From contig JADZAE010000077.1 in NCBI GenBank assembly GCA_020852715.1, positions 39,622 to 103,621 on the forward strand: a stretch of 64,000 nt of DNA, given 5' to 3'. Below, piece after piece: positions 1 through 64,000 of this stretch (positions are counted from its first letter, which is position 1; the number at the start of each line of letters is the position of its first letter). The stretch comes from Deltaproteobacteria bacterium (lineage in GTDB: Bacteria > Bdellovibrionota_C > UBA2361 > SZUA-149 > JADZAE01). Made by a program: the position numbers and the translations under genes. The notes beneath the pieces are model-generated. The model was given only the letters and a program-made list of their open reading frames with translations. It had not been told where the DNA came from and made no database searches.

Positions 1-2
1 GG

Positions 3-215
3 AAATTATATGGAGCAAAAACGACACCGCATATCTTCATTATCGACACTAATGGAAACATCGCCTATATAGGCGCAGCTGATGCCGATAGCTCTCCAAC
101 GGCGAACCCAAAGGAAACAAAGAATTATATCGCCGCCGCGCTTGATGAGCAGCTAGCAGGGCAGTCTGTTTCTACCCCGGTAACAACTGCTTATGGATGC
201 TCAATAAAATATTAA
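3..215 (+). CDS. Thioredoxin-fold thiol-disulfide oxidoreductase (TlpA/ResA-like), C-terminal fragment. The N-terminus lies outside the window.
   Basis: Frame-3 translation ...KLYGAKTTPHIFIIDTNGNIAYIGAADADSSPTANPKE...IKY* resembles the C-terminal beta-strand region of TlpA/redoxin-family proteins. Stop TAA at 213-215. Confidence 0.45.
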   Translation, partial: KLYGAKTTPHIFIIDTNGNIAYIGAADADSSPTANPKETKNYIAAALDEQLAGQSVSTPVTTAYGCSIKY

Positions 216-301
216 TTCCGATAGGCGTTTTGACAATTACCTATAGATGTTATAGTTTTAGACCCCTCTTTTTAATTTTGATATGAGTAAAGGTTGTTAG
301 G

Positions 302-357
302 CTCACAGCGCCGCGCTGCATGTGCGACGCTGTGAGATAAGTAGGAAAGGTTTAAAG
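302..357 (+). promoter_or_regulatory. Conserved leader element, copy 1: hairpin (ctcacagcg / cgctgtgag), then GCTGTGAGATAAG, then AAAGGTTTAAAG, immediately upstream of the 400..822 gene.
   Basis: The same motif occurs at 5643-5692 and 17592-17613. The stems have different sequences but keep their pairing, which suggests an RNA-level element. Confidence 0.45.
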
Positions 358-385
358 CTGACTTGGTCAGCTTCAATGTTTTTTT
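355..385 (+). terminator. Intrinsic-terminator-like hairpin (aagctgac-ttg-gtcagctt + caatgTTTTTTT) between the leader motif and the RBS of the 400..822 gene. Possible attenuator.
   Basis: Perfect 8-bp stem with a 3-nt loop, followed by a T7 run. It lies upstream of the GGGGAGG RBS and the ATG at 400. Confidence 0.5.
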
Positions 386-399
386 GGGGAGGATTCACT

Positions 400-822
400 A
401 TGTCAATCGGGTATCAGTACTGTAAATGGATTGAGTTTTTATTCGGGGATTACGATCCGGCTTTAAAACTCGGTGGAGACATTAAAGTTTCCGACGAGAT
501 CGAGCTAAGCATACTCCAGGCTATCATGAAAGCAACTAGTATAGTCGGAGAGCAAGATCCAAATGTCTTAACCAATGCACTTATGACGCTGGGAGGGCAG
601 TTCAAAGTAGCTGCCGTTTGCTGGGTAATACAAAGCAGCACAGCAAGAAAAGCAAATAAAGCTGCTAATAATGCTGCAAAATGTTACGATATGGCCGTTG
701 ATTGTGCGGAGCTTGCTGAGCTTGATTGGACCATTCCTGAGCTGCAAGAGATGGAGTCCGAGGCGCATACTTTGGCACTAAAGACACTTCCAAAGCCGGC
801 ACGGGATTTTCCAATTCCTTAA
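400..822 (+). CDS. Hypothetical 140-aa protein, family A, paralog 1. Weakly similar to the 5708..6130 product.
   Basis: ORF with GGGGAGG RBS 8 nt upstream of the ATG at 400. Shared segment LTNALMTLGGQFKVAAVCWV versus IANMLSALGAKIAKLAVQLV in 5708..6130. No domain I recognise. Confidence 0.55.
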   Translation: MSIGYQYCKWIEFLFGDYDPALKLGGDIKVSDEIELSILQAIMKATSIVGEQDPNVLTNALMTLGGQFKVAAVCWVIQSSTARKANKAANNAAKCYDMAVDCAELAELDWTIPELQEMESEAHTLALKTLPKPARDFPIP

Positions 823-847
823 AAAATATTTTTTAGGAGGTTTTAAG

Positions 848-1247
848 ATGAATAATGATGAGACTAGTCCTCTCAGACTACTTGAAGTAATTCGCGAGGA
901 ACTGGCCTCGCAGAAATGTCGGAGAGGGATTCAGACAGAATTATCCTTGAAATAAAGGCTGCACTTAATGTGGCTTTTAGTCAAGTTGATTCAGATGCCC
1001 GCGAGTTGGCATTTGCCATGAGCGAGTTGGGAAAGCAGCTCAAGATCGCAGCGGAAACCTGAGCCTCTCAATATGAGACCCGGAAGAAAGCCGTTGAAAG
1101 CGCAATCTGCGCAGCACTGTGCTATGGAAAAGCCACCGTCCATCCCAAGTTAATCAGCCAAAATTGGCTTGATCAGGAAGACGAATGGCAAGGTAAAGAG
1201 TATGAAGCGATCTCTTTCGCTAATACTCTACTCCGGAGAAGATAGTC
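848..1247 (+). pseudogene. Small hypothetical gene disrupted by a frameshift near 916-930 and an in-frame TGA at 1060-1062.
   Basis: AGGAGG RBS before the ATG at 848. The reading continues in the +2 frame (MSERDSDRIILEIKAALNVAF...AAET*ASQYETRKKAVESAICAAL...RRR*) through a TGA. Confidence 0.3.
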
Positions 1248-1257
1248 TTATTTAAGC

Positions 1258-1312
1258 ATGCCCGCAAGATGTTATGGTTAAGCATAGTTACTGACCACAA
1301 CATCTTGCGGCT
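1258..1312. repeat. Long hairpin (13/14-bp stem gcccgcaagatgtt / aacatcttgcgggc, 25-nt loop) downstream of the disrupted small gene.
   Basis: Inverted repeat read directly from the sequence. No T-run follows. Confidence 0.4.
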
Positions 1313-1688
1313 GAAGGCCGGGGCATAGACGGAGTCTTATGCACGAATCCATCGGTTGCGTTACTTCAGAGTACCCGCGCTAGCACCAATGACGCCCATA
1401 ATATTGCGGCGCCTATGGAACTCGACCCATCTTTGGAAACGAAGCGGACAAAGTGGGTCGCCACCGATGCGCATTCACGCGGTGCTTGTCGGCTTCGCCA
1501 CACACCGCCGCCGATATAAACCCATCGCTGATGAATTTTGAACAAATCAAGGTTGATAGAAACTACTTGTCTCACTATTCTTATTACTGACATTACCGGG
1601 AATGCAAGAATCATCTTGCCTTGCCCTCCTGAAAACGGAAACGGATATCTATACCGAAGCTGTTAGCCGAACCGCATGCAGAAAATGT

Positions 1689-4600
1689 ATGTTCGAAAAA
1701 GTAAAACCCTGGGTTGATTTTATTGAGCTGGAGCACAAAGTGCTTCAATTCTGGGATAAAGAGCAAATCTTCCAGCAACTAATTTCAAAAAACCAAAACG
1801 GCCCACGCTGGTCTTTTCTCGATGGCCCAATCACGGCCAACAATTCAATGGGAGTGCATCACGCTTGGGGGCGCACCTTAAAAGACACTTTTCAGCGCTA
1901 CCATGCCATGGAAGGCCAATGCCTTCGCTACCAAAACGGCTTTGACTGCCAAGGACTGTGGGTGGAAGTGGAGGTAGAAAAGCAGTTAGAGTTTAAGTGC
2001 AAAAAAGACATTGAAGCATTTGGCATAGAGAAGTTTGTGAATCTTTGTAAAGAGCGAGTTCACAAATATAGCAAACAAATCACCGCGCTGTCTCGGCGGC
2101 TTGGTTACTGGATAGACTGGGATAATAGTTATTTCACCATGTCCGATGAAAATAACTATACGATCTGGAGCTTCTTAAAAAAGTGCCATGAGCGCGGCTT
2201 GATTTATCACGACTATGACGTTATGCCCTGGTGCCCACGCTGCGGTACCGGTCTATCACAACACGAAATGGGCGAAGGCTATAAAGAAATTGCTCATACC
2301 TCAGTGATCGTCAGATTCCCGCTCACCGAGTGTGGAAACGAATATCTGCTTGTCTGGACAACAACTCCGTGGACTTTATCTTCTAACGTTGCCGTTGCCG
2401 TAAATCCGGATACAATTTATCTTAAAGCCCGACAAGGCGGCGACATTTTAATACTCGCCAAGGCGCTAGCCGATAAAGTGCTAAAAGCTAAAGGTGCCTA
2501 CGAAATCCTATCTGAGCTTCCCGGTAGCGAACTACTTAATTTGAAATACGCTGGTCCCTACGACGAATTACCGGCACAGGTTAAGAACAAACTACGGCAT
2601 AAAGTAATTGCCTGGAAAGAAGTAAGCGACGCTGATGGCACAGGCTTAGTGCATATCGCTCCGGGCTGCGGCAAGAAAGACTTCGCGCTAGGAAAGAAAA
2701 ATGGTCTGCTCGCGCTTTGCTCGATCAGCGAGGAAGGCATTTACGGCGAGGGCTTCGGCTTTCTCACCGGCAAACACGCAAGTTCAGTCGCCGAAGAAGT
2801 GGTAGCGAATCTTAAGAAAAAACAAATTCTCTACTCACAAGAAAAGTTCAAACACAGCTATCCTCATTGTTGGCGCTGCGGCACTGAGCTCTTATTCCGC
2901 TTAGTTAAGGAATGGTTTATTTCCATGGATAGCTGACGCTCTGAAATCATGGAAGTAACTAAGCAAATCACCTGGATTCCAAGTTACGGCAAAGAGCTGG
3001 AGCTAGATTGGCTTAAAAACATGCATGATTGGATGATCTCCAAAAAACGCTATTGGGGATTGGCGCTACCGATCTGGATTTGTCAGGACAAAAACTGTGC
3101 TCACTTTGAAGTTATCGGCAGCAAAGAAGAGTTTAAGGAAAAGGCAATCAGCGGCTGGCAAGACTTTGATGGTCATTCACCGCATCGACCATGGATAGAT
3201 AATGTCCTCATAAAATGTCCAAAATGTGGTGGCCAGGCCAAACGTATTCCCGATGTCGGCAACCCGTGGCTTGATGCCGGTATAGTTCCTTATTCAACAA
3301 TCAAATACAACTCCGACCAAGAGTATTTTAAGCAATGGTTTCCGGCTGACTTAGTGCTTGAATGCTTTCCCTGACAATTTAAGAATTGGTTTTATAGTCT
3401 GCTCGCGATGAGTACGATGATGGAGAATAAGCCACCTTTTAAAACTTTGCTTGGACATGCCTTAGCCAGAGATGAAAAGGGTGCCGAGATGCATAAAAGC
3501 GCCGGCAATGCCATCTGGTTTGACGATGCCACAGAGAAGATGGGCGTCGACGTTATGCGCTGGTTGTATTGCGGCCAGGACGCCACAATCAATCTCAACT
3601 TGGCTTTAATATCACCAAAGAAATTAGGGGAGGGGTAGTTAATACCTATTGGAATACTTACTCGTTCTTTTGTAACGTTGCCGCCGCTGCCAATTTTATT
3701 CCTCAGCGCTCAGCAAGCGAGCCCAAGGACAGGCCGGAAATAGACAGATAGATTATCGCCAAGCTCAATGCCTACTATAAGGTTGCCGCACGTTGTTATG
3801 AGCAGTGCGACACCCACGCTGTTGACAAAGGCGCTGAAGATTTTCTGGAAAATCTTAGTAACTGGTATATTCGGCTCTGCCGCCGACGTTTTTGGGGAGA
3901 GTTATCGGTAAATTCCGACGCGCTTAGCGCTTTTCAAACACTTTATGAGTGCCTGGAGGGATTAACGCGCATTGTAGCTCCGATGCTTCCGTTTATAACT
4001 GAGAATATTTATCAAAATCTTGTTCTCGGTCATGATAAAAATGCGCCGGCCAGTATTCATCTAAGCGACTTTCCAATAGCTAAAGAGGAATTGATTAACA
4101 CCAAGTTAATCGACGAGATGGACGCTATCAGAAAACTTACCACACTGGCTTTATCAGCGCGGGAAAATGCCAAAATAAAGATCAGACAACCTTTAGCTGA
4201 GATTGTTGTCGAGACCGGGGATGTTTTAGTAAAAAAAGCAGCCGATAAATTTAAAGATTTATCACTGGAAACGCTGAACATCAAACTGATGCAGATAAAA
4301 GAGGTCGGGGCTCTCGGCTACCAATTCAAAGTCCAACCCAATTACAAAACCTTAGGACCTAAGCTTGGAGCAGGGTTAAATAAAGTAATTGCGGCGATTG
4401 CCGCTCAGCCCCCCGCAGCGCTTAAAGAACAAATAGATAAACATAAAAGTGCGGCCCTGACTGTAGAAGGACAGTCTGTTACTATAAGTGCTGAAGATAT
4501 CACCTTTAGTATATTACCCATTGCTTCATACAGCATGGCTTCTGACGCCAAATCTGTTGTCGCGGTGAACACCACAATAGATGAAGTGCTGGCTCAGGAA

Positions 4601-4861
4601 GGGTTAATGCTTGATCTGTTGCGCAAGCTCCAAGAGCTGCGCAAAGAAACTGGCCTCGATATCTCTGATCGGATAAATCTTAGCTACAGCACAGAGTCTC
4701 AAGCACTAAAGGCGATGTTTAGCGTTTGGGGGCCATACATCAAAGACGAACTGCTTTGCGAAAAGCTTGAAGTTAGTAGTGACTTAGCTAAAGAACTTGA
4801 GGTGCTTGGAGAACGATTGGCCGTGCAGATCACGAAAATCAATAATCCGCAACACCCATAA
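1689..4861 (+). pseudogene. ileS: Isoleucyl-tRNA synthetase, type 2 (eukaryote/Thermus-like), pseudogene. Three in-frame stops (TGA 2934-2936, TGA 3372-3374, TAG 3749-3751) and a frameshift near 3585-3605. Catalytic motifs are degenerate.
   Basis: N-terminus MFEKVKPW...GPITANNSMGVHHAWGRTLKD, with the HIGH motif replaced by [38 protein letters not shown] region reads EMHKSAGN. The TAG replaces the W of the conserved DRWI motif (EIDR*IIAKLN). WNTYSFF appears in a shifted frame. The C-terminal domain is in ORF 3983..4861. Confidence 0.85.
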
Positions 4862-5046
4862 TTTCACTCGCATTTACACACCGTCATGGTATCATCCGCG
4901 CGTTACTGGAAATATAAAAGCTCATAATTCCGTCAGACGTAATCATATACACAAATGCATTCGTAGGGAGGGCCTTTGGCCATCCGCCGCCTCCGCATAA
5001 TCATGGTGGCATTCGGCAAAGCCGCACGGCATGGCGATCACTCAAC

Positions 5047-5432
5047 CTGAGGGCACGCACAGCGTCTGAGTCTTATACATAAGTTGTGAAAGTGGGCTTT
5101 TAAAAGGCTCTAGCGTTAGCTTCACAAATTTTCAAATTACAATGAGGCTTTGTGGAACGCGGACCCAGTCGCTCCGCAACATGGGTCGCGTTCCACAGTA
5201 GCTACGACTTTTGTCGCGTCATGCTATTTTGTAACAACATTAGAACCTGACATTCTTGGTGGGCAGCTTGTGTATAAGACTCAGCACAGCGTGCCGCTAC
5301 GTCATCTCATTAAATAATATTATTATGAGGGGAATTAAATTCATATGTTGCAGCGTTCATATTGTTTGCCGTGACAACATACGTTGTAGCGGCACGCTGC
5401 GCGTGCCCTCAGAAAACAAAATCACAATTATG
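5047..5432. repeat. Palindromic element (arms CTGAGGGCACGC(A/G)CAGCGTGCCGCTAC at 5047-5065 + 5285-5300, and 5406-5432) whose left arm is split by the MITE insertion.
   Basis: If the MITE and one TSD copy are removed, the left arm becomes a near-perfect inverse of the right arm. A related motif GGGCACGCTGCGCGTGGCCC occurs at 52769-52790. Confidence 0.5.
5066..5284. mobile_element. Non-autonomous miniature element (~219 bp, MITE) with IS50/Tn5-like 19-bp terminal inverted repeats and an 8-bp target-site duplication CACAGCGT.
   Basis: Left end ctgagtcttatacataagt; right end (reverse complement) ctgagtcttatacacaagc. Tn5 outside end is CTGACTCTTATACACAAGT. Flanking direct repeat cacagcgt at 5058-5065 and 5285-5292. 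No ORF inside. Confidence 0.6.
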
Positions 5433-5642
5433 CAAACCCGCATGCGCCGATTCCCCTACGCCCACCACCTTCTCCCCATCATGGTGGCTCATCAACTATG
5501 TAATACAGGTAAAATACTACAAAATTATCCTCCCTAACCCCCCCAATGTTTATTCATAACAATTCTTTGACAATCCGCTATACATTTAATAGAAACTAGC
5601 TCAGTTCTTTTTCATATAGGTAAATACGATTCTAACTCTCAT

Positions 5643-5692
5643 AGCCTCGCACTTATTAGCGGGAGGCTGTGAGATAAGCCAAGGTTTTAAAG
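5643..5692 (+). promoter_or_regulatory. Conserved leader element, copy 2: hairpin agcctcgc / gcgggaggct, then GCTGTGAGATAAG, then AAGGTTTTAAAG, directly before the RBS of the 5708..6130 gene.
   Basis: A 30-nt block shared with 329-357 and 17592-17613. Followed by AAAGGAG and the ATG at 5708. Confidence 0.45.
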
Positions 5693-5707
5693 AAAGGAGA
5701 AAAAACA

Positions 5708-6130
5708 ATGGAAGCCATTGACCGGCACTTAGCACTTTCCTGGGAGAGTTTCTTTCGGGTATTTACACAGGTGAAGGGAAACTGCACACAGGTCACCTCT
5801 GATCAATTTGTAGAATTGCTGCAATCTTTTCAAAGCGTAGTAACCACATTTGAACATGGGCCCACGCAGACCCAGATAGCAAATATGCTCAGCGCACTGG
5901 GGGCAAAAATAGCAAAGCTGGCCGTACAACTTGTACACAACGAACCCCATTCATTACTTTGTTGTCGCGCAGGCATGGATTTATTTATTTGTGCCCAACA
6001 CTGCCAGCTGCAAGCTGCTCGCATTTATGGCGACCAAGGCCATCATAAGGAGCAAGACGAGGCATATTTTGCTTTGCTTGGAAGTATTGGCAGCGCGCAG
6101 GTAGCAGCTTTGAAATTGGCCCGAACTTGA
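5708..6130 (+). CDS. Hypothetical 140-aa protein, family A, paralog 2.
   Basis: ORF with AAAGGAG RBS. Weak similarity to the 400..822 product. The terminator follows. Confidence 0.55.
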   Translation: MEAIDRHLALSWESFFRVFTQVKGNCTQVTSDQFVELLQSFQSVVTTFEHGPTQTQIANMLSALGAKIAKLAVQLVHNEPHSLLCCRAGMDLFICAQHCQLQAARIYGDQGHHKEQDEAYFALLGSIGSAQVAALKLART

Positions 6131-6135
6131 CCGAG

Positions 6136-6169
6136 AAAAGGTGGAGATTGTCGCTAATCTCCACCTTTT
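6136..6169 (+). terminator. Rho-independent terminator (aaaaggtggaga / tctccacctttt, 12-bp stem).
   Basis: Perfect inverted repeat plus a T-run, 6 nt after the stop at 6128-6130. Confidence 0.7.
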
Positions 6170-6236
6170 AGGATTTAGCTTATCTCACTAACTTTAATAA
6201 TTTTCTGCTTCCTACTAATCTACATGTTTTCCGTAA

Positions 6237-6676
6237 ATTCAAATTCGCAAATCCGTCACTATCTGCTCTTTCGTTCATGTAAACCTTGACGAACAAAAGG
6301 CGGCTTTTGGTTGTGCCAACACCTCCAACGATGATGTTCCCGATGATGAATGGACAAGGATATTCGAATCTCACAACGATTTAATTAGAACAGCGTTAAA
6401 CAAAGGAGAGACAGTTGTTCAAGAAACTGCCAGCACAACTCGAGAGTGGCGCGCTCGTGCTAGGAAAACAGCGCAGGATCTGGGTTTTGCTCCTTATGTA
6501 ATATTTGTTGATATTTCTGAGTCTGTTATCTGGAAAAGGTGGCAGCAAAACGCAATTAATCACTCCCGCTATCACACACCAAAAAATGTCCTCAGTGCTT
6601 ACATTCAGGAATTTGAAAGGCCTAGCGCTGACGAGAACGTGCTTCGTTACGACGAATCGATACCACTAATCAAGTA
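6237..6676 (+). pseudogene. C-terminal fragment of a P-loop kinase-like (AAA_33/zeta-toxin-like) protein. It has no start codon and no N-terminal P-loop.
   Basis: Open frame ...VHVNLDEQKAAFGCANTS...APYVIFVDISESVIWKRWQQNAINHSRYHTPKNVLSAYIQEFERP... with no ATG. The family assignment is tentative. Confidence 0.3.
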
Positions 6677-6828
6677 GCTAAATACTTTAAAGCTTACTGC
6701 TAGTTAATTTGATCAACGCACAAACTTCTTCTTCCTTAACCTAATAAATAGCTAATGCCTAACTAAACAATTTGTTATAAACTCTCGGTGTCGCATTTTT
6801 CTAATCCGAACATAAGAAAATTTGAAAT

Positions 6829-7327
6829 ATGAAACTCTTCAACAAAACCGTTCTGATGGCCACAGCTTTAGGGACGGTATGCCTGGGTGCTTTCGCATCT
6901 AATACGTCTGCCGAAAAAGTATGCGTCAATAGCAGCGGAGTTCTATATTATCGCTCTACTACTGCATGTCCGTCCGGGCAAAGAGATGTTACGGCATCAA
7001 TTATTGGACAAACTGGATCAACAGGCGCAACTGGGTTAATTGATCCGTCAGGTTGAGTCGTTTATACGAAATCTGATTTAGGCACTCTTTTCGATTCTCC
7101 TCCCTACACAGCAAGCGTTTCTAATGATTGCGTCGTTGATGTCTCTCCGGATTATTATATGTTGACATGGGGATTCACTTCCTCTGCTTCCGGAAGCGCC
7201 ACGCCAAGCAAAGCTAACTTAATTTATAATTCTTACTATGCTACAGGAATTGATGTGATGGTGACAAACAGCACCGATCAAACTGTGAACGTCAGAGTGG
7301 TTTGTTGCCCAGGGCCAGTAACTAATT
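6829..7327 (+). pseudogene. Secreted protein with a signal peptide and G-x-T triplets (GQTGSTGATG), interrupted by an in-frame TGA at 7054-7056.
   Basis: MKLFNKTVLMATALGTVCLGAFA... then TGA, then the same frame continues VVYTKSDLGTLFDSPPYTASV...VVCCPGPVTN*. A collagen/BclA-like short triplet stretch. Confidence 0.4.
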
Positions 7328-7731
7328 AGCCCCCCGATGACCGTCTGCCTGGTACCGGGTGCCAAAATAGACGCAGATGTCCGCTTGGTAGCGGGTGCTA
7401 GTATAGAGGCCAAGTGAGCGAACCAGCAAATATGGAACACAAAGCACCACACTCACCTTAGATCGACTTCATCACCTAAAATCAGGCTAACTACATCACA
7501 ATAAATTTGCTAATTGCCGCTCTTCAACTAAATTTAAATAGAGAACTCCACTAGAACTGCAAATTCCAACTCCAATGAGGCTTATCGGTAACCTGGATCT
7601 TCTTAGATGCGAAAATCAAGCGCCATAAAATTAAAAATATTATATTCTTAGGGGTTTGCGACTATCGGCGCCGAAGATACCGGGTGCTAGTTTGCGGCTG
7701 GGGTTTGAGGGGAGCGGGGGTTAATGTTTAG

Positions 7732-9618
7732 CTAGTTTCCGCCGAAATGAGCTGATGGGCCAGCCGAAGCCTGCGCTTTCCTTAACTGAAATGCTATGTT
7801 CTTAGCCTTAAATTCAGTCAATGGGTCTAGCATTTTGGTCGCCATTTGCGCCAGTTCTTCATAGGCTACTGCATCGTCAGTAATATCAAAAATAGCAATC
7901 GAGTTTCCGGCCCAGGCAATAGGCTTTCGCTCTCTTAGCCAAGCATGAAGCTCATGATCCGAAATATACATATCGACCAAGCTTGTCGCCGAGATAGCCA
8001 GCAAGTCTCGCCCACTAGGATCAGGGCCATCTTTATCGGTTTCCAGCAGGACCGAACCAATATCGAAACGCTTATCCCGAATGCGATGATATGCATTAAC
8101 CCCATGCGCGCTTGGTAATGCCGTCCCAAAATATTCCAGCCATAAACGGCGATAAGGGATAGAGCGAAGCTGCTCGGCTAATTGCGGCAGGCCTTGACCC
8201 CAATCAACATTAGCATCAGACAATAACTGCCAAGTTTTTTTGGGCCCCCCGGCAATTTCATTAGAGTAAGTGATGGCATTGGGATGATTAGCCAATGTTC
8301 CTATTCCCAACCAATGCAAAGCTACTATGACAATAACGCGCCCAATAGAAAACTGCAGTAGATGTGCCATTACTGCGCCACCAGCCACAGCAAGAAAGGG
8401 GACAATAGGGAAGATTTGCCGAACCCCATTACATACACCGGAAACTGTAGCGCCGGCAAATATCAACACCGGAACAGCCAGTATAGCAATCACCATGTCG
8501 GGAGCGCGGCGAAGATGCAAAATCACAAAACATATTCCACAAAGCGCAGCGACGATGATGGGAATCGGGGTTTTTATTAACCAGCCCAAGGGAAAATACA
8601 AAGGCCAGCAATGATCAGAATATTGTCCTAGGAAATAAGACAAATGTCCTTTTTCAGCGTGGTTATGTTGAAACTTCAGCGCCTCCCACCAAATAGCTGG
8701 CCCCTCAGGAAGACACACTATAGTAAAAATATTTCCGGCAATCATTGCAATAATAGCTGCCGACAAGGCACGCCCACGAAGCTCAGCAAAACTTGTTCCG
8801 CCGCGCCGAACTAAAGAAGCAACCACAAGCAAACAAAGCACGGGGAGAATAATCACGGCGGTCACTTTTGAAGCCAAAGCAAGGCCAACAGCTAATCCTG
8901 CCCCAAATAAAAACCAAGGCCGTTTATTATTAAGCGCCGCTACGCTCAGCGCAAGTGCAATAAAAATCAGAGCAGTGGACGGCATATCTAAAGTTGCCAG
9001 CCCGGCAAGGGCAACCACTTGTGGATCAAAACAATAAATGGCTAAAGCCAATATTCCTGCAGCTTTACCAAAAAAATGCTGTGCCAATAACCATACTCCA
9101 CAAGCCAATAGTACAGAAAGCAGCAGGACTACCGAACGTGCGCGGAGTAATAATGTTGGAGTAAGCGTTGGGTCGCCATACAATAGCGCTGGAGCAAAAG
9201 TCCATATCAAATCTCGCTTATAGCCAGGCACTGTTTCTAGTGGCGGCAGGCCCGCGCCTAGCCATGAAGCGCCAAGCAATATTTTAATTGCTGGCGGATG
9301 ATCAATTAAAAACTGCTTATGGGAATCCACAATGAAAGCGTAACCAGAACTGGCATAAACCGGCTCGTCGTAAGTGGCCGATTGGCGCCGCGCTTGATCA
9401 AAAACCAACCCAACATGAAAAGCAATAAATGATAACCCCAACAAAACACCAATCCATGGTTTTTTAGTTAGCCCGCGCAGTGTTTCAACAATAACCATCT
9501 CCCCTTGATCCCAGTAAAACAATTCTTTCAATATGCTTGCACCTGGAATAGCAACTACCATCAGCTCAGTCAACCGCATACTCAATCGTCTATTTTCTGG
9601 TGTTTTTTTTGATAACAA
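7732..9618 (-). CDS. GT-C-fold glycosyltransferase of the PMT/ArnT family (GT39/GT83-like, protein or lipid mannosyl/arabinosyl-transferase-like). 628 aa, multi-TM, with a C-terminal soluble domain.
   Basis: N-terminal loop motif RRQSATYDEPVYASSGY (the DE motif of the PMT/ArnT family). More than 10 predicted TM segments. Intact ORF. Confidence 0.75.
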   Translation of the reverse strand: MLSKKTPENRRLSMRLTELMVVAIPGASILKELFYWDQGEMVIVETLRGLTKKPWIGVLLGLSFIAFHVGLVFDQARRQSATYDEPVYASSGYAFIVDSHKQFLIDHPPAIKILLGASWLGAGLPPLETVPGYKRDLIWTFAPALLYGDPTLTPTLLLRARSVVLLLSVLLACGVWLLAQHFFGKAAGILALAIYCFDPQVVALAGLATLDMPSTALIFIALALSVAALNNKRPWFLFGAGLAVGLALASKVTAVIILPVLCLLVVASLVRRGGTSFAELRGRALSAAIIAMIAGNIFTIVCLPEGPAIWWEALKFQHNHAEKGHLSYFLGQYSDHCWPLYFPLGWLIKTPIPIIVAALCGICFVILHLRRAPDMVIAILAVPVLIFAGATVSGVCNGVRQIFPIVPFLAVAGGAVMAHLLQFSIGRVIVIVALHWLGIGTLANHPNAITYSNEIAGGPKKTWQLLSDANVDWGQGLPQLAEQLRSIPYRRLWLEYFGTALPSAHGVNAYHRIRDKRFDIGSVLLETDKDGPDPSGRDLLAISATSLVDMYISDHELHAWLRERKPIAWAGNSIAIFDITDDAVAYEELAQMATKMLDPLTEFKAKNIAFQLRKAQASAGPSAHFGGN

Positions 9619-9648
9619 CTCTCCCTTAAAAAGGGATAAGTTTTCTTC

Positions 9649-11555
9649 ATGTTAAGAAACTTGATTGACATCACAATTATTGTTCTGGTCTCGCTCGCCT
9701 GCTTTTCTAATACATTAGAAAATAGCTTTCATTTAGATGATTTCTACAGAGTGCAAGATAATCCAGGCATACAAAGCATAGCTCCTCTTTGGCGCCATTT
9801 CGTAGAGCCACGCCCCATGTCCACGCTCGATAGGATTAAGCAGTTTCGCCCATTATTGCCGCTAACGCTATCATTTAATTATTATTTTCGCGGTGAACAC
9901 ATAGCCGGTTATCATCTAGTAACCTTGGCTTTACAAACCATCACAACAATCTTTGTATTTTTATTTCACCTTGAGCTCTTAACACGCTGGGTCGGTAACG
10001 CCGACGAGCAAAAGGGACGGAGCAATGAACTCATCGCTTTTTTGGCGGCGCTTACTTTTGCCATTCATCCTGTTTCCGGAATACTGGTTAATTATATTTG
10101 TGCCCCCGACTTAATTCTCATGCAGTTTTTTATGATACCAACGCTTTTGATATATGCACGCATGCGCCGCAGGGTAGAAAACTCCCTGCTAAGCTGGATT
10201 AGTATCTTCAAACCAAACCTCCTTTCCATCTTGTCCAAAACAGACACGGCCATGCTCCCGGCAATTATCTTTTTATTTGAAATATTTTTAAACAAAAAAA
10301 CTTAAAAGAGATCAGCCCATATCTACAAACTCTGCCTATCGCTATCGCCATTTTTTGCTATTTTGCATATACCAAATATTATTTGAAATTTTCCGATTTC
10401 GAAAACGTCGTCAACACCCATGGAGCAGCATTTGATTATTTCAAACCTCAACTAGCTCTGCATCTTTTTTATTATCTACGCAATTTCTTCTGGCCCTTCT
10501 ATTTGCGGCAGTTACCAATGATCGACACCGAAACAGCGCTATTTCACGCACAAACCGTAATTGGTGCTATTTTTATACTCCTAACATTATTGATTGCGCT
10601 GCGCGCTTGGAACAAACAGCCAATTATTTCCTTTTGTATATTATCATACTGGGCACCACTTTTCCCGGCAACTTCATTTCTGCCGTTTCATCACTTGATA
10701 GTTGACTATCGGCCATATCCAAGCAGCGTGTTTTTATTTCTGCTACTTGCATATTTAGCCCAGCGATATTTGCCCAACAAAGCATTTATTTCAATAATGC
10801 TAAACTTTATTGTTTTCATAGCTGCCGCCAGCTATTTTCATAACTACAATTGGCGCACTGAGGCAACCCTTTGGACACAGAGTGTGAAACACGGAGCCGA
10901 CGCCACAGCACACATGAATTTAGCAATGTCAATTAAAGATAGAGACGATCCGCGTGTGGAGTATTATTTCCGCGAGGCTTTAAGAATGGCACCGAGGTTC
11001 GCTCTAAGGAATATCAATTTGGGGCTATTATTGCTCGATAAGAATAAGTAAGAAGAGGGGCTCTGGTATTGCCGAAACGCTGTTACGCTAGCCCCGGGCT
11101 GGGGGCAAGTCCACTATTGGCTTTCACAATGCTATAGCAAAGTAGGGGATAGTAAAAATGCATGCTACTCGGCGCTAAGAGCAACCCGACTTGATTCGAA
11201 AAATATCAGTTATCTTCATCGCGCCGCTTTTTTAGTCCAGCAATTTAATGACTACAAGCAAAGCTTAAATCTCCTCCAAAGCGTACCAAATGGCTACCAG
11301 GACGCCCTTTTTCTCAAAGCTTTTGCTGCACAAATGAGTAATCAAAATCAATTAGCGATTAACGCCTATACAGAACTTCTGAACCGACAACCCGAACATA
11401 TGCAGGCCAACTTTAATCTCGGCTATACTCTGATGATAGAAGGGAACTACGCAAAAGCAATTCCATACTTTCAAAAAGCCCTAGAACTCAAACCCGACTA
11501 TGATAAAATTCATAGTTATCTTAGCCGCTGCGCAGATGAGCTAAAGACTCGCTGA
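9649..11555 (+). pseudogene. TMTC-like DUF1736 + TPR-repeat GT-C glycosyltransferase, disrupted by a frameshift near 10306-10382 and an in-frame TAA at 11049-11051.
   Basis: FHLDDFYRVQDNPGI...YRPLLPLT...GYHLVTL (DUF1736 signatures). TPR repeats continue through the TAA (LLLLDKNK*EEGLWYCRNAVTLAPGWGQVHYWL...) into ORF 11334..11555. Confidence 0.75.
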
Positions 11556-11757
11556 CTGATAGACCAATCCCCAAAGGATATACGACTTCATCGTAAGTAG
11601 GTGATTGCTTCCACGCCTGATCCCAAACCAAAGCAATGTGCAACCCAATCAAACAACAACCGATTAAAACAATCGCGAAACAGTTTTTACCCAAGAGTTC
11701 TAATTTCAGTAGAATTAACTTCCACACATTAAAATAGATTTTACTTAAATGTTTCAA
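11521..11757 (-). pseudogene. Truncated N-terminal fragment of a second PMT/ArnT-like glycosyltransferase (paralog of 7732..9618).
   Basis: LIGLHIALVWDQAWKQSPTYDEVVYPLGIG aligns with SFIAFHVGLVFDQARRQSATYDEPVYASSGY of the intact neighbour. It covers only about 78 codons. Confidence 0.4.
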
Positions 11758-13113
11758 CGCCTAACCTCGCAACTGACGAAAATGGTATTACTAGGAAGTT
11801 ACAAAAAATATATTCTCAAATTATCCGTGGGGTATATTCATAACAAAAGCCACAATAGTGTTAGTGGGCAAAGCAATAACGCCACACTGATAACAACATT
11901 TAACCATGCCGAAAACCCTTAAACTTGCTCCAAACATTTCAAAAACAACACTTGTGCCCAGATACTAATAATAATCTAGATCACCGCAAATGCTGCTAGA
12001 GCAAATCCTGACGCTGGACCTGATCTAGTAAATAAATCTTGCCTAAACCAAGCAATTTCTAAAACAATAAGCGGTAATATCTAAATTACTGGAACGCTAC
12101 TCCATGCCATGACCGCTCTAATATTGTCTTTTGATCCTGTTCCGCCTATCCAAGTTCCGGTTCAACGAATTAAGATGCTAGCAATATATAGCTAAATTAT
12201 TCCACCTAAAGGGCCACTAACGGCATAACCAAAAACTATCATCGGCCATTCCAGAGTGTCTCCTAAATCCCTGACGCTGGCGCGATCAATGGCCTTGCTA
12301 AATCCATCTAAAGCTGCCAATAATAAAACAAACCGAGTAGGGTTTGTATCTATTATCAGCTAAATAGTAGCTCGTGGCTTAAGTCAGATAGATATCCAAG
12401 GATTTAATGTTTGCTCAACTGTGTTTTCCATTTTAATCTCTCAATCAGTTAAACAACCAATTAATTAGACTTAAATGCCACAACTGGGAACAACGTTTAA
12501 CACTGACATAGCATCTGCTCCACAAAGCTATAAAATGCTCTGAACGCTAACATCCAACCATGGAGAAGATAAGTTATAATGGGCACGCCACGCCTTGCGC
12601 TTATTTATTTGTCCTCTATATAGCATTATGCCCGATAAGGTTTCTTATCAGGCATAGCCCTCGGCTGCCCGGCTATAGATAGACATATATAATAGTAGTC
12701 CGGTTTTCGTCCAAGGGGTAAAGTTAAGACTTTTTTGCCCCAAATCAAAAGGGCAAAAGTCACAGAGGACCTCCAAGCAAAAAAACAATCGGCATGTTGT
12801 GCGCTCCATTATGTGCGCGAGTAACTACTAAGCACTCTGACACGACTAGCGCACGACATGCCAAACATGAATTAATCATTTGCTTAAGACGCCAAAATCG
12901 TAGCCATAAAAATTAACGGGCACCCTAAGCAAATATATATCATTCCCAGGAAATAAATTATTTTTTTACTAAAAAGCACAAATGCTTTCTATCTTTGTCC
13001 TAAGGGAATGGTTATCTCCATTGATCGCTACTTAATTCGAATAAGAGCCCTTACATCAATGGCATCTTGCCTACGCCATGAAATATTCATCTCAATATCG
13101 GGCCGACATTCAT

Positions 13114-13758
13114 TCAGCGAATTTTTGCAGATTTACCACATATACTCCCCACCTTTGTCGCTGCCAAATACTGCTCTATCGCCACGGGAAGCCCGCAATT
13201 AATCGCGCTCTCTGAAAGATATTCATCTATTATCAGGGCGAAGCTTTCATCTTTGAGCATCTGATATTTATATGCCGGCAGCAATGAACCAAAAGCCTTC
13301 TTACATATATTATCAACCACGCATCCTTTCTGCCAATGAGTTAAGTTATACTTTCTGACTATCTTTTCTTCGATACCAATATGCACCATCTCATGTATGG
13401 CGCGAGTAGCAAAATTTGCCGGCGAGAATTCTTCAGAACGACGACAACCCATCAGCACCAACCCAACACACTCATTTTCAAAGTATCCAGCGTAATACTC
13501 ATAACGATAAAGCCTTACCACATAATTCTCGCAAAAATTAAATCCCCAATTCCTCGCTAAGAACCCAAATGTTTCAAAAGCGCTAGTTACCGCTACCCTA
13601 CCCCGCTCAGCACTAATCTTAGCATTATCAAAATATCCATCATCAAATTCAGCCTCAACTATGCCCAGCCGTTTTTTTTGCAAATCAATTTTTCCCCAAT
13701 TTGGAGCAGCGGCCACCAGTTCTCTAAACTCTATATGCTCGGGAAAATCACTACCCAC
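13114..13758 (-). CDS. Hypothetical zincin-like protein with a HExxH motif (HEMVH).
   Basis: 214-aa ORF. AIHEMVHIGIEEKIV... I cannot assign a family from the sequence alone. Confidence 0.45.
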   Translation of the reverse strand: MGSDFPEHIEFRELVAAAPNWGKIDLQKKRLGIVEAEFDDGYFDNAKISAERGRVAVTSAFETFGFLARNWGFNFCENYVVRLYRYEYYAGYFENECVGLVLMGCRRSEEFSPANFATRAIHEMVHIGIEEKIVRKYNLTHWQKGCVVDNICKKAFGSLLPAYKYQMLKDESFALIIDEYLSESAINCGLPVAIEQYLAATKVGSICGKSAKIR

Positions 13759-14128
13759 AGCTCCCGGTAGAGGAAGGATAATTTACCCGAAAAAAATCCA
13801 AACGCTTGAGAGCTTTTCCTCCCCGAACTGCCTCCTGCTTCGCTGTTGCCGTAGAAATTTGCAAAGTTGCCATCTGTGGTTCTTTTCCATACTAACAATA
13901 TCGCGAACCCATGGCCCCTCCCTCTGAAAAGAATAGCCTCACTATAAGTGATAATTCAATAACGATAACGCTGGAGAATTCAGTCGTATTTTCAGAATTT
14001 CTACCCCTAGCATATATATTATTCACAATACCCCTACTCTATTACACAGTTTGTCATCTGAAGGCTTAATATTCTCACAAAACCTATAGAAAACAGCAGT
14101 AATTTCGACCTAATACAAAAGCCTCTAG

Positions 14129-14929
14129 GTGCCGATAATTCAACCGAGGAAGTATTTATACGGGAAACCCGCTGCTCTAGGTTATATGCATATAAACTTC
14201 GACATATTTGACGTGCTGATCATTGATGCTGATCTTGAAAGCCGTACTAAGCTTAAACAAGCGGCCCGTGAGATTAACTGCTACGGAAAGATATCTTCAG
14301 TAAGTTATTTTAGTGAAGCCATGGAGTTTCTTCATACCAAACGAGAATGTGATTTAATATTCATCTCAAACGCCATCGCGCAAAGTGAAATCGTTACCTT
14401 CATGCAGCAAGCCCGCGAGACCGACAAAGGCTCGAGCAGTTCATATATCCTAGTCATGAAGGCCGGAAAGCGCGAAAGCACAGATATAGCCAAAAGCATG
14501 GTCGCCGGATTTAACTCTATGCTCCTCGAACCCTACTCCGTTGATTCCATGGTCGAGATCAGCAAACTCGCTCGCAAAATAAAAGTCGAAGCCTATGAAC
14601 GCCGTGCCCGCGCCGCCTCCGAACTTGTGATTCCCACGCTGATCAAGGAGGTAGATCGTCTCGCTGCGTTACACTCCATCGGGCACCCTACTAATGTCTC
14701 GGCCGGTGCTAAAAAAGCTCTGGCTCTCATTACTTCCATGGGTAACGAAGCCCTAAGCGGCTACTACGAGGCGATGATCAACAAATTCGGGCAAGTCTCT
14801 CCACCGGCCGTCACCCACTATGAAGGTCCGAGCAAGCGCTTAAAAGATCGCATGGAAAGAAAAGCTAAAGAAGAGGCTGCTGCTGCACTGGAAAACGAAA
14901 TTCAAAATGATGCAAAGAAATTTGACTAA
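14129..14929 (+). CDS. Protein with a degenerate receiver-like (pseudo-REC) N-terminal domain and a coiled-coil C-terminus. Probable partner of the downstream PP2C gene.
   Basis: DVLIIDAD...CDLIFISNAI...YILVMKAG...LLEPYS shows a REC-like layout but lacks the canonical phospho-acceptor Asp, Thr and Lys residues. Start may be at the internal M (MHINFDIF). Confidence 0.5.
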   Translation: MPIIQPRKYLYGKPAALGYMHINFDIFDVLIIDADLESRTKLKQAAREINCYGKISSVSYFSEAMEFLHTKRECDLIFISNAIAQSEIVTFMQQARETDKGSSSSYILVMKAGKRESTDIAKSMVAGFNSMLLEPYSVDSMVEISKLARKIKVEAYERRARAASELVIPTLIKEVDRLAALHSIGHPTNVSAGAKKALALITSMGNEALSGYYEAMINKFGQVSPPAVTHYEGPSKRLKDRMERKAKEEAAAALENEIQNDAKKFD

Positions 14930-14935
14930 TAAGCT

Positions 14936-16144
14936 ATGGGCATAGAAGACGTCAGTTTAGATCTCAAAGAATTAGCCGATCGCATACTAGTGATCAGCGA
15001 TAACGAAGATGCCTCACACTCTCTCACCCGTCTTCTCGACACGCGCTCATATAACTGGGCTGTAGCTAATAATATAGAAGAAGCAAGCGCTAAAGCCTCT
15101 TCTGATCTTTATGACTTGGTTATCGCCTGCGGGACAAATCAAGCCGAAGACGCTGTCTCGCTAATCCGGGATATTAAAGCTAACCGTCTGCTCGCGAGAA
15201 TCCCGCTCATCGTCATTCATCCCAACCTCGAAGAAATGACAAAAAAAGGTTTCACCGCCAAAGACGAAAAACAGCTATTGCTCAAATACCCGGTTGATCC
15301 CGCATACTTCCTCGTCAAAGTAACAACTATGCTACGCCTAAGAAAATTCAAAAGTGATCAAACCCGCTATGATGCTAAAATCGTCGACCAGAATGCTCAG
15401 CTGCGAGACCTTACCAATCGCTTCAAAGCAGAACTAAAAGAAGCGCAGGAAATTCAAAAGTCCATTCTCCCCAAAGAATTACCGGAAGACAAACGTTGCT
15501 TACTAACAGCTCGCTATCTTCCCCTGGAGGCCGTAGGTGGTGACTTATATGACATTTGGCGACTCAACGAAAACACCCTTGGCCTCTTTATCGGTGACGT
15601 AACCGGGCATGGACTATCCGCCGCATTTGTCGGCGCCATGACTAAAATGGCCTTAGCCTATGCCGCCAAAGTGAGCCCCAATGAAATGCTTGCCGAGATG
15701 AATGAAGGCATGGCTGACCTCGTGCCGGAAGGACGCTTTGTCGCCGTTGCCGCTGCTATTTACAACCTTGATACAGGACAACTCTTAGTCGCCCGCGGCG
15801 GTCAACCAAACCCCTATATCTGGCGCGCTGACAAACAGGATATTGAAATCGTAAAAGTGCGCGGCATGGCCGTAGGCATGATAGCCGGTTCTCGTTATGA
15901 GCTATTTGAGACTACACTTAACCCCGGCGATAAATTTCTTATGCTCACTGACGGCTTTACCGAAAGTTCCGACATGGACGGCAACATGATTGGCGAGCAA
16001 GGCACAGGGAAATTTTTCAAACAAGCCGCTGCCTCTCTCTCCATCGACAAGGCCGTTGACTACCTCCTCTACCTGCAAGAACAATTCTGCCGCGGCCGAC
16101 TGGCCAAAGATGACGTCACCATAGTCGGAATTGAGCGCAAATAG
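14936..16144 (+). CDS. Response-regulator-like PP2C phosphatase (pseudo-REC + SpoIIE/RsbU-type PP2C domain).
   Basis: GDVTGHGLSAAF... and LTDGFTESSD are PP2C/SpoIIE motifs. N-terminal ILVISDNED...DLVIACG...KYP receiver-like domain. Confidence 0.8.
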   Translation: MGIEDVSLDLKELADRILVISDNEDASHSLTRLLDTRSYNWAVANNIEEASAKASSDLYDLVIACGTNQAEDAVSLIRDIKANRLLARIPLIVIHPNLEEMTKKGFTAKDEKQLLLKYPVDPAYFLVKVTTMLRLRKFKSDQTRYDAKIVDQNAQLRDLTNRFKAELKEAQEIQKSILPKELPEDKRCLLTARYLPLEAVGGDLYDIWRLNENTLGLFIGDVTGHGLSAAFVGAMTKMALAYAAKVSPNEMLAEMNEGMADLVPEGRFVAVAAAIYNLDTGQLLVARGGQPNPYIWRADKQDIEIVKVRGMAVGMIAGSRYELFETTLNPGDKFLMLTDGFTESSDMDGNMIGEQGTGKFFKQAAASLSIDKAVDYLLYLQEQFCRGRLAKDDVTIVGIERK

Positions 16145-16149
16145 TTCCA

Positions 16150-16878
16150 TTAATTGACAAAGATTGCTAGCTGTACACGGAACCGAATGCTGAGAACTCC
16201 GTAGATAGAAATGACAAACGAGAAGTGAAACAATTCGCAAGAGTCGCGACAACAATTTACGGTTTGTCTTAAAAATCTGGTTACTCACCGGAATAAGTGG
16301 GTAAGAATGTAAAAACTTCCTGGAAATCGTAGAGCGTGAGTTGAGAAAACAAACGCAAGCGCCAACGGCAATTCACGGGCGACCGGCGGGTGACCGCAAA
16401 ATGCCATCGGCAATGGCACCGCATATTCTGTCGAAATGTTTAGCTGATAAAGTAGGACATGGCTTTACCCGAGACACCAAAAAATACGCCGTCATTGTAG
16501 ATTTAGCCATATTCCTATGGGCTTATCAGTCGCATGTACGAGTTTCTTCATTATGTGCGGAACTCAGGCGAAGGCAAACATCGGCAAACAACGATGCTCA
16601 GAATGTTTCTAAACACTTGGATAACCAAAATTATACGCTCCAAAATAGAGCCAATGAAGCACATGGCTCGCCAGATTAGACACCTCCAGCCACTTATTTT
16701 TAATTGGCTTACGGCCAAAAAACTATTCTCTTCCGGAATCGTTGAAGGTTTTAACAACAAAGCTAAAGTCACGCTAAAAAAAGCCTACGGATTTCACACC
16801 TTAAATGCCGTGCAAATCGCGTTATTTCAGCAACTTGGAGCTTTACCTGAACATCTGCTCACCCATACTTTCTGGTGA
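16150..16878 (+). mobile_element. ISL3-family transposase remnant (C-terminal ~240 codons, in several frames). Pseudogene.
   Basis: C-terminal ...SSGIVEGFNNKAKVTLKKAYGFHTLNAVQIALFQQLG is typical of the ISL3 transposase C-terminus. Upstream pieces are in other frames. The N-terminal half is absent. Confidence 0.6.
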
Positions 16879-16943
16879 CGAACCGAAATTTGAATAAACC
16901 CAGCTGAGCAAAAAGAAAGCCCCAATTATGAGGCCTCAGCCCA

Positions 16944-17445
16944 CTACTCCAATCCGAAGAGCAAAGGCGCCTTTTCCGCCTCCAGTCCACGATTCTCTTG
17001 CGGATAACCAAGATTATGTTGCGAAAAATAAAACGGAGTTCGCACAGACCATTCCTCAGAACGAGTGGCCCGAGGTGTGCCCCAAATAAGACCGGGGGAT
17101 TTTATCCCCGGCCGTATAAAATTATCCCAGCTGTGAATTGGTGAGCCACTTAAATGCAACGCTGATCCCAAGACCAATAGCAACAGGGAGAAACCCCAGG
17201 GCCAAAAAGAGCCGCGTATAAACCGAAAGCCATTCTCTAAACGCTGATTATTCATATTGTAGCTGGTAATAAAGCACCGTGGTAGCCAGATAATTGATTA
17301 AGCGTGAGGCAATTACGAGTAGCAGAAGTAATATCATTAGAGGAGCAAAAATAAAACTGCGCTTGCCCCAGGGGGCCAATAATATGCCCACTAAGTCTTC
17401 TTTTACAGGCACTATTAGCACATCATGTAATAACGAGCTATGCAT
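16944..17445 (-). pseudogene. Hypothetical membrane protein interrupted by a frameshift near 17248-17255.
   Basis: Two overlapping ORFs in different frames with hydrophobic segments (LMILLLLLVIASRLI..., WPWGFSLLLLVLG...). Confidence 0.3.
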
Positions 17446-17591
17446 ACTATCGGACTGAAATTCCTTTTCCTTATAGACGATATGCCATGCTAAATCTCTT
17501 ACCCCCCCTGAATCAAGAACTATTTATTTCCTTACGCGATATCTTTGTGAAGATTTGAGTATTTCACAGGAGACAGCAAAAAGATAATACA

Positions 17592-17613
17592 ATGAGATAA
17601 GAAAGGTTTAAAT
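17592..17613 (+). promoter_or_regulatory. Conserved leader motif, copy 3 (ATGAGATAAG AAAGGTTTAAAT). An orphan copy with no downstream family-A gene.
   Basis: Matches the core of the elements at 329-357 and 5666-5692. Confidence 0.35.
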
Positions 17614-17635
17614 CTAGGCTTAATTACTGATGTTG

Positions 17636-18721
17636 CTAAGTGACTATCATCCGTAGAATATTCTCCGGGCAAACATGACTACAAAGAGAGCAGCCGTCGC
17701 ATAAATTATTATCGATAAGTATCGGCTTTAGAGAAACTTTTCGCGAAAGTGATTCGTGTGTAGATATTGAGCCCACAGCTTTGCCGCACATTTCCTCAAT
17801 TGAGCTAAATCCCTTGTCGGTCATGTAATTTGTAAGGCCGGCGATCATGGGCCGAATTATCTCAAAACCATTAAGCATCACGGCTGTGCAAACTTGAACC
17901 ACGTAGGAGCTGGCAGAAATATTCGATGGCGTCTTTATAGTCAGAGATACCACCGAGGCCGTGAATAGGAAGTTTAACCTTTGCCGCAATCTGCGAACCA
18001 CATCTTAGGCCAATTGGCTTAACACTTTGTCCGGAATATCCACCGTAGGTAGAATAGCCCGAGACGTTGGGTAGCGGTTGAAACGTATCGATATCTACCC
18101 CCATTAAACACTATACTGTATTAATAGCGGCAAGCGCATCGGCGTTTCCCTCTAAGGCAGCTTGAGTAATGGAGACAATATCCATAACATTTGGCGTAAA
18201 CTTTACGATTAACGGGAACTTTACTTCCGACTTAATCGCCCGGGTCATTTCTCTCTCCAAAGCAGCGTCTTGGCCGATGGCTGCACCAATATGCTTTTCC
18301 GGCATGCCGTTTAACTCAAGCGCATCGGCACCGGCATCAGCAACTGCCTTTGCTACCCCGATCCAGCTTTCTATATTGCTGTGCCCCATAATGCTGGCAC
18401 TGAGCATCTTTCCGGGAAAATCTTTTTTTATTGCTGTTATTTCGGCTAACCAATAGCCGAGACTTTTCTGCTGAGTAGCTCAATATTTTCAAATCCAATT
18501 AATTCGTTTTTTGCGCTTTTGATCGTAGCAAAACGCGGAGATATGTTTTCAATAGTTAAATCATCGGGTGTAATGGTTTTAATAACAGCCCCTCCCCAAC
18601 CGTTAGCAAGATCGCGTCTAATCATTTCACCTGTGGCAGTGGGCGGTCCTGAAGCTAACAAAAAAGGATTTTCATATTCTAGTCCATTGTGAGTAGTTCT
18701 AAGTAAACTTGAAGATGGCAT
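17636..18721 (-). pseudogene. Dihydropyrimidine/dihydroorotate dehydrogenase-family protein with a C-terminal 4Fe-4S ferredoxin domain (PreA-like). Split into four ORFs by two frameshifts and one in-frame stop.
   Basis: NPFLLASGPP... (18721 frame), ...ELNGMPEKHIGAAIGQD...KFPLIVKFTPNV (18407 frame), ...LPIHGLGGISDYKDAIEYF, ...CDGCSLCSHVCPENI. Reading frames run 1, 2, 2, 1. Confidence 0.7.
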
Positions 18722-19483
18722 AACCTAGCTCCAGGATAAAAGGTCTGGGTGTTAGATAAACCCTTTTTTGCCAGGAAGCCATAGTAAAAATAAAAAGGTC
18801 ATATCAGAAGGCTTAAGATACCATGATCGTCTAGATGCTTGGTACAGTGTTGCCTAAATAGCATTAAAACCTTTAACGCTGCCTCCCTTTGAGGGAATAG
18901 CTTCACTTTTCTCTGTGCTAAATACAAAAACTAAATTACTTAGGGCATTGAATCAATAGTTGCAGCATCACATAGGAACCTGCGATATGTTGCGGGCTTA
19001 AAAAATTCGAAACAGCCCCTTAATGATAAAAATGGATGGAAGATTATGGGATTCTTAAAAAGAGATAGGTCTTATTTTATTGACTCGCTTGCTCAGACCG
19101 AAGATGGAAATTTTTTATATTATCGGAGGAGCAAATGCTGGGTACTGACTCCTGAGAAAGTCTAGGAGTTTGATCAAGGTTATTTTAAAAAGGATTTATT
19201 AGGTGGAAATCTCTTATCGTTACTAAGCATTGTATTGGCTTTACTAACTTTATCGTAAGGTCCGTTAAAAGAATTTTGGGGTCAGGTGTTGACAATCATA
19301 ATCGCGATAGTTATTTGTAGCATGGTTACTTATTCGTATTTTATTTGTCATCTTGGGCACAAACATCTACTCAAACGCTTGAGTGATAAGTCAGCTGGCG
19401 ACAGCATTAAAGGTTAAAACCTGGAAAGAATGGCATAAGATTTCACGGCTCTCATGGGTAGAATTTTTGTTTAATAATGGTAT

Positions 19484-20353
19484 ATGGCAATGAAATTAAA
19501 CGGAACTTTTTTTGATTTTTTTAGCACAGATAAACTTATATTGCATGGGTTACTGGCTAAAACAGCGTCGCGCAACAAGAAGCTGCTGATATTTATTCAT
19601 GGTATGGGCGGATCATTTTATTCTTCGAAGTTGGTGGCCGTATTGGTGGCGGGACTAAAAAATAGTGGTTATGATTTGATGAGCATCAATACGCGCGGGC
19701 ATGGAACAGTTAGCCGCCTTAAGACAAGTAAAGGCGCACGCGTGCTGGGGGGCACTGCGCATGAGGTTTTTAAAGATTGTATTTTTGATATTAAGGGGGC
19801 GATTAAGCAGGCCAAGGAGTTTGGGTATAAGGAGTTCGTCTTGGCCGGGCACAGCACGGGCTGTCAAAAGATTACTTATTTCCAACATCAGGTGCGTGCG
19901 GCAAATGTGAAGGCGGTGATTTTGTTGGCACCGGCCGATGATTACAACATAGACCTTGCGGAGAAAGGTAGGCTGAGGATGGAAAAAGCGGTGCGTATTG
20001 CTAAGGCTATGGTGAAGGCTGGTTACGGCAATATGCCCGTGCCTAGTTGGATTTCGAATTTTAGCGCGCGGCGGTATTTAAGTATTGCGGATAAGAAGAG
20101 TCTGGAAGCGAGCGTGTTTAATTACACTTCTTCACTGAAGATATTTTCTACGCTGAAGCTTCCTGTGTTGGCGGTTTTCGGCACTGATGAGGTTCCGTGC
20201 GGAATGAGTTCTGAGCACATGCTAGATCTACTCCATGTAAAAACAAACGCGCGGCTTTTCATGTCTGCTTTGATCAATAAGGCGGATCACAGCTTTTCGG
20301 GAAAAGAAAAAGAGATGGTTTTGGCCGTTAAAAGTTTTCTAAAAAAACTTTAG
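19484..20353 (+). CDS. Alpha/beta-hydrolase-fold protein.
   Basis: LIFIHGMGGS and the nucleophile elbow GHSTGC (GxSxG). 289 aa, intact. Confidence 0.65.
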   Translation: MAMKLNGTFFDFFSTDKLILHGLLAKTASRNKKLLIFIHGMGGSFYSSKLVAVLVAGLKNSGYDLMSINTRGHGTVSRLKTSKGARVLGGTAHEVFKDCIFDIKGAIKQAKEFGYKEFVLAGHSTGCQKITYFQHQVRAANVKAVILLAPADDYNIDLAEKGRLRMEKAVRIAKAMVKAGYGNMPVPSWISNFSARRYLSIADKKSLEASVFNYTSSLKIFSTLKLPVLAVFGTDEVPCGMSSEHMLDLLHVKTNARLFMSALINKADHSFSGKEKEMVLAVKSFLKKL

Positions 20354-20751
20354 TAGCCAAACAAATCCCTTCTACCTTTTGCTTCCATACATTTATCGAA
20401 GCAATTAGGATAAGTGGTTTGATCAAAGGGGCCTGTTCGTGGTTTTTTAAGGCAATCGCTAACGCAGAATTTACATCTTTCAAATTCCGGCTGGGCAACG
20501 AGCTTACATCGCGCCGCGCTATTGTTTGTATTTTCGCAACTTACAAAATGGCGACAACGGTCCTCGGGGGTGTAATGTTTCGTGCACATCGGGGGTTCTG
20601 TGTAAAGTTTGCAAGTGACATCATAACCGTGACAGGGGTCAAGTTCACAGCGCGGCTGGGCTTGGGTAACGGTGGCGACTAAGTTGATAAATAGGCTTAT
20701 AAATACTCTCAGGGCCAATTTATTGTTTTGCATAATTAGTTGTTTAGACAC
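20350..20751 (-). CDS. Secreted Cys-rich small protein (10 Cys) with a signal peptide. Tandem paralog of 20736..21083.
   Basis: Shared pattern C-x-(L/I)-x-PCHG-x-D-x-x-C...MCT...Y...D-x-CR-x-F-x-x-C...C-x-L...C-K-x-CV...C. N-terminal hydrophobic leader. Confidence 0.55.
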   Translation of the reverse strand: MSKQLIMQNNKLALRVFISLFINLVATVTQAQPRCELDPCHGYDVTCKLYTEPPMCTKHYTPEDRCRHFVSCENTNNSAARCKLVAQPEFERCKFCVSDCLKKPRTGPFDQTTYPNCFDKCMEAKGRRDLFGY

Positions 20752-21083
20752 CCGGCTTCGCAGGTAAAGGCAGCCATGGGATCATCAGTATTATTTCTTT
20801 CGCAGTTTTCCACACAGACTTTACAAGTAGTAAATTGGCTCGACATACTAAGCGCGCAAATGCCATTTTGTTTTTGGCAAGTGGCGAATTGGCGGCAATT
20901 ATCGCCGAGCTGATACTCTTCCGTGCACATTTGTGGTTCATCGAGCTCGGTGCATTGAATATCAAGTCCGTGGCAGGGAGTAATTGCGCACTGTTTGGTG
21001 CTATCATCGCCGGAGGTGCCGCCACAGCTTAAAAGAAAGATAAAAGAAGCTAAGACGGCGATGGATAAATTTCTATGTCGCAT
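20736..21083 (-). CDS. Cys-rich small lipoprotein (lipobox LLSCGG). Tandem paralog of 20350..20751.
   Basis: MRHRNLSIAVLASFIFLLSCGG... The mature domain has the same Cys spacing as its neighbour. It overlaps the neighbour by 16 nt. Confidence 0.55.
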   Translation of the reverse strand: MRHRNLSIAVLASFIFLLSCGGTSGDDSTKQCAITPCHGLDIQCTELDEPQMCTEEYQLGDNCRQFATCQKQNGICALSMSSQFTTCKVCVENCERNNTDDPMAAFTCEAGCLNN

Positions 21084-21281
21084 GATCGCCTTTCGTTTAG
21101 TTTATGAAGTTATTATGATTTGCTTGCTATGCAAGTCGCACGTTGATCATATTAGTCCGTTAGCGGGAATATAAGCAATTTGTTTATTTATTTTGCAAAG
21201 GCTTAATATAACTAGCTTGCTTATGCCTCTAAAAGCGGCCTAAACTCTAAAAATTATTAGAATTTAGCCGATAATGACTTT

Positions 21282-22739
21282 ATGTGGGGTTCTTTCAAAA
21301 TATCTTGTGCGGTTCTGTTAGGAGTCTTCAGCCTGGGTGTAATTTTTATCTTATCCCCTGCTCTAGCTCAAGCCGATGCGCTGGTTAGTGAGGTCAATAG
21401 TAACGGCCGGATTATCACACTAACTGTTAACTATAAGCCGAGCAAAGAAGCATGGGCTAATCATATTACTACTCAGGCAAAGATATTTTTGCAGGCGTTT
21501 GAACCGTATTTGGGAATTAATTTGCCGGCGTGGGCAAATAACCAGGTGGTTATTAATGGCTGCGACAGTTGTCAGGCGCGGCTTGATGGTGGACAGATTT
21601 ATGTGCAGTAAGTTGATACGCTTAAGTCTAAGCCAGCGTTGGTGATGCATGAGTTGGGACATTACTGGTATTATTATTGTCAGAACTCTGCGTGTCAGGA
21701 GTGATTGGTTGAGGGTATTACTAGCTTTATTTCGGTGATGCTCAGACGTGCGCATTTGTTGCCTAATGACTTTAGTTGTCGGGATGAAGTTAATCGTTGG
21801 TGGGGTTATGATTGGAATCTAACACCAGGCACTTCGTTAAAAGATGTTCCGCTTTGTCCGTTTGATGAGAGCAAGCGCAGTTTGATTTATTATAAATCGT
21901 TTCGCCTTCAGCATTTGATTTATTTTACTTTGGGAAAAACTCGTTACATCACCTTTTTAAGGAACCTAATCAACAAGCAGTTAAAAACTAATGCTGGAAT
22001 CATTGCTGAGCTTAATATATTGAGGCCAGTGGACTTAAATACTTTACTTACGGGTTGGGTATTTGGCAGGCAGTATTTGGGTTACAAGATGAGCGATTTT
22101 GCCAAGGATTACGATTCGGATGGTTTATCAAAGGTAGAAGAAATGGCGCTCGGGCTTTCGGATAATGTTTATGATGCTGATCGGGATGGAATTCCGGACG
22201 GTGCGGAGATACGAGCACTTAGAAATCCTAGAAAAACTGATGCTGATGGAGTTTCGCAGCTCTTGCGCTATGGTCCGTTTATTGACGGTGGGCAGCGGGA
22301 TTGGACGTATTTTAGTTATTCTACGGCGGATGATTCGGTCGATGATCAAGTCGGCCGGAGCTGGGCTGACATGACGAGGATGCAATATTATATTCAGGGG
22401 GGATATTTATTTATCTTAGTGAAGACAAGAGGCTACCCACCGCGTTCGTCCAATGTATTTTTTGATTTATTGATCGATACAGATAGGGACTATTATACAG
22501 ATGTAGAGTTTGCCTTCTTGCTAAATAATAAAGCTTACCCGTGGCAATATGTGGTGGATATAGAGAAATCATCCAATCCCACTGCTCTTCGCGCCGGGAT
22601 AGCCCGCTACATAGAGATGAAGATTCCTCTCTCCAAAATCCCAGTTTCCGACTTCCAAGTCTTACCGATTATACGTAACAGCCAAACCGCCACCAACCTA
22701 GATCAGTGGAGCACCTGGATCCCTACCAGCCTCCCATAA
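21282..22739 (+). pseudogene. Secreted HExxH zinc-metalloprotease-like protein (signal peptide, HELGH). Interrupted by an in-frame TAA (21609-21611) and TGA (21702-21704).
   Basis: 21282 and 21705 are in the same frame: ...GGQIYVQ*VDTLKSKPALVMHELGHYWYYYCQNSACQE*LVEGITS... C-terminal region has Asp-rich Ca-binding-like repeats (DSDGLS, DADRDGIPDGAE). Confidence 0.55.
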
Positions 22740-22757
22740 CGCCCCCGCCAACCCCCG

Positions 22758-22853
22758 CTGGTGTAGGGCACCAATGATAGCAATCCACATCTAATTCTTA
22801 TAAGGGGTTACCTAACTTACTCACCTTGGCTTCAGGTGCAGGGCCCCAGCGGG
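22758..22853. repeat. REP-like palindromic repeat cluster A: two inverted units (gctggtgtagggcaccaa 22758-22775; caggtgcagggccccagcggg 22834-22853).
   Basis: Family consensus near CTGGTGCAGGGCACCA (GGTGC-N3-GCACC palindrome). It recurs in clusters B, C and D and at about 42008-42030. Confidence 0.55.
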
Positions 22854-23036
22854 AAGCGAGAACTCGCCTAGTTTAAGTGAAATAATTTTAGCTATGTGGT
22901 ATCTCGAGTTGCCTTTTTATTAGATTTAGAATATTAATGAAAGGTATTGATATTTTCAATGCCCAGCTGGGGGCATGGTATTCAAAGAGGTTTTGGTTTT
23001 CCGAGTTTTGGAGATCCAGAAAGAGGTAAGTAAGAA

Positions 23037-23465
23037 ATGGGAAGAACAGAGGTGTTGTTCGTTGAGGAATGGGGATGTCGGTTCAATTGTTTTCGGACGG
23101 CATTGAAAGCATTGGAGTTACCGGGGGTAACCTTCGATGCGGTGCAATTGCTGCCCAATGGTATGTATCAGATTAATTTTCGAGATCGTTTGCTTGGCGC
23201 TAGAGAAATCAGCGACATCCAGAATGATCTGCATCGACGGTTTCCTGACATCGTGATTCTTTCTCTGAGAAATTATGATCGGCTGAAAGAGGTATTCCGT
23301 TCTCTTAATTTTCCCGAGGATCGTTTGATATTGACCACTGATACTGCGATGAAAATCGGCGTTTCTTGGGTTGATATTCAAAAAACTGAGATCGGAAAGA
23401 GCCCTGCCGTTACTGAGACTTTTCTGGCTTTGCTAGATGAAGTTACGGTTGGCGCGGCAGTATAA
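23037..23465 (+). CDS. Hypothetical protein (142 aa).
   Basis: Intact ORF followed by a strong terminator. No domain I recognise. Confidence 0.45.
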   Translation: MGRTEVLFVEEWGCRFNCFRTALKALELPGVTFDAVQLLPNGMYQINFRDRLLGAREISDIQNDLHRRFPDIVILSLRNYDRLKEVFRSLNFPEDRLILTTDTAMKIGVSWVDIQKTEIGKSPAVTETFLALLDEVTVGAAV

Positions 23466-23480
23466 GCGAAGGTTCATACC

Positions 23481-23506
23481 GAGCCACCACTAGTGGCTCT
23501 TTTTTT
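23481..23506 (+). terminator. Rho-independent terminator (gagccac-cacta-gtggctc + T7).
   Basis: Perfect 7-bp stem plus a T-run, directly after the 23037..23465 ORF. Confidence 0.75.
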
Positions 23507-23532
23507 GTACGAAAATACAAATTTCGTTATCA

Positions 23533-24536
<1,004 letters not shown>

Positions 24537-24553
24537 ATTGCCCGCCGATTGGA

Positions 24554-25918
<1,365 letters not shown>

Positions 25919-26071
25919 TTACAAACCAAAAGCTTTGCACCCGGGCGGGGTTATATAGGTGGCTATAGTATATGATATGTTGACTTAAACAAGATCCTGC
26001 TATGTTTAGATTATAAATTTCTTAATAATGGGAAGCTCTAAATGTATTTGGATTGGAAATATACGACAGAA

Positions 26072-26111
26072 GGAGGTTTTGAACCTATACGGCCCCATAG
26101 CCAAAACCTCC
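26072..26111. repeat. Hairpin H1 (GGAGGTTTT-N22-AAAACCTCC), 15 nt downstream of the stop of minus-strand gene 26126..26540.
   Basis: The same arm sequence occurs at 26792-26833 after the paralogous cassette. Confidence 0.5.
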
Positions 26112-26125
26112 TCCCCCATTTCGTT

Positions 26126-26540
26126 TTACTTTGCGGCAGTTACAGCGAGTGGCTGTCGCTTTTGCTCGAGTAATTTGGACCTCAATACACTGAGTTCCTG
26201 ACTGAGCTGGAGCTTCTCCTCCGTAAGCAAATCAACTTCTTCATTAGCAGCTTTGATTTGCTTTTCTACCTCCTCCCCTTTCAGCGAGTGAGCGATGGCC
26301 AGCCTCTGCCATTTGGGAAAGTCATACCACTGCGTACCTTCGTCCATCTTCCGCACATACTCGCCGGACGTGGCATAGTGGTTCATCATTTCCTTATGCA
26401 GTTGGGTTACCCGGCTATAGCCTGCAGAAATCTGCTGCTCCTTCTACTGCACAGCCAACTGAGCCTTCTGCAGCTCAGTTTGCTTTTTTGTGCCATTTGA
26501 TTTGGCTCCATTGCCTTTGATACTGCCATTGCTTGTAATC
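26126..26540 (-). pseudogene. Small coiled-coil protein (cassette 1). Start at 26540 with a GGAGG RBS. In-frame TAG at about 26445-26447.
   Basis: MITSNGSIKGNGAKSNGTKKQTELQKAQLAVQ*KEQQISAGYSRVTQLHKEMMNHYATSGEYVRKMDEG...LLEQKRQPLAVTAAK. The ORF track shows only the part after the TAG (26126..26389). Confidence 0.4.
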
Positions 26541-26565
26541 ATTTATAACCTCCAAATAATAATAA

Positions 26566-26620
26566 TCCTAGCACGCTAGGCTTAGTAGATGAGCTGCACC
26601 TACTAAACCCAGCACGCTGA
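26566..26620. repeat. 55-bp palindromic element P, copy 1 (CCTAGCACGCTAGGCTTAGTAG-N11-CTACTAAACCCAGCACGCTGAT), 26 nt upstream of the cassette-1 start codon.
   Basis: An imperfect copy of the perfect palindrome at 27291-27345. It sits in the 5' UTR or promoter. Confidence 0.5.
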
Positions 26621-26791
26621 TAATATTAGAGTGGCGGTTAAATTAAATTTACCTATTGTTCCAACCTTAACTCCTTCTGCTTACGTAAGCAGAAAATCTG
26701 AACTTCTTAGTTCAAATCTTTCTTCTACCAATCTTATAATCTTCGTTTTTACTAGCTATCTGATAAAACAAACTAACAAATAATACTGCAG

Positions 26792-26833
26792 GGGGAGGTT
26801 TAAAACCAATTGCCGAGTGGCGAAAACCTCCCC
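26792..26833. repeat. Hairpin H2 (GGGGAGGTTT-N21-AAAACCTCCCC), 14 nt downstream of the stop of minus-strand gene 26847..27263.
   Basis: Paralogous to H1 at 26072-26111. Confidence 0.5.
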
Positions 26834-26846
26834 TTGCAGCATCTGC

Positions 26847-27263
26847 CTAAGCGCTCGTTGTTTCGCCTAGTATCCTCTTTGGCTGCCTTCTGGCCGCTGA
26901 GCGGGCAAGCCTTCGAATGGCAGCCCGTTGTTCGGGCGAATTAACCTTCGGGGCCGGATTGGCTGCCGTAGCCTTTTCGAGCATGGAAATCTCCATCTCC
27001 ACTCGGGCCAATGCCCTCTCAGAATCAGCGACGTTCCGAGAAAGCGCCTCCTGGCGCTCTTTGCGCGTCTTGAAGCCGGGTGGCATCTTAATAACGCACT
27101 TCAACTGGTCAAGGCGAATCAAAACTCTCCCCGGCGAAGAAATCGGAGCTCTCCGCAAATCCGCCAACTCCTTTTTCCAAGCAGCTATCTGCTCCTTCAG
27201 CAGATTTTTGGCCCTACGTAATGCTGGCATAGCCTTCGGTTCCCCATTTGCTACTGCTTCCAT
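26847..27263 (-). CDS. Small coiled-coil protein (cassette 2, 138 aa).
   Basis: GGAG RBS 7 nt upstream. MEAVANGEPKAMPALRRAKNLLKEQIAAWKKELADLRR... Antisense plus-strand ORFs here are probably spurious. Confidence 0.5.
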   Translation of the reverse strand: MEAVANGEPKAMPALRRAKNLLKEQIAAWKKELADLRRAPISSPGRVLIRLDQLKCVIKMPPGFKTRKERQEALSRNVADSERALARVEMEISMLEKATAANPAPKVNSPEQRAAIRRLARSAARRQPKRILGETTSA

Positions 27264-27290
27264 TGGTTTTCTCCAACTACAGGATTTTAT

Positions 27291-27345
27291 CCTAGCACTC
27301 TAGGTTTAATGGCTGACAATCAACCATTAAACCTAGAGTGCTAGG
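27291..27345. repeat. 55-bp palindromic element P, copy 2: perfect 22-bp arms CCTAGCACTCTAGGTTTAATGG / CCATTAAACCTAGAGTGCTAGG with an 11-bp spacer, 27 nt upstream of the cassette-2 start codon.
   Basis: Perfect inverted repeat read directly. The upstream regions of the two cassettes are also homologous (ctgcttacgtaagcagaaa...cttctacc). Confidence 0.6.
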
Positions 27346-27538
27346 CCATCAATCGGAGAAGCAATTTAGTAGCTTAGTCTAAAAAAACCTTACTTATCCT
27401 CCTGCTTAGTAAGCTGTAAGTATTAAGTTTACTAAGATGTAAGCAGAAATACTTCTACCCAAATTACCCGAGCCTCAAAGACTCAAACATTTGAAGGCGG
27501 CACCATAAACAGATACAGGACTTTTGTCAAGAATCGCC

Positions 27539-27657
27539 CTAGTGCCCTACACCCACCTCATAGGACTCTCGTAGCTGGTGCAGGGCACCAATCTCTCAAT
27601 ATCCCTCAATCCTAACTCCCTAATATCTTGAATTAATTCTGGTGCAGGGCGCCAAAA
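27539..27657. repeat. REP-like palindromic repeat cluster B (units at 27539-27557, 27574-27591 and 27638-27657).
   Basis: ctagtgccctacacccacc; gctggtgcagggcaccaa; tctggtgcagggcgccaaaa. Confidence 0.55.
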
Positions 27658-27730
27658 CTAGAATAACTAAGCGCGAAAGGCTATGACTTATAGTCGCAAA
27701 GAATAAATTGATCGGAGGATAATTAAATTT

Positions 27731-28309
27731 ATGAATTATTGCCTTAAACGAATATTTATATCCCTATTAATTGTTGGATTAATTAGCTTAGCTAGCCTCG
27801 CCAAGGCTGAAGGCAACTCACCCACTAAAGAACAGATGCTGGCTATAGTTAAAGAGGCGGTTGCTCATGTCAAAAAGGTTGAAAAAGAACAAGCTTTAAA
27901 GGATTTTTCTGATAAGAAAGGAAATTTTGTTCGTTTTAATGGGGAGTTATATCTTTATGCATATGATTTTAAGTGCGTTAACTTAGCGCATGGCGCAAAG
28001 CCTGAACTAATTGGTAAAGACTTAACCTCATACAAAGACAGCTCTGGAATGTTTGTGATTCAGCAGCTGCGTGACACAGCGAAATTTAATAGCTTAAAAT
28101 GCTGCAAGGCTCTTATTCCTGAGTGCCTTCAATGTGCAAAAGACCTTGGCGAGAATAAAGAAATTGTCGCGCGCAATGGGTTTTTAAATTTTCACTGGGA
28201 CAATCCGGCAACCGGAAAAGATAGTATGAAGCTTGGGTATGTTGAGAAAGTAGATGATACTTTTTGGGTAGGATCAGGTATTTATTTATCGGATAAAACT
28301 GATAAATAG
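27731..28309 (+). CDS. Secreted stand-alone single-Cache (sCache_2-like) sensor-domain protein.
   Basis: Signal peptide. YLYAYDFKCVNLAHGAKPELIGKDLTSYKDSSG...GFLNFHWDNPATGKDSMKLGYVEKVDDTFWVGSGIY matches the sCache_2 pattern. Confidence 0.55.
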   Translation: MNYCLKRIFISLLIVGLISLASLAKAEGNSPTKEQMLAIVKEAVAHVKKVEKEQALKDFSDKKGNFVRFNGELYLYAYDFKCVNLAHGAKPELIGKDLTSYKDSSGMFVIQQLRDTAKFNSLKCCKALIPECLQCAKDLGENKEIVARNGFLNFHWDNPATGKDSMKLGYVEKVDDTFWVGSGIYLSDKTDK

Positions 28310-28419
28310 GCCATCCTACAATTTAATCTGGGGTTTAATAAAAAAGAAAGTTCTTATGCTCCCGTCTAGCACCTATAACCCTGGTAGGTTAGTAGTTCGT
28401 CTCCATATGAAAGCAGGGC

Positions 28420-29466
28420 ATGAAAATTATGGTTCCGAATAATAGCGTTGTTTTGCCGGCAGAATGGTACAAGCAAAGTGCCGTACAACTAACATGGCCG
28501 CACGCAAAGACCGATTGGGCACCATATTTAGAAGAGGCCAATGAGTGTTTTGTCAATATTGCAGAGGAAATAATAAAACGCGAAAAGCTGCTTATTGTCA
28601 CTCCCGAACCAGATAAAGTTAGGAGTTTATTAGCCCACTGCCCCCAAGACAACATTATTTACGCCAAGCTTCCAACTAATGATACCTGGGCAAGAGATCA
28701 TGCGGGGATCACGGTGCTTGAGCACGGCAATCCAGTCGTTTTAGACTTTAGGTTTAATGGATGGGGAAATAAATTTGCCGCTGAGTTAGATAATCAAATC
28801 AATAAGGGAATAAGCAATCTGCATTTGTTTTCTGCAGATATCTCCCTAAGAAGCAAGAAAGACTTTGTTCTTGAGGGTGGTTCCGTTGAGTCAGATGGCT
28901 GTGGAACTTTACTCACTACAAACCACTGCTTAATGGCGCCCAATCGTAACGATCGCATGAGTAAGGCAGATATTGAAAATTATTTGTTGAAAACTTTCGG
29001 TCTTAACCGCGTTTTATGGCTAAATTATGGACATCTTGAAGGCGATGATACTGATGGTCATATTGATACTTTGGTAAGATTTTGTAACGCGAAGACTCTT
29101 GCTTATGTGAAGTGTTCTGATACGAGTGATTCGCATTATCCAGAACTCCAAAAAATGGAGGCAGCATTAACAGAATTTAGAACTGCTGCCGGCAAGCCAT
29201 ACCAATTAGTCCCTTTGCCTCATGCTGAAGCTATTTGGGAAAATGGCGAAAGACTTCCAGCAACATATGCGAACTTCCTGATTATTAACGGCGCCGTCTT
29301 AATGCCGATATACGGAATAAAAGAGGATAAAATAGCTGTGGCTGCAATAAAAACTGCATTCCCAAACCGGGAAGTGGTTGAAATAAACTGCCGAGTTCTG
29401 ATAAAACAACACGGATCTTTACACTGCGTAACTATGCAATATCCTGAGGGAGTTTTTAATGGCTAA
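28420..29466 (+). CDS. aguA: Agmatine deiminase.
   Basis: PAD_porph-family signatures (LPAEWYKQSAVQLTWPH...). 348 aa, intact. Confidence 0.88.
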   Translation: MKIMVPNNSVVLPAEWYKQSAVQLTWPHAKTDWAPYLEEANECFVNIAEEIIKREKLLIVTPEPDKVRSLLAHCPQDNIIYAKLPTNDTWARDHAGITVLEHGNPVVLDFRFNGWGNKFAAELDNQINKGISNLHLFSADISLRSKKDFVLEGGSVESDGCGTLLTTNHCLMAPNRNDRMSKADIENYLLKTFGLNRVLWLNYGHLEGDDTDGHIDTLVRFCNAKTLAYVKCSDTSDSHYPELQKMEAALTEFRTAAGKPYQLVPLPHAEAIWENGERLPATYANFLIINGAVLMPIYGIKEDKIAVAAIKTAFPNREVVEINCRVLIKQHGSLHCVTMQYPEGVFNG

Positions 29467-30346
29467 AACTATTTCTGTAGGAATAATTCAGCAACAAAAT
29501 GGACCCGCCGTCAAAGCGAACTTGGATAAGTTAAGCCAAAACATCGCTTTTTGTGCCGACTCCGGCGCTCAGCTGATAATCTTAATGGAATTGCATAATA
29601 CTTTATATTTTTGTCAAACAGAGGATCCAGCATGTTTTGACCTAGCAGAAACGATCCCCGGACCCTCGACGGAAAAGCTTGGCGAGTTGGCTAAATCTCA
29701 TGGCGTGGTAATAGTAGCTTCGTTATTTGAAAAACGTGCCCAAGGCCTCTATCATAATTCCGCTGTTGCCTTCGAAAAAGACGGGTCAATTGCTGGAGTA
29801 TATCGAAAAATGCATATTCCCGATGATCCCGGTTTTTATGAAAAGTTTTATTTCACACCCGGAGACTTAGGGTTTTCTCCAATTGAAACATCCTTAGGTA
29901 AAATAGGAGTGTTAGTTTGCTGGGACCAGTGGTACCCCGAAGCTAGCCGACTAATGGCTATGGCTGGAGCTGATTTACTGGTTTATCCTACTGCGATTGG
30001 TTGGGATAAAAGCGAACCGATTGACGAACAGAAAAGACAACTTGATGCTTGGATTACTATACAAAGATCCCATGCTGTAGCCAACGGAATACCCGTGATT
30101 GCGGTTAATCGCGTTGGATTTGAACCCAATCCGTTAAATCCCCAACAAGGCATAGATTTTTGGGGAAACAGTTTTGCGATTGGACCGCAAGGAGAATTCC
30201 TCATACAAGCATCGTCGGATAAAGAGGAGAACTTAGTAGTTACCCTCGACAGTACTCGCACGGAAGAAGTTCGCAGAATGTGGCCATTTCTTCGCGACCG
30301 GCGAATCGATTCTTACCAGGAAATCTTGAAACGATTTATTGATTAG
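29459..30346 (+). CDS. aguB: N-carbamoylputrescine amidase (nitrilase superfamily).
   Basis: CN-hydrolase fold (VGIIQQQ..., CWDQWYPE). Overlaps aguA by 8 nt. Completes the agmatine-to-putrescine route. Confidence 0.88.
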   Translation: MAKTISVGIIQQQNGPAVKANLDKLSQNIAFCADSGAQLIILMELHNTLYFCQTEDPACFDLAETIPGPSTEKLGELAKSHGVVIVASLFEKRAQGLYHNSAVAFEKDGSIAGVYRKMHIPDDPGFYEKFYFTPGDLGFSPIETSLGKIGVLVCWDQWYPEASRLMAMAGADLLVYPTAIGWDKSEPIDEQKRQLDAWITIQRSHAVANGIPVIAVNRVGFEPNPLNPQQGIDFWGNSFAIGPQGEFLIQASSDKEENLVVTLDSTRTEEVRRMWPFLRDRRIDSYQEILKRFID

Positions 30347-30353
30347 CTTGACT

Positions 30354-30417
30354 CTGGTGCCTAGCACCCAATTCTTTATGCTTAAATCCCTTATACTTTT
30401 AGTGCCCTGCACCAAAG
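30354..30417. repeat. REP-like palindromic repeat cluster C (ctggtgcctagcaccca 30354-30370; tagtgccctgcaccaaag 30400-30417).
   Basis: Same family as clusters A, B and D. It lies upstream of the HD pseudogene and the Y1 transposase. Confidence 0.55.
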
Positions 30418-30502
30418 ATGGCCAAAGATACAATAGGCAGCCTTTTAAGAATTTTGATATGACCTACATGGCATTAATAAAGTCTTTTGAGGAATTTTCG
30501 TA

Positions 30503-31124
30503 ATGGACAATAGCACGATTATAGAAAAAATAAGGGATCATATAAGAGAAAAGTTCTCTGGAGAGGGATCTGGACATGACTGGTGGCATATTTATCGAGT
30601 GTGGAAAACTGCTGTTGCTATTGCTCAAAGAGAAGGCGCCGATTTATTTGTCGTGGAATTGGCCGCTCTTTTACATGATATTGCTGATTGGAAATTCAAT
30701 GGCGGAGACGATGAAGCAGGCCCTAAAATGGCAAGAGAATGGTTAGAAGGATTATGCGTAGAAGAATCAATTATCGTTTAAAGGCGCTGGGGTGAGCGCC
30801 TGTATGGCGACATTAGAAGGAATAGTTGTACAAGATGCCGATCGCTTAGATACCATCGGGGCTATCGGAATTGCTCGGGTATTTGCATACGGGGGGCATG
30901 CTAATCGCGAGCTCTATAATCCAGAGGAAAAGCCAAGCCTTCATCAGTCATTTGAGCAATATAAGAACAATAAAAGTTCTTCTATTAATCATTTTTATGA
31001 AAAGCTCTTACTTTTAAAGGACCTTATGAATACAAACACTGCAAAGGTATTAGCCGCAGAAAGACATCAATATATGAATGCCTATCTGGATAGATTCTTC
31101 CAGAAATGGGACGGAGTAGCGTAA
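30503..31124 (+). pseudogene. HD-domain phosphohydrolase (YedJ/YpgQ-like) with a single frameshift near 30762-30781.
   Basis: HDWWHIYRVWKTAVAIAQ...LLHDIAD (frame 2). Then IVVQDADRLDTIGAIGIARVFAYGG continues in frame 0. Confidence 0.65.
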
Positions 31125-31386
31125 TCAACATCGCAATCCATTACTAGATTAATAATCAGCAATATTTAAGTCTTTGTAAATATTATATGATTCTTTATTA
31201 TTGGCAATTTACAGCTAATAACTAACCGCATTTATAGGAAATGATGCTGCTGCAAAAAAACATTACTTCACCCACAAAAAGCTTTTACTATTAAATCAGG
31301 AAGTTGAACTCTTACATAAATTATTTCTTAAAAACATGAACTATTTTGCAATAATTTTCTAATTCTACACGACAATTAATAGGAAC

Positions 31387-31575
31387 GAGGAACGTTTAGT
31401 TCAGGTAGAGAGAAGAACCTTATTTAGGTTAGGATTAGGTTATTTGATGTTTGCTATTTCTTCTCGCTATTTGGATGATCCGCTAAGGGTTAATTGCTAT
31501 TTAGTATAAATTTAAAAACCCCAACGGGAGAACCTCGAAAAAATAAACTTGTTAAATAGCATCTAAACGTTCCTC
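31387..31575. repeat. 13-bp perfect inverted repeat (gaggaacgtttag / ctaaacgttcctc) bracketing 163 bp immediately upstream of the Y1 transposase gene.
   Basis: Read directly from the sequence. It may be a subterminal hairpin or the end of the element. Confidence 0.4.
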
Positions 31576-31604
31576 TCTTTTACGAAGTATTAATCAAAAT
31601 TTGC

Positions 31605-32441
31605 TTGCATAAACAGATGCCTAGAGTAAGAAAAATATATCCCAAAGATAGTATTGTCTTTGTGACGACAAGTACCAAAGACAATCTACCTTTTATCCCC
31701 AATATTCTTATTAATGCTATACTAGCAAGCATTATTGCACGTGCTCAATTTTTGTACGGTCAGCAAATTATTGGTTTTTGCTTTATGGCTAATCACCTCC
31801 ATATGATGATCAAGATCAATATACCAGATACCGCAAGCCGCTTTATTGGCTATATCAAATTTGAATCAGCAAAAGCTGTTAACCAACTACTCGGTAGAGA
31901 ATCGCACAATGTCTGGTGTTCAGGTTTCGATTCTCCTAAAGTTGTTACATACGATACAGTTATCGAAAAACTTAATTACATATACTTGAACCCCGTAAAG
32001 GCGCGCTTAGTAAATTCCATTGAAGAATATCCTGGACTGAGTTCCTGGGAGGCATTTTCACAGGGGCAAATCTGCAAAGAAGTAACTTGGATAAAAGTAT
32101 CAAGTATCACAAAATTAAGAACCACTAAAATGTCGATTGTCGAACAAAAAATGGAATTAAATAAGTTAATGAGCTGCAATGACAAAAAGTATAATTTTAA
32201 AATTTCTCCTAATGCTTGGCTGGAATGTTATCCCGAGATAAAACATCAAAAGCCTCACAATGTAATTAAGAAAATGATTAACCAAATTAAAAAAGCTGAA
32301 GAAGAATATAAAAAAGATAAGCCAAAAATATTTGGAGTTCTCAGGCTACAAACTCAAGAAATAAACGCCGAATATAAGAGCAAAAACAAGGAAGAAGAAC
32401 CTCATTTATTAGCTCTAATATCGCTCTCCGCGTGCATTTAA
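31605..32441 (+). mobile_element. Y1 HUH tyrosine transposase (IS200/IS605 TnpA-like / REP-associated RayT-like), 278 aa with a Lys/Glu-rich C-terminal extension.
   Basis: HUH motif ANHLHMMIKI and catalytic Tyr motif YIYLNPVKARLV. Flanked at a distance by REP-like clusters C and D. Confidence 0.7.
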
Positions 32442-32782
32442 TTAAGCGGCACAAGAACAATACTAACATTGCAAAGGAGGCATGGAAGTCAATAAAATTT
32501 GGAGTAAAAGCCGATCTTCTACCGGGCTACTACGCTCCCGGAGGGATTCTGCATAGCAACATTATTAATTTTAATGTCTCTACCCCACTAGATTTAATTT
32601 AAAACGAAAACATCATAAAGTATCAACTGCTACTAAACTATGCCTTTTAAAAGTTCGCAAGGACAGCCATTTAGCGGTCCAAATAAGGCGAATTTTAAAC
32701 TATTTCGTCAACCGCTCTAATCTTCTAGTCTTATTCTATACAACAAATTCACCATACTGCCTCTGATTCTTCACCCCTTTCC

Positions 32783-32845
32783 CCAGTGCCCCAGCAGACT
32801 GATAGATTTTCTCGCTGGTTTTCTCGCTGGTGCCCTGCACCAGCG
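32783..32845. repeat. REP-like palindromic repeat cluster D (ccagtgccccagcagactg 32783-32801; gctggtgccctgcaccagcg 32826-32845), plus short tandem repeats (ttttctcgctgg x2; gctctaggggt x2). Directly downstream of gcvP.
   Basis: Read directly. It probably also acts as the 3' hairpin of the gcv operon. Confidence 0.55.
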
Positions 32846-32865
32846 AAGCTCTAGGGGTCGAGGCT

Positions 32866-35715
32866 CTAGGGGTTGGTGACCTGCACCAACGTGCAGCAAA
32901 AGTGGCGGTCGCTGGAGACGGGGTCGATGCGGGAAACGGGGGGGAAGTAAGTTTTGTGTTTTAGGTATGGAAGCGGATAGGCTGCTTGTTCACGGCTGTA
33001 TGGGAACGGAAATTCGTTGACAATAAGGAGGTGCGCCGGGTGCGGAGCATTTTTTAGCGGACTATCGGCCGCCTTCACTCGACCACTTTCGATATCTGCA
33101 ATTTCCCCACGAATCGCTATCATCGCTGCTACGAAGCGATCAAGCTCTTCCCTGCTTTCACTCTCCGTAGGTTCAACCATCAGTGTCTCCACTACAGGGA
33201 ATGACACCGTAGGTGCATGAAATCCATAGTCCATCAGCCTTTTTGCTACATCAGTAACGTCAACACTAACGGTTTTTTTGAAATTTCGTAAATCTAATAT
33301 ACACTCATGGGCCACTAACCCCTTTTCCCCCTTGTAAAGAACAGGAAAATATTTTTCTAAACACGCCGCTACGTAGTTCGCATTCAATATAGCTACTGCC
33401 GTAGCCTGACTCAGACCCTCTCTTCCCATCATGCGAATATAAATCCACGGGATTGTCATTATGCTTGCCGAACCCCATGGGGCAGCCGACACGGTTCCCA
33501 TCGATTTCTCTCCCCCCACCTTCACCAACGGGTGACACGGCAAATATTTTGCTAAAATTTTCTTTGCTGCTATCGGCCCTACTCCCGGGCCTCCTCCACC
33601 ATGTGGAATAGCAAATGTCTTATGTAAATTAAGATGACAAACATCCGCGCCAAAATCCCCCGGACGACAATACCCAACTTGGGCATTCATATTTGCCCCA
33701 TCTAAATACACTAAACCCCCCGCATCATGTACCATTCGGCAAACTTTTTTTATTTCTCTCTCAAACACTCCATGTGTCGACGGATAAGTGATCATTATCG
33801 CCGCCACTTCCTCTTTGTATTGCCGCAACTTTTCCCCTAAATCACTAACATCTATATTACCGTCAATATCGCATTTTACATGCACAGTTTCTAATCCAGC
33901 CAAGCTTGCACTTGCCGGATTCGTTCCATGAGCCGACGCAGGAATCAAACATAGCGTTCTTTCTCGCTCTCCTCTATCTATAAAATAACTACGAATAAGC
34001 ATCAGCCCGGCATACTCCCCTTGCGACCCGGCATTTGGCTGTAGCGACACACAGTCCATCCCCGTAATTTCGGCTAAATAATTTTCTAATTGGCTAAATA
34101 ACTCCCCGTAACCCCTTGCCTGCTTCTCTGGCACAAATGGGTGAAGCGCAGCAAATTGCGGCCAGGATAAGGCAAGCATGGAAGCACTAGAATTTAACTT
34201 CATTGTGCACGAACCTAAGGCAATCATTGAATTAGCCAGCGAAATATCCTTATCTTGGAGCTGTCTCAAATATCTAAACACCTTTGTTTCGGAGTGGTAA
34301 CTATTAAACACTTCATTTGTTAAATAAGAACTCTGCCGCTTAAATTGCACCGGCATCTCAATCGGAGTCGCCAGACCGTCCAGCACATCCTTAACTTGAA
34401 TTTTATCGTCACCAAAGCATTGAATAATTGCAACTATATCTTCAGCTGTCATTGTTTCATCAGCAGATATATAAATAGCTGCCGAGCTATAACGAAAATT
34501 AATTTTCTTGCTCTCTGCCTGTGCTTTTATTTTCGCTAGCTGTTCTCCGCTCGCAGTAATCTGTAGAGTATCAAAAACAAACGAGTTGTTTTCTTTAAAA
34601 CCCAATCCGACTAACCGTTCTTTAATAAACTGTGCGATATTATATAATCGCTCTGCTATTTTCTTTATCCCCTCCGGGCCATGATAAACAGCATACATCG
34701 CTGCCAAAATGGCCAACAAAACTTGTGCTGTGCAAATATTGCTCGTCGCCCGTTCACGACGTATATGTTGCTCTCGCGTTTGTAGCGCCAAACGAAATGC
34801 TCTCGCCCCTTGCGCATCTTGCGCCAATCCCACCATACGGCCCGGCATCTCGCGCGCCAATTCTCCGCGCACAGCCATAAATCCCGCATGCGGACCACCA
34901 AATCCCATGGGCACACCAAAACGCTGCGCGCTTCCCACAGCCATATCTGCGCCCCACTCAGCCGGCGCCTTCAACATGCTAAGCGCCAGTATGTCGCAAG
35001 CACATGTGACCAGTATATTTTTCGCAGCAGCCTTTTTGCATAGCTCGGCATAGTCATTTACCTTCCCATCGCCGTCAGGATAAGAAACAAGAAGACCAAA
35101 CACCTCCTCATCAAAATAGGTATCTGTTAAGCTTGTTTCAATAACTTCAATTCCTAACCCGAAAGCCCTTGTTTTAACTACTGCTACTGTCTGGGGAAAA
35201 TGCTGTCCAACCAGCAAAAACCGTTTTCTATTTCCCGTGGCCACCCGATAGCATAAGGCCATCGCCTCTGCCGCTGCCGTTGCTTCATCCAACAAAGAAG
35301 CATTACTAATCGGAAAACCTGTCAGATCAGAAATCATCGTTTGAAAAACAAACAACGCTTCCAATCGTCCTTGCGAAATCTCCGCCTGGTAAGGCGTATA
35401 ATGCGTATACCAAGCAGGGTTTTCCAAAATATTTCGTTGTATTACTGCCGGCAGTATAGTTCCATAATAGCCTTGCCCAATGTAACTTCTCCAAAGTTCA
35501 TTTTTATCAGCTAATTTTCTTAATTCAGTCAAGGCTTCCTGTTCGCTAAGTCTTGCCGGCAATGATATTTCTTTGGTTAGGCGAATTTCCGCGGGAACAG
35601 TCCTATCGATCAACTCCTCTAAGCTAGCTAGGCCGAGAGTTTTCAACATCTGATCAATTTCTTTTTTATCGGGTCCCAAGTGCCGAGAAGAAAAGTCCGG
35701 TAAAAAATTACCCAT
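32866..35715 (-). CDS. gcvP: Glycine dehydrogenase (decarboxylating), single-chain P-protein of the glycine cleavage system.
   Basis: 949 aa. N-terminus FSSRHLGPDKKEIDQML. PLP-dependent core. Intact. Confidence 0.95.
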   Translation of the reverse strand: MGNFLPDFSSRHLGPDKKEIDQMLKTLGLASLEELIDRTVPAEIRLTKEISLPARLSEQEALTELRKLADKNELWRSYIGQGYYGTILPAVIQRNILENPAWYTHYTPYQAEISQGRLEALFVFQTMISDLTGFPISNASLLDEATAAAEAMALCYRVATGNRKRFLLVGQHFPQTVAVVKTRAFGLGIEVIETSLTDTYFDEEVFGLLVSYPDGDGKVNDYAELCKKAAAKNILVTCACDILALSMLKAPAEWGADMAVGSAQRFGVPMGFGGPHAGFMAVRGELAREMPGRMVGLAQDAQGARAFRLALQTREQHIRRERATSNICTAQVLLAILAAMYAVYHGPEGIKKIAERLYNIAQFIKERLVGLGFKENNSFVFDTLQITASGEQLAKIKAQAESKKINFRYSSAAIYISADETMTAEDIVAIIQCFGDDKIQVKDVLDGLATPIEMPVQFKRQSSYLTNEVFNSYHSETKVFRYLRQLQDKDISLANSMIALGSCTMKLNSSASMLALSWPQFAALHPFVPEKQARGYGELFSQLENYLAEITGMDCVSLQPNAGSQGEYAGLMLIRSYFIDRGERERTLCLIPASAHGTNPASASLAGLETVHVKCDIDGNIDVSDLGEKLRQYKEEVAAIMITYPSTHGVFEREIKKVCRMVHDAGGLVYLDGANMNAQVGYCRPGDFGADVCHLNLHKTFAIPHGGGGPGVGPIAAKKILAKYLPCHPLVKVGGEKSMGTVSAAPWGSASIMTIPWIYIRMMGREGLSQATAVAILNANYVAACLEKYFPVLYKGEKGLVAHECILDLRNFKKTVSVDVTDVAKRLMDYGFHAPTVSFPVVETLMVEPTESESREELDRFVAAMIAIRGEIADIESGRVKAADSPLKNAPHPAHLLIVNEFPFPYSREQAAYPLPYLKHKTYFPPVSRIDPVSSDRHFCCTLVQVTNP

Positions 35716-35776
35716 GGCTACACCTTTATGATATTAACAAAGGCATAAATAAAAACGCAATTCTCAAACTACAAAA

Positions 35777-36160
35777 TCACAATCCAGCGATATAATCTTC
35801 ATAAGCTGATGCCTCCATCATTTCCGACACCTGCCCGATATCAGCTGCCTTGATTATCACCACCCAGCCCCCTTCATATGGATCCTTGTTCACCAACTCC
35901 GGCTGTGCTGACAAAGCGGTATTGACAGCAACCACTACCCCATCAACCGGAGCAAAAATATCACTCACAGCTTTCACTGACTCCACAGTCATAAAAGACT
36001 CGCCACGTTTAATCTGTTTACCAACCTGCGGCAAATCAACATAGACCACATCTCCTAACTCTTTTTGCGCATAATCGGAGATCCCCAAACGATAATCCTC
36101 GCCGGCCGTCACTAACCATTCATGTTCTTTTGCAAACTTATATCCCGCTAAATTAGCCAT
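35777..36160 (-). CDS. gcvH: Glycine cleavage system H protein (lipoyl carrier).
   Basis: 127 aa. ...MTVESVKAVSDIFAPVDG... around the lipoyl-Lys region. Confidence 0.93.
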   Translation of the reverse strand: MANLAGYKFAKEHEWLVTAGEDYRLGISDYAQKELGDVVYVDLPQVGKQIKRGESFMTVESVKAVSDIFAPVDGVVVAVNTALSAQPELVNKDPYEGGWVVIIKAADIGQVSEMMEASAYEDYIAGL

Positions 36161-36162
36161 AC

Positions 36163-37275
36163 CTACTTCCCTCTTTTATAAAATGGTTTTTTAATTACCT
36201 CGGCAAGCAACTGCTTATCACGCACCTGTGCATAAACTTTTGTCCCGAAATTGGCAAACTCACTTTCCAGAAAAGCTAAAGCAAGGGCCTTTCCTATGGT
36301 TGGGCACATAGTCCCGCTAGCCACCCAACCGATCTCCCTACCGTCCCGGTATATTCTAGTTTCAGCTCTAACAATTCCAGGATCCTTAACTTCTATTCCT
36401 ACTAAACAATATTTAGTCCCATTTTCTTTGGCTTGAATAATCGCTCGCTTACCAATGAAATTCTCTTTGCTTTGTGCTATTGCCCATCCCTGCCCGGAAC
36501 TGATGGCATTAATATCAGTACGTAACTCATGCCCATGAAGCGGGTAACATGCTTCAAGACGCAGAGTATCACGCGCTCCTAACCCAATCGGTAAAAGCCC
36601 ATAACTTTTCCCGACCGCCAGAATCCCTCGCCACAGCTCGACTACTGTTTCTATAGGGCAATATATTTCGAATCCATCTTCCCCGGTATAGCCAGTAGTA
36701 GCGATTATTAGGTCATTATTTTTTTGTCTAAGAATCTTGACTCTAAATGGTGGCCACGCATCAGCAGCTAGCTGCTCCGGCGAAAATGATAAATAATCAG
36801 CTAGTATCCTGCGTGCACATGGCCCTTGAATGGCTATTTGACCATAGCGTGCAGAGTGATTTTCTACCGCCACAGAAAAACGAATGGCCTGCGCATTCAA
36901 CCATTGATCATCGATCCGAACATTGGAGGCATTAACGCATAAAAAATAGTCATCTCCGCTTAGCTGATAGACAATGACATCATCGATCACTCCCCCTTCT
37001 TCATTTAAAAACATCCCGTAAATAGCTTGCCCTGAAACAATCTTACCTATGTCGTTAGAAAATACCTCCTGCAAAAAGACTAAAGCATCTTTGCCATGCA
37101 CTCGTATTTGGCCCATATGGCTAACATCAAACAACCCTGCAGCTGATCGCACAGCTTTATGCTCTTCCAAGATCCCACTGTATTGCATCGGCATCTCCCA
37201 TTGTCCAAAGGGCACGAAGCGCGCGCCTAGAGCTTTATGTTCCTCATATAATGGGGTTCTCATTAACTCTGACAT
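36163..37275 (-). CDS. gcvT: Aminomethyltransferase (glycine cleavage T protein).
   Basis: 370 aa. TPLYEEHKALGARFVPFGQWEMPMQY... Confidence 0.93.
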   Translation of the reverse strand: MSELMRTPLYEEHKALGARFVPFGQWEMPMQYSGILEEHKAVRSAAGLFDVSHMGQIRVHGKDALVFLQEVFSNDIGKIVSGQAIYGMFLNEEGGVIDDVIVYQLSGDDYFLCVNASNVRIDDQWLNAQAIRFSVAVENHSARYGQIAIQGPCARRILADYLSFSPEQLAADAWPPFRVKILRQKNNDLIIATTGYTGEDGFEIYCPIETVVELWRGILAVGKSYGLLPIGLGARDTLRLEACYPLHGHELRTDINAISSGQGWAIAQSKENFIGKRAIIQAKENGTKYCLVGIEVKDPGIVRAETRIYRDGREIGWVASGTMCPTIGKALALAFLESEFANFGTKVYAQVRDKQLLAEVIKKPFYKRGK

Positions 37276-37281
37276 CTTACT

Positions 37282-38148
37282 CTATTGGTTCCCTGCTGCA
37301 ATCAAAGTGTTCTTAATTAACATGGCAATAGTCATTGGGCCAACTCCTCCCGGCACCGGCGTAATTGCCGCCGCTTTCTCTTTAACTTCATCGAAATCCA
37401 CATCGCCAATCAGCTTTCCATCAGCTGAGCGATTTATGCCGACATCAATAACCACGGCATTTGTCTTGATAAAATCTTTTTTTATCAGCTTTGGCATGCC
37501 AACCGCAGCCACAACAATATCACTATGAACACACGCAGCTTTTAAATTTTCAGTTTTAGAATGGCAAAGTGTAACCGTACAATTTTCTTGGGTCAGTAGC
37601 ATAGCCACCGGCTTACCTACTAAACTTGATCTACCAATCACCGTCGCGCTTAAACCGCTAAGATTATCATCACGATATAACTCCCTTCTCGCATCTTTAA
37701 TAAGTTCGATGATTCCCAACGGCGTGCAGGGGACAAGACGCGCCTGACCTCTAAACAACAACCCTTGATTATATGGGTTAAGACCATCAACATCTTTCGC
37801 CGGGGCAATAGACAAAATAGCCGACAACTCATCGAGATGTTTAGGCAAAGGTAACTGCAACAAAATACCGTCAACGTGCTTATCAATACTCAAGGCTTTT
37901 AATGAAATTTCCAAATCGGGCTGTGTTACATCTTCGGGTAGACGCAGATCTTCGACAGCTAAACCACAGGCACGCGCACGTTTGGTCTTACTGGCCACAT
38001 ATACTTCGCTTGCCGGATTATTACCAACAAGCACAACACGCAGCGAAGGCATTCGTCCAATGCGAGAGTGAATTTCTGCAGCTTGCTCGCTTAACTCCAG
38101 CTCAATATTTGCAGATAGCTCTTTTCCGTTAATTATTAGAGCAGACAT
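37282..38148 (-). CDS. folD: Bifunctional methylenetetrahydrofolate dehydrogenase/cyclohydrolase.
   Basis: 288 aa. ...VGNNPASEVYVASK..., PVPGGVGPMTIAML. Confidence 0.93.
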   Translation of the reverse strand: MSALIINGKELSANIELELSEQAAEIHSRIGRMPSLRVVLVGNNPASEVYVASKTKRARACGLAVEDLRLPEDVTQPDLEISLKALSIDKHVDGILLQLPLPKHLDELSAILSIAPAKDVDGLNPYNQGLLFRGQARLVPCTPLGIIELIKDARRELYRDDNLSGLSATVIGRSSLVGKPVAMLLTQENCTVTLCHSKTENLKAACVHSDIVVAAVGMPKLIKKDFIKTNAVVIDVGINRSADGKLIGDVDFDEVKEKAAAITPVPGGVGPMTIAMLIKNTLIAAGNQ

Positions 38149-38184
38149 AGAATTCTCCTATCTCCGCCAATAACCGTTAGTGCG

Positions 38185-38475
38185 TTACTTTTGATTGGCT
38201 GCAACTGCTTGGATTTGTTTTCGCCTAACCATTACCGGAGTGTTAATAATCAATGCTGTACTACCGTCTTTTCTTTCCCACTGAATATCCAAATTAGCCT
38301 GATTAGTCTCAAAGTAGATTGCTATCACTTTCATCAAATCATTGCGAAATTTGTCCATCTCTTGCGAAGAAAGGCCGCTTCTATCTTGAATCAAAACCAT
38401 CTGCAGACGGTTCTTCGCTAATTGATTAGTAAATGCATGGTCACCGAAAAGTTTATTTACAAAATTCTTAAACAC
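38185..38475 (-). CDS. minE: Cell division topological specificity factor MinE.
   Basis: 96 aa. N-terminal MFKNFVNKLFG amphipathic helix. Follows minD. Confidence 0.88.
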   Translation of the reverse strand: MFKNFVNKLFGDHAFTNQLAKNRLQMVLIQDRSGLSSQEMDKFRNDLMKVIAIYFETNQANLDIQWERKDGSTALIINTPVMVRRKQIQAVAANQK

Positions 38476-38536
38476 TGTCTTCTCTCTTCAATTTTGGGTT
38501 TTTGTTTTCTGCTCTTTGCTCATTGTCCAAGCGCAA

Positions 38537-39358
38537 CTAGGCAGCACGCAGTTTCTTACCTAACTTAGCCCAAAGGCTGGTGCCAATATCCAAATCTTCA
38601 ATGGGCACATCCATTCCGCAAATGCGATCAGCAATTTGCAAAAACGCCTTGCCCGCTTTGGACTTGGTATTATAAACAACGAGATCACCAGCATTAGCCG
38701 AAATGACCACATCGTTATCACGAAAAATCATGCCAATTTGTTCAATTCCTAATATTTCGATCACATCCTGAGGAGAAAGCATATCTCCACGACGCACCAT
38801 ATCCCGATCAACACGATTAATCATCATACGTGTTTCTAAAGATGAAGCTGCTAAAAGCCCAATCACACGATCAGCATCGCGAACCGCCGATACTTCTGGA
38901 GTAGTCACCACTATCGCCTCATCCGCTGCCGCACAGGCATTTCTAAAGCCCTGCTCAATTCCAGCCGGACAATCAATTAAAATAAAATTATATTCGGCCT
39001 TATATTTATTGACCAATTCTTTCATCTCTTCTGGTGTTACCACATTCTTATCATCAGTCTGCGATGCCGGTAACAAAAAAAGATTATTTGATTTCTTGCT
39101 TTTAATAACAGCTTGCTGCGGTTTACAAACACCCTTGATCGCATCCACCAGGTTAAAGACGATGCGGTTTTCTAAGCCCATAATCACGTCTAGATTTCTC
39201 AAACCGATATCAGCGTCAATCACTAGAACTTTTTTATTACGCACGGCTAAGGCTGCACCTAAATTGGCAGCCGTCGTAGTTTTCCCCACGCCACCCTTAC
39301 CTGAAGTTATTACAAACACTTTCGCTGTCATGAATTTACTTACCTCGCTATTACACAC
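38537..39358 (-). CDS. minD: Septum site-determining ATPase MinD.
   Basis: VITSGKGGVGKTTTAANLG deviant Walker A. 273 aa. Confidence 0.95.
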   Translation of the reverse strand: MCNSEVSKFMTAKVFVITSGKGGVGKTTTAANLGAALAVRNKKVLVIDADIGLRNLDVIMGLENRIVFNLVDAIKGVCKPQQAVIKSKKSNNLFLLPASQTDDKNVVTPEEMKELVNKYKAEYNFILIDCPAGIEQGFRNACAAADEAIVVTTPEVSAVRDADRVIGLLAASSLETRMMINRVDRDMVRRGDMLSPQDVIEILGIEQIGMIFRDNDVVISANAGDLVVYNTKSKAGKAFLQIADRICGMDVPIEDLDIGTSLWAKLGKKLRAA

Positions 39359-39364
39359 ACCACA

Positions 39365-40309
39365 TTAACGGGATCTTTTAACTAAACTTAAAACTGATGT
39401 TCGCGGATTGAAGGACTCAACAATTATGCGTCGATCATCGATACGTGCTATCTCCGGCCCATGCACCGGCTCGCCACTGCCACGCGAAATCACCGAACCA
39501 ATTCTCAACTGCATCGGCTGCATACGGTGAGCAATAATCACACGATTCACACCCTCGTCATCATAAGCCGAGGCGTGAGCAGTGCCGCGTAATGCCCCTA
39601 ATACTATGATATCACCGCCGGCAATCAAATCAGCACCCGGGTTAACATCACCGACGACTACCAAACTAAAAGGACTCTCCAACTTCTGTCCTGAGCGTAA
39701 AGTCCCATAATAAATACGGGCATTGGCATCTTCTTCGAACAATAAATCTTCGCCCAGAGACTGGGAAATCTGGTCAAAATAAGATTTTGTATTTACTTTG
39801 TTATTTATGTCTGCTTGAGCAGCGAAGCTTTTTGTAGACACTTCTGATTTCTTTGGTCGGAGGCTAAATGGCTTCAGATTTGACTCTGATCCTGAAACCA
39901 ACTGTTCGATTTGATCGGCTAAAGAATTTGCTGAAACTCTTGTCTGCACGCCTGGAGGAGGCTTGATCGCCTTTAGACGTGACTCGCGCTTTCTGCGCGG
40001 CGTGATCTCGATATCATAGCTATTTTTTAAAAGCTCTTCGAGTTCCTTACCTTGCTCCGTAGTTGGTAAACGATCAAGCCACTCAATTGAAACCTTAGCT
40101 CCACTTAAAAATGTTTTTCTCTCCGCTAGAAAAGGTTTTAACTCCGCTAAAATATTTTCCCACTCGGCACGTCCATCAATGCGCAAGACCACACCATCTT
40201 CTGTGCCGGTAGCATTAATTAAGCGCCCGTGATGTAAATCCCCACGCGCAGCTAAAGCAGAAACATCAGCGATATTTTCCGAACCATCATTATGTTGATC
40301 TTCACGCAT
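39365..40309 (-). CDS. minC: Septum site-determining protein MinC.
   Basis: 314 aa. C-terminal beta-helix region ...LVVVGDVNPGADLIAGGDIIVLGALRG... Confidence 0.88.
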   Translation of the reverse strand: MREDQHNDGSENIADVSALAARGDLHHGRLINATGTEDGVVLRIDGRAEWENILAELKPFLAERKTFLSGAKVSIEWLDRLPTTEQGKELEELLKNSYDIEITPRRKRESRLKAIKPPPGVQTRVSANSLADQIEQLVSGSESNLKPFSLRPKKSEVSTKSFAAQADINNKVNTKSYFDQISQSLGEDLLFEEDANARIYYGTLRSGQKLESPFSLVVVGDVNPGADLIAGGDIIVLGALRGTAHASAYDDEGVNRVIIAHRMQPMQLRIGSVISRGSGEPVHGPEIARIDDRRIIVESFNPRTSVLSLVKRSR

Positions 40310-40519
40310 AGCACTTCCAATTTTTATTTATTATCGTTAAGCTGTACTGAACGAAAATTACACACAAAGAACTAGCCAAAGGAGAGATGATTGGCTCTAA
40401 GTTTAAATTGTTTGTAGCAAGATGAACTATTGGCCGTCAATTAAAGATTAGTCTACCTTTTATATTAGGACTTTCCGACGAGCATTACCACATGAGATTA
40501 GTGATAAATTATTATTGGG

Positions 40520-40547
40520 ATAAAAAAGCCGAGCGTTAACTCGGCTG
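40520..40547 (-). terminator. Rho-independent terminator for the 40536..41621 gene (agccgag-ttaacg-ctcggct + T-run on the minus strand).
   Basis: 7-bp stem overlapping the stop codon, followed by a TTTTTT run (minus strand). Confidence 0.65.
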
Positions 40548-41621
40548 AAAGATACAAACGTTTTGTGTAACTTCGATAAGCTTTTTGAGCCTATCAAGAG
40601 TCATTAGGCGTTTAGGAAGACAAGTTATTTCTTCTTCCGTCAAACTTCCTAAAACAATCCTCTGGTCAAACAGCTCCCCCATGCGCTCAAGGGCAATATC
40701 CACCAACGGATCTTCCCTGTCCAAAGCCCTTATAGCCTCAGCCACTGACACACAATCGGTTGCTGACGAAATCTGCTTAGATACCTTCTCGCGTATCTTT
40801 TTCTTAAGCAGCTTTGCCGCCTCCAAATCACTAGCTAGCTCTTGTTGCCAACTACGCAGCGTGCTCAATGCCCCATCCCCAAGACAGACTTCTTGGATAA
40901 TCTGACTTACTTTGTTTTGCCAGGTTTCCATGCTGGAAAGCTCTGGCCGTAAGTAAGGCCGAACGCTCAAGATCTCTTTGATTCCCACCGCCGCCTTGAT
41001 CCTTTCGTCTAAGATACGATCAAGTAAACAAAGAGCGTCTGCCTTTATTTTTGATCCAGTGCTAGCCAAAGCATAAGCCTTGCTAACTTGATCCAGGTTT
41101 TCCCCTTCCAGCATCTTCCTAGCAAAGTAATCGCAACGACGAGCTTTTGCAAATTCGATGACACTTGTAGAGCACTTTAACCCTTCCAGGCGACCTTTCA
41201 TTTCCAGATAGCTCTTGGCTGACTGGATGATCGTCAATATCTCATGTACCAGTTCACGTTGCATTAAACACAAACTTCCCGAATAAAATTGCGGGGGCTG
41301 ACTATAAAGCAAAGCATATAACCTGTCTAAATAACCCAGGTCATATCTTTGCTCAATAAGCTCCGAAACAAGATCCTCTACTCGCTTTGCCGTAAGCTTT
41401 CTCAAGGCATCGTTTTCCAGATGCTCGGCGCAATCAATCACCGCCTCCACTGTTTCTGCCTGTTCCACACAGAACTGAAACAATACTTGCTGCACTTCAA
41501 TGGGAAGATCCTCTTTGCTAACATCAGAAGGATCAATTCTCACAGAGCGCGCACCAGTGAAAGCAATCAAGACATTAACCGGCAAGCGCAACAAACCGGC
41601 CAACTTATCTAAGTCACACAT
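40536..41621 (-). CDS. Hypothetical alpha-helical protein (361 aa).
   Basis: Intact ORF with its own terminator. No domain I recognise. Confidence 0.55.
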   Translation of the reverse strand: MCDLDKLAGLLRLPVNVLIAFTGARSVRIDPSDVSKEDLPIEVQQVLFQFCVEQAETVEAVIDCAEHLENDALRKLTAKRVEDLVSELIEQRYDLGYLDRLYALLYSQPPQFYSGSLCLMQRELVHEILTIIQSAKSYLEMKGRLEGLKCSTSVIEFAKARRCDYFARKMLEGENLDQVSKAYALASTGSKIKADALCLLDRILDERIKAAVGIKEILSVRPYLRPELSSMETWQNKVSQIIQEVCLGDGALSTLRSWQQELASDLEAAKLLKKKIREKVSKQISSATDCVSVAEAIRALDREDPLVDIALERMGELFDQRIVLGSLTEEEITCLPKRLMTLDRLKKLIEVTQNVCIFQPS

Positions 41622-42183
41622 ACAACCTCCAACGTTTTAGACCCGCCGGTCATCATTGCTACCAGCAATGCTGGTAAAAACCTCAAGGCATAAAAATATC
41701 ATAGGCGCCATTGATATGCAAACAGTTGCCCAAAATAACCGGCTATTATTGCACCTAGCTGTGCACTATTAGGAATGTTCCGGCACAATAAATCAACTTA
41801 AAGAGCTACGTATTGGAAATTTTTAGGTCAGTGGAGTTGCTAAGCCTTACGCCCGAGTAGTGGAGTTTACTAGCTGTAAATGAGCAGTTTCTCTGTGGTC
41901 ATGAGGTTTAGCTAGTCTGGCTACGATTTTGAGGGGAAGACGAGGAAAGCGAGCGGCGAGCACCAATCGGAAGCGCAAAGGGGCTTTCGGCAGTATTGGT
42001 TTTCATGTCCAGTGCCCCTTGTCTAGCAGAACAATATTTTGGTTAAGTGTAGTGAACTACATGCGGAGCGGAGCCGCGATGGTTGACGAAGTATTTACCC
42101 AAAAGCGTTCTCAGATAGAAGTAAATAAGCAGCGCAGGGCCGAAAGTTGACAAAGTATCTGCCCAAAATCGCTCGCTTCCGTC

Positions 42184-42705
42184 CTAGATGTGGCAGATTT
42201 TAGAAAGCTCAGCCTTAATCGAATCTTCCGGACAAGCCTTGGCAATAGACATTTCTTTCACCAAAAGGCCTTGAGCCGTATCCAGCATCTTGCGCTCGCC
42301 AAAAGAAAGCTCTTTGTCGGATTTCAGAACAGAAAGATCACGAATTACTTTAGCTATCTCAAAAACAGAACCTGTTTTAATTTTCTGAGTATATTCGCGA
42401 TAACGACGATTCCAGGTCTGATTATCGATGATAATGTCGCGATCACGCAGAATATCATAAACTTTTTCTGCGGTTTTAGCGTCAACGATCTTTCTTAAAC
42501 CGACGTTTTCAACTTGATGAACAGGAACCATGATCTTCATTCCTGTCTCGATAACTGTAAGCATATAAAAACTCTGCTCTGAGCCAGAGACTTTACGCGA
42601 TTGAACGGCATCAACTATGCAAACTCCTTGGGCAGGATAAACGACCTTATCTCCGACCCTAAAATTAGCGTTATTTGCGTCAAGTTTCTTTGCTGCTATA
42701 GCCAT
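42184..42705 (-). CDS. carD: CarD/CdnL-family RNA-polymerase-binding transcription factor.
   Basis: FRVGDKVVYPAQGVCIVDAV... (RNAP-interacting Tudor-like N-domain). 173 aa. Confidence 0.85.
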   Translation of the reverse strand: MAIAAKKLDANNANFRVGDKVVYPAQGVCIVDAVQSRKVSGSEQSFYMLTVIETGMKIMVPVHQVENVGLRKIVDAKTAEKVYDILRDRDIIIDNQTWNRRYREYTQKIKTGSVFEIAKVIRDLSVLKSDKELSFGERKMLDTAQGLLVKEMSIAKACPEDSIKAELSKICHI

Positions 42706-42829
42706 TTTAGTTTTTAACCTGGTTAATTCGTTTATAATAAAGCACTTTTATGGACGAGGCGCGGGAAGATAACACAAATACTGTAAAATGGCAAATAACC
42801 GATTACTTTACTGACATTATTGCCAATTT

Positions 42830-52703: not shown

Positions 52704-52931
52704 CAACCTCCTCCGCGCTACCGCGCCCAGTGGTGAAAATTCCAAACGCATAATGCGTCGCGGTATGGGGTAGGGGCACGCTGCGCGTGGCCCTAAAATA
52801 TATGCGGACGTTACAATTTCAAGGTATGCCCCTACATCGCAATATCCTTAAAGAAGGAAACACACCGGCCTATCAATTTGTCAACAACCTCCTCGGCGCT
52901 GCCGCCACGGTGGTGAAAATTTCACAAACGC
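52704..52931. repeat. Two copies (~47 bp, ~180 bp apart) of a direct repeat CAACCTCCTC(C/G)GCGCT(A/G)CCGC...GTGGTGAAAAT(T)(T/C)CA(C/A)AAACGC, within a GC-rich non-coding stretch.
   Basis: 52704-52750 versus 52885-52931. The palindromic GGGCACGCTGCGCGTGGCCC between them is related to the element at 5406-5432. Confidence 0.45.
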
Positions 52932-53166
52932 TTGTGGAGCGCGGACACATGTTGTGAGCGCCAGCGAACAACTGGGTCGCCGGCGCTACACATGCTCGCG
53001 GCATTTGGCGGCTTCACCGCTCACCATCGCCGGCACTCCCAACGTCGGCAAGTCAGATCTTCCGGCCTTCAGCCTTCAGATCATGCCCCGCGCTCCAAAG
53101 CACCCGCGACATTTTCTTACGTCGATGGCGCTGACGCGTGCTGACCCAAAGTAACGCATTTAAAGG

Positions 53167-53185
53167 ACTTGTGTATAAGACTCAG
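53167..53185. mobile_element. Solo IS50/Tn5-like terminal inverted repeat (19 bp; 18/19 identity to the Tn5 outside end).
   Basis: Reverse complement ctgagtcttatacacaagt versus Tn5 OE CTGACTCTTATACACAAGT. The inside faces left, toward the 52600-53160 repeat region. No transposase ORF is present. Confidence 0.55.
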
Positions 53186-53212
53186 GACCGGCAGTCCCTA
53201 GCAAGCCAGTAG

Positions 53213-54806
53213 CTAATACTTAAACTGTTGCAGTAATTCCTGCAAAGCCGCAGCTCTTTGCGCTAGGTCTGTAGCAACTTGCTGGGTAAGAGTTGCTACG
53301 CTGGCCGCTTGCTGCGAGGTCACAGATACTTCTTTGATACCTGTAGCAATCTCGCTACTGCTGATCGCTACTTCGGCAGCGTTACCGGAAATCTCTCGAG
53401 TGGTGACACTTTGCTCCTCGACAGCACTGGCAATCGTCGTTGAGACATCATTGATCTGCTCAACAATGGCAGTTACTTCGTTTAACGAGTCAATAGCCTC
53501 ATTGGTCCCAGCCTGTATGTCCCGCACACGTCTAGTAATTTCCTCAGTTGAATGCGATGTCTGTTTAGCCAATTCTTTTACTTCGTTAGCAACAACAGCA
53601 AAGCCTTTCCCCGCCTCTCCAGCACGGGCGGCCTCAATGGTAGCATTTAAAGCTAACAAGTTGGTCTGCTCAGCAATGGCGCTAATAAGGTTCACGACAT
53701 TCCCAATTTCCTTGCTACTAGCATCCAGCCTAGCAATCTTATCATTAGTTAATTTTACTGCGTGTAAAGATCTTTGTGCAATTTCTCGCGCACCAGCAGT
53801 ATTATTAGAGATCTCCCTAACCGCCTCTGCCATCTGCTCAGAAGCAGAAGCTACAGTATTAATGTTGGTATTTACTTGCCCGGCAGCAGAAGCAATTATT
53901 TGGGTTTGTGAGAAAGCGTTAAGAGCACTGCTATATACATACTTTGCCCTTCTGATTTCAATTGAGTCGCAGCATCTGCCAAGGCCACAACATTTTGCCC
54001 AATCTGTGATACGGCAGACTGAATCCGAGCAACAAAAGCATTAAACCAATCAGCAACTTGTCTTAATTCATTTTTACTCTGCACATTTAGTCGCCTAGTT
54101 AAATCTCCTTCTCCCTGGGCAATATCACGCAAAGCGGTAATAACAGTAGCCAGCGGTCGGGTAATGCTGTTACTTAAAAATATACCAAGTATAAAAACAA
54201 TACATATGCCCACTAGAATTAATCCCCAGCTTAATTTCCGCATGAGGTTAGCATCTACTTCCGCAGCTTCCACCCGTTCTCGAGCCTTGGTATTATGAAA
54301 CTGGACAATTTGTTCAAAAGCAGCAAAAAGTTTATTGGAAGCGTTTTTAAACTCATTACTTAATTGGGCATTAAAGTGCGTAGTGCTGTCGATATCTTTT
54401 TTACGGGAGATAATCATCTCCTCACCAGTTTTATCCCAGGCAGCAAATGCTTCTTTCACTTCATTATATAAAGCTTCCTCTCCTTCCAAAAAAGGTGTGG
54501 CCAAAAATTCATCACGGTAACGGTTATAATCTGCACGTAAGGACAAATATTTATCGTGAATTTTTCAACCAACTCCTCAGTATTTGACTCTAAGCTGGCG
54601 CGAATAACAAAAGCTCGCATATCCTTAGCCTGCCCATCCATTTTACTAAGCTCAACAGTGGCCGGAAAATTTTTTCACGCCATCTTGTGAAAGTTATCCT
54701 ACAGCTGGTTTAGCGCGTAAGAACTGGCAAACCCTAAGATGATCAATAAGATCGTGGACACTACCGGGCCCAGCAAAACACGCGATCGAAACGAAGTCAG
54801 CGCCAT
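53213..54806 (-). pseudogene. Methyl-accepting chemotaxis protein (4HB sensor, TM, HAMP, MCP signalling domain). Disrupted by two in-frame stops near the N-terminus and at least two frameshifts.
   Basis: C-terminal ...[27 protein letters not shown]... (53213..53833). HAMP/sensor portion in ORF 53896..54546. N-terminus MALTSFRSRVLLG...NQL*DNFHKMA*KNF... Confidence 0.8.
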
Positions 54807-54874
54807 ATAATTCTTTTTAAAAATGTTAGTAAAAGTTGGCGATTAATTTCACCGACTTTTGATTTATAATTTTA

Positions 54875-55294
54875 TTATAGGTCAGAGCCAGCAAGCTCAT
54901 CGCACAATTTAAACACCTTTTGGATTCTTTCTTTTTGAATCCCGGTTCCCAACTTCTCAGCTTCTTCCTGTTTGCCGGCTACGATAGCTGGAACTAGTTC
55001 TTCTTTTCTGGTTTTATGAAAAGCCGCCCATGCCTCTTTCAGCTCGCTAAACTTTGTCTCTTGTTCCGGAGCTGCTTTCATTGTCGCCAGCATTTGATCT
55101 ACTTTATTGGCGGTATCGGCAAGTAACTTCTGCTGATCAGCGCCGCGCTTACTTGGATCTTTCAGCAAAGTGATTAAACTCTACCGCGCCTCTCCCATCG
55201 CTTGTTTAAGTTCAGGAAATGTTTGCGCTACGGCCATGTTAATAGAACCGGCAACTAGAAACAAAAACATCGTTAGTATTAGAATCTTTTTCAT
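54875..55294 (-). pseudogene. Secreted four-helix-bundle (MCP-N-terminal-like) sensor fragment with an in-frame TAG at 55178-55180.
   Basis: MKKILILTMFLFLVAGSINMAVAQTFPELKQAMGEAR*SLITLLKDPSKRGADQQKLL...WAAFHKTRKEELVPAI... No TM2, HAMP or signalling domain follows. Confidence 0.45.
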
Positions 55295-55428
55295 ATAACT
55301 CTCCATGAAAGTCAGTTTGTAATTAAAAAAGTGTGGCCAGATTAACAAACACAGCTCACCTAAGACCAGCACTATCTGGCTCTTCTCGTTTCGCTCTTTA
55401 ACTAAGTATTACTTACTTTATGCTTAAA

Positions 55429-57240
55429 TTAGCTCAAAGTGGGAAGGATTTCGTCGGAGAAATTATCCATTGTGCGTTCTTTAATCATGGCTTCTAGCAG
55501 CTGTACATAATTAGTTAATTCCTTCGTTTGCTGCTCTTTCACGCAATAGCGACGCCAAGTCACGCTGCGATTGTCCTGTTCTTTATTGCCGATAATCAAC
55601 ATATTAGGAATTTTGTGCGTCACAGCGTTTCGAATGCGCTTATTAAAGGTATCATCCGAGGCATCAATGTCTGCTCTGATCATTTTATCTTTAAGCAAGT
55701 TAGCAATTTCTTCAGCATAGCCAAGGACCGAAGGGTTAACAGGAATTATTCTGGTCTGCAGTGGCGACATCCAAGTAGGGAAAGCCCCGCCATAAAGCTC
55801 AATTAAGAACGAAATCATTCTTTCGTGAGTGCTTAATGGCGCACGGTGAACAACAAACAGCGGATGTTCCTGTCCATCTTCACCGACAAAAGTAAGATTA
55901 AATCTGCCACTGGCAGCAAAATCGAGCTGAATAGTGGAAGCTGTTTCCTCGCGCCCCAACAAATTATACAACTGATAATCTATCTTCGGCCCATAGAATG
56001 CTGCCTCACCGATTGCTTCCTCAAACTGGCAGCCTTTGCGCTGCAAAATTGAGCGGATAATATCTTCAGTCTGCGCCCAGGCTTCAGGATTATCGATATA
56101 CTTTTCCTTATTGGCTGGGTCATGCAGGGATAAGCGCATTTTGTATTTTTGAATGCGAAACTTTTTATAATAAAAACTATACATATCGATCAACGCATCA
56201 AATTCTTGCTCGACCTGATCCGGCTTGCAGTAGATGTGCGCATCGTTCATGCTTAACCGACGCACGCGCAATAGACCGGAAAGCGCGCCGGAATCCTCAT
56301 GGCGGTAACAATCTCCATATTCAGCCAGACGCAGGGGTAATTCGCGATAACTGTGCGGCCGATTACCATAAATCGTGTGGTGATGCGGACAATTCATGGC
56401 CTTCAAATAATAGGTAGCCTCACCTTCTGATTGCATCGGCGGGTACATCACATCTTTATAATATGGTAGATGCCCAGATTTATAATACAAACCTTCTTTA
56501 GCTAAATGCGGTGTCGTCACACGCTGATATCCCGCTTGGAATTCTATTTCTTTAGCGAATGTCTCCAAGGCATCCTTAATCACTGTGCCATTAGGTAACC
56601 AAATCGGTAAGCCTTGGCCGACCTCATCCGAAATCATGAAGATTTCCAATTCTGATCCAAGTTTTCTATGGTCACGCTCTTTGGCTAAGCGACGCATTTC
56701 TAAAAAGGCATCAAGTTCTTTCTTGGTGGCGAAAGCCCAACAATATAAACGCGTCAACTGCTGCCGCTTTTCATCGCCGCGCCAATAGGCGCCGGCTATT
56801 GAATCTAAAGCAAAACAATCAGGCCTAATATCAGATGTTTTCTCGACATGAGGACCACGGCACATATCTTCAAAGGATCCGTTTTTATAAAAACCGATAC
56901 CGGTCTCACCTTTGTCAGTTAGTTCTTGGCAGTACTCTACTTTATAAATTTCGTTTTGCTGTTTTAACAGCTCGATAGCCTCGGAAGAAGGTCGAGAAAA
57001 GGCGGTAAATGTCTGCCCCTCTGAAATAATGCGGCGCATTATTTTTTCGATTTGGGGAAAATCTTCGGGAGTAAGCGGCGTCGTTAGATCAAAGTCATAA
57101 TAAAAACCATTCTCAATCGGTGGACCAAAAGCCAATCGCGATTGAGGCCTTATTTCTAAAATCGCCTGCGCCATAATATGCGCTAGCGAATGACGAATCT
57201 TATATATTTTGTCTGCATCTGCGGAACAACAATCACTCAT
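55429..57240 (-). CDS. thrS: Threonyl-tRNA synthetase lacking the N-terminal TGS domain (603 aa).
   Basis: Begins at the editing (N2) domain, HSLAHIMAQAI. Class II motifs and the anticodon-binding domain are present. The upstream in-frame sequence is not TGS-like. Confidence 0.93.
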   Translation of the reverse strand: MSDCCSADADKIYKIRHSLAHIMAQAILEIRPQSRLAFGPPIENGFYYDFDLTTPLTPEDFPQIEKIMRRIISEGQTFTAFSRPSSEAIELLKQQNEIYKVEYCQELTDKGETGIGFYKNGSFEDMCRGPHVEKTSDIRPDCFALDSIAGAYWRGDEKRQQLTRLYCWAFATKKELDAFLEMRRLAKERDHRKLGSELEIFMISDEVGQGLPIWLPNGTVIKDALETFAKEIEFQAGYQRVTTPHLAKEGLYYKSGHLPYYKDVMYPPMQSEGEATYYLKAMNCPHHHTIYGNRPHSYRELPLRLAEYGDCYRHEDSGALSGLLRVRRLSMNDAHIYCKPDQVEQEFDALIDMYSFYYKKFRIQKYKMRLSLHDPANKEKYIDNPEAWAQTEDIIRSILQRKGCQFEEAIGEAAFYGPKIDYQLYNLLGREETASTIQLDFAASGRFNLTFVGEDGQEHPLFVVHRAPLSTHERMISFLIELYGGAFPTWMSPLQTRIIPVNPSVLGYAEEIANLLKDKMIRADIDASDDTFNKRIRNAVTHKIPNMLIIGNKEQDNRSVTWRRYCVKEQQTKELTNYVQLLEAMIKERTMDNFSDEILPTLS

Positions 57241-57386
57241 AAACCGCCCTTTGCCTATAGAATTAAGAAAATGTCGTTAAATAATAAGCACGGTGATTGA
57301 CTGTAACAAATAGTCAAAAGCTAAGCAATGAAACATTTTTGCTGTTTTTGGTGAGTATTCGCAAAAAATCGGGGATTAAAGCTGCT

Positions 57387-57851
57387 CTAGTATCCGACCT
57401 TTTTATCGGTATGATGACTCGCCGGCATACCTTTTTGGCGAGCAATACGTTCTAGTGTCTCTCTAGTAATATTGTATCCACGTAACTCAGCTGAGCTTGT
57501 CGAACCCGGGCTGTTAATTCCGGGAACAACATTAGCCAGTTCATTTAATAAATCCTGATGTGTCAGCCCTGCTCCTGCCAAGTCATTAGGAATCTGAACA
57601 GACTGCACTCTGACTTTGGCATCTTCTATCTGACGTCGATTTTCTTCCGCTTCTCTTTGCGCTTGCTCTACTGCCGCCTTTATTCCTGCTTCAACGGCAT
57701 TACTGGGAAGTACCTCCGCAAAGTTTCTCTGCGGCAATTGCAGTTTCATAAAAGCACTAACAAGTTGCTGCTGGGGATCAATCGGCTGAGCAGTTGCTTG
57801 GGCGTTAAGATGTGGATTAGCGGTTTGCTGCATCGACATTTGCATTGACAT
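57387..57851 (-). CDS. Hypothetical protein with a Gln-rich N-terminus (MSMQMSMQQ...).
   Basis: 154-aa intact ORF. No domain I recognise. Confidence 0.45.
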   Translation of the reverse strand: MSMQMSMQQTANPHLNAQATAQPIDPQQQLVSAFMKLQLPQRNFAEVLPSNAVEAGIKAAVEQAQREAEENRRQIEDAKVRVQSVQIPNDLAGAGLTHQDLLNELANVVPGINSPGSTSSAELRGYNITRETLERIARQKGMPASHHTDKKVGY

Positions 57852-58015
57852 ATAAACCCTTATTTTAATCTATCAAAAATCAAACTTACCTCATCCCTAT
57901 TATTGCTAATCTCAATAAAAAGGAAGCATTAGCCGCCATCCTTTTACTAATCTCCTTATCAGCGGGAATCCAACCTTATAATTATAACAACTTAGACCCG
58001 CCACCGCAGAAGTGG

Positions 58016-59080
58016 TCAATGGCCACCTCTATCTTTAAGCTTGAATAAACCAAAGCGGGTTTGATTGCCAAAGGTGCCACCGGAAGTAAAATCTATTTCG
58101 CCGGCTAAACCTTTATAATGTACTGACTTCATCCCCAACTCAGGATTAGTCCTGTTATTCTTAAAAGCCTCGCTCAGCACTCTTATTGCCTCATAGCCGA
58201 CATAAGCTTCCAAAATCGGGGGCTCTTTAAAACGATCGCGATACTTTTGGGAAAACTCTGCGGAAATTTCCGGATCAGCTATATAGACTCCATCGAACAA
58301 TGAGCCTAAATCTTCCTTGGCTGCAAATACTTCCAAAAAGTTATTGGCCGCTAAGATCGGGCCTTTATAGCCGGCCGCCGCAACCATTTTAGAAAACGTG
58401 ATCGGCTCATGAGCCAAAAGCATCAAGTCAACTTTTTTACCCATAGCTTTAGCAATAGCCGACCGAAAATCCGGAGTCCCTTCGTTGGATTCAAAAACCG
58501 AAACTATTTCCACATTGTATTTTGCTGCCAGCGATTGCCAGATCGTTTTGTAAACGAACCCCCATTGAGTATCATCAAACACGAACATGGCCGCTTTCTT
58601 AATTTCCGGATGGGCTTTAAAATATTCTTCATAAGCGTCAGCCGCATATTTTGTTTGCGTGGCAACAGAATAGGCATAGCCTTTAGCGCTTGGCCAACTG
58701 CTTTTGCTAGGCAAAGAAGTTAAAAGCAATAATTTTTTCTGCTGTCCGGCCATCGGCAGCAGCGGCTCAGCCACGAATCCAAAGTCATCAATGACTACAG
58801 CATCTACTTTGTCTAAATTAGTTAACTTATTAAAGGCGAGCACAGCTTGGCTACCAATAGATTTAGAATCCTCAAAGACTAAATTTATTCTCACCCCCTG
58901 CTTTGCTAAATCCTCAACCGCCAGCTCCACCCCTTTGTTTTGATAATAATTCCATTTACTGGCCATACCGGTAAGGCCGCTGATAACACCAACTTTTAGG
59001 TTTAGCTCTTCACTCTGAACAGTGGGAATGACAAAAATAGAAATAAGAAGGAGAAGAAACCAGCGCAGATGATTAAGCAT
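58016..59080 (-). CDS. ABC-transporter periplasmic solute-binding protein (LivK/Peripla_BP_6-like) with a signal peptide.
   Basis: Signal peptide, then ...KVGVISGLTGMAS... Type-I periplasmic-binding fold pattern. No permease or ATPase genes are adjacent. Confidence 0.75.
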   Translation of the reverse strand: MLNHLRWFLLLLISIFVIPTVQSEELNLKVGVISGLTGMASKWNYYQNKGVELAVEDLAKQGVRINLVFEDSKSIGSQAVLAFNKLTNLDKVDAVVIDDFGFVAEPLLPMAGQQKKLLLLTSLPSKSSWPSAKGYAYSVATQTKYAADAYEEYFKAHPEIKKAAMFVFDDTQWGFVYKTIWQSLAAKYNVEIVSVFESNEGTPDFRSAIAKAMGKKVDLMLLAHEPITFSKMVAAAGYKGPILAANNFLEVFAAKEDLGSLFDGVYIADPEISAEFSQKYRDRFKEPPILEAYVGYEAIRVLSEAFKNNRTNPELGMKSVHYKGLAGEIDFTSGGTFGNQTRFGLFKLKDRGGH

Positions 59081-59088
59081 ACGATCCC

Positions 59089-59415
59089 CTATTGTAAAGG
59101 TAATACTGGCAGCACCGAATGTTTCAGCACTTCTCCATATTCTAGCAATGATTGACAGATCACCATTTGGGCAAAATATAACAGCAAAATTACGACCAAC
59201 ACTGAAAGGTCAAACATTCCCAGCGGCGGCATTTTCTGGCGCACACGGTAGAGGATAGGATCTGTGCAGTTATTGATAAAACGCACAATCGGGTTATACG
59301 GATCAGGGCTTACCCACGATAAAATAGCACGGGCAATAAACAAAATAATAAAAATTGTAATTAGCGATGATAACAGCTGGGCAATTCCAATCAATAAATT
59401 TGCAATCAATATCAT
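59089..59415 (-). CDS. yggT: YggT-family integral membrane protein.
   Basis: ...ILSWVSPDPYNPIVRFINNCTDPILYRVRQ... 108 aa. Confidence 0.78.
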   Translation of the reverse strand: MILIANLLIGIAQLLSSLITIFIILFIARAILSWVSPDPYNPIVRFINNCTDPILYRVRQKMPPLGMFDLSVLVVILLLYFAQMVICQSLLEYGEVLKHSVLPVLPLQ

Positions 59416-59426
59416 AACTCCCTCCC

Positions 59427-60242
59427 CTAACTCTGGCTTATTTCTCGCGCACGCTTCGTCGCTGCTTCTAGCGCATTGATTAATGCTTCCCGCACTCCGG
59501 CTTGCTCTATTACTTGCAACCCGGCAACTGTTGTTCCCCCGGGGGTCGCTACTCTATCTCTTAATATCGAAGGCTGCTCGCCTGATTGAATTAGCATTTG
59601 CGCAGCACCATATACCATTTTAGCTGTCAGCTCCAGAGATAAAGTCGCACTTAATCCCAACTGCACGCCTCCCTGAGCAAAAGCTTCGATCAGGGCAAAC
59701 ATGAATCCCGGTCCGCTTGCCGAAAGCGCCGTAGCAATATCTAAATCACTTTCTTGCTCCATGCGCACAGTTGAACCAACGGTAATCAGAATACTTTCGG
59801 CAATTAACAAACTATTAAGGTCCTCGCTATATAAGGCGGTTATTCCTGAAGCATATACGCAAGCGATATTGGGCATCACTCTGACATAGCGAAAATTAGG
59901 CGCATCTTGTGCAAAACTTCTGATCGTCGCTAGCTTGACCCCGGCAGCCACGGAAATAATCAAAACTTCTTTGCCTTTTTTGTAATTCACGCTTAACTGC
60001 TCGATTACAGCGCGCACGATTTGCGGCTTTACCGCCACAATTACGATCTCGCATTCGTCAGACAAAGCAGAGATTTGTCTGACGCTACGCACGCTAAGCT
60101 GACGCTGTAATATTTCCAATTTGCTTTGGTCGCTATCACAACAAACTATGCTCTCCGCCGAAGAATAGCGGCTTTGAACCAAGCCCTTAGCAATTGCTCC
60201 GCCCATGTTACCGCAGCCGACAACAGCTATTTTCTTATCCAT
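59427..60242 (-). CDS. proC: Pyrroline-5-carboxylate reductase.
   Basis: MDKKIAVVGCGNMGGAIAKGL Rossmann motif. 271 aa. Confidence 0.9.
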   Translation of the reverse strand: MDKKIAVVGCGNMGGAIAKGLVQSRYSSAESIVCCDSDQSKLEILQRQLSVRSVRQISALSDECEIVIVAVKPQIVRAVIEQLSVNYKKGKEVLIISVAAGVKLATIRSFAQDAPNFRYVRVMPNIACVYASGITALYSEDLNSLLIAESILITVGSTVRMEQESDLDIATALSASGPGFMFALIEAFAQGGVQLGLSATLSLELTAKMVYGAAQMLIQSGEQPSILRDRVATPGGTTVAGLQVIEQAGVREALINALEAATKRAREISQS

Positions 60243-60244
60243 AA

Positions 60245-60871
60245 CTAATCCTCATTTACTCGGGTAAAACTTCCCGTTGACCATAGTCCCAAAGCCTTAA
60301 GATCCTCCAGGACTTCACATAGGGGAAGACCGACAACATTACTATAAGAACCTTTGACCTGAGAAATAAAAGCAGCTCCTTTCCCTTGAACGCCGTAAGC
60401 CCCTGCTTTATCCATGGGCTCCTTTGTTAGAATATAGGCATCAATCTCATCACTGGTCATCACACGAAAATGAACATCTGCACTGACTGCCTTAACTAAG
60501 GCTACCTGTTTTTCCAAGCAACATAGGGCATAAGCGCTGATCACACAATGTTTGCGCCCATGCAATAAATTAAGCATACGCCGGGCGTCGTTTTCATCCA
60601 CCGGCTTACCTAAAATTTGCTCAGGTTGATCTTTTTCTTCTGGCAAAACCACTACCGTGTCTGCTGCCAAGACAAATTTACTCGGATGCCTGTGCGCACA
60701 TACTTGAGCCTTAGTCATCGCTAGGCGTTTTACCATCCTTTCGGCATTTTCATTAGCAACAGCACTCTCATCTATGTCTGCCGGATCGACAATGAATTTA
60801 ACATCGACTAGCTCTAGTAATTCTTTTCGCCGGGGAGAAGCAGAAGCGAGAATAATCATTGTTTCCTCCAA
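60245..60871 (-). CDS. maf: Maf-family nucleoside-triphosphate pyrophosphatase (septum formation protein Maf).
   Basis: IILASASPRRKELLE... 208 aa. Confidence 0.88.
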   Translation of the reverse strand: MEETMIILASASPRRKELLELVDVKFIVDPADIDESAVANENAERMVKRLAMTKAQVCAHRHPSKFVLAADTVVVLPEEKDQPEQILGKPVDENDARRMLNLLHGRKHCVISAYALCCLEKQVALVKAVSADVHFRVMTSDEIDAYILTKEPMDKAGAYGVQGKGAAFISQVKGSYSNVVGLPLCEVLEDLKALGLWSTGSFTRVNED

Positions 60872-61912
60872 CTACCGGGCAGTATGTTTCACAGACATCT
60901 CTTTTTTCATAGCCTCGGCCAAAGGTTTAAGCTCTGTCATCAGTTGCGCAAATGCGGCGCTATCCAGCGATTGGTTACCATCACTCAAGGCATTAGCCGG
61001 ATCGGGATGAACTTCGATAATTGCTCCATCAGCACCGCAAGCCAGAGCCGCCTTGGTCATCGGCGACACGTAGCGCGCTACTCCCGTGCCGTGGCTAGGA
61101 TCAACAATCACCGGCAAATGTGTTCTTTCCAGCAATACAGGAATCGCATTTAAATCTAAGGTATTGCGCGTCGCTGTTTCATAGGTCCTAATTCCTCGTT
61201 CACACAATATGACATTGGGATTCCCCTCAGCCAAAATATACTCTGCCGACATTAGTAACTCCTCGACCGTGGCACTTAATCCGCGCTTAAGTAAAACGGG
61301 ATTACGGATTTTTCCCAATTCTCGCAGCAGCGAAAAGTTCTGCATATTACGCGCTCCCACTTGAATTACATCAGCGTAGCGCAGGACAACTTCTAATTGC
61401 TGCACATCCATTAGCTCAGTGACAATAGGTAACCCTGTCTCCTGCTTAGCTAGGGCAAGCAACTTCAAACCCTCCTCGCCCATGCCTTGAAAAGCATATG
61501 TTGATGATCGCGGCTTATAAGCTCCACCACGTAAAGCATTGGCTCCGGCCGCACGAACAATCTTTGCTGCCTGCATAATTTGTTCTTCGCTTTCAACCGA
61601 GCAAGGACCAGCGATTATACAAAAATTATTCTCACCAAATACGCAGTTGACACTAACAGGCACAGGCTGACGAGACACCCCTTTAACCCGAGCGGCAAGC
61701 TTATAAGGCGCGAGCACCGGCATCACTTTGTCCACGCCATCTAAAACCTCCAACCCCAAGAGCTGAGGCTTGCCCCGCTCATCGCCAATGCAAGCAATAA
61801 CGTTACGCTCAACGCCGCGCAAAATATGGGCTCGATAACCCAAATCCTCAATATGCCCGACAGTTATTTTAAGATGCTCTTCTGTAGCATTGGCCGACAT
61901 TACAACTATCAT
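60872..61912 (-). CDS. 3-deoxy-7-phosphoheptulonate (DAHP) synthase, class I-beta, with an N-terminal regulatory ferredoxin-like domain.
   Basis: ...[14 protein letters not shown]...[13 protein letters not shown]... and ...DPSHGTG... KDO8PS/DAHPS I-beta signatures. 346 aa. Confidence 0.85.
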
Positions 61913-62073
61913 AGTTATGTTTCCCCCAGACTATTTATATGAGTCCTTTATCAATCGCTTCTTTTTCCCTAAGTAAAGTAGTATCCGTTCACGACTTTTA
62001 GTGAGTTTCTATATAAAAGCCCCCTGAGGGGGCAAGTTTTGCGAAGCAAAACTGTTGGGGGGCAGACACTAAG

Positions 62074-62570
62074 CCTTCACAAGATTAGTCGTCTCCGATG
62101 AGGAAACGTCAATAAATTTAAAAATATTCACGTTTCTAATACCCCTGAAATTTTAATGAAAATTATCCCGTGAAGACTTATGTAAAGTAAGCCCGGCAAT
62201 AATTTTGCTATTGGTATCAGAAAGTTACAGGCGCGCTAACAAAAATCTACGATCTGTTTGCCAGCCATACAACCCTATCAGTTCCAACCAAGCCTTCTAG
62301 CACAGAGTCGGCAATTTGATACAACCAACCCGCTGCGGCTATTTATATCGCCACACGAAGTAAGTTGAAACAAAGACTTTGAACAGTATATTACTAAGTA
62401 ATTAAGTTTTGCGTGCGGTATAAAGAAAAGCAAGGATGCCTTTCGCGGAAGCGAAACCCCGATTCGCTTCCGTAAACGCCCATAAATAAGCCACGGATGG
62501 CCTATTTATGGGCAAAATGAAACTAAACCTTCACATATTTAATCGTTTCCGATGAGGAAACGTCAGATTA
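62074..62570. repeat. Two copies of a ~42-bp direct repeat (CCTTCACA(A/T)...TCGT(C/T)TCCGATGAGGAAACGTCA) about 455 bp apart, in a 0.95-kb ORF-free region rich in perfect hairpins.
   Basis: 62074-62115 and 62528-62570. Nearby hairpins: gcccataaata / tatttatgggc (11-bp stem), ttttgc-gaa-gcaaaa, gcccccTGAgggggc. Confidence 0.45.
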
Positions 62571-62860
62571 ATCATTAGTATTTTTATAATAGCGTTATTT
62601 AATTGCAATTTTTAACCATGTGAAGGCTTATCCATTTGCTTAGGGCAAAGATAGAAAGCCGAAGGCCTTTCAGCTCAATAGTTAATTTACTTTTTGCAAA
62701 TGGTATAACTCAATCCCAAATCTAACAACAGAGAATTACCAATAGAATTTCTATCAATTCAGGCAAATCATAGTTGCTATGACCACAAACTATGGATATT
62801 ATGAAGTTGGTTCCCGTTAAAGTTATCAAATTTTAAAATAGTCAGTAAATAACTGCGTCA

Positions 62861-63463
62861 ATGAAAGTTTTAGATTACGAAAAAGATTATTCTCCTGTCG
62901 CCTATCGTAAGCAGATTGAGCTATTGGCTCAGCAAACCAACAATCCGACTGATAACGCCGAAGCCCTTTTTGAATATGCCTACAGTTTAGAACGCGCCGG
63001 GTTTGTGGAATTAGCCAAGGCTCATTACTCAGAAATTATTAAGGTGACAGAAGAACGTCATAAAAATAATCCCAAGACTTGTTCTTCCGTTACCTTGGCA
63101 CATATTTATCTAAATCATGGCAAGCAGTTATTTAGTTTCGGTCGCTTTGAGTGCGCACGAGAAGCTTTCCATCGCGCCAGTAATCTTCTTTATGATCATT
63201 TGAATTACGGAGTCGGATTTTCGGTCATGGAGCTGCTAGCGGAGAGTTTGCATTGGTTAGCCAGATCACAAAGAAAGCTGGGCGATTATGATGACGCTCT
63301 CCACACTTATTCCAAATCCGTTCCGTTATTGAGAAATCTACTCCTTTTTGTCTTGCCTCATGAATTGTCAGAAAAGGTGCAAATCATGTTCCATACCGCT
63401 GTTTATGGGTATTCCAAAATTATGCGCGAGCAAAAAATCCGCGACAACTGGTCTGTGCAATAA
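62861..63463 (+). CDS. Hypothetical TPR-like helical protein (200 aa).
   Basis: Intact ORF with helical-repeat character (...AEALFEYAYSLERAGFVELAKAHYSEII...). Confidence 0.45.
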   Translation: MKVLDYEKDYSPVAYRKQIELLAQQTNNPTDNAEALFEYAYSLERAGFVELAKAHYSEIIKVTEERHKNNPKTCSSVTLAHIYLNHGKQLFSFGRFECAREAFHRASNLLYDHLNYGVGFSVMELLAESLHWLARSQRKLGDYDDALHTYSKSVPLLRNLLLFVLPHELSEKVQIMFHTAVYGYSKIMREQKIRDNWSVQ

Positions 63464-63517
63464 GCACCTATCTTAAACCTAAAAAAACTCAGTCTCTCTT
63501 TGGGTAGCCCTCAAAAA

Positions 63518-64000
63518 TTAGCTAAAAATTCCTCGGCGCACCCCGGCACCGGCAGCAAATCCTAGCACTGCTAAGATAGAAACCACTGAAGTTCCCCCGT
63601 AGCTAACTAAAGGCAGCGTTATACCAACGACCGGCAATATTCCGATAACCATTCCCATATTAATGAAGGCATGCCAAAAAACATAACAGGCAGTGCCCAC
63701 GCAAATAAACATTCCATAACCATCCGAAGCTCTGTTAGCCAGCATACAAAGCCGTAAAATCAGTAAGACATACATAGCAATCAACGCAGCCGCTCCAACA
63801 AAACCCCATTCCTCGGCCAACACAGAAAAGATAAAATCAGTTGTCTGCTCAGGCAGAAAGCGAAGCTGAGTCTGCGTGCCCTTCAAATAGCCTTTGCCCA
63901 AAAGCTGTCCGGATCCAACAGCGATTTTGGATTGGATGGCATGATACCCAGTACCCATCGGATCAAGCTCCGGCGATAAGAAATTTCGCACTCGATTTTT
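63518..64000 (-). CDS. SEDS-family peptidoglycan glycosyltransferase (FtsW/RodA), C-terminal part. The N-terminus is beyond the window end.
   Basis: ...GYHAIQSKIAVGSGQLLGKGYLKGTQTQLRFLPEQTTDFIFSVLAEEWGFVGA... conserved SEDS C-terminus. Confidence 0.85.
   Translation of the reverse strand, partial: KNRVRNFLSPELDPMGTGYHAIQSKIAVGSGQLLGKGYLKGTQTQLRFLPEQTTDFIFSVLAEEWGFVGAAALIAMYVLLILRLCMLANRASDGYGMFICVGTACYVFWHAFINMGMVIGILPVVGITLPLVSYGGTSVVSILAVLGFAAGAGVRRGIFS

Follow-up and report, generated by a model that had tools for sequence, protein, structure and literature searches.

The window, meaning the whole 64,000-nt stretch analysed here, carries two orphan genes, P1 and P2, each encoding a protein of 140 aa and each placed behind a copy of the same upstream module. 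Copy 1 precedes P1 and its broken paralog P1b, and copy 2 precedes P2. The features of the two units are as follows.

215-357, + strand: module copy 1 (promoter-like block, 5' segment, hairpin and tail motif), delimited by alignment with copy 2.
230-258, + strand: promoter-like block of copy 1, with TTGACA at 230-235, a 17-nt spacer and TAGTTT at 253-258.
302-336, + strand: hairpin of copy 1, a predicted fold of 9 bp plus 5 bp with loop UGCAU, -24.4 kcal/mol.
334-357, + strand: tail motif of copy 1, GAGATAAG-TAGGA-AAGGTTTAAAG.
350-385, + strand: intrinsic-terminator-like hairpin of copy 1, AAGCTGAC/GTCAGCTT, extended by GUU/AAU and followed by T7.
386-822, + strand: Shine-Dalgarno sequence (SD) GGGGAGGA (386-393) and orphan gene P1 (400-822, 140 aa, all-helical by prediction).
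848-1245, + strand: P1b, the broken P1 paralog, interrupted by a frameshift (near 915) and by a TGA in frame (1060-1062).
5550-5692, + strand: module copy 2, delimited by alignment with copy 1.
5567-5595, + strand: promoter-like block of copy 2, with TTGACA at 5567-5572, a 17-nt spacer and TAGAAA at 5590-5595.
5637-5674, + strand: hairpin of copy 2, a predicted fold of 12 contiguous bp including one G·U, -24.2 kcal/mol.
5669-5692, + strand: tail motif of copy 2, GTGAGATAAG-CC-AAGGTTTTAAAG, abutting the SD.
5696-6130, + strand: SD GGAG (5696-5699) and orphan gene P2 (5708-6130, 140 aa, modelled as a five-helix bundle).

P1 and P2 look like real genes, since both SDs are strong and the P2 fold is predicted confidently from the single sequence (pLDDT 76). 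Among 5.8e9 proteins both match only themselves. A family profile compared with 1.84e9 representatives recovers only P1, P2 and three long proteins, which match in several short stretches each and are taken as spurious. Neither protein has a match in PDB, Pfam, PHROGs or PADLOC, and Foldseek with the P2 model returns only generic helical bundles. P1b is recognisably related to P1 (BLASTP E=1e-9, 39% identity over 80 aa), and its in-frame TGA aligns with a Trp of P1. The two intact genes had been described as paralogous and weakly related in the original prediction, a relationship that their sequences do not support (BLASTP E=2.6; shuffle z=1.5 for global and 0 for local alignment; hhalign E=0.18). 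The hhalign match lies in the same register in both proteins, across residues 31-76, and the boundaries of the predicted helices coincide (32-48, 54-79, 82-105 and 112-128 in P1; 31-49, 54-78, 83-109 and 113-139 in P2). Given the equal length and the coinciding predicted helices, distant homology between P1 and P2 is possible, and the agreement of the helices would fit a distant family subject to shared control.

The tail motif, written as GAGATAAG-N1-5-AAGGTTT, occurs at three sites in the window (334-353, 5671-5687 and 17594-17609), all on the + strand, and at none in 100 dinucleotide shuffles, which bears out the three copies originally noticed. The first two stand ahead of the 140-aa ORFs 400-822 and 5708-6130, as had been reported. 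The likeness between copies 1 and 2 is far longer than the block of about 30 nt first described: it spans about 143 nt in each (215-357 and 5550-5692) and includes the promoter-like block. Over the stretch compared, the upstream region of copy 1 and 5566-5707 share 61.6% identity; shuffles reach 43.4±4.3% (maximum 52.8%), and ten other upstream regions 37-53%. Perfect blocks of 13 nt and 9 nt are kept between the upstream regions of P1 and P2, and each copy consists of a TTGACAAT...ATAG promoter-like block, a hairpin of -24 kcal/mol and a purine-rich tail motif. As the upstream regions are 62% identical while the coding sequences have no detectable similarity, the non-coding part is either constrained or shared more recently. 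The 143-nt module is probably a local regulatory leader; with two full copies and none found elsewhere, a new RNA class cannot be shown.

At the left of the module, the pattern TTGACAAT-N3-CTATA-N-AT-N-T-N-ATAG is found at 230-255 and 5567-5592, the only two places in the window, and is absent from shuffles; the string conserved within the block is TTGACAATNNNCTATANATNTNATAG. The -35 element TTGACA is perfect in both copies, and the -10 elements at 17 nt are poor, TAGTTT agreeing with the sigma-70 consensus at 3/6 positions and TAGAAA at 2/6. A consensus promoter scan listed neither block. From its sequence, we infer that the block at 230-258 and 5567-5595 acts as a promoter.

Downstream of this block, the hairpins 302-336 and 5637-5674 close in the GTGAG(A) of the motif, as the original prediction had it, and are predicted to be very stable. 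The leaders fold with z = -3.1 (copy 1) and -3.9 (copy 2), and 0/200 shuffles fold equally well. The two stems had been said to differ in sequence while keeping their pairing. This rested on a mis-registered stem in copy 2, whose true stem is UCUCAUAGCCUC/GAGGCUGUGAGA; the outer 8 bp, CTCAYAGC/GCTGTGAG, are common to both copies. Across the 13 consensus pairs of the two sequences there is one compensatory change (G-C to C-G) and three one-sided changes to or from G·U, so that the claim of covariation as the signature of an RNA structure, with a single compensatory pair in two sequences, was overstated. Two further candidates within the leader were discarded: a leader peptide, for which the short ORFs of copy 1 (MSKGC* and MCDAVR*) have no counterpart in copy 2, and a loop-tail pseudoknot, for which CUUAU/AUAAG pairing is possible in copy 2 only and is not conserved.

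The conservation of the outer arms in sequence, beyond what pairing alone asks for, raises the question of whether the module acts as DNA. In this reading, a promoter-operator has been duplicated, the palindrome CTCAYAGC-N19/20-GCTGTGAG and its flanking boxes bind a DNA-binding repressor of both genes that forms a roadblock immediately past the promoter, and the RNA structure is incidental. The near-constant spacing between the conserved arms (19 vs 20 nt) fits such a site, as do the conserved promoter-like block within the module and the isolated extra cores in either orientation described below, which are expected of half-sites. The sequence between the arms, however, can itself pair in both copies, adding 5 bp to the stem in copy 1 and 4 contiguous bp in copy 2; different sequences retain this inner pairing, which a protein site does not need. 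The substitutions in the hairpin, including a C-to-T change, yield G·U on the + strand only and would be A·C on the - strand. The spacing from GAGATAAG to AAGGTTT varies over 1-5 nt and fits poorly with a rigid site on duplex DNA. A duplicated operator is an unlikely account of the module.

The tail motif enters different surroundings in the two copies. In copy 1, the terminator that had been noted ahead of the SD is present, with an 8-bp stem (355-362/366-373) and a T7 run at 379-385; the gap between stem and T run is 5 bases, or 1 nt when the extension GUU/AAU (350-352/375-377) is counted. Only copy 1 has the G+C stem-loop followed by a U tract that defines an intrinsic terminator, and this is a predicted element with a modest stem of -10 to -13 kcal/mol. 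The 5' arm of this hairpin overlaps the conserved GGTTTAAAG: residues 337-342 of the tail are predicted to be unpaired, and the extended terminator stem takes up 343-357. In copy 2, the motif abuts the ribosome-binding site as described, ending at 5692 before the SD GGAG at 5696-5699. No antiterminator is found in copy 1, where the partial transcript 265-362 leaves the 5' arm of the terminator unpaired with no competing helix; the upstream hairpin and the terminator are predicted to fold independently of each other. Because copy 1 lacks a terminator/antiterminator alternative, the riboswitch-like architecture proposed for the element is not shown there.

Searches for further copies were made at several levels. 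Rfam 15 at the gathering threshold gives a single match across the whole window, a tRNA at 47601-47672, and a sensitive Rfam scan of 200-450 gives a best score of 14.5 bits against a threshold of 91, on the terminator hairpin. The motif thus matches no Rfam family, in line with the earlier statement that it is not a recognised one. Across 185,579 species genomes the pattern TGAGATAAGN{1,5}AAGGTTTWAA gives 79 single matches in unrelated taxa, none with a hairpin; these are read as chance, about 40 chance matches having been estimated before the scan. The pattern CTGTGAGATAAGN{1,6}AAGGTTT gives 9 matches in JGI metagenomes, again none with a hairpin and likewise read as chance, and two scans of IMG/VR viral contigs give 0 and 4 matches, the 4 being taken as chance. 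A covariance model run in the window with filters off recovers the two copies used for training together with their palindromic reverse matches, and no others. In the nearest relatives, whose GT39 protein is 50-55% identical, five loci were examined; the model finds no copy in them, and the P2 region is non-syntenic there. These loci also contain multihaem cytochrome c3-type genes. A literature search with the motif strings returned primer sequences only. The original prediction had named a lack of further copies in relatives as counting against it, and within the collections searched no such copies were found.

These results bear on a small-molecule riboswitch of a new class, in which hairpin and tail would form the aptamer and the expression platform would be transcriptional in copy 1 and translational in copy 2. 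The conserved core with its two different downstream arrangements and the overlap of the copy 1 tail with the terminator arm agree with such a design. It is very improbable, as terminator and antiterminator pairings that exclude each other are lacking, neither a pseudoknot nor a loop-tail pairing is conserved between copies and the single hairpin forms no multi-stem junction, as the downstream genes encode orphan helical proteins and no transporters or enzymes, and as the species genomes and metagenomes hold no copies.

Beyond the two modules, the window contains a third, partial copy of the motif, two inverted copies of its core and a further terminator.

1563-1575, - strand: inverted core GTGAGACAAGTAG, a 12/13 match to 332-344; the mismatch would be G·U in the + strand RNA.
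6136-6169, either strand: terminator hairpin after P2, with a 14-bp perfect stem AAAAGGTGGAGATT/AATCTCCACCTTTT usable on both strands.
6175-6188, - strand: inverted core GTGAGATAAGCTAA, a 13/14 match to 5669-5682.
17592-17613, + strand: copy 3, TGAGATAAG-AAAGGTTTAAA, equal to copy 1 minus TAGG.

Copy 3 has no ORF downstream on the + strand, as its description as an orphan implied, and sits 23 nt past the stop codon of a preA-like gene that is convergent and broken. It has no hairpin (fold z=+0.55) and no promoter block, is missed by the covariance model and looks like a fragment. Decay is common in its surroundings: P1b, ileS, the trpS and preA-like fragments and an ISL3 remnant are all degraded, and ileS, which lies between the two units, is a 3.3-kb pseudogene with two TGA, one TAG and a frameshift. 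A recoded TGA behind these broken genes was rejected, because ileS also has the in-frame TAG and the frameshift. In such a pseudogene-rich region, relaxed selection or relic status is possible. The modules themselves could then be non-functional, with the similar blocks being the undecayed remainder of a segmental duplication or gene conversion that covered a gene and its upstream region. The degraded neighbourhood and the fragment-like copy 3 lend this some weight. Two observations oppose it. The coding parts have diverged past recognition although 62% identity survives upstream, the reverse of what neutral decay following a shared duplication would leave, and different inner sequences maintain equal hairpin stability. 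We regard relic status of the modules as quite improbable.

The inverted copies of the core GTGAGATAAG, absent from the original prediction, lie just 3' of each gene unit (P1-P1b and P2), the one at 1563-1575 being located 27 nt ahead of the ileS ATG. In Markov simulations, an exact 10-mer core within 520 nt has P=5e-4, a core with at most one mismatch within 1240 nt has P=0.04, and the joint chance of at most one mismatch at both inverted sites is 6.5e-4 (the product of the single-site values is about 2e-5), all of these with repeat lengths picked after inspection. A pure leader model does not explain the inverted cores 3' of both units. Alternatively, the core may be a DNA-level recombination site, with the units 332-1575 and 5669-6188 bracketed by inverted cores, either as invertible gene segments or as cargo cassettes that carry terminal inverted repeats and were inserted at a conserved hairpin target. 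As an invertible segment, a flip would uncouple the gene from its fixed promoter and hairpin, and in unit 2 the promoter would then read into the bidirectional terminator 6136-6169, an OFF state. The inverted repeats of 13/14 nt around P2 and 12/13 nt around P1-P1b, the low joint chance of the pair in simulation, and the transposase remnants and pseudogenes of the surrounding 27 kb all speak for recombination. Against it, Pfam detects no serine or tyrosine recombinase among about 40 window ORFs (nearly all window ORFs that reach 150 aa, and several shorter ones), where mobile elements are represented only by the ISL3 remnant and, 25 kb away, a Y1 transposase-like protein. The left repeat is not where the likeness between copies 1 and 2 ends: homology reaches about 105 nt further left, and the repeats therefore do not delimit the repeated unit. 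No target-site duplication can be seen; copy 3 has no convincing inverted partner, the candidate at 23627 being rejected as it lies inside trpS-like coding sequence; and the repeat lengths were picked post hoc. Recombination at the core is an unlikely but serious alternative to a leader.

A cis-regulatory leader, one of the functions originally proposed, is still the most economical reading of the locus; of its supports, covariation, a riboswitch-like form and copies in relatives have failed or are weak. Our tentative preference, held with somewhat less than even confidence, is that a single lineage-specific, cis-acting promoter and 5'-leader module exists in two versions, copies 1 and 2, and drives P1 (with P1b) and P2. 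Transcription would start a few bases past the TTGACA-N17-TAG... box, near 265 and 5602. The leader RNA is predicted to fold into the very stable hairpin with its conserved foot CUCAYAGC/GCUGUGAG, which would also form in the cell, followed by the conserved, mostly single-stranded purine-rich tail AUAAG..AAGGUUU(U)AAAG. Hairpin and tail together may serve as the docking site of a trans-acting factor that co-regulates both genes, a protein or sRNA being likelier than a metabolite. In copy 1, where the 3' part of the tail forms the lower 5' arm of the putative terminator, occupancy would weaken termination; in copy 2, where the tail stops 3 nt ahead of the SD, it would affect ribosome access. 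Copy 3 and the two inverted cores may be extra sites for the same factor, or relics. The leader reading is favoured by the placement of the module between a -35-like TTGACA and an SD and by the entry of the conserved tail into two arrangements (copy 1 with terminator and SD, copy 2 with just the SD). Against it stand copy 3, which has neither hairpin nor gene, and the poor -10 elements; and as there are only two full copies, the structure is almost without comparative support.

If the leader works in this way, it would identify, in an uncultured bacterium, a small regulon made up of orphan helical proteins that evolve fast, and hairpin and tail would provide a handle for finding the regulator. 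There is also a slim chance that the hairpin and GAGAUAAG..AAGGUUUAAAG module with its bracketing inverted cores constitutes an undescribed switch, either a new class of leader RNA that binds a factor and is restricted to this uncultured, Deltaproteobacteria-labelled lineage, or a system of inversion around genes, with a fixed promoter-hairpin reading into a flippable orphan gene. If the inverted cores recombine, they exemplify the switching of whole small genes, not of promoters. The scope of these findings is local, comprising one MAG and two full copies, and has no bearing on a long-standing open question.

Several known systems resemble parts of this arrangement. As in invertons, a functional unit beside a fixed promoter is enclosed by inverted repeats (13-14 nt long, 0.5-1.2 kb from each other); unlike in invertons, the repeats bracket genes and not the promoter, and no recombinase is detected among the window ORFs scanned. 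REP/RAYT or IS200/IS605-type subterminal hairpins share the stable extragenic hairpin with conserved foot and flanking bases. The window does contain a Y1 transposase-like (Y1_Tnp) gene at 31605-32441, but it is flanked by unrelated GGTGC-N3-GCACC palindromes, and the module hairpin has only two copies, both placed alike relative to promoter box and SD. For an integron attC site or cassette, copy 1 has GTTAGGC 5' of the hairpin, but CTAAC occupies the corresponding position of copy 2 and paired core sites are lacking; no integrase is found among the window ORFs scanned, and the ileS pseudogene separates the units. Riboswitches of the preQ1-I type have a similar size and layout, one stem-loop and then an A-rich tail beside the SD or terminator, but the module differs in having no conserved loop-tail pseudoknot, antiterminator, Rfam match or link to metabolic genes, and in its range of a single MAG. 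From known Rfam leaders it is set apart by the absence of a match and by its two copies, and from CsrA sites by the lack of a conserved GGA in the loop, copies 2 and 3 having AAGGUU. In layout the module resembles the leaders of ribosomal-protein or CsrA/RsmA type that control paralogous genes, with promoter and SD separated by a conserved hairpin and a purine-rich run that stays single-stranded. As in leaders controlled by proteins or sRNAs, the conserved part touches the SD (copy 2) or the terminator (copy 1), and one element stands ahead of several genes in one genome.

The bipartite motif GAGATAAG-N1-5-AAGGTTT occurs three times in the window, always on the + strand (copies 1, 2 and 3, at 334-353, 5671-5687 and 17594-17609), with 0 matches in 100 dinucleotide-preserving shuffles; the core observation of the original prediction is real, except in how it describes the stems. 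Immediately 3' of copies 1 and 2 lie two orphan genes, P1 (400-822) and P2 (5708-6130), each encoding 140 aa behind a strong SD. The shared repeat extends further than had been seen. The upstream regions of copies 1 and 2 align over ~143 nt (215-357 versus 5550-5692) at 61.6% identity, versus 43.4±4.3% (maximum 52.8%) for shuffles and 37-53% for the same comparison against ten other window upstream regions. The conserved blocks of this module are the following.

230-255 and 5567-5592: promoter-like block, TTGACAAT-N3-CTATA-N-AT-N-T-N-ATAG, no other site found
Remaining conserved blocks: a TCTTTTT..ATAT..GTAAA segment, the hairpin and the tail

Here TTGACA is followed, after a 17-nt spacer, by TAGTTT in copy 1 or TAGAAA in copy 2, giving a perfect -35 and a weak -10; a consensus promoter scan listed neither TTGACA-N17-TAG... 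box. We infer that the block is a promoter, with starts near 265 and 5602.

The hairpins at 302-336 and 5637-5674 are of equal, very high stability (-24.4 and -24.2 kcal/mol), and the leader folds reach z = -3.1 (copy 1) and -3.9 (copy 2), with 0 shuffles folding equally well. The key argument of the original prediction, that the stems differ in sequence and retain only their pairing, rests on a mis-registered copy 2 stem. In the correct alignment the outer eight pairs are identical between copies (CTCAYAGC/GCTGTGAG), and the inner parts differ in sequence with pairing nonetheless kept. RNAalifold gives 13 consensus pairs, one with a compensatory change (G-C to C-G) and three altered on a single side, with G·U gained or lost; these are G·U when read on the + strand but would become A·C if read on the - strand. 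Together with the inner pairing, these changes provide modest evidence for a + strand RNA or single-strand structure, two sequences not amounting to a covariation test; that the hairpin is instead a plain palindromic operator is unlikely.

Downstream of the copy 1 hairpin, an 8-bp stem (355-362/366-373), extended by GUU/AAU (350-352/375-377), leads into U7 (379-385), forming a credible, modest intrinsic terminator with a predicted energy of -10 to -13 kcal/mol, with the conserved GGTTTAAAG lying in its 5' arm. Copy 1 shows no antiterminator, the terminator arm being unpaired in the partial transcript 265-362, so that no riboswitch-type switch is visible. A true riboswitch is highly improbable. 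The copy 2 tail ends 3 nt 5' of the SD. In both leaders, folding predicts that the first bases (CCUCUUU, UUCUUUUUC) base-pair around the SD, a result contingent on the assumed starts.

Against 5.8e9 clustered proteins, P1 and P2 match only themselves (MAG: hypothetical protein IT292_10665 / IT292_10675 [Deltaproteobacteria bacterium]), and sequence searches of Pfam, PHROGs, PADLOC and PDB gave no match. A family profile (full HMMER, 1.84e9 representatives) recovered only P1, P2 and three long proteins, the latter matching in several short stretches and taken as spurious. Similarity between P1 and P2 is not significant by BLASTP (E=2.6), by shuffling (global z=1.5, local z=0) or by hhalign (E=0.18). 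Weakly as it scores, hhalign aligns residues 31-76 of P1 with residues 31-76 of P2, keeping one register, and the AlphaFold helix boundaries coincide (P1 pLDDT 47; P2 pLDDT 76, pTM 0.73); distant homology is possible. Structural matches of the P2 model are generic helical bundles only. A third family member, P1b (848-1245, +), lies immediately 3' of P1 (39% identity over 80 aa, E=1e-9), disrupted by a frameshift near 915 and an in-frame TGA (1060-1062) opposite a P1 Trp.

The reverse complement of the motif core, overlooked in the original prediction, lies immediately downstream of both gene units.

6175-6188, - strand: inverted core of unit 2 (P2 with flanks), GTGAGATAAGCTAA, 13/14 match to 5669-5682
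1563-1575, - strand: inverted core of unit 1 (P1-P1b with flanks), GTGAGACAAGTAG, 12/13 match to 332-344

The former is 6 nt beyond the P2 terminator hairpin and the latter 27 nt ahead of the ileS start; the P1-P1b unit and P2 are thus each bracketed by 13-14-nt inverted repeats. In first-order Markov simulation, the core 10-mer recurs exactly within 520 nt with P=5e-4, and with <=1 mismatch within 1240 nt with P=0.04; the product of these single-site values is ~2e-5, and the joint simulated probability of <=1 mismatch at both sites is 6.5e-4. In + strand RNA the lone mismatch of unit 1 would form a G·U pair. The inverted cores could be additional sites for a factor, 5'-3' pairing partners in read-through transcripts, or recombination sites, either bounding gene segments that invert or marking the ends of cassettes. 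That the elements are DNA-level recombination or inversion sites is unlikely. No serine or tyrosine recombinase matched among ~40 window ORFs scanned against Pfam. The copy homology reaches ~105 nt outside the left repeat, which is evidence against a mobile unit with simple terminal repeats.

Searches for further copies covered 185,579 species genomes (the source MAG not among them), where the motif gave 79 single matches in unrelated taxa, none with the hairpin and all read as chance; JGI metagenomes, with nine matches, all without the hairpin; and IMG/VR, with 0 and 4 matches. The only Rfam match anywhere in the window is a tRNA, and 200-450 gave none even with the cutoff relaxed to E=10. 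With its filters switched off, a covariance model built from both leaders returned no additional window site and missed copy 3; it likewise gave no match in five nearest-relative loci, reached via the neighbouring GT39 glycosyltransferase at just 50-55% identity. Judged by what the original prediction itself named as refuting it, the proposed new structured RNA class is at present unsupported: no copies in relatives appear in the collections and five loci searched, and there is no real covariation. The most economical account, favoured tentatively, is a lineage-specific promoter and 5'-leader module ahead of two orphan genes (three with the decayed P1b), recognised by a putative trans-factor.

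Copy 3, TGAGATAAG-AAAGGTTTAAA, is the same as copy 1 less four bases, and is without hairpin, promoter-like box or downstream + strand ORF. It adjoins an ISL3 transposase remnant (16341-16878), and lies 23 nt past where a convergent preA/dihydroorotate-dehydrogenase-like gene stops (17636-18721, -), a gene that has a Fer4 tail and is broken into several ORF fragments. Since decay seems to affect the window's first ~27 kb, copy 3 may be a relic; that the elements are altogether a neutral relic is quite unlikely. In the same region, the isoleucyl-tRNA synthetase gene ileS (1602-4861, +) carries in-frame TGA (2934-2936, 3372-3374) and TAG (3749-3751) codons as well as a frameshift at about 3600. 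Either this is a pseudogene or the stretch is very badly assembled; the gene being essential, a second ileS must exist elsewhere. The trpS-like (tryptophanyl-tRNA-synthetase-like) gene (23533-24536, -) also lies in several ORF fragments.

Divergent from the GT39 gene, two successive ORFs of 218 and 222 aa (9649-11051, +) have no Pfam match; nearest relatives have a single 406-413-aa DUF6051 gene at this position, so the pair may be its split ortholog. Two adjacent ORFs of 133 and 115 aa (20350-20751 and 20736-21083, both -), with signal-peptide-like N-termini and a common cysteine pattern (PCHG.D..C....P.MCT..Y...D.C..F..C), look like tandem paralogs encoding a Cys-rich protein that is secreted. 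The gene at 31605-32441 (+) encodes 278 aa that include an IS200-like Y1 transposase domain (Pfam PF01797, E=1.6e-7), and has short GGTGC-N3-GCACC palindromes on either side (27578, 30357, 30402, 32830, ~32876; GTGCNNNGCAC, 4 observed versus 0.57 expected), between which lies a gene of HD-domain-like sequence (30504-31125, +) that a stop near 30780, read from the sequence, appears to interrupt. The putative leader module adds another example to a well-known type of element, its significance local. The Y1 gene and its palindromes, unrelated to the leader hairpins, resemble REP elements around a RAYT gene.

Follow-up and report, generated by a model that had tools for sequence, protein, structure and literature searches.

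Within a stretch of 64,000 nt of a metagenome-assembled genome from an uncultured, sparsely sampled bacterium (from here: the window), two genes for 140-aa proteins, P1 and P2, are each preceded by a copy of the same promoter/leader module. We see an even chance that these genes and a disrupted third one, P3, represent a small family of soluble all-alpha proteins that evolves fast, is restricted to its lineage and is driven by two copies of one regulatory module. P1 and P3 form a secure pair and P2 is a probable family member. If this interpretation is correct, the module is constrained much more strongly than the proteins that it drives, and one more orphan helical-bundle family comes from a lineage without sequenced relatives. 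This is a modest curiosity that opens no long-standing question, and the whole case comes from two copies in a single metagenome-assembled genome. The gains are a corrected family claim, the identification of the unannotated pseudogene P3 and the finding that the intervening ileS gene is dead.

Two copies of one promoter/leader module

A previous sequence-only reading of this DNA had proposed an upstream element common to P1 and P2. This element is real, is about 155 nt long and occurs in exactly two copies in the window. All features for which coordinates are given here are located on the forward strand. Module copy 1 (205..360; 114.7 bits with a covariance model) consists of an A/T-rich stretch, the -35-like hexamer TTGACA (230-235) and a palindrome, followed by the conserved block TTTTgATATgaGTAAA, a hairpin, ATAAG and AGGTTTAAAG (348-357). 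Module copy 2 (5545..5692; 105.7 bits) contains TTGACA at 5567-5572, the palindrome-like CTATAcatttAATAG at 5578-5592, ATAAG at 5674-5678 and AGGTTTTAAAG at 5682-5692. The aligned copies show 75% column identity with blocky conservation. In both, the parts follow in the same order: TTGACA, the palindrome CTATA-N5-TATAG at the expected position of the -10 element, the conserved block TTTTnATATnnGTAAA, a stem-loop and a single-stranded tract AUAAG...AGGUUU(U)AAAG that adjoins the ribosome-binding site on its 5′ side. In both copies, TTGACAAT and CTGTGAGATAAG lie exactly 100 nt apart, and the similarity ends sharply just 5′ of the Shine-Dalgarno sequence. For each of the patterns TTGACAAT-N3-CTATAnATnTnATAG and GTGAGATAAG-N(2-8)-AGGTTT, the 64 kb contain exactly two occurrences, compared with zero expected. 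A scan of the window with the covariance model returned no third copy, and neither more family members nor more regulon sites were found in the 64 kb.

The perfect palindrome CTATAgatgtTATAG (241..255) of copy 1 is flanked by the -35-like hexamer and the likely -10 element. In the window the palindrome pattern matches only the two module copies, with 0.38 matches expected by chance, and we consider it a candidate operator to which a regulator may bind. Both copies have a perfect -35 hexamer and weak -10 candidates (TAGTTT and TAGAAA), and a consensus promoter scan called neither module site. With clearly homologous modules and a preserved geometry, common regulation of P1 and P2, as proposed before, appears well supported.

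Each module is predicted to form a stem-loop in the 5′-UTR, at 302..336 in copy 1 (CTCACAGCG...CGCTGTGAG; dG -25.7 kcal/mol, z = -4.6 against shuffles) and at 5638..5673 in copy 2 (CTCATAGCCTCGC...GCGGGAGGCTGTGAG; dG -25.0 kcal/mol, z = -5.1). These stem-loops have 13-15 bp, are very stable and share a conserved base, with different apices. One G-C pair has changed to C-G in a compensatory manner, which with two copies amounts to almost no covariation. A terminator-like hairpin followed by a T-run (355..384) is present in copy 1 only, as an insertion of 27 nt relative to copy 2, and may act as an attenuator.

Such features could also indicate that the non-coding element itself is the functional unit, acting either as a small RNA or as a leader that senses a ligand or protein (a riboswitch or attenuator). 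The open reading frames would then be secondary, and copy 1, with its promoter, hairpin and terminator-like hairpin, would yield about 120 nt of free RNA. The better conservation of the non-coding than of the coding DNA (75% vs. 31%), the high stability of the hairpins together with z = -3.3 for the whole-leader folds, and the terminator-like hairpin with its T-run ahead of the Shine-Dalgarno sequence in copy 1 fit this explanation. Nevertheless, we give it little credence: no Rfam family matches, copy 2 lacks the terminator and continues into a strong Shine-Dalgarno sequence and ATG, there is one simple hairpin instead of a multi-stem ligand pocket, and both open reading frames look coding.

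P1, P2 and the disrupted gene P3

The two open reading frames proposed previously, P1 at 400..822 and P2 at 5708..6130, are real and encode exactly 140 aa each. In the NCBI annotation they appear as the hypothetical proteins IT292_10665 and IT292_10675, respectively. Their Shine-Dalgarno sequences, GGGGAGG (386-392) for P1 and AGGAG (5695-5699) for P2, are followed by ATG 7-8 nt further on. The in-frame codon-usage score per codon was 0.220 for P1 and 0.135 for P2, the latter below the 5th percentile of the known genes in the window (0.245 ± 0.06), while the wrong frames of both all scored below -0.18. Both thus combine strong ribosome-binding sites with gene-like codon usage. Directly 3′ of P2, an intrinsic-terminator-like hairpin was read from the sequence (6136..6169; GGTGGAGATT / AATCTCCACC, then TTTT). 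P2 forms a unit of its own, with module copy 2 ahead of it and a terminator at its end.

Another gene, P3 (848..1245), starts 25 nt downstream of P1; it was overlooked in the sequence-only reading and is absent from the NCBI annotation. P3 is a disrupted tandem paralogue of P1 that would encode about 131 aa if repaired, and it possesses its own Shine-Dalgarno sequence AGGAGG (835-840). BLASTP aligned P3 with P1 at E = 9e-10 and 39% identity over 80 aa, and a phmmer search with P3 against the six-frame translation found P1 at 2e-8. P3 is disrupted by a frameshift, which falls into the interval from about 890 to 925, and by an in-frame TGA (1060-1062) opposite Trp75 of P1. P1 and P3 are true paralogues that share a single transcription unit headed by module copy 1. 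The idea that every family member carries the leader element holds for P1 and P2 and fails for P3, which has its own Shine-Dalgarno sequence only.

The ileS gene between P1 and P2 is, like P3, a pseudogene. Apparent stops and frameshifts lie at 1060 (in P3), 2934, 3372, about 3600 and 3749. TGA recoding was rejected as an explanation for the in-frame stops, since table 11 yields long open reading frames elsewhere and a TAG, at a conserved Trp, is among the ileS stops. Because P3 is dead, the family may undergo birth-and-death turnover, in a stretch that also holds the dead ileS copy. Further disrupted genes occur in the window.

No signal peptide, transmembrane segment or recognised domain had been noticed in P1 and P2, and this was borne out. 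The maximum 19-residue Kyte-Doolittle means of 1.26 (P1) and 1.29 (P2) indicate that there is no transmembrane segment. Both are soluble orphan proteins. Searches against Pfam, NCBIfam, PHROGs and PADLOC gave nothing significant or above a family threshold, the closest sub-threshold matches being Pfam DUF1048 (E = 0.15; 12.9 bits vs. a cut-off of 29.6) and a PHROG of unknown function (E = 0.035), and sequence searches of the PDB yielded no significant match. An exhaustive phmmer search with the concatenated P1 and P2 sequences against 1.84 billion representative proteins returned self matches only, and so did two word-seeded searches over 5.8 billion clusters. Altogether, no homologues of P1 or P2 were found among approximately 15 billion proteins. 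This orphan status is expected because close relatives of the source lineage are missing from the databases, where the best match to its GcvP reaches 58%. With self matches as the only matches, the P1/P2/P3 family is probably lineage-restricted.

P2 was modeled by AF2 from the single sequence with a pLDDT of 76 and a pTM of 0.73 (helices 2-25, 31-49, 54-78, 83-109 and 113-139), and the predicted fold is a generic five-helix bundle. P1 is predicted to be all-alpha as well, with helices at 3-15, 32-48, 54-105 and 113-129 in a poor AF2 model (pLDDT 50). The nearest up-down helical bundles in the PDB are generic: formiminotetrahydrofolate cyclodeaminase (1o5h), single-chain Rop, designed helical repeats and JukB (9jht). 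Since there is no catalytic motif and the fold is a generic helical bundle, our guess is that P1 and P2 would more likely have a binding, adaptor or immunity-type role than act as enzymes.

One could argue that P1, P2 or both are non-functional, as chance or residual open reading frames in a part of this pseudogene-rich genome that is decaying. The missing homologues, the adjacent P3 and ileS pseudogenes along with the other disrupted genes of the window, and the low codon score of P2 are in favor of this possibility. We consider it very improbable, as both genes have a strong Shine-Dalgarno sequence at the correct spacing plus the conserved promoter/leader, their in-frame codon scores are far above those of all five other frames, the protein sequences of P1 and P3 show conservation, the single-sequence prediction for P2 is a confident fold, and orphans are anticipated in a lineage of this kind.

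Relationship between P1 and P2

P1 and P2 had been combined into one protein family on the understanding that a proper alignment would be significant. No such alignment was obtained. BLASTP of P1 against P2 gave E = 2.6 in another register, gapped local and global scores had z values of about 0, and hhalign of a P1+P3 profile against P2 yielded E = 0.2 at a probability of 0.3%, although choosing the same register as the offset-0 comparison (36-76 against 35-76). P3 and P2 could likewise not be aligned significantly by BLASTP or, in the form of the P1+P3 profile, by hhalign. The family claim survives on weaker evidence because the two proteins have identical lengths, an in-register excess of identities, coinciding helix/loop layouts and a homologous flank.

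In the ungapped alignment at offset 0, P1 and P2 share 20 of 140 residues (z = 3.2), a result reached in 26 of 20,000 shuffles (p about 1e-3), where the p-values for this pair are partly post hoc, the pair having been picked for its similar segment at residues 57-76. For P3 placed in the P1 register against P2, z was 3.8, with 3 of 20,000 shuffles and none of 139 cyclic shifts being as good. Offset 0 was the best or joint-best among the 140 registers of P1 and P2, for protein as well as DNA. Nearly the entire in-register signal originates from one segment of 20 residues, and the remaining segments score like random sequence. This short recognisable segment, which had been noticed before, is located at residues 57-76 in both proteins (...L-G-x-x-x-K/x-x-A-V...) and is the only one conserved between them. 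The coding DNA is 31.4% identical in register compared with 25.9% for codon shifts, the excess being restricted to codon positions 1 and 2. Predicted secondary structures agree at 113 of 140 positions, and 14 of the 18 loop residues of P2 fall on loops of P1, which 4 of 139 shifts equalled; both counts are soft in view of the poor P1 model. Hydropathy is uncorrelated in register (r = 0.05).

These data have to be weighed against a capture of the module, in which the promoter/leader alone was duplicated or recombined in front of an unrelated gene, so that P2 would not be homologous to P1 and P3, and the 20-residue likeness and the equal length would be coincidental between two helical proteins. 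The non-significant alignments of P2 with both P1 and P3, the uncorrelated hydropathy, the break of similarity just before the Shine-Dalgarno sequence and the random-level scores outside residues 57-76 all point in this direction, and we regard it as a serious if rather unlikely alternative. What argues against it is the length of exactly 140 aa in both proteins, the preference for offset 0, the independent best score of P3 against P2 in the P1 register and the coinciding predicted loops. In addition, such a copy would not be recent because the module has diverged by 25% and the hairpin apex was rebuilt. We favor that P2 is a very distant third member of the P1/P3 family, as its 140-aa length, register and helix/loop layout suggest. 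The previous view that no recent duplication is involved seems reasonable, considering the approximately 75% identical module with blocky conservation, the structure-preserving change in the hairpin and a coding identity of 31% over a background of 26%.

Possible regulation and comparison with known leaders

In the arrangement that we favor, one DNA-binding regulator at the palindrome would switch both units together, and the 5′-UTR hairpin might stabilise the mRNA or bind a regulator. The extra terminator-like hairpin of P1 could add attenuation. It would be a long shot to go further and regard the module of about 155 nt as an undescribed cis-regulatory element, composed of an operator and a protein- or ligand-responsive 5′-UTR hairpin with the conserved single-stranded AUAAG...AGGUUUAAAG beside the stem as its recognition site, that defines an orphan helical-bundle regulon in a deep-branching uncultured lineage.

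Stem-loops in the 5′-UTR stabilise bacterial mRNAs, for instance in the ompA leader. The P1/P2 leader resembles this type by its very stable hairpin in the predicted untranslated leader, upstream of the Shine-Dalgarno sequence and without a U-run after the stem, but it has no sequence relationship to it. Attenuation leaders, with RF00515 as the nearest architecture, are similar to copy 1, where the hairpin is followed by the terminator-like hairpin and a T-run before the Shine-Dalgarno sequence; the differences are the missing terminator of copy 2 and the failure to find an alternative antiterminator pairing.

The erp paralogues of Borrelia burgdorferi (OspE/F-related, 'upstream homology box') have strongly diverged coding regions, a conserved promoter/operator/leader and are co-expressed (PMC10016077). 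They set a precedent for a promoter/operator/leader that is kept ahead of widely diverged paralogues, as an analogy to P1 and P2 and not as homology. However, erp genes encode surface lipoproteins whose signal peptide is conserved, whereas P1 and P2 are cytoplasmic, and erp genes exist in many copies on cp32 prophage plasmids, in contrast to the two module copies visible here without mobile-element context. The proteins acting at the erp operator are known (BpaB, BpuR and EbfC), while the P1/P2 module has no known regulator. Moreover, its conserved part includes the 5′-UTR hairpin, unlike that of erp.

Across all collections searched, the leader is known from the two copies in the window only. 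GTDB species representatives gave 12 chance matches, mostly inside coding sequence, and no self match, so that the source genome is absent from this set. The combined pattern had 0 matches in JGI metagenomes, where two matches to the hairpin pattern belonged to unrelated tandem hairpin repeats, and IMG/VR, PLSDB and phage records contained no leader match. Comparison by eye led to the rejection of three further models, namely a pair of CsrA sites, an integron attC site and a zinc motif of the ZAS type, the motifs being absent or not common to both copies. No Rfam family passed for the leader at gathering or permissive thresholds. The candidates freshwater-2 (22.4 bits vs. a cut-off of 49.9) and the PyrR binding site RF00515 (18.4 bits vs. 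a gathering threshold of 54) were dismissed, as the former match rests on the Shine-Dalgarno region only and the latter reflects generic architecture only. Weak Rfam matches of the hairpin type land on the stretch at 6136..6169 after P2.

Two ORFs preceded by a shared upstream module

The orphan ORFs P1 (400..822, + strand) and P2 (5708..6130, + strand) comprise 140 codons each and are annotated by NCBI as the hypothetical proteins IT292_10665 and IT292_10675 of a metagenome-assembled 'Deltaproteobacteria bacterium', with the consecutive protein accessions MCC6933695.1 and MCC6933696.1. Strong Shine-Dalgarno sequences are located 7–8 nt 5′ of each ATG (GGGGAGG at 386–392 for P1, AGGAG at 5695–5699 for P2). 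The codon-usage log-likelihood per codon, for which 24 long ORFs from the window served as the training set, was 0.220 for P1 and 0.135 for P2, compared with 0.245 ± 0.06 for known genes, and all other frames of both ORFs scored below −0.18. Judged by these scores both ORFs look gene-like, P2 being less typical; that they are non-functional appears very improbable.

Each gene is preceded by a promoter/leader module of about 155 nt (copy 1, 205..360, before P1; copy 2, 5545..5692, before P2). When aligned, the two upstream regions are identical in 75% of the columns, from about 25 nt 5′ of TTGACA to the AGGTTT(T)AAAG immediately before the ribosome-binding site. The composite patterns TTGACAAT-N3-CTATAnATnTnATAG and GTGAGATAAG-N(2–8)-AGGTTT each occur exactly twice in the 64 kb, with 0 occurrences expected by chance. 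In either copy, CTGTGAGATAAG follows TTGACAAT at a distance of exactly 100 nt. The sequence-only reading, according to which P1 and P2 keep the same upstream element, was thus borne out. A covariance model built from both copies and run with filters off found no third copy in the window.

The module consists, in this order, of a −35-like TTGACA, a palindrome of the CTATA-N5-TATAG type, the conserved block TTTTnATATnnGTAAA, a stem-loop, and the elements ATAAG and AGGTTT(T)AAAG, which are single-stranded and conserved in both copies. The palindrome, a candidate operator, reads CTATAgatgtTATAG in copy 1 (241–255) and CTATAcatttAATAG in copy 2 (5578–5592) and occupies the expected −10 position. 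Both stem-loops are very stable (ΔG −25.7 kcal/mol, z −4.6 in copy 1; −25.0 kcal/mol, z −5.1 in copy 2). The stem base CTCAYAGC/GCTGTGAG is kept between them, and the apex has a wholly different sequence with retained pairing, including one G-C to C-G exchange. This blocky conservation, together with a hairpin structure kept despite its rebuilt apex, argues for long-term selection and not for a recent copy. The coding sequences are far less constrained than the module. That the conserved RNA itself is the functional unit, with such hairpins on one side and gene-like codon usage on the other, appears unlikely.

The module matches no Rfam family. The candidates freshwater-2 (22 bits, cut-off 49.9; match confined to the AAAGGAGAAAA...AUG stretch) and PyrR (18 bits versus 54; generic architecture only) were rejected. 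Copy 2 lacks a 27-nt insertion that in copy 1 forms a terminator-like hairpin with a T-run (355–384). The leader segment AGGTTTAAAGC (348–358) is complementary at 10 of 11 positions to GCTTTAAAACT (460–470) within the P1 coding region.

Relatedness of P1, P2 and the disrupted ORF P3

P3 (848..1245, + strand) starts 25 nt 3′ of the P1 stop codon with its own AGGAGG. It is open for 35 codons from 848, and the protein resumes in another frame up to 1245, the frameshift lying between about 890 and 925. The repaired product of ~131 aa matched P1 at E = 9e-10 (39% identity over 80 aa); a phmmer search of the window translated in all six frames confirmed the match and detected no further family member. 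An in-frame TGA at 1060–1062 aligns exactly to Trp75 of P1 and fits a TGG to TGA change. P3 is not annotated by NCBI and has no leader copy of its own, contrary to the implied presence of the leader before every family member. Just 3′ of P3, a 17-bp near-perfect hairpin without T-run (1262..1310) may be the end of a P1-P3 unit or a processing site.

The assignment of P1 and P2 to one family was not supported by alignment, the criterion that the sequence-only reading had set for it. BLASTP gave E = 2.6 in a register other than offset 0, and gapped local and global scores equalled the shuffle mean. Profile-sequence comparison with P2 (hhalign) was not significant (E = 0.2, probability 0.3%), yet it settled on offset 0, the natural prior register since both proteins have 140 aa. 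In this register there are 20 identities, and the motif quoted in the sequence-only reading lies at residues 57–76 in both proteins. The ungapped BLOSUM62 score was 3.2 sd over shuffles (26/20000) and was equalled by one of 139 cyclic shifts, p-values which are partly post hoc because the motif guided the choice of the pair. Nucleotide identity was 31.4% in register versus 25.9% at codon shifts, the excess being restricted to codon positions 1 and 2. The predicted secondary-structure strings agree at 113 of 140 positions, and 14 of the 18 P2 loop residues coincide with P1 loops, a fit equally good in only 4/139 shifts. P3, placed in the P1 register, scored highest against P2 at offset 0 among all 139 shifts (z = 3.8; 3/20000 shuffles), in the same direction as the P1–P2 result but dependent on it. 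S31, D32, L64, G65, A72, C95, Q116 and A122 are identical in all three proteins.

In register, the two hydropathy profiles show no correlation (r = 0.05), and outside residues 57–76 the P1–P2 scores are at random level; capture of the module by an unrelated gene would accommodate both, and we regard it as a rather doubtful alternative given the in-register signals. P2 is, on balance, probably a true distant paralogue.

Predicted fold, distribution and proposed organization

A single-sequence AlphaFold2 model of P2 was confident (pLDDT 76, pTM 0.73) and predicts an up-down five-helix bundle (helices 2–25, 31–49, 54–78, 83–109 and 113–139). The P1 model was poor (pLDDT 50), with helix boundaries near those of P2 (32–48, 54–, 113–). 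With the P2 model, Foldseek retrieved nothing from the PDB or from viral structures at an E-value under 0.027. The predicted bundle defines a fold class and nothing beyond. No catalytic or metal-binding motif is common to P1, P2 and P3, and P2 cysteines and histidines are not kept in P1 or P3, except C95. In agreement with the earlier description of both proteins as lacking a TM segment or recognised domain, no membrane segment was found (maximum 19-residue hydropathy means 1.26 and 1.29), and no significant match came from Pfam, NCBIfam, PHROGs, PADLOC or PDB sequence searches.

Across 5.8 billion protein clusters, word-seeded searches retrieved only P1 and P2 themselves. Exhaustive phmmer of the concatenated P1 and P2 over 1.84 billion cluster representatives likewise gave self matches only. 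The leader pattern yielded chance matches only in 185,579 species-representative genomes, a set that does not include the source genome, as there was no self match; JGI metagenomes, IMG/VR, plasmid and phage records contained no relevant match. Two metagenome contigs, L013 (500..800) and L014 (8120..8420, − strand), share a tandem hairpin array, TCACAGCTC...GAGCTGTGAG, every ~60 nt, 5′ of a GC-rich membrane-protein gene; these were rejected as unrelated chance matches to the hairpin pattern.

The highly conserved glycine dehydrogenase GcvP (32866..35715, − strand) has a best non-self match of only 58% identity, and its matches are scattered over cyanobacteria, Planctomycetota, Nitrospira and Myxococcota. 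The source lineage thus lacks a close relative among the 5.8 billion protein clusters, and the absence of P1/P2 homologues says little, as proteins this small and quick to diverge would escape detection in more distant lineages.

The region most likely encodes soluble helical-bundle proteins of one paralogue family that is confined to this lineage and diverging fast. Such a finding, an orphan paralogue family whose upstream module is conserved, is of an ordinary kind. The genes would be transcribed as two units (module 1-P1-P3; module 2-P2-terminator), which the duplicated module would co-regulate, with one candidate regulator acting at the palindrome. The hairpin may act at the RNA level, in mRNA stabilisation or factor binding, and additional attenuation before P1 is possible. 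The best analogy, and only an analogy, is the Borrelia erp family, whose co-expressed genes combine varied coding regions with one conserved promoter/operator/leader (PMC10016077). The initial observation was hence partly confirmed and its interpretation partly supported: common regulation has good support in the homologous modules and their shared geometry, and a non-recent duplication is a reasonable reading.

Decayed sequence in the window

An IleRS2-type ileS (1602..4861, + strand; top PDB matches 1ile and 8c8u) lies between the P1-P3 unit and P2. Judged by its reading frame it is a pseudogene: in-frame TGA codons interrupt it at 2934 and at 3372, the frame shifts near 3600, and at 3749 a TAG stands where the DRW motif has its conserved Trp. 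NCBI takes it for a pseudogene as well, since the P1 and P2 protein accessions are consecutive. Of the four nonsense codons in ileS and P3, two or more (P3 1060, ileS 3749) stand in place of Trp (TGG) and so correspond to G-to-A changes. TGA recoding was rejected as the cause, since the standard code yields long ORFs elsewhere and one stop is TAG.

Further genes are broken: a methyl-accepting chemotaxis receptor is split into HAMP and MCP-signal parts in different frames (53213..53833 and 53896..54546, − strand), and an ISL3 transposase remnant (16534..16878, + strand) retains no more than the C-terminal ~75 residues. Along with several ORF-poor gaps of 1–2 kb, such breaks suggest either a genome with many pseudogenes or an error-prone assembly. 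The ~700 nt directly 5′ of module copy 2 (4862–5566) hold no convincing ORF and contain strong inverted repeats (5151–5172/5176–5197; 5284–5300/5386–5402, the latter 17 nt, 94% complementary and 85 nt apart); they could be structured RNA or decayed sequence. Another repeated non-coding element, a 47-nt direct repeat (62065–62111 and 62519–62565; 85% identity, 454 nt apart), sits within ~950 nt that contain no ORF reaching 60 aa.

Follow-up and report, generated by a model that had tools for sequence, protein, structure and literature searches.

The stretch of DNA that we analysed, hereafter the window, covers 64 kb of a 124-kb contig from an NCBI metagenome-assembled genome (MAG) deposited as 'Deltaproteobacteria bacterium' with locus tags IT292_*. 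The sequence is a MAG consensus, and the locus-tag numbering indicates a genome of at least 2,190 genes. Of the roughly 60 genes in the window about 15-16, or about one in five, are inactivated, and these lie among housekeeping genes with open reading frames (Table 1). The coordinates of all features were verified by six-frame translation; gene fragments were then stitched and scanned with Pfam for profile stretches that cross the lesions. The closest relatives are Bdellovibrionales/Oligoflexia MAGs, with a protein identity of just ~60-71%. Searches of proteins, contigs and metagenomes returned neither a syntenic locus nor a relative above ~70% protein identity. On the contigs of the nearest threonyl-tRNA synthetase relatives (71%, 65% and 64% identity) thrS was the sole gene in common with the window, and the SpoIIE phosphatase used as a metagenome query found no relative. 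Matching exact proteins of the window to contigs likewise gave no match. A scan of genome contigs with ArgG, whose best homologue among the matches listed is 78% identical, gave among those matches distant genomes at no more than 78% identity, with no synteny.

Table 1. Disrupted genes and intact controls in the 64-kb window
Feature	Coordinates	Strand	Description	Lesions
Small ORF	886..1245	+	Tandem paralogue of ORF 322-822	TGA 1060-1062
ileS pseudogene	1602..4861	+	Type 2, MupA/MupB-like IleRS; ~1,055 codons kept; tblastn against homologues, NCBIfam ileS/MupA/MupB	TGA 2934-2936 (Leu in homologues), TGA 3372-3374 (Gly), TAG 3749-3751 (Trp); 1-nt deletion near 3600-3602 (NLN|FGF)
AAA_33 kinase-like fragment	6237..6677	+	Pfam AAA_33 25-143 of 143, nt ~6270-6624	N-terminal P-loop missing
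G-x-T secreted protein	6829..7329	+	Signal peptide, short G-x-T collagen-like repeat	TGA 7054-7056
Multi-pass membrane and TPR protein ('TMTC-like')	9649..11555	+		1-nt frameshift at A7 run 10294-10300; TAA 11049-11051
PMT_2 glycosyltransferase stump	11521..11757	-	Paralogue of intact PMT_2 gene 7732-9618	Only N-terminal 78 aa
Yip1-family pseudogene	11841..12431	-	Pfam Yip1 profile 5-170 of 173, running over all stops	7 in-frame stops (TGA x2, TAG x4, TAA x1), no frameshift
ISL3 transposase remnant	16305..16878	+	DDE_Tnp_ISL3 profile 138-237 of 240	Only C-terminal ~100 residues recognisable
DUF7657 membrane-protein stump	16944..17255	-	Profile 2-81 of 401; end adjoins ISL3 remnant	103 aa of ~400
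PreA/dihydropyrimidine-dehydrogenase-like pseudogene	17636..18721	-	DHO_dh profile 2-291 of 291, one stretch	1-nt deletion at A4 run 18464-18467; second frameshift near 17915; TAG 18111-18113; in-frame deletion near 18308; C-terminal 4Fe-4S part truncated
Secreted HExxH protein	21282..22739	+	Single frame throughout	TAA 21609-21611, TGA 21702-21704
trpS pseudogene	23533..24536	-	tRNA-synt_1b profile 8-277 of 292, one stretch	1-nt deletion in T run 24242-24246; TAA 24127-24129 (Gln in homologues), TAA 23935-23937 (Lys of KMGKS)
argG	24554..25894	-	Intact control; open 446-aa ORF; MCC6933715.1; between trpS and coiled-coil ORFs	
Coiled-coil region	26126..27263	-	Two ORFs, 138 aa and 87 aa	In-frame TAG 26444-26446 upstream of 87-aa ORF
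HD-family hydrolase pseudogene	30503..31124	+	HD profile 4-115 of 116 over the junction	Out-of-frame deletion, ~8 codons, near 30774
Intact block	32866..46598	-	gcvP, gcvH, gcvT, folD, minE, minD, minC, 361-aa hypothetical, carD-like, acetyltransferase-like ORF, pheT, pheS; all open	
MCP pseudogene	53213..54806	-	4HB_MCP_1, HAMP and MCPsignal, all three in order from stitched sequence	TAG 54699-54701, TGA 54675-54677; 1-nt deletion at A5 run 54561-54565; second frameshift at 53933-53934
Small periplasmic 4-helix-bundle protein	54875..55294	-	Signal peptide	TAG 55181-55183
thrS	55429..57240	-	Intact; constraint control; 100% identical to MCC6933746.1	

An earlier note on this DNA had listed 15 disrupted genes next to intact essential ones. 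Our intact controls, argG, gcvTHP, folD, minCDE, pheST, rplT, rpmI and thrS, are open and end with TAG, TAA or TGA. The pheT product matches the NCBIfam model pheT_arch with 481 bits, and PheS is nearest to the eukaryotic cytosolic PheRS alpha. An HDOD protein, a PAS histidine kinase and a Cache protein are also intact in the window, as is minCDE.

Six-frame translation and stitched Pfam scans bear out 14 of the 15 listed disruptions. The exception is the coiled-coil gene, a putative disruption for which no homologues or families were found; the deposit lists the 138-aa ORF as an ordinary hypothetical protein. The heavily damaged Yip1 gene is an addition of ours, absent from that list. Homology to a family runs across the remnant for trpS, the DHO_dh domain of the PreA-like gene, HD, the MCP domains, Yip1 and ileS, while the HExxH, G-x-T and coiled-coil ORFs match no family. 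The frames are broken, or fall below ~80% of the family length, through 21 premature stops, 8 frameshifts and several truncations.

In the PreA-like gene a 5-residue in-frame deletion has removed LSCPH, the catalytic Cys included, so that the remnant reads 'ELN-----GMPEK' against 'ELNLSCPHGMGER' of pig DPD in the alignment. In the HD hydrolase the missing residues are evident by comparison with PDB 3djb. TPR families bridge the in-frame stop of the stitched TMTC-like protein, whose description as a glycosyltransferase is based solely on an N-terminal DD motif. The HELGH motif of the secreted HExxH protein sits between its two in-frame stops, and neither Pfam nor NCBIfam gave a family match for this protein. 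Among the truncated relics, the P-loop of the AAA_33 fragment is absent from every upstream frame, and the PMT_2 stump is 47% identical over 47 aa (E=8e-10) to its intact paralogue, which itself matches PMT_2/PMT. A six-frame Pfam scan of four large gene-free zones (4862-5707, 18722-19483, 52233-53212 and 61913-62860) gave no further relics.

Three genes carry a single lesion each and, the tandem paralogue of the small ORF aside, have no homologues, which leaves the case for them as pseudogenes individually weak. In the small ORF the premature TGA faces a Trp of the paralogue at 322-822 (BLASTP, 37% identity over 84 aa, E=5e-8). The G-x-T protein has 91 further codons open in the same frame past its TGA. 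The small 4-helix-bundle protein gives a weak 4HB_MCP_1 match across its stop, at 23.8 bits against a cut-off of 27.

Two of the disrupted genes are copies of normally essential aminoacyl-tRNA synthetase (aaRS) genes. With NCBIfam, the N-terminal fragment of ileS scores 399 bits for ileS, 330 for MupA and 328 for MupB, and the top matches of the C-terminal fragment are MupB (104 bits) and MupA (91 bits), at profile positions ~750-989. Similarity thus extends over the catalytic core and the characteristic C-terminal domain, as in type 2 (eukaryote-like, MupA/MupB-type) IleRS; the scores are far under the cut-offs, hence this gene does not encode MupA or MupB themselves. Its closest homologues come from the FCB group, Marinimicrobia, Chloroflexota and Actinomycetota, not from Bdellovibrionota. 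In trpS, the KMGKS motif now reads KRG*S and its lysine is gone. Both genes also violate columns that are nearly invariant among homologues: 9 of 112 in trpS (P=7e-4, 120-homologue alignment) and 6 of 135 in ileS (P=0.02), each against 1 of 190 in the intact thrS. Together with the loss of KMGKS and of SCPH in the PreA-like gene, these violations point to lost purifying selection.

Over the 11 genes in which lesions could be counted (12.8 kb) there are 21 premature stops (8 TGA, 8 TAG and 5 TAA) and 8 frameshifts, whereas 44 intact ORFs (37.4 kb) carry none; the probability of no lesion in 37.4 kb is 4e-10. As the sequence is a MAG consensus, the lesions might be consensus errors, from unpolished long reads or low coverage, in genes that are intact in the organism. 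Four of the 8 frameshifts do look like the loss of one nucleotide from an A/T run of 4-7 bases, the error type typical of long reads, and for this reason the earlier statement that the frameshifts lie at non-homopolymer sites is just half true. However, among 214 homopolymers of at least 5 bases in the intact ORFs none is shifted, as against about 4 of 69 in the broken genes (Fisher P=0.003), and base substitutions that create a stop account for 21 of the 29 lesions. The inferred substitutions (TGG>TGA, TGG>TAG, CAA>TAA, AAA>TAA, GGA>TGA, TTA>TGA) are so mixed that no single chemical or technical artefact yields such a range. A uniform error model would spread the 29 lesions over 21 genes rather than the 11 that carry them, and none of 100,000 simulations affected 11 genes or fewer (P<1e-5), so that this model was rejected. 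Besides their stops, the broken genes moreover show losses of several codons and missense changes at invariant sites. We therefore consider an artefact very unlikely, and agree with the earlier judgement that simple homopolymer error does not account for the damage.

The same stop codons could in principle be read as sense, through a reassigned code, selenocysteine or pyrrolysine insertion or efficient read-through, with the frameshifts being programmed. Both TGA codons of ileS are followed by C, and TGA followed by C is a leaky context in E. coli. Against this, premature stops of all three types are seen, in place of a Leu, Gly, Trp, Gln or Lys of the homologues; no motif is common to the eight frameshifts; and catalytic residues are gone from trpS and the PreA-like gene. 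The 42 complete intact ORFs end with 18 TAG, 16 TAA and 8 TGA and have no internal stops. Since the three stop codons end intact genes and never interrupt them, recoding is excluded for practical purposes, its probability being next to nil, in line with the earlier view that stop codons have not been reassigned. An alternative genetic code (such as tables 4 or 25) was rejected separately: internal stops are lacking, three terminators are in use and the premature stops replace several amino acids. The intact ORFs hold 132 TGG codons.

Nor do the fragments look like functional split genes, expressed separately and assembling into active enzymes. Split aaRS genes are present in a few organisms, and the deposit lists several fragments of the MCP, HExxH and TMTC-like genes as separate proteins. 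Yet ileS would have to work as five pieces, most of them without a start codon at the break, the break in trpS takes out the KMGKS lysine, the PreA-like gene is without its catalytic Cys, and the violations at invariant sites speak for lost constraint. Split function is accordingly extremely improbable, if slightly less so than recoding.

The records of the deposit agree with inactivation. Comparison of locus-tag and accession numbering reveals a gap of one non-protein feature exactly at each of PreA, trpS and HD. For the ileS fragments protein records are missing, though the neighbouring genes have them. The genes ileS, trpS, PreA-like and HD, which are frameshifted, internally stopped or incomplete in the sense of the NCBI PGAP pseudogene rules, appear to be treated as non-protein features in the deposit. 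By contrast, the deposit carries pieces of MCP, HExxH, TMTC-like and DUF7657, among others, as individual 'hypothetical proteins', and the public annotation therefore under-counts the decay. Fragments recorded in this way inflate gene counts and mask decay.

Together, the clustering of lesions, the missense damage at invariant and catalytic sites, the multi-codon deletions both in and out of frame, the IS remnant and the gaps in the deposit numbering support the claim of real pseudogenisation. We conclude that the disrupted genes of this uncultured, Bdellovibrionota-like bacterium are very probably real pseudogenes that have decayed to varied degrees. Ordinary mutation brought about the inactivation: point changes created stops of all three kinds, and there were also 1-nt indels, deletions of several codons, truncations and one or more IS insertions. 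The inactivated genes then went on gathering missense changes in columns that are otherwise invariant. Lesion density spans from one lesion in HD up to 12 stops per kb in Yip1, which argues that inactivation was spread over time. Purifying selection may have been relaxed on surface glycosylation, secreted proteins, one chemoreceptor, pyrimidine catabolism and redundant aaRS copies. A lifestyle change (host, prey or niche restriction) or a small effective population could be the source of such relaxation.

How far the decay reaches is less certain. It had been called window-wide; decay there is, but it is concentrated at 1-31 kb and 52-55 kb. Intact coding sequence makes up 58% of the window, 37% of the first 32 kb and 79% of the second. 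Because the damage falls mainly in these two sections, 'genome-wide' is an extrapolation, and it is conceivable that the pseudogenes, though real, reflect only the turnover of accessory and redundant genes in one variable stretch of a free-living genome that is normal elsewhere, without lineage-wide relaxation or host restriction. The 79% intact coding at 32-52 and 55-64 kb favours this reading, as do the mostly accessory nature of the victims (glycosyltransferases, secreted proteins, a chemoreceptor, an IS element) and the dead ileS, with its nearest homologues outside Bdellovibrionota and of a MupA/MupB-like type that is often a second copy. On the other hand, with ~16 inactivated genes in its 64 kb and just 37% intact coding in one 32-kb half, the window shows far more decay than ordinary free-living genomes do; housekeeping genes stand among the dead ones (argG separates trpS from the coiled-coil ORFs, and thrS is a neighbour of MCP); and the base composition of the pseudogenes is that of the intact genes. 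Purely local turnover seems to us an unlikely account, albeit with perhaps the strongest claim among the alternatives.

The synthetases bear on this question as well. Since ileS and trpS are both dead in the window, we infer that they were redundant copies, the former of type 2, and that functional IleRS and TrpRS genes lie elsewhere in the genome. Second-copy type 2 IleRS (MupA/MupB-like and mupirocin-insensitive), which the dead ileS resembles in scoring for ileS first and MupA/MupB next towards one terminus and for MupA/MupB towards the other, and second TrpRS paralogues are dispensable where a housekeeping copy is present; named homologues of trpS include 'Tryptophan--tRNA ligase 2'. The case differs from such paralogues in that both genes are dead, no resistance or biosynthetic context lies nearby and the presumed housekeeping copies were not observed: among the best 120 matches of each search, which could miss a divergent copy, there was no intact ileS or trpS paralogue from the IT292 MAG. 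That the dead aaRS genes are compositionally foreign was considered and rejected, their GC and GC3 being those of intact genes. A more radical reading is that the genome has no other functional IleRS or TrpRS, in which case the bacterium would obtain these activities from a host or prey while its genome decay is still early and rich in pseudogenes; in a milder form, aaRS replacement would be mid-course in a lineage that already has an archaeal/eukaryotic-type PheRS, with the displaced ileS and trpS as fresh pseudogenes. We regard this reading as very improbable. The two dead genes are a reminder that an aaRS homologue present in a MAG does not mean that the function is encoded.

Returning to real pseudogenisation under relaxed selection, recent host restriction, as proposed earlier, is a plausible but tentative extension from one 64-kb window. 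A loss of chemotaxis is likewise plausible and tentative, the dead genes behind it being a single MCP and a small 4HB protein. Bdellovibrionota are reputed for predators, not for decaying symbionts, and a literature search found no relevant description of a pseudogene-rich member of Bdellovibrionota or Oligoflexia. If the pseudogene density seen here holds across the IT292 genome, it would represent early-stage reductive evolution in a Bdellovibrionota-like lineage, and the bacterium might then be restricted to a host or to prey.

Pseudogene-rich, recently host-restricted bacteria include Mycobacterium leprae, Sodalis glossinidius, 'Nostoc azollae', Shigella, Yersinia pestis and Burkholderia mallei. 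The IS load of the window is low, with one ISL3 relic and one Y1/IS200-like gene, and in this it differs from those genomes, as it does in that the comparison covers 64 kb of a genome with at least 2,190 genes. What it shares with them is the inactivation of many genes by nonsense mutations, small indels, deletions and IS elements, a low coding density with pseudogenes of differing ages, and dead sensory and surface genes beside intact housekeeping genes.

Six-frame translation and codon listing bore out 14 of the 15 gene disruptions described in the earlier note, the coiled-coil ORFs being the exception, and the essential genes it had named as intact are all open, with ends in all three stop codons. 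Across the 11 genes whose lesions (premature stops or frameshifts) were enumerable, we counted 29 lesions (21 stops, 8 frameshifts) in 12.8 kb, as against none in 44 intact ORFs (37.4 kb). Under a uniform lesion model a mean of 21 affected genes is expected, and none of 100,000 simulations was as low as the 11 observed; the probability that all intact sequence escapes lesions is 4e-10. This clustering by gene, together with missense changes at near-invariant columns and the deletions of LSCPH and of about eight codons, supports the earlier interpretation of real pseudogenisation. The accompanying claim of non-homopolymer frameshifts holds for four of the eight; the other four look like losses of one nucleotide at A/T runs 4-7 bases long, and none of 214 runs of at least 5 bases in the intact ORFs is shifted (Fisher P=0.003). 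Substitutions make up the majority of lesions, the changes being TGG>TGA, TGG>TAG, CAA>TAA, AAA>TAA, GGA>TGA and TTA>TGA where the ancestral residue is inferable. This mixed mutation spectrum matches no single artefact. Stop-codon reassignment, already argued against in that note, was ruled out: the premature stops (8 TGA, 8 TAG, 5 TAA) replace five different amino acids, yet all three codons end intact ORFs (18 TAG, 16 TAA, 8 TGA) and interrupt none.

Positions of disrupted, intact and gene-free features in the window
Feature	Position	Strand	Remark
Small ORF	886-1245		Tandem paralogue of 322-822
ileS pseudogene	1602-4861		~1,055 alignable codons kept
TMTC-like gene	9649-11555	+	Disrupted
Yip1-family pseudogene	11841-12431	-	Seven in-frame stops
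Receiver-like regions	14129-16144	+
DUF7657 relic	16944-17255	-	Disrupted
PreA/dihydropyrimidine-dehydrogenase-like pseudogene	17636-18721	-
Cys-rich ORFs	20350-21083	-	133 and 115 aa
HExxH gene	21282-22739	+	Disrupted
trpS pseudogene	23533-24536	-
Coiled-coil ORFs	26126-27263
Agmatine deiminase and N-carbamoylputrescine amidase	28420-30346	+	Intact
HD-family hydrolase pseudogene	30503-31124	+
Y1_Tnp ORF	31605-32441	+	Intact, 278 aa
PheRS genes	43298-46598	-
Split thrS-pheST cluster	46794-57240
tRNA-Val(GAC)	47601-47675		Sole RNA gene in the window
MCP gene	53213-54806	-	Disrupted
thrS	55429-57240	-	Intact, 603 aa
Gene-free zones	4862-5707, 18722-19483, 52233-53212, 61913-62860		0.76-0.98 kb

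Because IleRS and TrpRS functions are essential, the dead ileS and trpS genes call for explanation. In ileS, a TGA at 2934 stands where homologues have Leu and another at 3372 replaces the Gly of FPGQFRNWFYSLL; there is a 1-nt deletion near 3600 (between NLN and FGF), and a TAG at 3749 takes the Trp position of LDRWI. The trpS gene has a 1-nt deletion inside a T run, and its repaired junction LTFYFLNLLT differs by one residue from LTFYFLNLVT of homologue P0242; TAA codons occupy the Gln position of PVSQAADI (24127) and the second Lys of KMGKS (23935). In comparison with 120 homologues, near-invariant columns are violated at 6/135 in ileS and 9/112 in trpS, versus 1/190 in intact thrS (P=0.02 and 7e-4, respectively). 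The composition of both genes is the same as in the rest of the window. NCBIfam typing placed ileS best and MupA/MupB (type 2) second for both protein ends; the MupA/MupB-like type of IleRS is frequently a second copy. Named ileS homologues belong to the FCB group, Marinimicrobia, Chloroflexota, Actinomycetota and others, none to Bdellovibrionota, and no intact ileS or trpS paralogue of the same MAG appeared among the best 120 matches per search. We infer that working IleRS and TrpRS genes sit elsewhere in the genome, a genome without any functional copy of one or the other being very improbable. Both premature TGA codons of ileS are followed by C (2934-2937, 3372-3375); of the termination contexts known in E. 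coli, TGAC is the leakiest, and its presence here is probably a coincidence given the extra TAG and frameshift.

Fragments were stitched and scanned with Pfam for single profile stretches across lesions. Stitched trpS (tRNA-synt_1b, 8-277/292), the PreA-like gene (DHO_dh, 2-291/291) and the HD hydrolase (4-115/116) each gave one stretch over their lesions, and 4HB_MCP_1, HAMP and MCPsignal were recovered in that order from the MCP gene. The LSCPH deletion of the PreA-like gene is in frame and removes the catalytic cysteine of dihydropyrimidine dehydrogenases, while the codons missing from the HD gene are lost out of frame. The ISL3 (138-237/240) and DUF7657 (2-81/401) relics are truncated, and an AAA_33 fragment lacks profile positions 1-24, where the P-loop sits. 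A 78-aa glycosyltransferase stump shares 47% identity with the N-terminus of an intact PMT_2 gene, and in the small ORF a TGA replaces the Trp of its paralogue. The Yip1-family pseudogene was absent from the earlier list. Homologues of the coiled-coil ORFs were not found. The four gene-free zones, where Pfam is silent in all six frames, may be pseudogenes eroded past recognition or unusually long intergenic DNA.

Further ORFs lie among these remains. The Cys-rich ORFs are small, secreted, overlapping neighbours with a common C-x-PCHG...C pattern; no Pfam family matches them, and they resemble tandem paralogues. GC content in the window is lowest (0.376) where the Y1_Tnp ORF lies, which has a partial IS200-like/REP-associated tyrosine transposase-like domain. 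Two regions, a 266-aa ORF and the first ~200 residues of a SpoIIE phosphatase, resemble response-regulator receiver domains by eye and may be degenerate receivers; they do not reach Pfam Response_reg and match NCBIfam PleD only weakly. The coiled-coil region and the dead HD hydrolase flank the agmatine deiminase and N-carbamoylputrescine amidase pair, which converts agmatine to putrescine.

In the public deposit of this MAG, the window ORFs are MCC6933696-MCC6933747 (locus tags IT292_10675 to IT292_10950). Non-protein features, read as the locus-tag step minus the protein-accession step, number exactly one in each of three intervals, holding PreA, trpS and HD respectively, with a further one in the interval holding the tRNA. 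No protein record exists for the fragments of ileS, although neighbouring genes have theirs. From these numbering gaps and missing records, the depositor's pipeline, too, seems to treat all four genes as pseudogenes. Pieces of the MCP, HExxH, TMTC-like, DUF7657 and other genes were deposited as separate hypothetical proteins (e.g. IT292_10930, IT292_10735), including within 53213-55294 and 5708-13758, so the public annotation under-reports pseudogenes and over-counts proteins.

ThrRS is 100% identical to MCC6933746.1, and its next-best matches reach only 59-71% identity (those labelled being Bdellovibrionales, Oligoflexia or Deltaproteobacteria), which points to an isolated Bdellovibrionota-like lineage. 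No syntenic locus or closer relative was found among the matches listed from any genome, protein or metagenome collection searched. ThrRS has only tRNA_SAD, tRNA-synt_2b and HGTP_anticodon in Pfam, without the N-terminal TGS domain, an absence common to its relatives of 589-623 aa. PheRS is of archaeal/eukaryotic type, with PheT reaching 481 bits on pheT_arch versus 115 on pheT_bact; the closest match of PheS (534 aa) is human cytosolic PheRS alpha, at 225 bits versus 121 for the E. coli enzyme. The usual thrS-infC-rpmI-rplT-pheST cluster is split, and no infC was seen within the window. The ~8-kb gap from thrS to rpmI/rplT holds tRNA-Val, an HDOD protein, a PAS histidine kinase, a PNP_UDP_1 phosphorylase, DUF218, a methyltransferase and the dead MCP and 4HB genes.

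Lesion density spans a range, with a single lesion in HD, ~1.2 per kb in ileS and, at the top, ~12 stops per kb in Yip1. Only 58% of the window is intact coding sequence, with 37% in the first 32 kb and 79% in the second; decay is thus focused on 1-31 kb and 52-55 kb instead of being window-wide as had been proposed. The best explanation is that purifying selection has relaxed and that genes have turned into pseudogenes and decayed in the ordinary way, with inactivations spread over time. The functions hit are mainly accessory: two GT-C-like glycosyltransferases, secreted proteins, a chemoreceptor, pyrimidine catabolism, the HD hydrolase and an IS element. It is plausible, judging from a single MCP and a single small 4HB protein, that chemotaxis is being lost; nearby, the genes for the HDOD protein, the PAS histidine kinase and a Cache-domain protein are undamaged. 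We found no paper on comparable decay in Bdellovibrionota or Oligoflexia. Host or niche restriction of the lineage is a reasonable hypothesis, and over its 64 kb the window resembles the genomes of bacteria that became host-restricted recently (for example M. leprae, Sodalis and 'Nostoc azollae'), which are rich in pseudogenes.

Follow-up and report, generated by a model that had tools for sequence, protein, structure and literature searches.

A probable pseudogene of a native type-2 isoleucyl-tRNA synthetase with intact non-canonical signature motifs in a pseudogene-rich metagenome-assembled genome

Introduction

An isoleucyl-tRNA synthetase (IleRS) gene that is interrupted by stop codons raises the question whether it is truly broken and, if so, whether a native housekeeping gene or a dispensable accessory copy has been lost. 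We address this question for a 64-kb chromosomal part (the window, meaning the whole stretch analyzed) of a metagenome-assembled genome (MAG) of an uncultured Deltaproteobacteria bacterium with NCBI locus tags IT292_*; the contig has a length of 124,277 bp and carries the proteins MCC6933715-746. In an initial annotation, the ileS gene located here had been described as type-2 and decayed, with erosion extending to its HIGH and KMSKS motifs, and had been interpreted together with a nearby decayed trpS gene as a resistance-type accessory paralogue.

Results

The ileS gene and those of its features that bear on the question are the following:

1689..4861, plus strand: ileS pseudogene (IleRS type 2, non-canonical GXHH subclade) with 1057 codons once repaired
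1851..1862, plus strand: GVHH at the class I signature position (HxGH), residues 55-58, intact
2934..2936, plus strand: in-frame TGA replacing an invariant Trp (MD.WR), inferred TGG>TGA
3372..3374, plus strand: in-frame TGA replacing the invariant Gly of ECFPGQF, inferred GGA>TGA
3486..3500, plus strand: EMHKS, the clade-typical KMSKS loop, intact
3600..3601, plus strand: 1-nt deletion, TT versus the expected Phe codon TTY in LNFGF, resulting in a -1 frameshift
3749..3751, plus strand: in-frame TAG replacing the invariant Trp of DRWI, inferred TGG>TAG
4265..4837, plus strand: C-terminal DUF5915 domain (PF19302), 123.8 bits, residues 95-285 of the last ORF

The classification as a type-2 gene proved correct. 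The repaired translation is a full-length homologue that belongs to the TIGR00392 family (isoleucine--tRNA ligase) with 741.9 bits at a cut-off of 621.4, and its best homologue (P0001), an intact protein, shares 71% identity over 99% of the length. In a comparison with PDB sequences the best match is the type-2 enzyme (IleRS2) of P. megaterium (8c8w/8c8u; 694 bits for 8c8w), while 1ile from T. thermophilus reaches 616 bits and the IleRS1 structures 8c9f (P. megaterium) and 1ffy (S. aureus) reach 307 and 265 bits, respectively. The product is therefore classed as an IleRS2; IleRS1 sequences are more distant from it than those of IleRS2 and eukaryote-like enzymes. The same class is indicated by the DUF5915 C-terminus, an architecture that the window gene shares with its IleRS2 homologues and that is present in all 120 homologues listed for it. 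Upstream of ileS, neither a T-box nor any other leader was found with Rfam.

The two motifs that had been taken as eroded turned out to be characteristic of the subfamily. All 40 intact homologues carry G[VI]HH at the HxGH position, the stretch MGVHHAWGR being shared, and all 40 likewise possess EMHKS or a close variant thereof, which aligns column for column with the KMSKS of P. megaterium IleRS2 (PDB 8c8w). G/AXHH, defined by Gly or Ala at the first and His at the third motif position, has been established as a non-canonical signature of functional, catalytically competent housekeeping IleRS2; IleRS2, above all in the GXHH form, confers resistance or hyper-resistance to mupirocin, and a genome can contain it in addition to another IleRS gene (Brkic et al., 2023, Nat Commun 14:5498; PMC10485003). 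With its GVHH the window gene falls into this subclade, just as do the IleRS2 of D. radiodurans and S. griseus and the GVHH mutant of the P. megaterium enzyme (PDB 8c8w). It differs from these in that the copy is inactivated and in that its clade has EMHKS in place of KMSKS; the string 'MHKS' is absent from the main text of Brkic et al. (2023). Finding GVHH or EMHKS in an IleRS is therefore no indication of decay: both are normal active-site signatures of the subfamily and characterize a large IleRS2 subclade that is functional. This subclade has been linked to mupirocin hyper-resistance in the literature, and it is in this correction that we see the chief value of the present analysis.

The remaining lesions that had been reported for ileS were all recovered. 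The uninterrupted reading frame expected of a functional aminoacyl-tRNA synthetase (aaRS) gene is lacking, as three in-frame stops and one frameshift occur, the latter at a position where all homologues compared have the Phe of LNFG; as had been noted, the TAG falls exactly on the Trp of DRWI, which is invariant in the homologues. Furthermore, 10 of 228 strictly invariant columns are changed, compared to 0-4 in each of the 40 intact homologues. The proposed G:C>A:T transition pressure fits the changes inferred at near-invariant sites, ten out of 15 of which are G>A or C>T. On these grounds the ileS reading frame appears to be that of a truly broken gene, on which constraint is relaxed.

The second aaRS gene in the window exhibits the same kind of damage:

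23533..24536, minus strand: trpS pseudogene, nearest to D. radiodurans TrpRS II, with a 1-nt deletion and two TAA codons
23935-23937, minus strand: TAA, KMSKS reads KRG*S
24127-24129, minus strand: TAA replacing the Gln of YPVSQAADI
24242-24246, minus strand: 1-nt deletion in a T run (T5/T6)

The TAA inside the KMSKS motif, noted in the earlier description of a decayed TrpRS, is accompanied by a further TAA and a deletion, and seven of 98 invariant columns deviate (0-4 in intact homologues). D. radiodurans TrpRS II (PDB 2a4m, 1yi8) is aligned end to end by the window sequence with E = 2e-108 and 365 bits, far above the canonical bacterial TrpRS structures, which mostly score ~80-140 bits. In contrast to TrpRS II, the window copy has suffered the Gln-to-stop change, KRG*S and the frameshift. 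TrpRS II is an auxiliary paralogue in D. radiodurans. However, TrpRS of the window type are widely annotated as ordinary tryptophan--tRNA ligases in Myxococcota, Chlamydiota and Oxalobacteraceae, and likeness to TrpRS II is therefore no proof of an auxiliary role.

Decay in the window extends well beyond these two genes:

9649..11552, plus strand: membrane protein with C-terminal TPR repeats, in three ORFs, with a break at ~10306-10382 and a TAA at 11049-11051
11838..12431, minus strand: Yip1-domain pseudogene, seven internal stops and one near the C-terminus, no frameshift
17650..18720, minus strand: decayed DHO_dh/4Fe-4S (PreA-like) gene, with one or more frameshifts in addition to internal stops
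30491..31121, plus strand: HD-domain hydrolase, with a frameshift near 30762-30778 that divides the gene
53213..54546, minus strand: methyl-accepting chemotaxis protein, broken in two, with HAMP and MCPsignal encoded in separate frames

With ileS and trpS, at least seven genes are decayed or split, and two gene remnants are present in addition, so that the occurrence of two aaRS pseudogenes within 25 kb, which had been taken as a sign of redundant second copies, loses its special significance. Three of the internal stops in the Yip1 gene replace invariant Trp residues, two Gln, one Glu and one lies at a variable site; 23 of its 80 invariant columns deviate (0-12 in intact homologues). The DHO_dh match (91.7 bits) is confined to one frame and Fer4 lies in a different one. 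Six-frame Pfam scans gave no matches for 20354-21704 and 25895-27730, nor for the plus strand of 22740-23532, and yielded AAA_33 alone (~6270-6623) for 4862-7731. A coding-potential scan based on codon usage discriminated too weakly to be of use for pseudogenes.

The distribution of the lesions bears on the possibility that the organism's ileS is really intact and that the stops and the frameshift represent sequencing or assembly artefacts or the consensus of a defective minority. The source is a MAG. Moreover, short T runs are the site of the indels in ileS (TT/TTT) and trpS (T5/T6), where an assembly error is indeed also possible, and an A7 run is close to the TPR-gene break. On the other hand, ileS, trpS and Yip1 together carry 14 disruptions in 4.8 kb, whereas none is found in ~28 kb of intact, Pfam-supported genes in the neighborhood (Poisson P = 6e-6 for zero disruptions under the pooled rate), and because of this clustering a uniform assembly error was rejected as unlikely. 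The lesions in the three genes are mostly substitutions (12 nonsense lesions versus two frameshifts/indels) rather than homopolymer indels, and the damaged genes are also over-rich in missense changes at invariant sites, including trpS with its KRG*S. No shared sequence motif, sought as a sign of methylation-type base-calling error, was apparent around the stops on inspection. We regard an artefactual origin of the ileS lesions as very improbable.

Still more remote is the possibility that the stops are decoded by reassignment, suppression or programmed read-through and frameshifting and that a functional IleRS is still made. Some bacterial genetic codes assign Trp to TGA, and two of the three ileS stops replace Trp. 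However, TGA and TAG both occur in frame in ileS, and the second TGA stands for Gly and not for Trp. Intact Pfam-supported genes in the window end in all three stop codons (15 TAG, five TAA and five TGA), and the only tRNA present in the window is Val-GAC, that is, a suppressor tRNA is not encoded there. Moreover, the ileS stops are accompanied by a frameshift and by surplus damaging missense changes, and in-frame stops are confined to genes with other damage, as expected for use of the standard code. Recoding of TGA as Trp or Gly was consequently rejected; like uniform assembly error, it is unlikely because intact genes terminate in all three stop codons and ~28 kb of neighboring genes are intact.

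The comparison with orthologues that had been suggested in the initial annotation speaks for the native origin of the two genes. Both ileS and trpS are intact in the nearest relative, which is represented by contigs in the ENA samples ERZ28615627 and ERZ15185584, with ~1x coverage and on separate scaffolds, so that their assignment to one organism is by inference only. Identity between the window and this relative amounts to 96% for RplT, 93% for CarD, 73% each for PheS and PheT, 71-73% for IleS and 63-64% for TrpS. The gene order rplT-pheS-pheT-GNAT-carD is syntenic; on the contig of the nearest ileS homologue (L001), no synteny with the window was seen beyond ileS itself. Since the divergence of ileS matches that of the syntenic pheS and pheT genes, vertical, native descent is preferred.

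These results make the interpretation as resistance-type paralogues questionable. It would hold that ileS and trpS are accessory, horizontally acquired mupirocin- and indolmycin-type resistance genes that came to be no longer needed and were lost by decay, the primary copies being retained. In its favor are the mupirocin resistance conferred by IleRS2, above all in the GXHH form, its possible occurrence as a second gene, and the likeness of trpS to the auxiliary TrpRS II. The MupA and MupB models (NF000257 and NF000258) are matched by the window IleRS with 666.2 and 636.8 bits, respectively, and the gene resembles mupA and mupB, which are plasmid-borne in staphylococci, in being type-2 and similar over the full length. 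However, both scores remain far below the NCBIfam 'exception' model cut-off of 1900 bits, such that the protein is not assigned to either family, and, unlike MupA/MupB, the window gene is chromosomal, non-functional and orthologous to the relative's intact ileS. Both its IleRS2 clade and the TrpRS type are common as ordinary annotated aaRS across many phyla, and numerous neighbors that do not encode aaRS have decayed as well. We consider acquisition as resistance paralogues unlikely. Judging from sequence divergence, ileS and trpS look like native housekeeping copies and not like recently acquired resistance determinants.

Discussion

In our view, the window ileS is probably a real, moderately recent pseudogene of a native IleRS2 that arose after selection had relaxed, with trpS and neighboring genes affected likewise. 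Selection on the native ileS would have relaxed first. The gene would then have accumulated mainly G:C>A:T substitutions, three substitutions giving rise to stops, as well as a single-base deletion. The same process would have struck trpS too, along with at least five further genes, and would account for the two gene remnants. Because a cell cannot do without IleRS and TrpRS activity, working replacements for ileS and trpS are to be expected elsewhere in the genome. Presumably the native copies became redundant through such replacements, which could be an additional TrpRS and, for instance, either an IleRS1 or a further IleRS2; this would amount to gene displacement in progress. A second ileS or trpS was not seen within the 64-kb window, and none of the ten NCBI-sourced close IleRS2 clusters belongs to the source MAG according to their accessions; a scan of genome contigs yielded solely relatives with ~41-63% identity. 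If an intact replacement is present in the same genome, the remnants described here would be direct evidence of ongoing aaRS displacement.

A more far-reaching version is that native IleRS2 and TrpRS have been caught mid-decay through a recent double displacement by xenologues or, far less likely, through dependence on a partner organism, and that the decay, rich in nonsense lesions and G:C>A:T changes, could also reflect a mutator or deaminase-like regime instead of ordinary drift. Examples would be the seven internal stops without any frameshift within the 0.6 kb of the Yip1 gene and the excess of stops over indels (12 versus two) across the three pseudogenes. We think this version improbable. 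We adhere to the simpler statement that ileS is a pseudogene of an ordinary kind within a MAG that is rich in pseudogenes.

Pseudogenes have accumulated under a GC-to-AT mutation bias in, for example, Mycobacterium leprae and Sodalis. The window resembles these pseudogene-rich genomes in its mosaic of intact and decayed genes, with pseudogenes of differing age, as well as in the presence of IS fragments and of substitutions biased toward G:C>A:T. It differs from them in that intact genes of two-component, chemotaxis-type and biosynthetic function point to a free-living lifestyle, in that two of its pseudogenes encode normally indispensable aaRS, and in that nonsense lesions predominate over frameshifts. 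The MAG should thus be flagged as unusually rich in pseudogenes, which bears on quality assessment and on conclusions about lifestyle.

Lesions and subclade of the ileS gene

A full-length isoleucyl-tRNA synthetase (IleRS) is encoded at positions 1689-4861 (+) of the window, and its translation is broken four times:

2934-2936 (+): in-frame TGA at a Trp invariant in an alignment of 40 homologues
3372-3374 (+): in-frame TGA replacing the invariant Gly of ECFPGQF in the same alignment
3600-3601 (+): one base absent, lost from the Phe codon of LNFG; AAC TT GGC TTT stands where LN-F-GF is expected
3749-3751 (+): in-frame TAG at another Trp invariant in the 40 homologues

The repaired product (1057 residues) scores 741.9 bits with TIGR00392 (ileS; cut-off 621.4 bits), and thousands of full-length IleRS matched it in a search of 5.8 billion proteins. 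The closest, P0001, is 71% identical across 99% of the query, while the next-best matches reach 52-57%. Translation, model score and full-length homologues thus confirm the coordinates and lesion list of the initial annotation.

The same annotation had taken GVHH and EMHKS for eroded HIGH and KMSKS motifs. This is not borne out by alignment with the 40 best intact IleRS homologues, all of which carry MG[VI]HHA.GR at the site of MGVHHAWGR and EMHKS or a close variant at that of EMHKS. Furthermore, the non-canonical G/AXHH signature, that is HxGH with positions 1 and 3 swapped, is published as functional. It occurs in 86 of the 163 bacterial type-2 IleRS (IleRS2) in the tree of Brkic et al. (2023, PMC10485003); natural G/AXHH enzymes show normal catalytic efficiency, according to the authors without compromise of the housekeeping role, and the mupirocin Ki is up to 1000-fold higher with this motif. 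The top solved-structure match is the GVHH-form IleRS2 of Priestia megaterium (8c8w, 694 bits), in which GVHHA lies opposite GVHHA and KMSKS opposite EMHKS, whereas IleRS1 structures reach only 265-307 bits. A C-terminal DUF5915 domain is present in the query and in all 120 homologues among the matches listed. On sequence grounds, the GVHH motif, EMHKS, the match to 8c8w and DUF5915 together place ileS in the GXHH subclade of IleRS2 with catalytic signatures normal for that clade. Compared with KMSKS, EMHKS (3486-3500, +) has Glu for the first Lys and His for Ser, subclade-wide (P0001-P0040) and alongside GXHH. GVHH is shared with the IleRS2 of Brkic et al. (2023), whereas the string 'MHKS' is absent from the main text of that paper. 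The system is of a known kind and nothing about it is new in kind: the gene is a dead member of a known enzyme subclade, and the metagenome-assembled genome (MAG) that holds it is rich in pseudogenes.

Recoding, assembly error and relaxed selection

Stop-codon recoding was rejected as all three stop codons terminate intact genes (TAG 15, TAA 5 and TGA 5 among 25 Pfam-supported intact genes of the window) and the sole tRNA within the window is Val-GAC. Uniform assembly error was likewise rejected: the lesions are gathered in particular genes, with 14 disruptions across ileS, trpS and a Yip1-domain gene (4.8 kb) versus none across about 28 kb of intact genes, a zero whose Poisson probability under the pooled rate is 6e-6. 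Any one indel on its own could be an error, because the sites lie in short T runs (TT/TTT in ileS, T5/T6 in trpS) and a TPR gene is broken close to an A7 run. Homopolymer-type error cannot account for the nonsense substitutions or the surplus of missense changes, and decay of ileS, trpS and the Yip1 gene is nonsense-dominated (12 stops versus 2 indels).

In a leave-one-out count over 228 strictly invariant columns, the ileS query departs at 10, and the 40 intact homologues depart at 0-4 each. Minimal nucleotide changes inferred from the query codon at 15 near-invariant positions comprise seven G>A and three C>T, the remainder being G>T, T>C or double changes, which upholds the mutational direction from G:C to A:T proposed initially. 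Such a bias is usual in bacteria. Stops and a deletion at invariant residues, the excess of invariant-column changes and the G>A/C>T majority indicate that ileS is a real pseudogene bearing the signature of relaxed selection under G:C>A:T bias.

Intact and decayed neighbours

The surrounding contig looks like core chromosome, in which decayed genes are interspersed:

Intact: argG, gcvP, gcvT, folD, minC, MinD/ParA-type ATPase, carD
Intact: rplT, pheS (534 residues), pheT (561 residues), thrS
Intact: proC, DAHP synthase, maf, ftsW/rodA
Intact: two-component and HDOD signalling genes
9649-11552: membrane/TPR gene in three ORFs
12431 to 11838 (-): Yip1-domain pseudogene, seven internal stops and one near the C-terminus, no frameshift
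About 18720-17650: decayed DHO_dh/4Fe-4S gene, stops and a frameshift
24536 to 23533 (-): trpS pseudogene, 1-nt deletion, TAA for Gln in YPVSQAADI, KMSKS as KRG*S
30491-31121: frameshift-split HD-domain hydrolase
54546-53213: MCP broken between HAMP and signalling domains
Fragments: N-terminal part of DUF7657; part of an ISL3 transposase

The lesions of trpS, including the TAA within KMSKS, substantiate the decay claimed for it earlier; it departs from 7 of 98 invariant columns (intact homologues 0-4). For the Yip1 gene the figure is 23 of 80 (intact homologues 0-12), and its internal stops fall on three invariant Trp, two Gln, one Glu and one variable site. In this gene of about 600 nt the nonsense-to-indel ratio is very high, with in-frame gaps of 6 and 3 residues relative to homologues. 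The pseudogenes are of unequal age, Yip1 being far more decayed than ileS. Since other decayed genes of differing age are interspersed, the aminoacyl-tRNA synthetase (aaRS) pseudogenes are part of a general, long-running build-up of dead genes that is not aaRS-specific.

Mobile-element remnants lie at 16522-16812 (+), 16974-17207 (-) and 31605-32441 (+); a C-terminal ISL3 transposase fragment adjoins the truncated DUF7657 gene, and a seemingly intact ORF of 278 residues has an IS200-like Y1 transposase domain. Long ORFs are lacking at 4862-7731, 20354-21704, 22740-23532 and 25895-27730, where six-frame searches (plus strand only for 22740-23532) gave no Pfam match other than AAA_33 at about 6270-6623; these stretches may represent unknown genes or pseudogenes of great age. 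Mirrored ORF pairs occupy both strands at 20747-21029 and 26850-27300. An intergenic 47-nt direct repeat (62065-62111 and 62519-62565, 85% identity, 454 nt apart) terminates in a hairpin-like GTTTCC-GATGA-GGAAAC.

Native or accessory origin

P0001 and the closest TrpRS, P0169 (63% identical), both stem from ENA sample ERZ28615627. The TrpRS contig was found again in ERZ15185584, where contig L084 carries rplT-pheS-pheT-GNAT-carD in the gene order of the window. This relative is of low coverage, with contigs L001 (ileS homologue), L082 (trpS), L083 and L084 in ERZ28615627, ERZ15185584 and Logan run ERR4682416; we infer that these separate contigs, at roughly 1x coverage, represent one organism.

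Protein identity between the relative and the window
RplT: 96%
CarD: 93%
PheS: 73%
PheT: 73%
GNAT: 52%
IleS: 73% (N-terminal 687 residues), 61% (C-terminal part), 71% overall
TrpS: 63-64%

At 71-73%, ileS has diverged just as much as the syntenic housekeeping genes pheS and pheT, and in the relative ileS and trpS are both intact. This favours vertical inheritance, with the decayed ileS and trpS as the lineage's native copies. Recent import as resistance-type paralogues, a role for the genes suggested initially, is correspondingly disfavoured, also by the MupA and MupB models, to which ileS is similar (666 and 637 bits) but falls far short of the 1900-bit cut-off. Among solved structures trpS is closest to D. 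radiodurans TrpRS II; this likeness does not establish an auxiliary role, because ordinary tryptophan--tRNA ligases of this type are annotated in Myxococcota, Chlamydiota and Oxalobacteraceae, among others.

Neither IleRS nor TrpRS activity can be dispensed with, and in its metabolism and regulation the organism otherwise seems complete. The simplest account is therefore one of functional replacements elsewhere in the genome, e.g. IleRS1 or another IleRS2 plus a second TrpRS, which would render the native ileS and trpS redundant and leave them to decay under G:C>A:T pressure. The redundancy suggested at the outset thus likely applies with reversed polarity, the native copies and not accessories dying. 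Ten close NCBI IleRS2 clusters, checked for a second copy, included none from the source MAG, for which the relative would be the natural comparison genome. The decay of two essential class I aaRS genes within one chromosome segment is mildly interesting, as are, residually, the clade-wide EMHKS form of KMSKS and the predominance of nonsense lesions.

Other aminoacyl-tRNA synthetase genes

Five aaRS genes (ileS, trpS, pheS, pheT, thrS) lie between 1689 and 57240, a seemingly high density for 64 kb, and on L082 trpS has two aaRS neighbours, one of class I with leuS-like Pfam domains and one of class II. The intact pheS and pheT (43298-46598, -) encode products whose lengths are close to those on L084 (532 and 563 residues), and PheT matches the Pfam B5 and CLM domains. 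In bacteria, the PheRS alpha subunit is usually close to 340 residues long and the beta subunit close to 800; with a longer PheS and a shorter PheT, the window subunits look like a putative archaeal/eukaryotic type.

Follow-up and report, generated by a model that had tools for sequence, protein, structure and literature searches.

Downstream of a decayed ileS gene, in the 64-kb window studied here (the whole stretch of DNA that was analysed), a short sequence with ends resembling those of Tn5 interrupts one arm of a GC-rich palindrome. Is this the trace of a transposition event, and, if it is, what kind of element moved, into what kind of target and from which source? The first-pass annotation had read the locus as an IS50/Tn5-like miniature element (MITE) with an 8-bp target-site duplication, nested in another palindromic element. 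The ends, the exact duplication and the restored palindrome arm described below bear this reading out, whereas the accompanying account of a third, distant end has to be revised.

A 219-bp element and its footprint

We searched the window with the end pattern CTGAGTCTTATACACAAGT, allowing up to three mismatches, and recovered exactly three matches, at 5066–5084 (plus strand), 5266–5284 (minus strand) and 53167–53185 (minus strand); shuffling predicts 0.01 matches, and a total of three was not attained in any of 100 shuffles. The first two matches delimit an element that we term B, with the following parts:

5066–5284, no strand: element B, a 219-bp MITE with IS50-type ends and no coding capacity (end-pattern search, inverted repeat and duplication)
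5066–5086, plus strand: left terminal inverted repeat of B, CTGAGTCTTATACATAAGTTG (end search and inverted-repeat alignment)
5264–5284, minus strand: right terminal inverted repeat of B, CTGAGTCTTATACACAAGCTG as read on the minus strand (end search and inverted-repeat alignment)
5058–5065, no strand: left copy of the target-site duplication, CACAGCGT (read from the sequence)
5285–5292, no strand: right copy of the target-site duplication, CACAGCGT (read from the sequence)
5151–5197, no strand: internal hairpin module of B, TGTGGAACGCGGACCCA...TGGGTCGCGTTCCACA, common to elements A and C (self-comparison; see below)

The terminal inverted repeat of B extends to 21 nt, of which 19 are complementary, and the 8-bp duplication CACAGCGT is exact on both sides, an 8/8 agreement with a chance probability of about 1.5e-5. 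Should the last G of the right end be assigned to the duplication instead, the repeat grows to 9 bp (GCACAGCGT), which makes the choice between 8 and 9 bp formally ambiguous; 8 bp is the preferred reading because both ends of B then stay complete. In-silico removal of B together with one copy of CACAGCGT leaves 139 bp with 27-nt arms that match each other at all but one position (26/27), and the left arm is thereby restored, just as had been proposed; the intact right arm, previously placed at 5406–5432, actually lies at 5386–5412. With so few end matches expected by chance, an exact duplication and an excision that restores the arm, B is a genuine transposition footprint and not a chance match, as the first-pass annotation had held.

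B has the small size, the terminal inverted repeats, the duplication and the reconstructable empty site of a MITE, and it is non-coding. In the earlier description, 219 bp without an ORF were said to lie between the repeats; the lack of coding sequence stands, but 219 bp is the length of the whole element with its repeats included. No ORF of at least 80 aa is contained in B, which is too short for one, and a transposase gene cannot fit. A 93-aa ORF (5256–5537) starts in the right end of B and runs out of the element, and a Pfam search with it gave no match. As single-stranded DNA, B folds at −47.1 kcal/mol (z = −7.15); strong single-strand folding of this kind is expected of any MITE. An Rfam scan of the elements detected no family at the gathering threshold and only chance-level matches at E < 1, and scans of the intergenic region for promoters and terminators likewise stayed at chance level.

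Ends of the IS50-subgroup type

We compared the window ends with the Tn5 outside end CTGACTCTTATACACAAGT, which was confirmed on IS50R from plasmid NC_008460 and in PMC2566895. The left and right ends of B each differ from it at two positions and the third intact end, the right end of element C, at one (18/19), in keeping with the one to three differences that had been noted before. The same ends show 8–9 mismatches to the Tn5 inside end and 4–5 to the Nextera mosaic end, and all three have a G at position 5 (G5) that is absent from IS50R. For the IS50 subgroup, De Palmenaer et al. (PMC2266710, Table 1) give ends of the form CW------Y---CA-A--W-, a length of 1350–1550 bp and direct repeats of 8–9 bp; its members encode a DDE transposase with the YREK motif. 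The left end of B and the right end of C agree with this consensus at 7/7 conserved positions and the right end of B at 6/7, and the duplication of 8 bp (9 with the terminal G) lies within the subgroup's 8–9 bp. B has neither a YREK DDE transposase nor a size of 1350–1550 bp, and since the window holds no transposase gene or fragment, we regard B as a derivative and not as a member IS.

The transposase searches combined tblastn with seven queries, namely the Tn5 transposase (100% identical to the annotated IS50R protein) and six further IS50-group transposases, with a profile HMM of these seven proteins run against the six-frame translation of the window. Neither of them, nor a very permissive tblastn, found a transposase or a trace of one anywhere in the 64-kb window, including in elements A, B and C. 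Compared by blastn with plasmids, plasmid-borne IS50 included, neither C nor B plus its flanks gave a meaningful match.

Full-length IS50-group relatives, whose transposases are 29–40% identical to the Tn5 transposase, provide further points of comparison:

Vibrio owensii IS50-group element: end CTGTCTCTTATACACAAAT, exact 9-bp flanking duplication
ISPrst1-like element of V. rumoiensis: end CTGTCTCTTATACACAAAT, exact 9-bp flanking duplication
Ralstonia IS50-group element: end CACCTCGTTATACACAAGT (core ...TTATACACAAGT; ...CGTTATACACAAGT), exact 9-bp flanking duplication

As the core TTATACACAAGT occurs in such distant, transposase-bearing relatives, it is a conserved feature of the whole subgroup and not a signature of Tn5.

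We also scanned GTDB representative genomes, JGI metagenomes and viral contigs with CTGAGTCTTATACAYAAG. These collections exclude the source metagenome-assembled genome (MAG), and the window's own ends are not among the GTDB-representative matches. The scan returned six singletons in genome contigs, 15 loci in metagenomes and none in viral contigs, and in these collections there was no full-length IS with exact ends. Most of the metagenome matches and two of the six genome matches fall in one Pyrinomonadaceae region whose conservation extends to either side of the match, and these are therefore not IS ends. Among the other matches, a metagenome locus with two inverted matches (L011) is a palindromic chimeric contig, and L012 has its match within a 308-aa ORF. 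Real IS50-like ends are displayed only by a Psychromonas MAG (L006), in which a 121-bp pair at 4170–4290, including an exact 19/19 match to the right end of C, is accompanied by a further end on the edge of the contig (6085); neither a duplication nor a transposase lies within reach there. The G5 type of end thus exists outside the host lineage.

Two older siblings

The match at 53167–53185 had been described as a solo end standing next to GC-rich direct repeats and as a possible remnant of a full IS. Self-comparison of the window revised this picture, in that the supposedly solitary end has an inverted partner at 52623–52671 (74% over 50 nt against 53136–53185) and is one terminus of a second element, C. 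A third element, A, has an end at 1330 followed by sequence similar to the subterminal region of C (E = 1e-3) and to the C interior (E = 2.5e-8) in searches of the 64 kb. Their features are as follows:

52623–53185, no strand: element C, a 563-bp non-coding sibling; right core end intact, left core decayed to CTGAGTCTAACCACAAAAC (self-comparison)
52623–52671, plus strand: left terminal/subterminal inverted repeat of C (self-comparison)
53136–53185, minus strand: right terminal/subterminal inverted repeat of C, including the end at 53167–53185 (end search and self-comparison)
52697–52744, plus strand: GC-rich direct repeat 1 inside C (self-comparison)
52878–52924, plus strand: GC-rich direct repeat 2 inside C, 81% identical to repeat 1 (self-comparison)
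52932–52951, plus strand: left arm of the C hairpin module, TTGTGGAGCGCGGACACATG, homologous to 5150–5167 of B (self-comparison)
53082–53100, minus strand: right arm of the C hairpin module, CATGCCCCGCGCTCCAAAG on the plus strand (read from the sequence and alignment)
1330–1513, plus strand: element A, a one-ended decayed relic beginning CGGAGTCTTATGCACGAAT... (subterminal and hairpin-module similarity to C)

The direct repeats reported earlier are thus present, but at 52697–52744 and 52878–52924 and not at 52704–52931. The right core end of C is the closest to the Tn5 outside end among the five window ends. With no transposase trace in C, either by tblastn with the seven queries or by the HMM, it is a non-coding sibling of B and not the stump of a full IS. 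C is not flanked by a target duplication (CGCCCAATA versus GACCGGCAG); A likewise lacks one, and a search for its right end detected none. A profile built from the five ends (one of A, two of B and two of C) recovers those five in the window, and a search of the window with it for further degenerate ends found none beyond them.

Beyond the 19-mer, A, B and C have in common their subterminal stretches and, in the interior, the inverted-repeat module GTGGARCGCGGAC.CA ... TGGGTCGCG.TCCAC, the arms of which are 3 nt apart in B (5151–5197) and about 130 nt apart in C. The extra length of C is largely accounted for by a 181-bp stretch bounded by the 48-bp direct repeats, and if one direct repeat and the stretch between the repeats are taken out, about 382 bp remain that are collinear with B. 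The window therefore holds three related copies with five ends, and since B has intact ends and a duplication, C one bad end and A a single end, they form a small family caught at three degrees of decay. Of its members, at least three in number, B is the youngest, with C and A being older and decaying in place, which shows that the MITE family has been resident in the host lineage for some time.

The interrupted palindrome

With B taken out, the outer palindrome resolves into two inverted units separated by an AT-rich spacer, and a third such unit lies inside C:

5047–5065, minus strand: left REP-like unit, the 5′ part as read on the plus strand, split by B (excision reconstruction)
5293–5300, minus strand: remainder of the left REP-like unit, GCCGCTAC, ending in a CTAC (= GTAG) tag (excision reconstruction)
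5301–5385, no strand: 85-bp AT-rich spacer (GC 0.32) between the inverted REP-like units (composition)
5386–5412, plus strand: intact right REP-like unit, GTAG-C-GGCACGC-TGC-GCGTGCC-CTCAG (hairpin search)
52770–52794, plus strand: third GTAG REP-like unit, GTAGGGGCACGCTGCGCGTGGCCCT, inside C (hairpin search and self-comparison)

All three units follow the layout GTAG-C-GGCACGC-TGC-GCGTGCC-CTCAG, in which the GTAG tag stays unpaired and a GC stem of 7 bp encloses a loop of 3 nt, and the two at the B locus are inverted with their tags inside (TT type) across the 85-bp spacer. The GTAG-tagged REPs described by Di Nocera et al. (PMC3733652) are units of 20–40 bp, tagged at one end by an unpaired GTAG, with stems of 5–13 bp and loops of 2–20 nt, which are found mostly downstream of coding regions and form inverted 'TT' dimers with spacers of 20–100 bp. 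Both the units and the dimer of the window lie within these ranges. All three GTAG units are extragenic; they are the only ones seen in the 64 kb, each beside or inside an IS50-like element, and elsewhere in the window hairpins rich in GC are scarce. Judged by its form, the outer palindrome is probably a tail-to-tail dimer of GTAG-tagged REPs. The duplicated CACAGCGT spans the last base of the 5′ half-stem, the loop and four bases at the start of the 3′ half-stem, and B accordingly split the hairpin. REPs are known insertion hot spots for ISs, including the IS4-family ISRm22, and Tn5 has a preference for palindromic targets (PMC1525189).

Alternatively, the 139-bp sequence with its 27-nt repeats could be a second, unrelated MITE or foldback element, or B and the arms could together make up one composite element. 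The near-perfect arms, the CTGAG with which both types of repeat start, the presence of only three units in a window otherwise poor in GC-rich hairpins and a RAYT-like gene without flanking units would all suit such readings. However, the 139-bp unit has no flanking duplication (...CACTCAAC / AAAACAAA...), every arm is itself a tagged, REP-like stem-loop and C contains a lone unit that has the GTAG tag as well. The separate arrival of B is evident from the duplication that it has of its own. We hence consider this alternative unlikely and retain the REP dimer as the preferred reading of the palindrome. The RAYT-like ORF in question (31617–32441), whose presence in the window favors the REP reading, lies in an AT-rich stretch; it scores 31.9 bits with Pfam Y1_Tnp (cut-off 23) and 67.1 bits with NCBIfam REP_Tyr_transpos, below the cut-off of 80, and displays an HLH (HUH-type) motif and a YIYLNP motif. 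Its flanks hold no GTAG units and no clear inverted repeats, and a PDB sequence search with it gave no match.

Both window loci with a REP unit also hold an IS50-like element, B lying within one unit and C containing one. The 181-bp stretch of C harbors its REP unit together with a truncated inverted partner, GTAGGGGCA (minus strand, 52827–52835), and may reflect an internal duplication, the insertion of a REP into C or the carriage of a REP by the element. When the flanks of B were compared with the C interior for wider homology, only the REP unit of about 25 nt was common to both, the rest falling within shuffle scores. A functional link between the IS50-type MITEs and the GTAG REP-like units, as opposed to a chance neighborhood, seems rather improbable to us. 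If it were true, the Tn5-type transposase of this lineage may have evolved REP-hairpin targeting or, alternatively, C-type elements may carry and spread REPs by DDE transposition, which would amount to a RAYT-independent dispersal.

Origin of the element

We posit that B is, in all likelihood, a miniature non-coding derivative of an IS of the IS50 subgroup of the IS4 family that inserted in a REP-like dimer, while its older siblings, A and C, are decaying. Weighing against this account are the negative transposase searches of the window, the failure of the collection scans to return a full-length IS with exactly these ends, the missing duplications of C and A and the 9-bp duplications of the full-length relatives with readable flanks. 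From what is known of Tn5 and IS50, a Tn5-type DDE transposase encoded outside the window would have bound the two 19-bp ends and formed a synaptic complex, and the element would then have been excised by cut-and-paste via hairpin intermediates. By the habits of the family, integration would have proceeded through an 8-bp (possibly 9-bp) staggered cut. The target itself is evident from the sequence: it was the stem-loop of one unit in a pre-existing pair of inverted GC-rich palindromic units, situated downstream of the decayed ileS gene.

A resemblance to Tn5 in a metagenomic assembly calls for a check against laboratory Tn5, be it the Nextera mosaic end or a mutagenesis cassette, and against chimeric assembly. 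The intact ends of B and C match the Tn5 outside end at 17–18 of 19 positions, the sequence comes from a MAG and one of the metagenome matches (L011) did prove to be chimeric. Yet the interior resembles neither IS50/Tn5 nor any plasmid, B has an exact target duplication and the contig holds two further copies, older and diverged, at distances of 4 kb and 48 kb, and the number of mismatches to the mosaic end (4–5) and the inside end (8–9), together with a G5 in all intact ends that IS50R lacks, effectively refutes such an artefact. Conservation of the 19-bp Tn5-like end reaches well past the enterobacteria, and a match to it in a MAG should not by default be taken for a library artefact. A natural origin leaves room for the idea that the likeness to IS50 is due to convergence or distant ancestry and that the mover was a transposase from outside the IS50 subgroup. 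The cognate transposase was not found in the window, and the duplication of B is 8 bp as against 9 bp in the full-length relatives with readable flanks. Nevertheless, duplications of 8–9 bp are inside the subgroup range, the 17–18/19 identity far exceeds the minimal subgroup consensus and the core TTATACACAAGT is found in relatives with transposases as distant as 29–40% identity to that of Tn5, all of which makes an outside mover decidedly improbable.

The position of A and B on either side of ileS raises yet another scenario, namely that the two are left over from a composite transposon, flanked by MITEs, through which the type-2 ileS (1602–4861) was imported. The A end at 1330 (plus strand) and the right end of B at 5284 (minus strand) do read inward and bracket the gene, which codes for a DUF5915-type IleRS and is now a pseudogene. 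However, there is no common duplication outside 1330 and 5284 (GGCATAGA versus CACAGCGT), the segment has a GC content like that of its surroundings and A has decayed far beyond B, which, having its own duplication and a restorable target, arrived alone. We view the composite transposon as highly improbable and continue with B as an independent insertion of an IS50-subgroup derivative.

Genomic context

The ileS gene at 1602–4861 belongs to the DUF5915-type, type-2 IleRS and is broken by four lesions; the best homologue of the fragment is 56% identical. Exact look-ups of window proteins, aimed at empty sites in sister genomes, returned nothing. Stop-codon recoding was considered for the broken gene and ruled out, as TGA ends 6 of the 25 long ORFs. 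The ThrRS of the source MAG (MCC6933746.1) has its next relative at 71% identity among 5.8 billion proteins. A chemoreceptor gene is split. Taken together, the nested insertion, the ileS pseudogene and the split chemoreceptor gene suggest ongoing mobile-element activity and gene decay. IS50-subgroup elements are known mostly from Proteobacteria, and the locus offers a clean, datable non-autonomous element of the Tn5/IS50 type from a poorly sampled lineage. It is a known kind of mobile DNA, and B leaves the known working of such elements unchanged.

Comparison with known systems

B resembles IS50/Tn5 in its ends, which, like the end of C, begin with 5′-CT, match the outside end at 17–18 of 19 positions and keep the core TTATACACA. 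It differs from IS50 in lacking a transposase gene, in its length (219 bp versus about 1.5 kb) and in an interior unrelated to IS50. Moreover, both of its ends are of the outside-end type, whereas IS50 has an outside/inside pair, and its duplication is 8 bp, where that of Tn5 is 9 bp. Related end cores are found in IS50-group elements on plasmids of Vibrio and Ralstonia, the ISPrst1-like one among them; unlike B, these elements are full-length (~1.47–1.51 kb), encode transposases with Tnp_DNA_bind and DDE_Tnp_1 domains and generate 9-bp duplications, and their ends differ from those of the window at three or more positions.

With regard to its target, B parallels the insertion of IS1397, IS621 and ISRm22 into REPs, in that it likewise sits inside a tagged REP-like hairpin, although, as a single insertion, it cannot establish target specificity. 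The dimer itself is comparable to GTAG-REP dimers and REPINs in its location downstream of a coding region; it departs from them in that the window has three units only and in that the RAYT-like gene is sub-threshold and not flanked by units.

Lastly, B joins the IS-derived bacterial MITEs, of which the IS231-derived MIC231 cassettes (IS4 family) are an example, in being short and non-coding and in having the terminal repeats of an IS family, a target duplication and strong foldback potential. The window family as a whole resembles them in its several diverged copies. It is set apart by the wide variation in length of its members (219 bp, 563 bp and a relic of at least 184 bp) and by the conserved internal hairpin module that the copies have in common.

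A broken gene and a possibly broken one adjoining the IS50-type elements

Between A, a one-ended decayed relic (1330-1513), and B, the 219-bp MITE of the same family with IS50-type ends (5066-5284), lies a gene that is no longer intact, with the relic on its upstream side and the MITE on its downstream side:

1602-4861, ileS, type-2 (DUF5915-type) isoleucyl-tRNA synthetase, pseudogene with four lesions

The lesions comprise two in-frame TGA codons (2934-2936 and 3372-3374), a shift of the reading frame around 3600-3610 and a TAG around 3749-3751 in the context 'EIDR*II', where the IleRS motif would presumably call for Trp. Recoding of the stop codons was considered as an alternative and is ruled out, as TGA serves as the normal stop of 6 of the 25 long ORFs in the window; accordingly, the broken ileS is a case of gene decay.

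A methyl-accepting chemotaxis protein gene (53213-54546, minus strand), directly downstream of which lies C, the 563-bp non-coding sibling of B (52623-53185), is seemingly broken into two ORFs and may be another pseudogene:

53896-54546, minus strand, chemotaxis protein ORF with HAMP
53213-53833, minus strand, chemotaxis protein ORF with MCP signalling domain

Within C, two GC-rich 48-bp direct repeats (52697-52744 and 52878-52924; 81% identical, 181 bp apart) enclose its REP-like unit, with internal duplication and insertion as the candidate origins of the repeats. Another pair of direct repeats in the window, of 47 nt (62065-62111 and 62519-62565; 85% identical, 454 bp apart), is unrelated to the IS50-type MITE.

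A RAYT-like transposase gene

Where the window is richest in A+T (GC 0.376), it harbors the following gene:

31617-32441, plus strand, RAYT-like tyrosine (HUH) transposase (MCC6933721.1)

Its product scores 31.9 bits against Y1_Tnp and 67.1 bits against the NCBIfam model REP_Tyr_transpos, below the cut-off of 80, and displays the HLH and YIYLNP motifs. The flanks of the gene contain none of the GTAG units, the putative REP stem-loops found around B and inside C. Between the gene and gcvP there is a cluster of short tandem-like repeats (32780-32900; TTTTCTCGCTGGT and GGCTCTAGGGG, twice each), within which lies a stem-loop with a 10-bp GC stem (32824-32846).

Matches to the IS50-like end in other genomes

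Soil Pyrinomonadaceae (Acidobacteriota) contigs (L002, L005, L007, L009, L010, L013, L014 and L016-L021) share a conserved stretch of about 100 nt that includes CTGAGTCTTATACATAAGT. We reject this region as an IS end because conservation extends to either side of the match; its flanks are coding in appearance, and the region itself resembles a promoter or leader that has been conserved. The metagenome contig L011, whose ORFs near the match are sugar-transferase-like as judged by eye only, only mimics a 1.6-kb IS through the two 'ends' of a long inverted duplication (1380-3120), and is a chimeric assembly of the hairpin type.

A Psychromonas MAG (L006) features a pair of IS50-like ends spanning 121 bp (4170-4290), CTGACTCTTATACGCATCT and, on the opposite strand, CTGAGTCTTATACACAAGT, together with an additional end, CCGACTCTTATACACAAGT, at 6085 on the contig edge. 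These ends have no flanking duplication; CTGAGTCTTATACACAAGT is identical to the right end of C (53167-53185, minus strand) at 19 of 19 positions.

Follow-up and report, generated by a model that had tools for sequence, protein, structure and literature searches.

What do two small, adjacent genes of a deltaproteobacterium encode, and what might their products do outside the cytoplasm? The pair lies in a 64,000-nucleotide window (the whole stretch of contig JADZAE010000077.1 that was analyzed), and the first-pass annotation described its products as exported proteins with ten cysteines and a domain that it did not recognize. The open reading frame list confirms two adjacent minus-strand ORFs at the reported positions, here called ORF A and ORF B (Table 1), and the cysteine motif proposed for them is present in both as it was written. 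The cysteine count was too low, since the mature regions carry twelve each, and all twelve align between ORF A and ORF B and with the columns of the family described below. ORF A is an exact match to an NCBI protein (GenBank MCC6933711.1, IT292_10755, "hypothetical protein"). ORF B has no entry in the public protein collection in either of its possible start forms and is seemingly a gene missing from the public annotation of this genome. When read from its ATG (20733-20731), ORF B is separated from the ORF A TAA codon (20738-20736) by a 2-nt gap; when read from the first GTG at 20751, it spans 20350-20751, encodes 133 aa and overlaps ORF A by 16 nt. The slight overlap reported for the two genes therefore holds for the GTG start and gives way to a gap for the ATG start, both starts being compatible with the sequence.

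Table 1. Features of the ORF A-ORF B locus (positions are those of the window)
Feature	Position	Strand	Description	Basis
ORF A	20736..21083	-	115-aa lipoprotein precursor; TAA stop 20736-20738 included	ORF list
ORF A signal peptide and lipobox	21024..21083	-	residues 1-20: MRHRNLSIAVLASFIFLLSC	hand check against lipobox rule
ORF A twelve-Cys domain	20739..20996	-	residues 30-115	alignments and AlphaFold2 model
ORF B	20350..20733	-	127-aa secreted/periplasmic precursor, from ATG; TAA stop 20350-20352 included	ORF list and sequence
ORF B type I signal peptide	20659..20733	-	residues 1-25: MQNNKLALRVFISLFINLVATVTQA	hand check against -3/-1 rule
ORF B twelve-Cys domain and C-terminal tail	20353..20655	-	residues 27-127	AlphaFold2 model and alignment
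Putative Shine-Dalgarno-like GAAAGG	21089..21094	-	5 nt upstream of ORF A ATG	read from sequence
Divergent intergenic region	21084..21281	.	198 nt, between ORF A and the plus-strand gene at 21282	

Both proteins combine an N-terminal export signal with the cysteine-rich domain at the C terminus, and a hand check upheld the two reported signal peptides, one of them with a lipobox. The lipobox rule used requires [LVI][ASTVIL][GAS]C downstream of a positively charged n-region and hydrophobic core, the cysteine falling within residues 15 to 35. ORF A conforms to this rule (MRHRN-LSIAVLASFIF-LLSC, Cys at position 20): its n-region is positive, its hydrophobic core spans 13 residues and its lipobox reads L-L-S-C. 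Cys20, which is followed by GG, is the predicted lipidated residue, with Gly at +2. ORF B carries a type I signal with a T-x-A cleavage site; the predicted cut precedes Gln26, and the mature part starts with QP.

In ORF A, the twelve domain cysteines occupy protein positions 32, 37, 44, 53, 63, 69, 76, 87, 90, 94, 108 and 112, the lipobox cysteine being a thirteenth outside this set. The domain also contains the invariant His38-Gly39 and Asp61, and it ends in a twin CX3C motif (C90-x3-C94 and C108-x3-C112). The two proteins share 32% identity (BLASTP E value of 2e-19), and the C-x4-C-H-G motif reads CAITPCHG in ORF A and CELDPCHG in ORF B. ORF A retains both Y-x-x-G-D-x-C-R and the Glu after Cys11. 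At the former motif, ORF B keeps the Y, D and R, with Glu replacing a Gly that is >90% conserved; in addition, Lys replaces Gly after Cys3 and Phe replaces the conserved Glu after Cys11. Scored against a family hidden Markov model (HMM) built without either ORF, ORF A reached 103 bits (E value of 7e-25) and ORF B reached 70.8 bits (E value of 9e-15; database size, 1.84 billion for both), which is far beyond chance. These scores rule out the possibility that the two are spurious ORFs.

The ~85-residue, twelve-cysteine "CHG/twin-CX3C" domain is a large undescribed family without a Pfam or NCBIfam model. It comprises 373 cluster representatives at E values of ≤1e-3 (211 at ≤1e-10) and spans hundreds of uncultivated bacteria and archaea, mainly Patescibacteria (CPR), DPANN archaea, Omnitrophota and Methanoregula. 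The twelve cysteines are invariant in 271 homologous domains, except in end truncations and one pseudogene, so the concern that the pattern might not be conserved in any homolog fell away. C-x4-C-H-G is present in 146 of 150 representatives, G-D-x-C-R is essentially invariant across the family, and bacterial and archaeal members are 45 to 56% identical to each other. The length of the domain is uniform, with almost no indels. An N-terminal hydrophobic segment precedes the domain in 189 of 203 members (~93%), the domain is C-terminal in 180 of the 203 (89%), and a Pro/Thr/Ser-rich stalk often follows the anchor.

The statement that the domain is unrecognized also stood. Neither ORF matched Pfam, NCBIfam, PHROGs or PADLOC, even at E values of ≤10 or ≤1; the family profile, run against PDB sequences, gave a chance RING-finger match alone (E value of 0.37); and no comparable cysteine-rich family from CPR or DPANN emerged from a literature search. 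In a word-index homology search, ORF B had no match and ORF A matched nothing but itself. Searches of genome contigs with an A+B profile, and of metagenome contigs with ORF B and with ORF A, yielded neither a close relative nor a conserved pairing of the two genes, and the window holds no copy of the domain besides these two.

Family members usually occur once per carrier. The examined loci of relatives are single-copy, including those of two 115-aa lipoprotein-type members (P0004 and P0077), and the sole examined relative with a second copy (L007) carries it in decayed form. Among the loci examined, the tandem arrangement is thus peculiar to this genome, and ORF B is a strongly diverged paralog rather than a sign of family-wide diversification, which is how the local duplication had been interpreted.

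These distributions bear on whether the domain is a surface adhesin or host-interaction factor, used by episymbionts to attach to hosts or to a surface scaffold, with the duplication reflecting diversification. The family is enriched in supposed episymbiont lineages (CPR, DPANN and Omnitrophota), the domain tips membrane-anchored proteins that often have the stalk mentioned above, fusions to dockerin, cohesin, SLH and Big_2 domains occur, and ORF B has diverged strongly. Nevertheless, sequence conservation and length uniformity are too great for host-specific recognition, and the family is usually single-copy and also chromosomal in this larger-genome bacterium and in free-living Methanoregula, where members lie on contigs of up to 340 kb with conserved synteny. 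No family member was found among viral contigs, phage records or plasmid records. We therefore consider an adhesin quite unlikely, and the host-interaction or toxin-like factor under diversification proposed by the first-pass annotation fits poorly with a family that is conserved, poor in indels, usually single-copy and devoid of a partner gene. When neighboring genes were clustered across 71 loci, no conserved partner (protease, lysozyme or other gene) was found; the clustering returned only ubiquitous ABC ATPases, small GIY-YIG proteins, methyltransferases and within-genus Methanoregula synteny.

To what fold do the twelve cysteines belong? The AlphaFold2 model of ORF A has a pLDDT of 94 and a pTM of 0.79, and that of ORF B, which has a pLDDT of 83 and a pTM of 0.70, shows the same order of elements. 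With high confidence, the predicted order is a beta-hairpin, a loop, a short helix, a second beta-hairpin and a two-helix hairpin bearing the twin CX3C, the latter on predicted helices 53-68 and 73-80 (domain numbering, ORF A model). Compared with ORF A, the ORF B model is extended in three places, namely the loop of the second hairpin, the loop between the helices and the last helix. Searches with the predicted structure matched no solved or viral fold significantly.

We infer that the twelve thiols form six disulfides. Disulfides are favored over metal ligands because the location is extracytoplasmic, because the cysteine count is even and invariant, because the spacing is mostly 3 to 13 residues with a single CX2C, and because Kazal domains, which need disulfides, can share the polypeptide. 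They are further favored because MdbA-like oxidoreductases encoded next to VKOR are enriched in CPR genomes (bioRxiv 10.1101/335083). Natural loss of cysteine pairs allowed no disulfide to be assigned, since the exceptions are truncations or a pseudogene only. Against six disulfides, exposed thiols could remain reduced in the many carriers that are strictly anaerobic.

If they did so, the twelve thiols and the invariant His could make this a metal-binding or redox-active protein in anoxic habitats, one that coordinates Fe, Zn, Ni, Co or Cu or serves as a thiol-disulfide buffer or relay at the surface. Consistent with this idea are the mostly strictly anaerobic carriers (Methanoregula, CPR, DPANN and Omnitrophota), the cysteine density (12 Cys, with one His, per 85-residue domain), the presence on a helix of an invariant CXXC (C-K-x-C), a bacterial-archaeal conservation high enough to suit a universal small ligand, and a fusion to a Cyt-b5-like domain in one member (P0048). 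We nonetheless judge it unlikely. The signals are of the Sec or lipoprotein type, with anchors and no twin-arginine motif, which implies that the protein crosses the membrane unfolded and free of cofactor; the spacing shows neither paired CX2C zinc knuckles nor a ferredoxin CX2CX2CX3C; and the model, unlike metallothioneins, is regular in secondary structure and of high confidence. Disulfide formation is also available to the carriers, given the Kazal fusions and the CPR MdbA/VKOR machinery. Finally, an Rfam search of the region upstream of ORF A and of 12 related loci found no riboswitch, metal-sensing or otherwise, and no further element.

A more specific cofactor is suggested by the CHG motif itself. 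C-x4-C-H is a recognized variant of the heme c attachment motif, as in tetraheme cytochrome c3, and its invariance in exported proteins, where it matches C-x(2-4)-C-H, would be compatible with a small extracytoplasmic cytochrome carrying covalent c-type heme. Yet there is no second invariant His or Met to act as a distal ligand (a Met precedes Cys4 in about a quarter of members), the motif is predicted to sit in a beta-hairpin loop rather than a helix, and ten further invariant cysteines would be left unexplained. To our knowledge, CPR, DPANN and Methanomicrobiales also generally lack cytochrome c maturation systems. A cytochrome is thus extremely improbable.

Our tentative reading is that ORF A and ORF B are exported six-disulfide domains that act as non-catalytic binding or inhibitor modules outside the cytoplasmic membrane. 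After Sec export, ORF A would be lipid-anchored and ORF B would be free in the periplasm, and the product would be a rigid, protease-resistant module, tethered just beyond the cytoplasmic membrane in the case of the anchored form. More speculatively, the module may capture or block a conserved extracellular target, most plausibly an envelope-attacking hydrolase. We arrive at a binding or inhibitor role because the domain has been fused independently to Kazal, MliC, PrcB_C, M23 peptidase, dockerin, SLH and Big_2 domains, because its twin-CX3C hairpin carries the alpha-hairpinin cysteine motif, because variation and indels within the family are greatest in the inter-helix loop, and because Foldseek returned a weak match to a vicilin-leader hairpinin (7uv3; 29 columns, root mean square deviation of 2.4), insignificant at an E value of 6.9.

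Among the fusions, one protein carries two Kazal domains (L050), and two more carry Kazal domains recognized by motif (L006 and P0073). The MliC lysozyme inhibitor is fused in L045 and in one cluster representative, PrcB_C occurs with cohesin and dockerin in L046, M23 peptidase occurs in P0037, and further partners include Cyt-b5, BatD, TPR and several DUFs. Against a binding or inhibitor role, conserved neighbors are absent from the 71 loci, inhibitor domains are fused in only about 4 of some 270 proteins, and the fusion partners are heterogeneous. Lysozyme inhibition could not be general, because the archaeal carriers have no peptidoglycan. The inhibitor-like role raised by the first-pass annotation may still apply and gains some indirect support from the fusions.

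Among the nearest known counterparts are alpha-hairpinins (for example, the trypsin inhibitors BWI-2c and VhTI) and further proteins with a twin-CX3C hairpin, such as small Tim proteins, which share the C-x3-C and C-x3-C motifs, ~13 residues apart, of the last two helices. In these proteins, the twin CX3C staples an antiparallel helical hairpin through C1-C4 and C2-C3 disulfides, and some alpha-hairpinins act as canonical trypsin inhibitors, with the reactive loop located between the two CX3C motifs (PMC7191063). By analogy, two of the ORF A disulfides would be C90-C112 and C94-C108. The likeness is confined to the C-terminal third of the domain, with no sequence similarity and an insignificant structural match. 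Alpha-hairpinins are processed plant peptides of ~30 to 50 aa with four cysteines, whereas the proteins described here are prokaryotic and membrane-tethered, and their 85-aa domain has 12 cysteines; alpha-hairpinins have no counterpart to its conserved N-terminal two hairpins, eight more cysteines or CHG. Kazal domains (PF00050 and PF07648) resemble it in being small, exported and disulfide-stabilized and in sharing multidomain surface proteins with it, but they have six cysteines and another fold, and neither ORF gave a Kazal match.

The twin-CX3C motif could be taken to indicate a released antimicrobial or toxin-like peptide comparable to defensins or alpha-hairpinins, several of the latter being antimicrobial, and the proteins are indeed small, cysteine-rich and exported. 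Most members, though, appear to be membrane-anchored and not released, adjacent immunity or export genes were not found, the net charge read from the sequences is acidic to neutral rather than cationic, and conservation is high. This role is accordingly very unlikely.

For a binding or inhibitor module, the tethered and soluble pair would act like MliC/PliC or ecotin-type periplasmic inhibitors. MliC and PliC are products of paralogous genes, one a lipoprotein and the other soluble in the periplasm, the same division as that between ORF A and ORF B. Neither ORF resembles MliC/PliC or ecotin-type inhibitors in sequence or fold (PF09864 and the beta-barrel were not matched), and MliC is a beta-barrel with few cysteines. 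Also weighing against the inhibitor reading, the best-conserved surface of the domain lies in the N-terminal half (C-G-I-E-N-C-H-G-L-D-I-x-C-G and Y-x-x-G-D-x-C-R-Q-F-A), a pattern more in keeping with a conserved ligand than with a target in an arms race.

In broader terms, the domain may be a new disulfide-rich fold and an undescribed extracellular module shared between Bacteria and Archaea by horizontal transfer, concentrated in ultra-small partner-dependent lineages (CPR, DPANN and Omnitrophota) and in the methanogens living with them. It would serve a conserved envelope function, such as neutralizing an extracellular hydrolase common to these organisms or capturing a ligand that they share, and the tandem lipoprotein-plus-soluble pair would be a diderm adaptation. 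We regard this wider scenario as doubtful. Proteins of unknown function dominate CPR and DPANN genomes, and surface biology is key to life on other cells. This compact, highly conserved extracellular domain without a library name is a candidate for a Pfam family of its own and might represent a new fold. At 85 residues, it can feasibly be produced and tested directly, which makes it an inexpensive starting point for studying a conserved surface function in uncultivated microbes.

At the locus itself, ORF A and ORF B are real genes that are probably co-transcribed, and their promoter presumably lies in the divergent intergenic region. This region contains one promoter-like match on the minus strand (21233-21205), a number not above the expectation from shuffled sequence. 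Elsewhere in the assembled sequence, apparent in-frame stops occur at 21609 and 21702, and the gene at 17636-18721 appears broken. The GC content of the locus (0.43 to 0.47) equals that of its flanks, ruling out recent horizontal acquisition as judged from base composition. The 3' end of ORF B overlaps a convergent alpha/beta-hydrolase gene (19484-20353) by 4 nt.

Both ORF A and ORF B, two neighboring minus-strand genes that each encode one copy of the same exported domain, were found where the first-pass annotation had placed them. In the N terminus of ORF A (MRHRNLSIAVLASFIFLLSC-GG), a positively charged n-region precedes 13 hydrophobic core residues and the L-L-S-C sequence, whose Cys is residue 20, an arrangement that the usual rule, checked by hand, predicts to be a lipoprotein signal; read from its ATG, ORF B begins with a type I signal (MQNNKLALRVFISLFINLVATVTQA/QP), so that the annotation of two signal peptides, one with a lipobox, was borne out. 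A GAAAGG sequence lies 5 nt 5' of the ORF A ATG. The slight gene overlap described previously hinges on the ORF B start, for which the sequence allows two readings: the ATG (20733) lies 2 nt past the ORF A stop, whereas an in-frame GTG at 20751 would lengthen the product to 133 aa and make the genes overlap by 16 nt. The two products are homologous (BLASTP E value of 2e-19, 32% identity), and their mature parts align at all of their twelve cysteines, rather than the ten counted originally.

Features at and around the tandem pair (positions in the window)
Feature	Position	Strand	Remarks
ORF A	20736-21083	minus	115 aa
ORF B (from ATG)	20350-20733	minus	127 aa
Alpha/beta-hydrolase gene (DUF1749/Hydrolase_4)	19484-20353		Convergent with ORF B; 4-nt overlap
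Interrupted single reading frame	21282-22739	plus	Upstream of ORF A in divergent orientation; 198 nt between them
DHO_dh-like (dihydroorotate/dihydropyrimidine dehydrogenase-like) gene	17636-18721	minus	Four ORFs in different frames

GC content at the locus (0.43 to 0.47) equals that of its flanks, and neither a third family copy in the 64-kb window nor an Rfam element near the pair was found. ORF A corresponds to GenBank MCC6933711.1 ([quoted passage not shown]) on a 124-kb contig. With either start, ORF B was absent from a 15-billion-protein collection that does hold ORF A and two plus-strand neighbors from the same contig, and a word-index search also returned no match; ORF B is probably a gene unannotated in the public record.

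Neither ORF matched Pfam, NCBIfam, PHROGs, or PADLOC, in keeping with the initial failure to recognize the Cys framework. An exhaustive HMMER search of 1.84 billion cluster representatives with a profile of both ORFs nevertheless recovered 373 family members at an E value of ≤1e-3 and 211 at ≤1e-10, with C-x4-C-H-G present in 146 of the 150 best matches. Across 149 aligned domains, the twelve cysteines, a His-Gly, and one Asp are all invariant, and the consensus reads C-G-I-E-N-C-H-G-L-D-I-x-C-G-x4-P-x2-C-T-x2-Y-x-L-G-D-x-C-R-Q-F-A-x-C, continuing directly with -x4-G-x-C-x7-F-x2-C-K-x-C-V-x2-C-x13-F-x-C-E-x2-C. In a larger set of 271 domains, which includes those on fetched loci, the only cysteines missing were those lost at truncated ends or in a single decayed copy, whose frame a stop codon interrupts. 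A profile that excluded both ORFs still gave 103 bits for ORF A (E value of 7e-25) and 70.8 bits for ORF B (E value of 9e-15), both for the full library size. Since homologs keep the Cys pattern and these scores are high, the concern that the pattern might not be conserved in homologs is clearly laid to rest. All named members are "hypothetical protein" entries lacking a precomputed Pfam domain. The domain is widespread, highly conserved, extracellular, and unnamed, and neither by sequence nor by fold was a relative detected; it is new at the family level, although the general class of exported disulfide-rich mini-domains is already familiar.

The AlphaFold2 model of the ORF A domain, computed with a 69-sequence alignment (pLDDT of 94, pTM of 0.79), contains strands at residues 2 to 6 and 14 to 18, a helix at 32 to 37, strands at 38 to 43 and 46 to 51, and helices at 53 to 68 and 73 to 80. 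The ORF B model (pLDDT of 83, pTM of 0.70) has the same element order, but its loops and last helix are longer. No PDB sequence matched the family profile, and Foldseek searches of the PDB and BFVD returned nothing below an E value of 0.67. The models thus suggest a new fold as likely but not established, since small disulfide-rich folds score poorly in structure searches. The only faint structural echo was the vicilin-leader hairpinin 7uv3 (29 columns, Foldseek E value of 6.9). The last two predicted helices carry the same twin CX3C motif as the alpha-hairpinins, in which it staples a helical hairpin through C1-C4 and C2-C3 disulfides (PMC7191063).

Among 203 family proteins, 189 have a hydrophobic N-terminal segment ahead of the domain, about 38 contain a lipobox-like site, and 180 have the domain at their C terminus. 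The stretch preceding the domain has a median length of 49 residues and is often Pro/Thr/Ser rich. These are exported or tethered proteins whose domain has a rigid Cys framework. The twelve cysteines would pair as six disulfides, a proposal that draws not on the models but on the Sec-type, rather than Tat-type, export of an extracytoplasmic domain, the even and invariant Cys count, a spacing that holds only one CX2C, the Kazal domains that share polypeptides with the domain, and the enrichment of MdbA-like oxidoreductases adjoining VKOR in CPR genomes (bioRxiv 10.1101/335083). We consider it highly probable that the domain is an exported, disulfide-stabilized structural module of a new family. 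A metal or redox protein would suit the anaerobic carriers, the invariant His with CXXC, and a single Cyt-b5 fusion (P0048), but is unlikely in view of export by Sec, the spacing of the cysteines, and the association with Kazal domains and MdbA. Heme c attachment at C-x4-C-H is scarcely credible, as a conserved distal ligand is absent, the motif falls in a predicted beta-hairpin, and, to our knowledge, carrier lineages generally lack cytochrome c maturation systems. Membrane anchoring, a lack of immunity genes, and a noncationic composition likewise make a released antimicrobial peptide improbable.

What such a structural module does is more speculative. A noncatalytic binding or inhibitor role is a tentative possibility, suggested by sporadic fusions to two Kazal domains above the Pfam threshold (L050, positions 5287 to 6240, a Pacearchaeota MAG), MliC (L045 and one representative), PrcB_C with cohesin and dockerin (L046), M23 peptidase (P0037), and dockerin, SLH, or Big_2. 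The arrangement of ORF A and ORF B also recalls MliC and PliC, a lipoprotein and its soluble paralogue. In addition, the loop between the CX3C motifs, the family's most variable and indel-prone segment, corresponds to the reactive loop of those alpha-hairpinins that are trypsin inhibitors (PMC7191063). Against this role, a hydrolase is nowhere a conserved neighbor, the fusions are few and their partners mixed, and surface conservation is highest in the N-terminal half, an indication of a single conserved ligand. These findings do not demonstrate a new mechanism.

As separate observations, Kazal domains in L006 and P0073 were seen only as the motif CGCDGKTYSN, and DPANN and CPR surface proteins join Kazal domains to the twelve-Cys domain and other Cys-rich segments. 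Several CPR proteins (P0030; L045, 4069 to 4953; L009, 5563 to 6246) carry, directly N-terminal of the domain, a second small Cys-containing module (approximately T-W-W-F-D-A-N-L-N-x5-G-C-N-P-A-C-V-V-x4-T-K-T-A-E-I-N-W-R-C-T-G) that has no Pfam match.

Two consensus peptide patterns, scanned against one genome per species, gave 66 loci; because the patterns favor the consensus subfamily, relatives of the two ORFs are undersampled. By record title, the carriers were Patescibacteria/CPR, including Wirthbacteria (22 loci), Methanoregula or Methanoregulaceae (11), DPANN archaea (9), Omnitrophota (7), records labeled Gammaproteobacteria, Pseudomonadales, or Pseudomonadota (9), and others (8). At least one proteobacterial label is doubtful: L033, an "uncultured Gammaproteobacteria" MAG, has a GIY-YIG gene near-identical over its first ~57 residues to that of L020 (Magasanikbacteria, CPR), and the family proteins of both are equal in length. 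Several "Gammaproteobacteria" or "Pseudomonadales" labels may therefore be wrong. In six Methanoregula MAGs (L051, L054, L055, L059, L062, and L065), the family gene lies directly upstream of a 401-aa gene whose product begins MA[DE]L[RK]IVGTAHVSQKSV, a conserved synteny indicating that it is stably chromosomal there rather than episymbiont contamination. Viral contigs, phage records, and plasmids yielded no members.

Neither the neighborhoods of three members nor a clustering of every ORF from 71 loci revealed a conserved partner gene. Loci normally hold one copy, and the relatives' loci examined, including those of the 115-aa lipoprotein-type P0004 and P0077, contain single genes. L007 (Moraniibacteriota MAG) is the one further locus that has two copies: 4.5 kb from the intact gene lies a decayed one (1262 to 1504), in which a stop codon breaks the frame immediately ahead of CHG and Arg replaces Cys5. 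Since metagenome scans also yielded no close relative of ORF A or ORF B, the tandem pair is peculiar to this genome. The single-copy state, together with the conservation, the fixed length, and the presence of the family in free-living Methanoregula, fits poorly with the adhesin or host-interaction factor first proposed, which we regard as doubtful even though carriers are biased to episymbionts and the architecture is stalked. The original observation was real save for the Cys count, and its interpretation finds partial support only. ORF A is typical of the family and reaches 56% identity to CPR and Omnitrophota sequences. ORF B stands apart: among the identities of family domains to ORF A, that of ORF B ranks 266th of 271, and it changes three residues conserved at >90% (Gly following Cys3, Gly preceding the invariant Asp, and Glu following Cys11). 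The two ORFs have in common a Pro before CHG that is rare in the family (16/272). A possible history that fits these sequences is an old local duplication followed by fast ORF B divergence.

The interrupted frame upstream of ORF A contains two in-frame stops (TAA at 21609 to 21611 and TGA at 21702 to 21704), and the 30-residue piece between them includes HELGH (21648 to 21662), an HExxH metalloprotease-type motif with only a subthreshold Pfam match to BSP-peptidase, a plant and bacterial peptidase family (E value of 0.15). In GenBank, the parts flanking this piece are entered separately as IT292_10760 (109 aa, with a signal peptide) and IT292_10765 (344 aa, with Asp-rich calcium-binding-like repeats), both hypothetical proteins. 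A secreted HExxH protein beside a putative inhibitor pair is suggestive; an HExxH gene next to family members is not conserved elsewhere. The frame may represent a pseudogene, a sequencing error, or recoding. The division of the DHO_dh-like gene, which ends in a C-terminal 4Fe-4S-like piece (CxxCxxCxxxCP), over four frames implies several frameshifts within 1.1 kb. Only 71% of the window (GC, 43.8%) is covered by nonoverlapping ORFs of ≥100 aa, a low share for a bacterium; this coverage and the two broken genes suggest that gene decay or assembly errors are common in this MAG. Elsewhere in the window, an IleRS-like ORF (1602 to 2936) matches the first half of its Pfam model only. The phenylalanyl-tRNA synthetase subunits (43298 to 46598, minus strand; 534 and 561 aa), with a long alpha subunit and a beta subunit matching B5 and CLM domains only, look nearer the archaeal or spirochete type than the usual bacterial one by length and domain matches.
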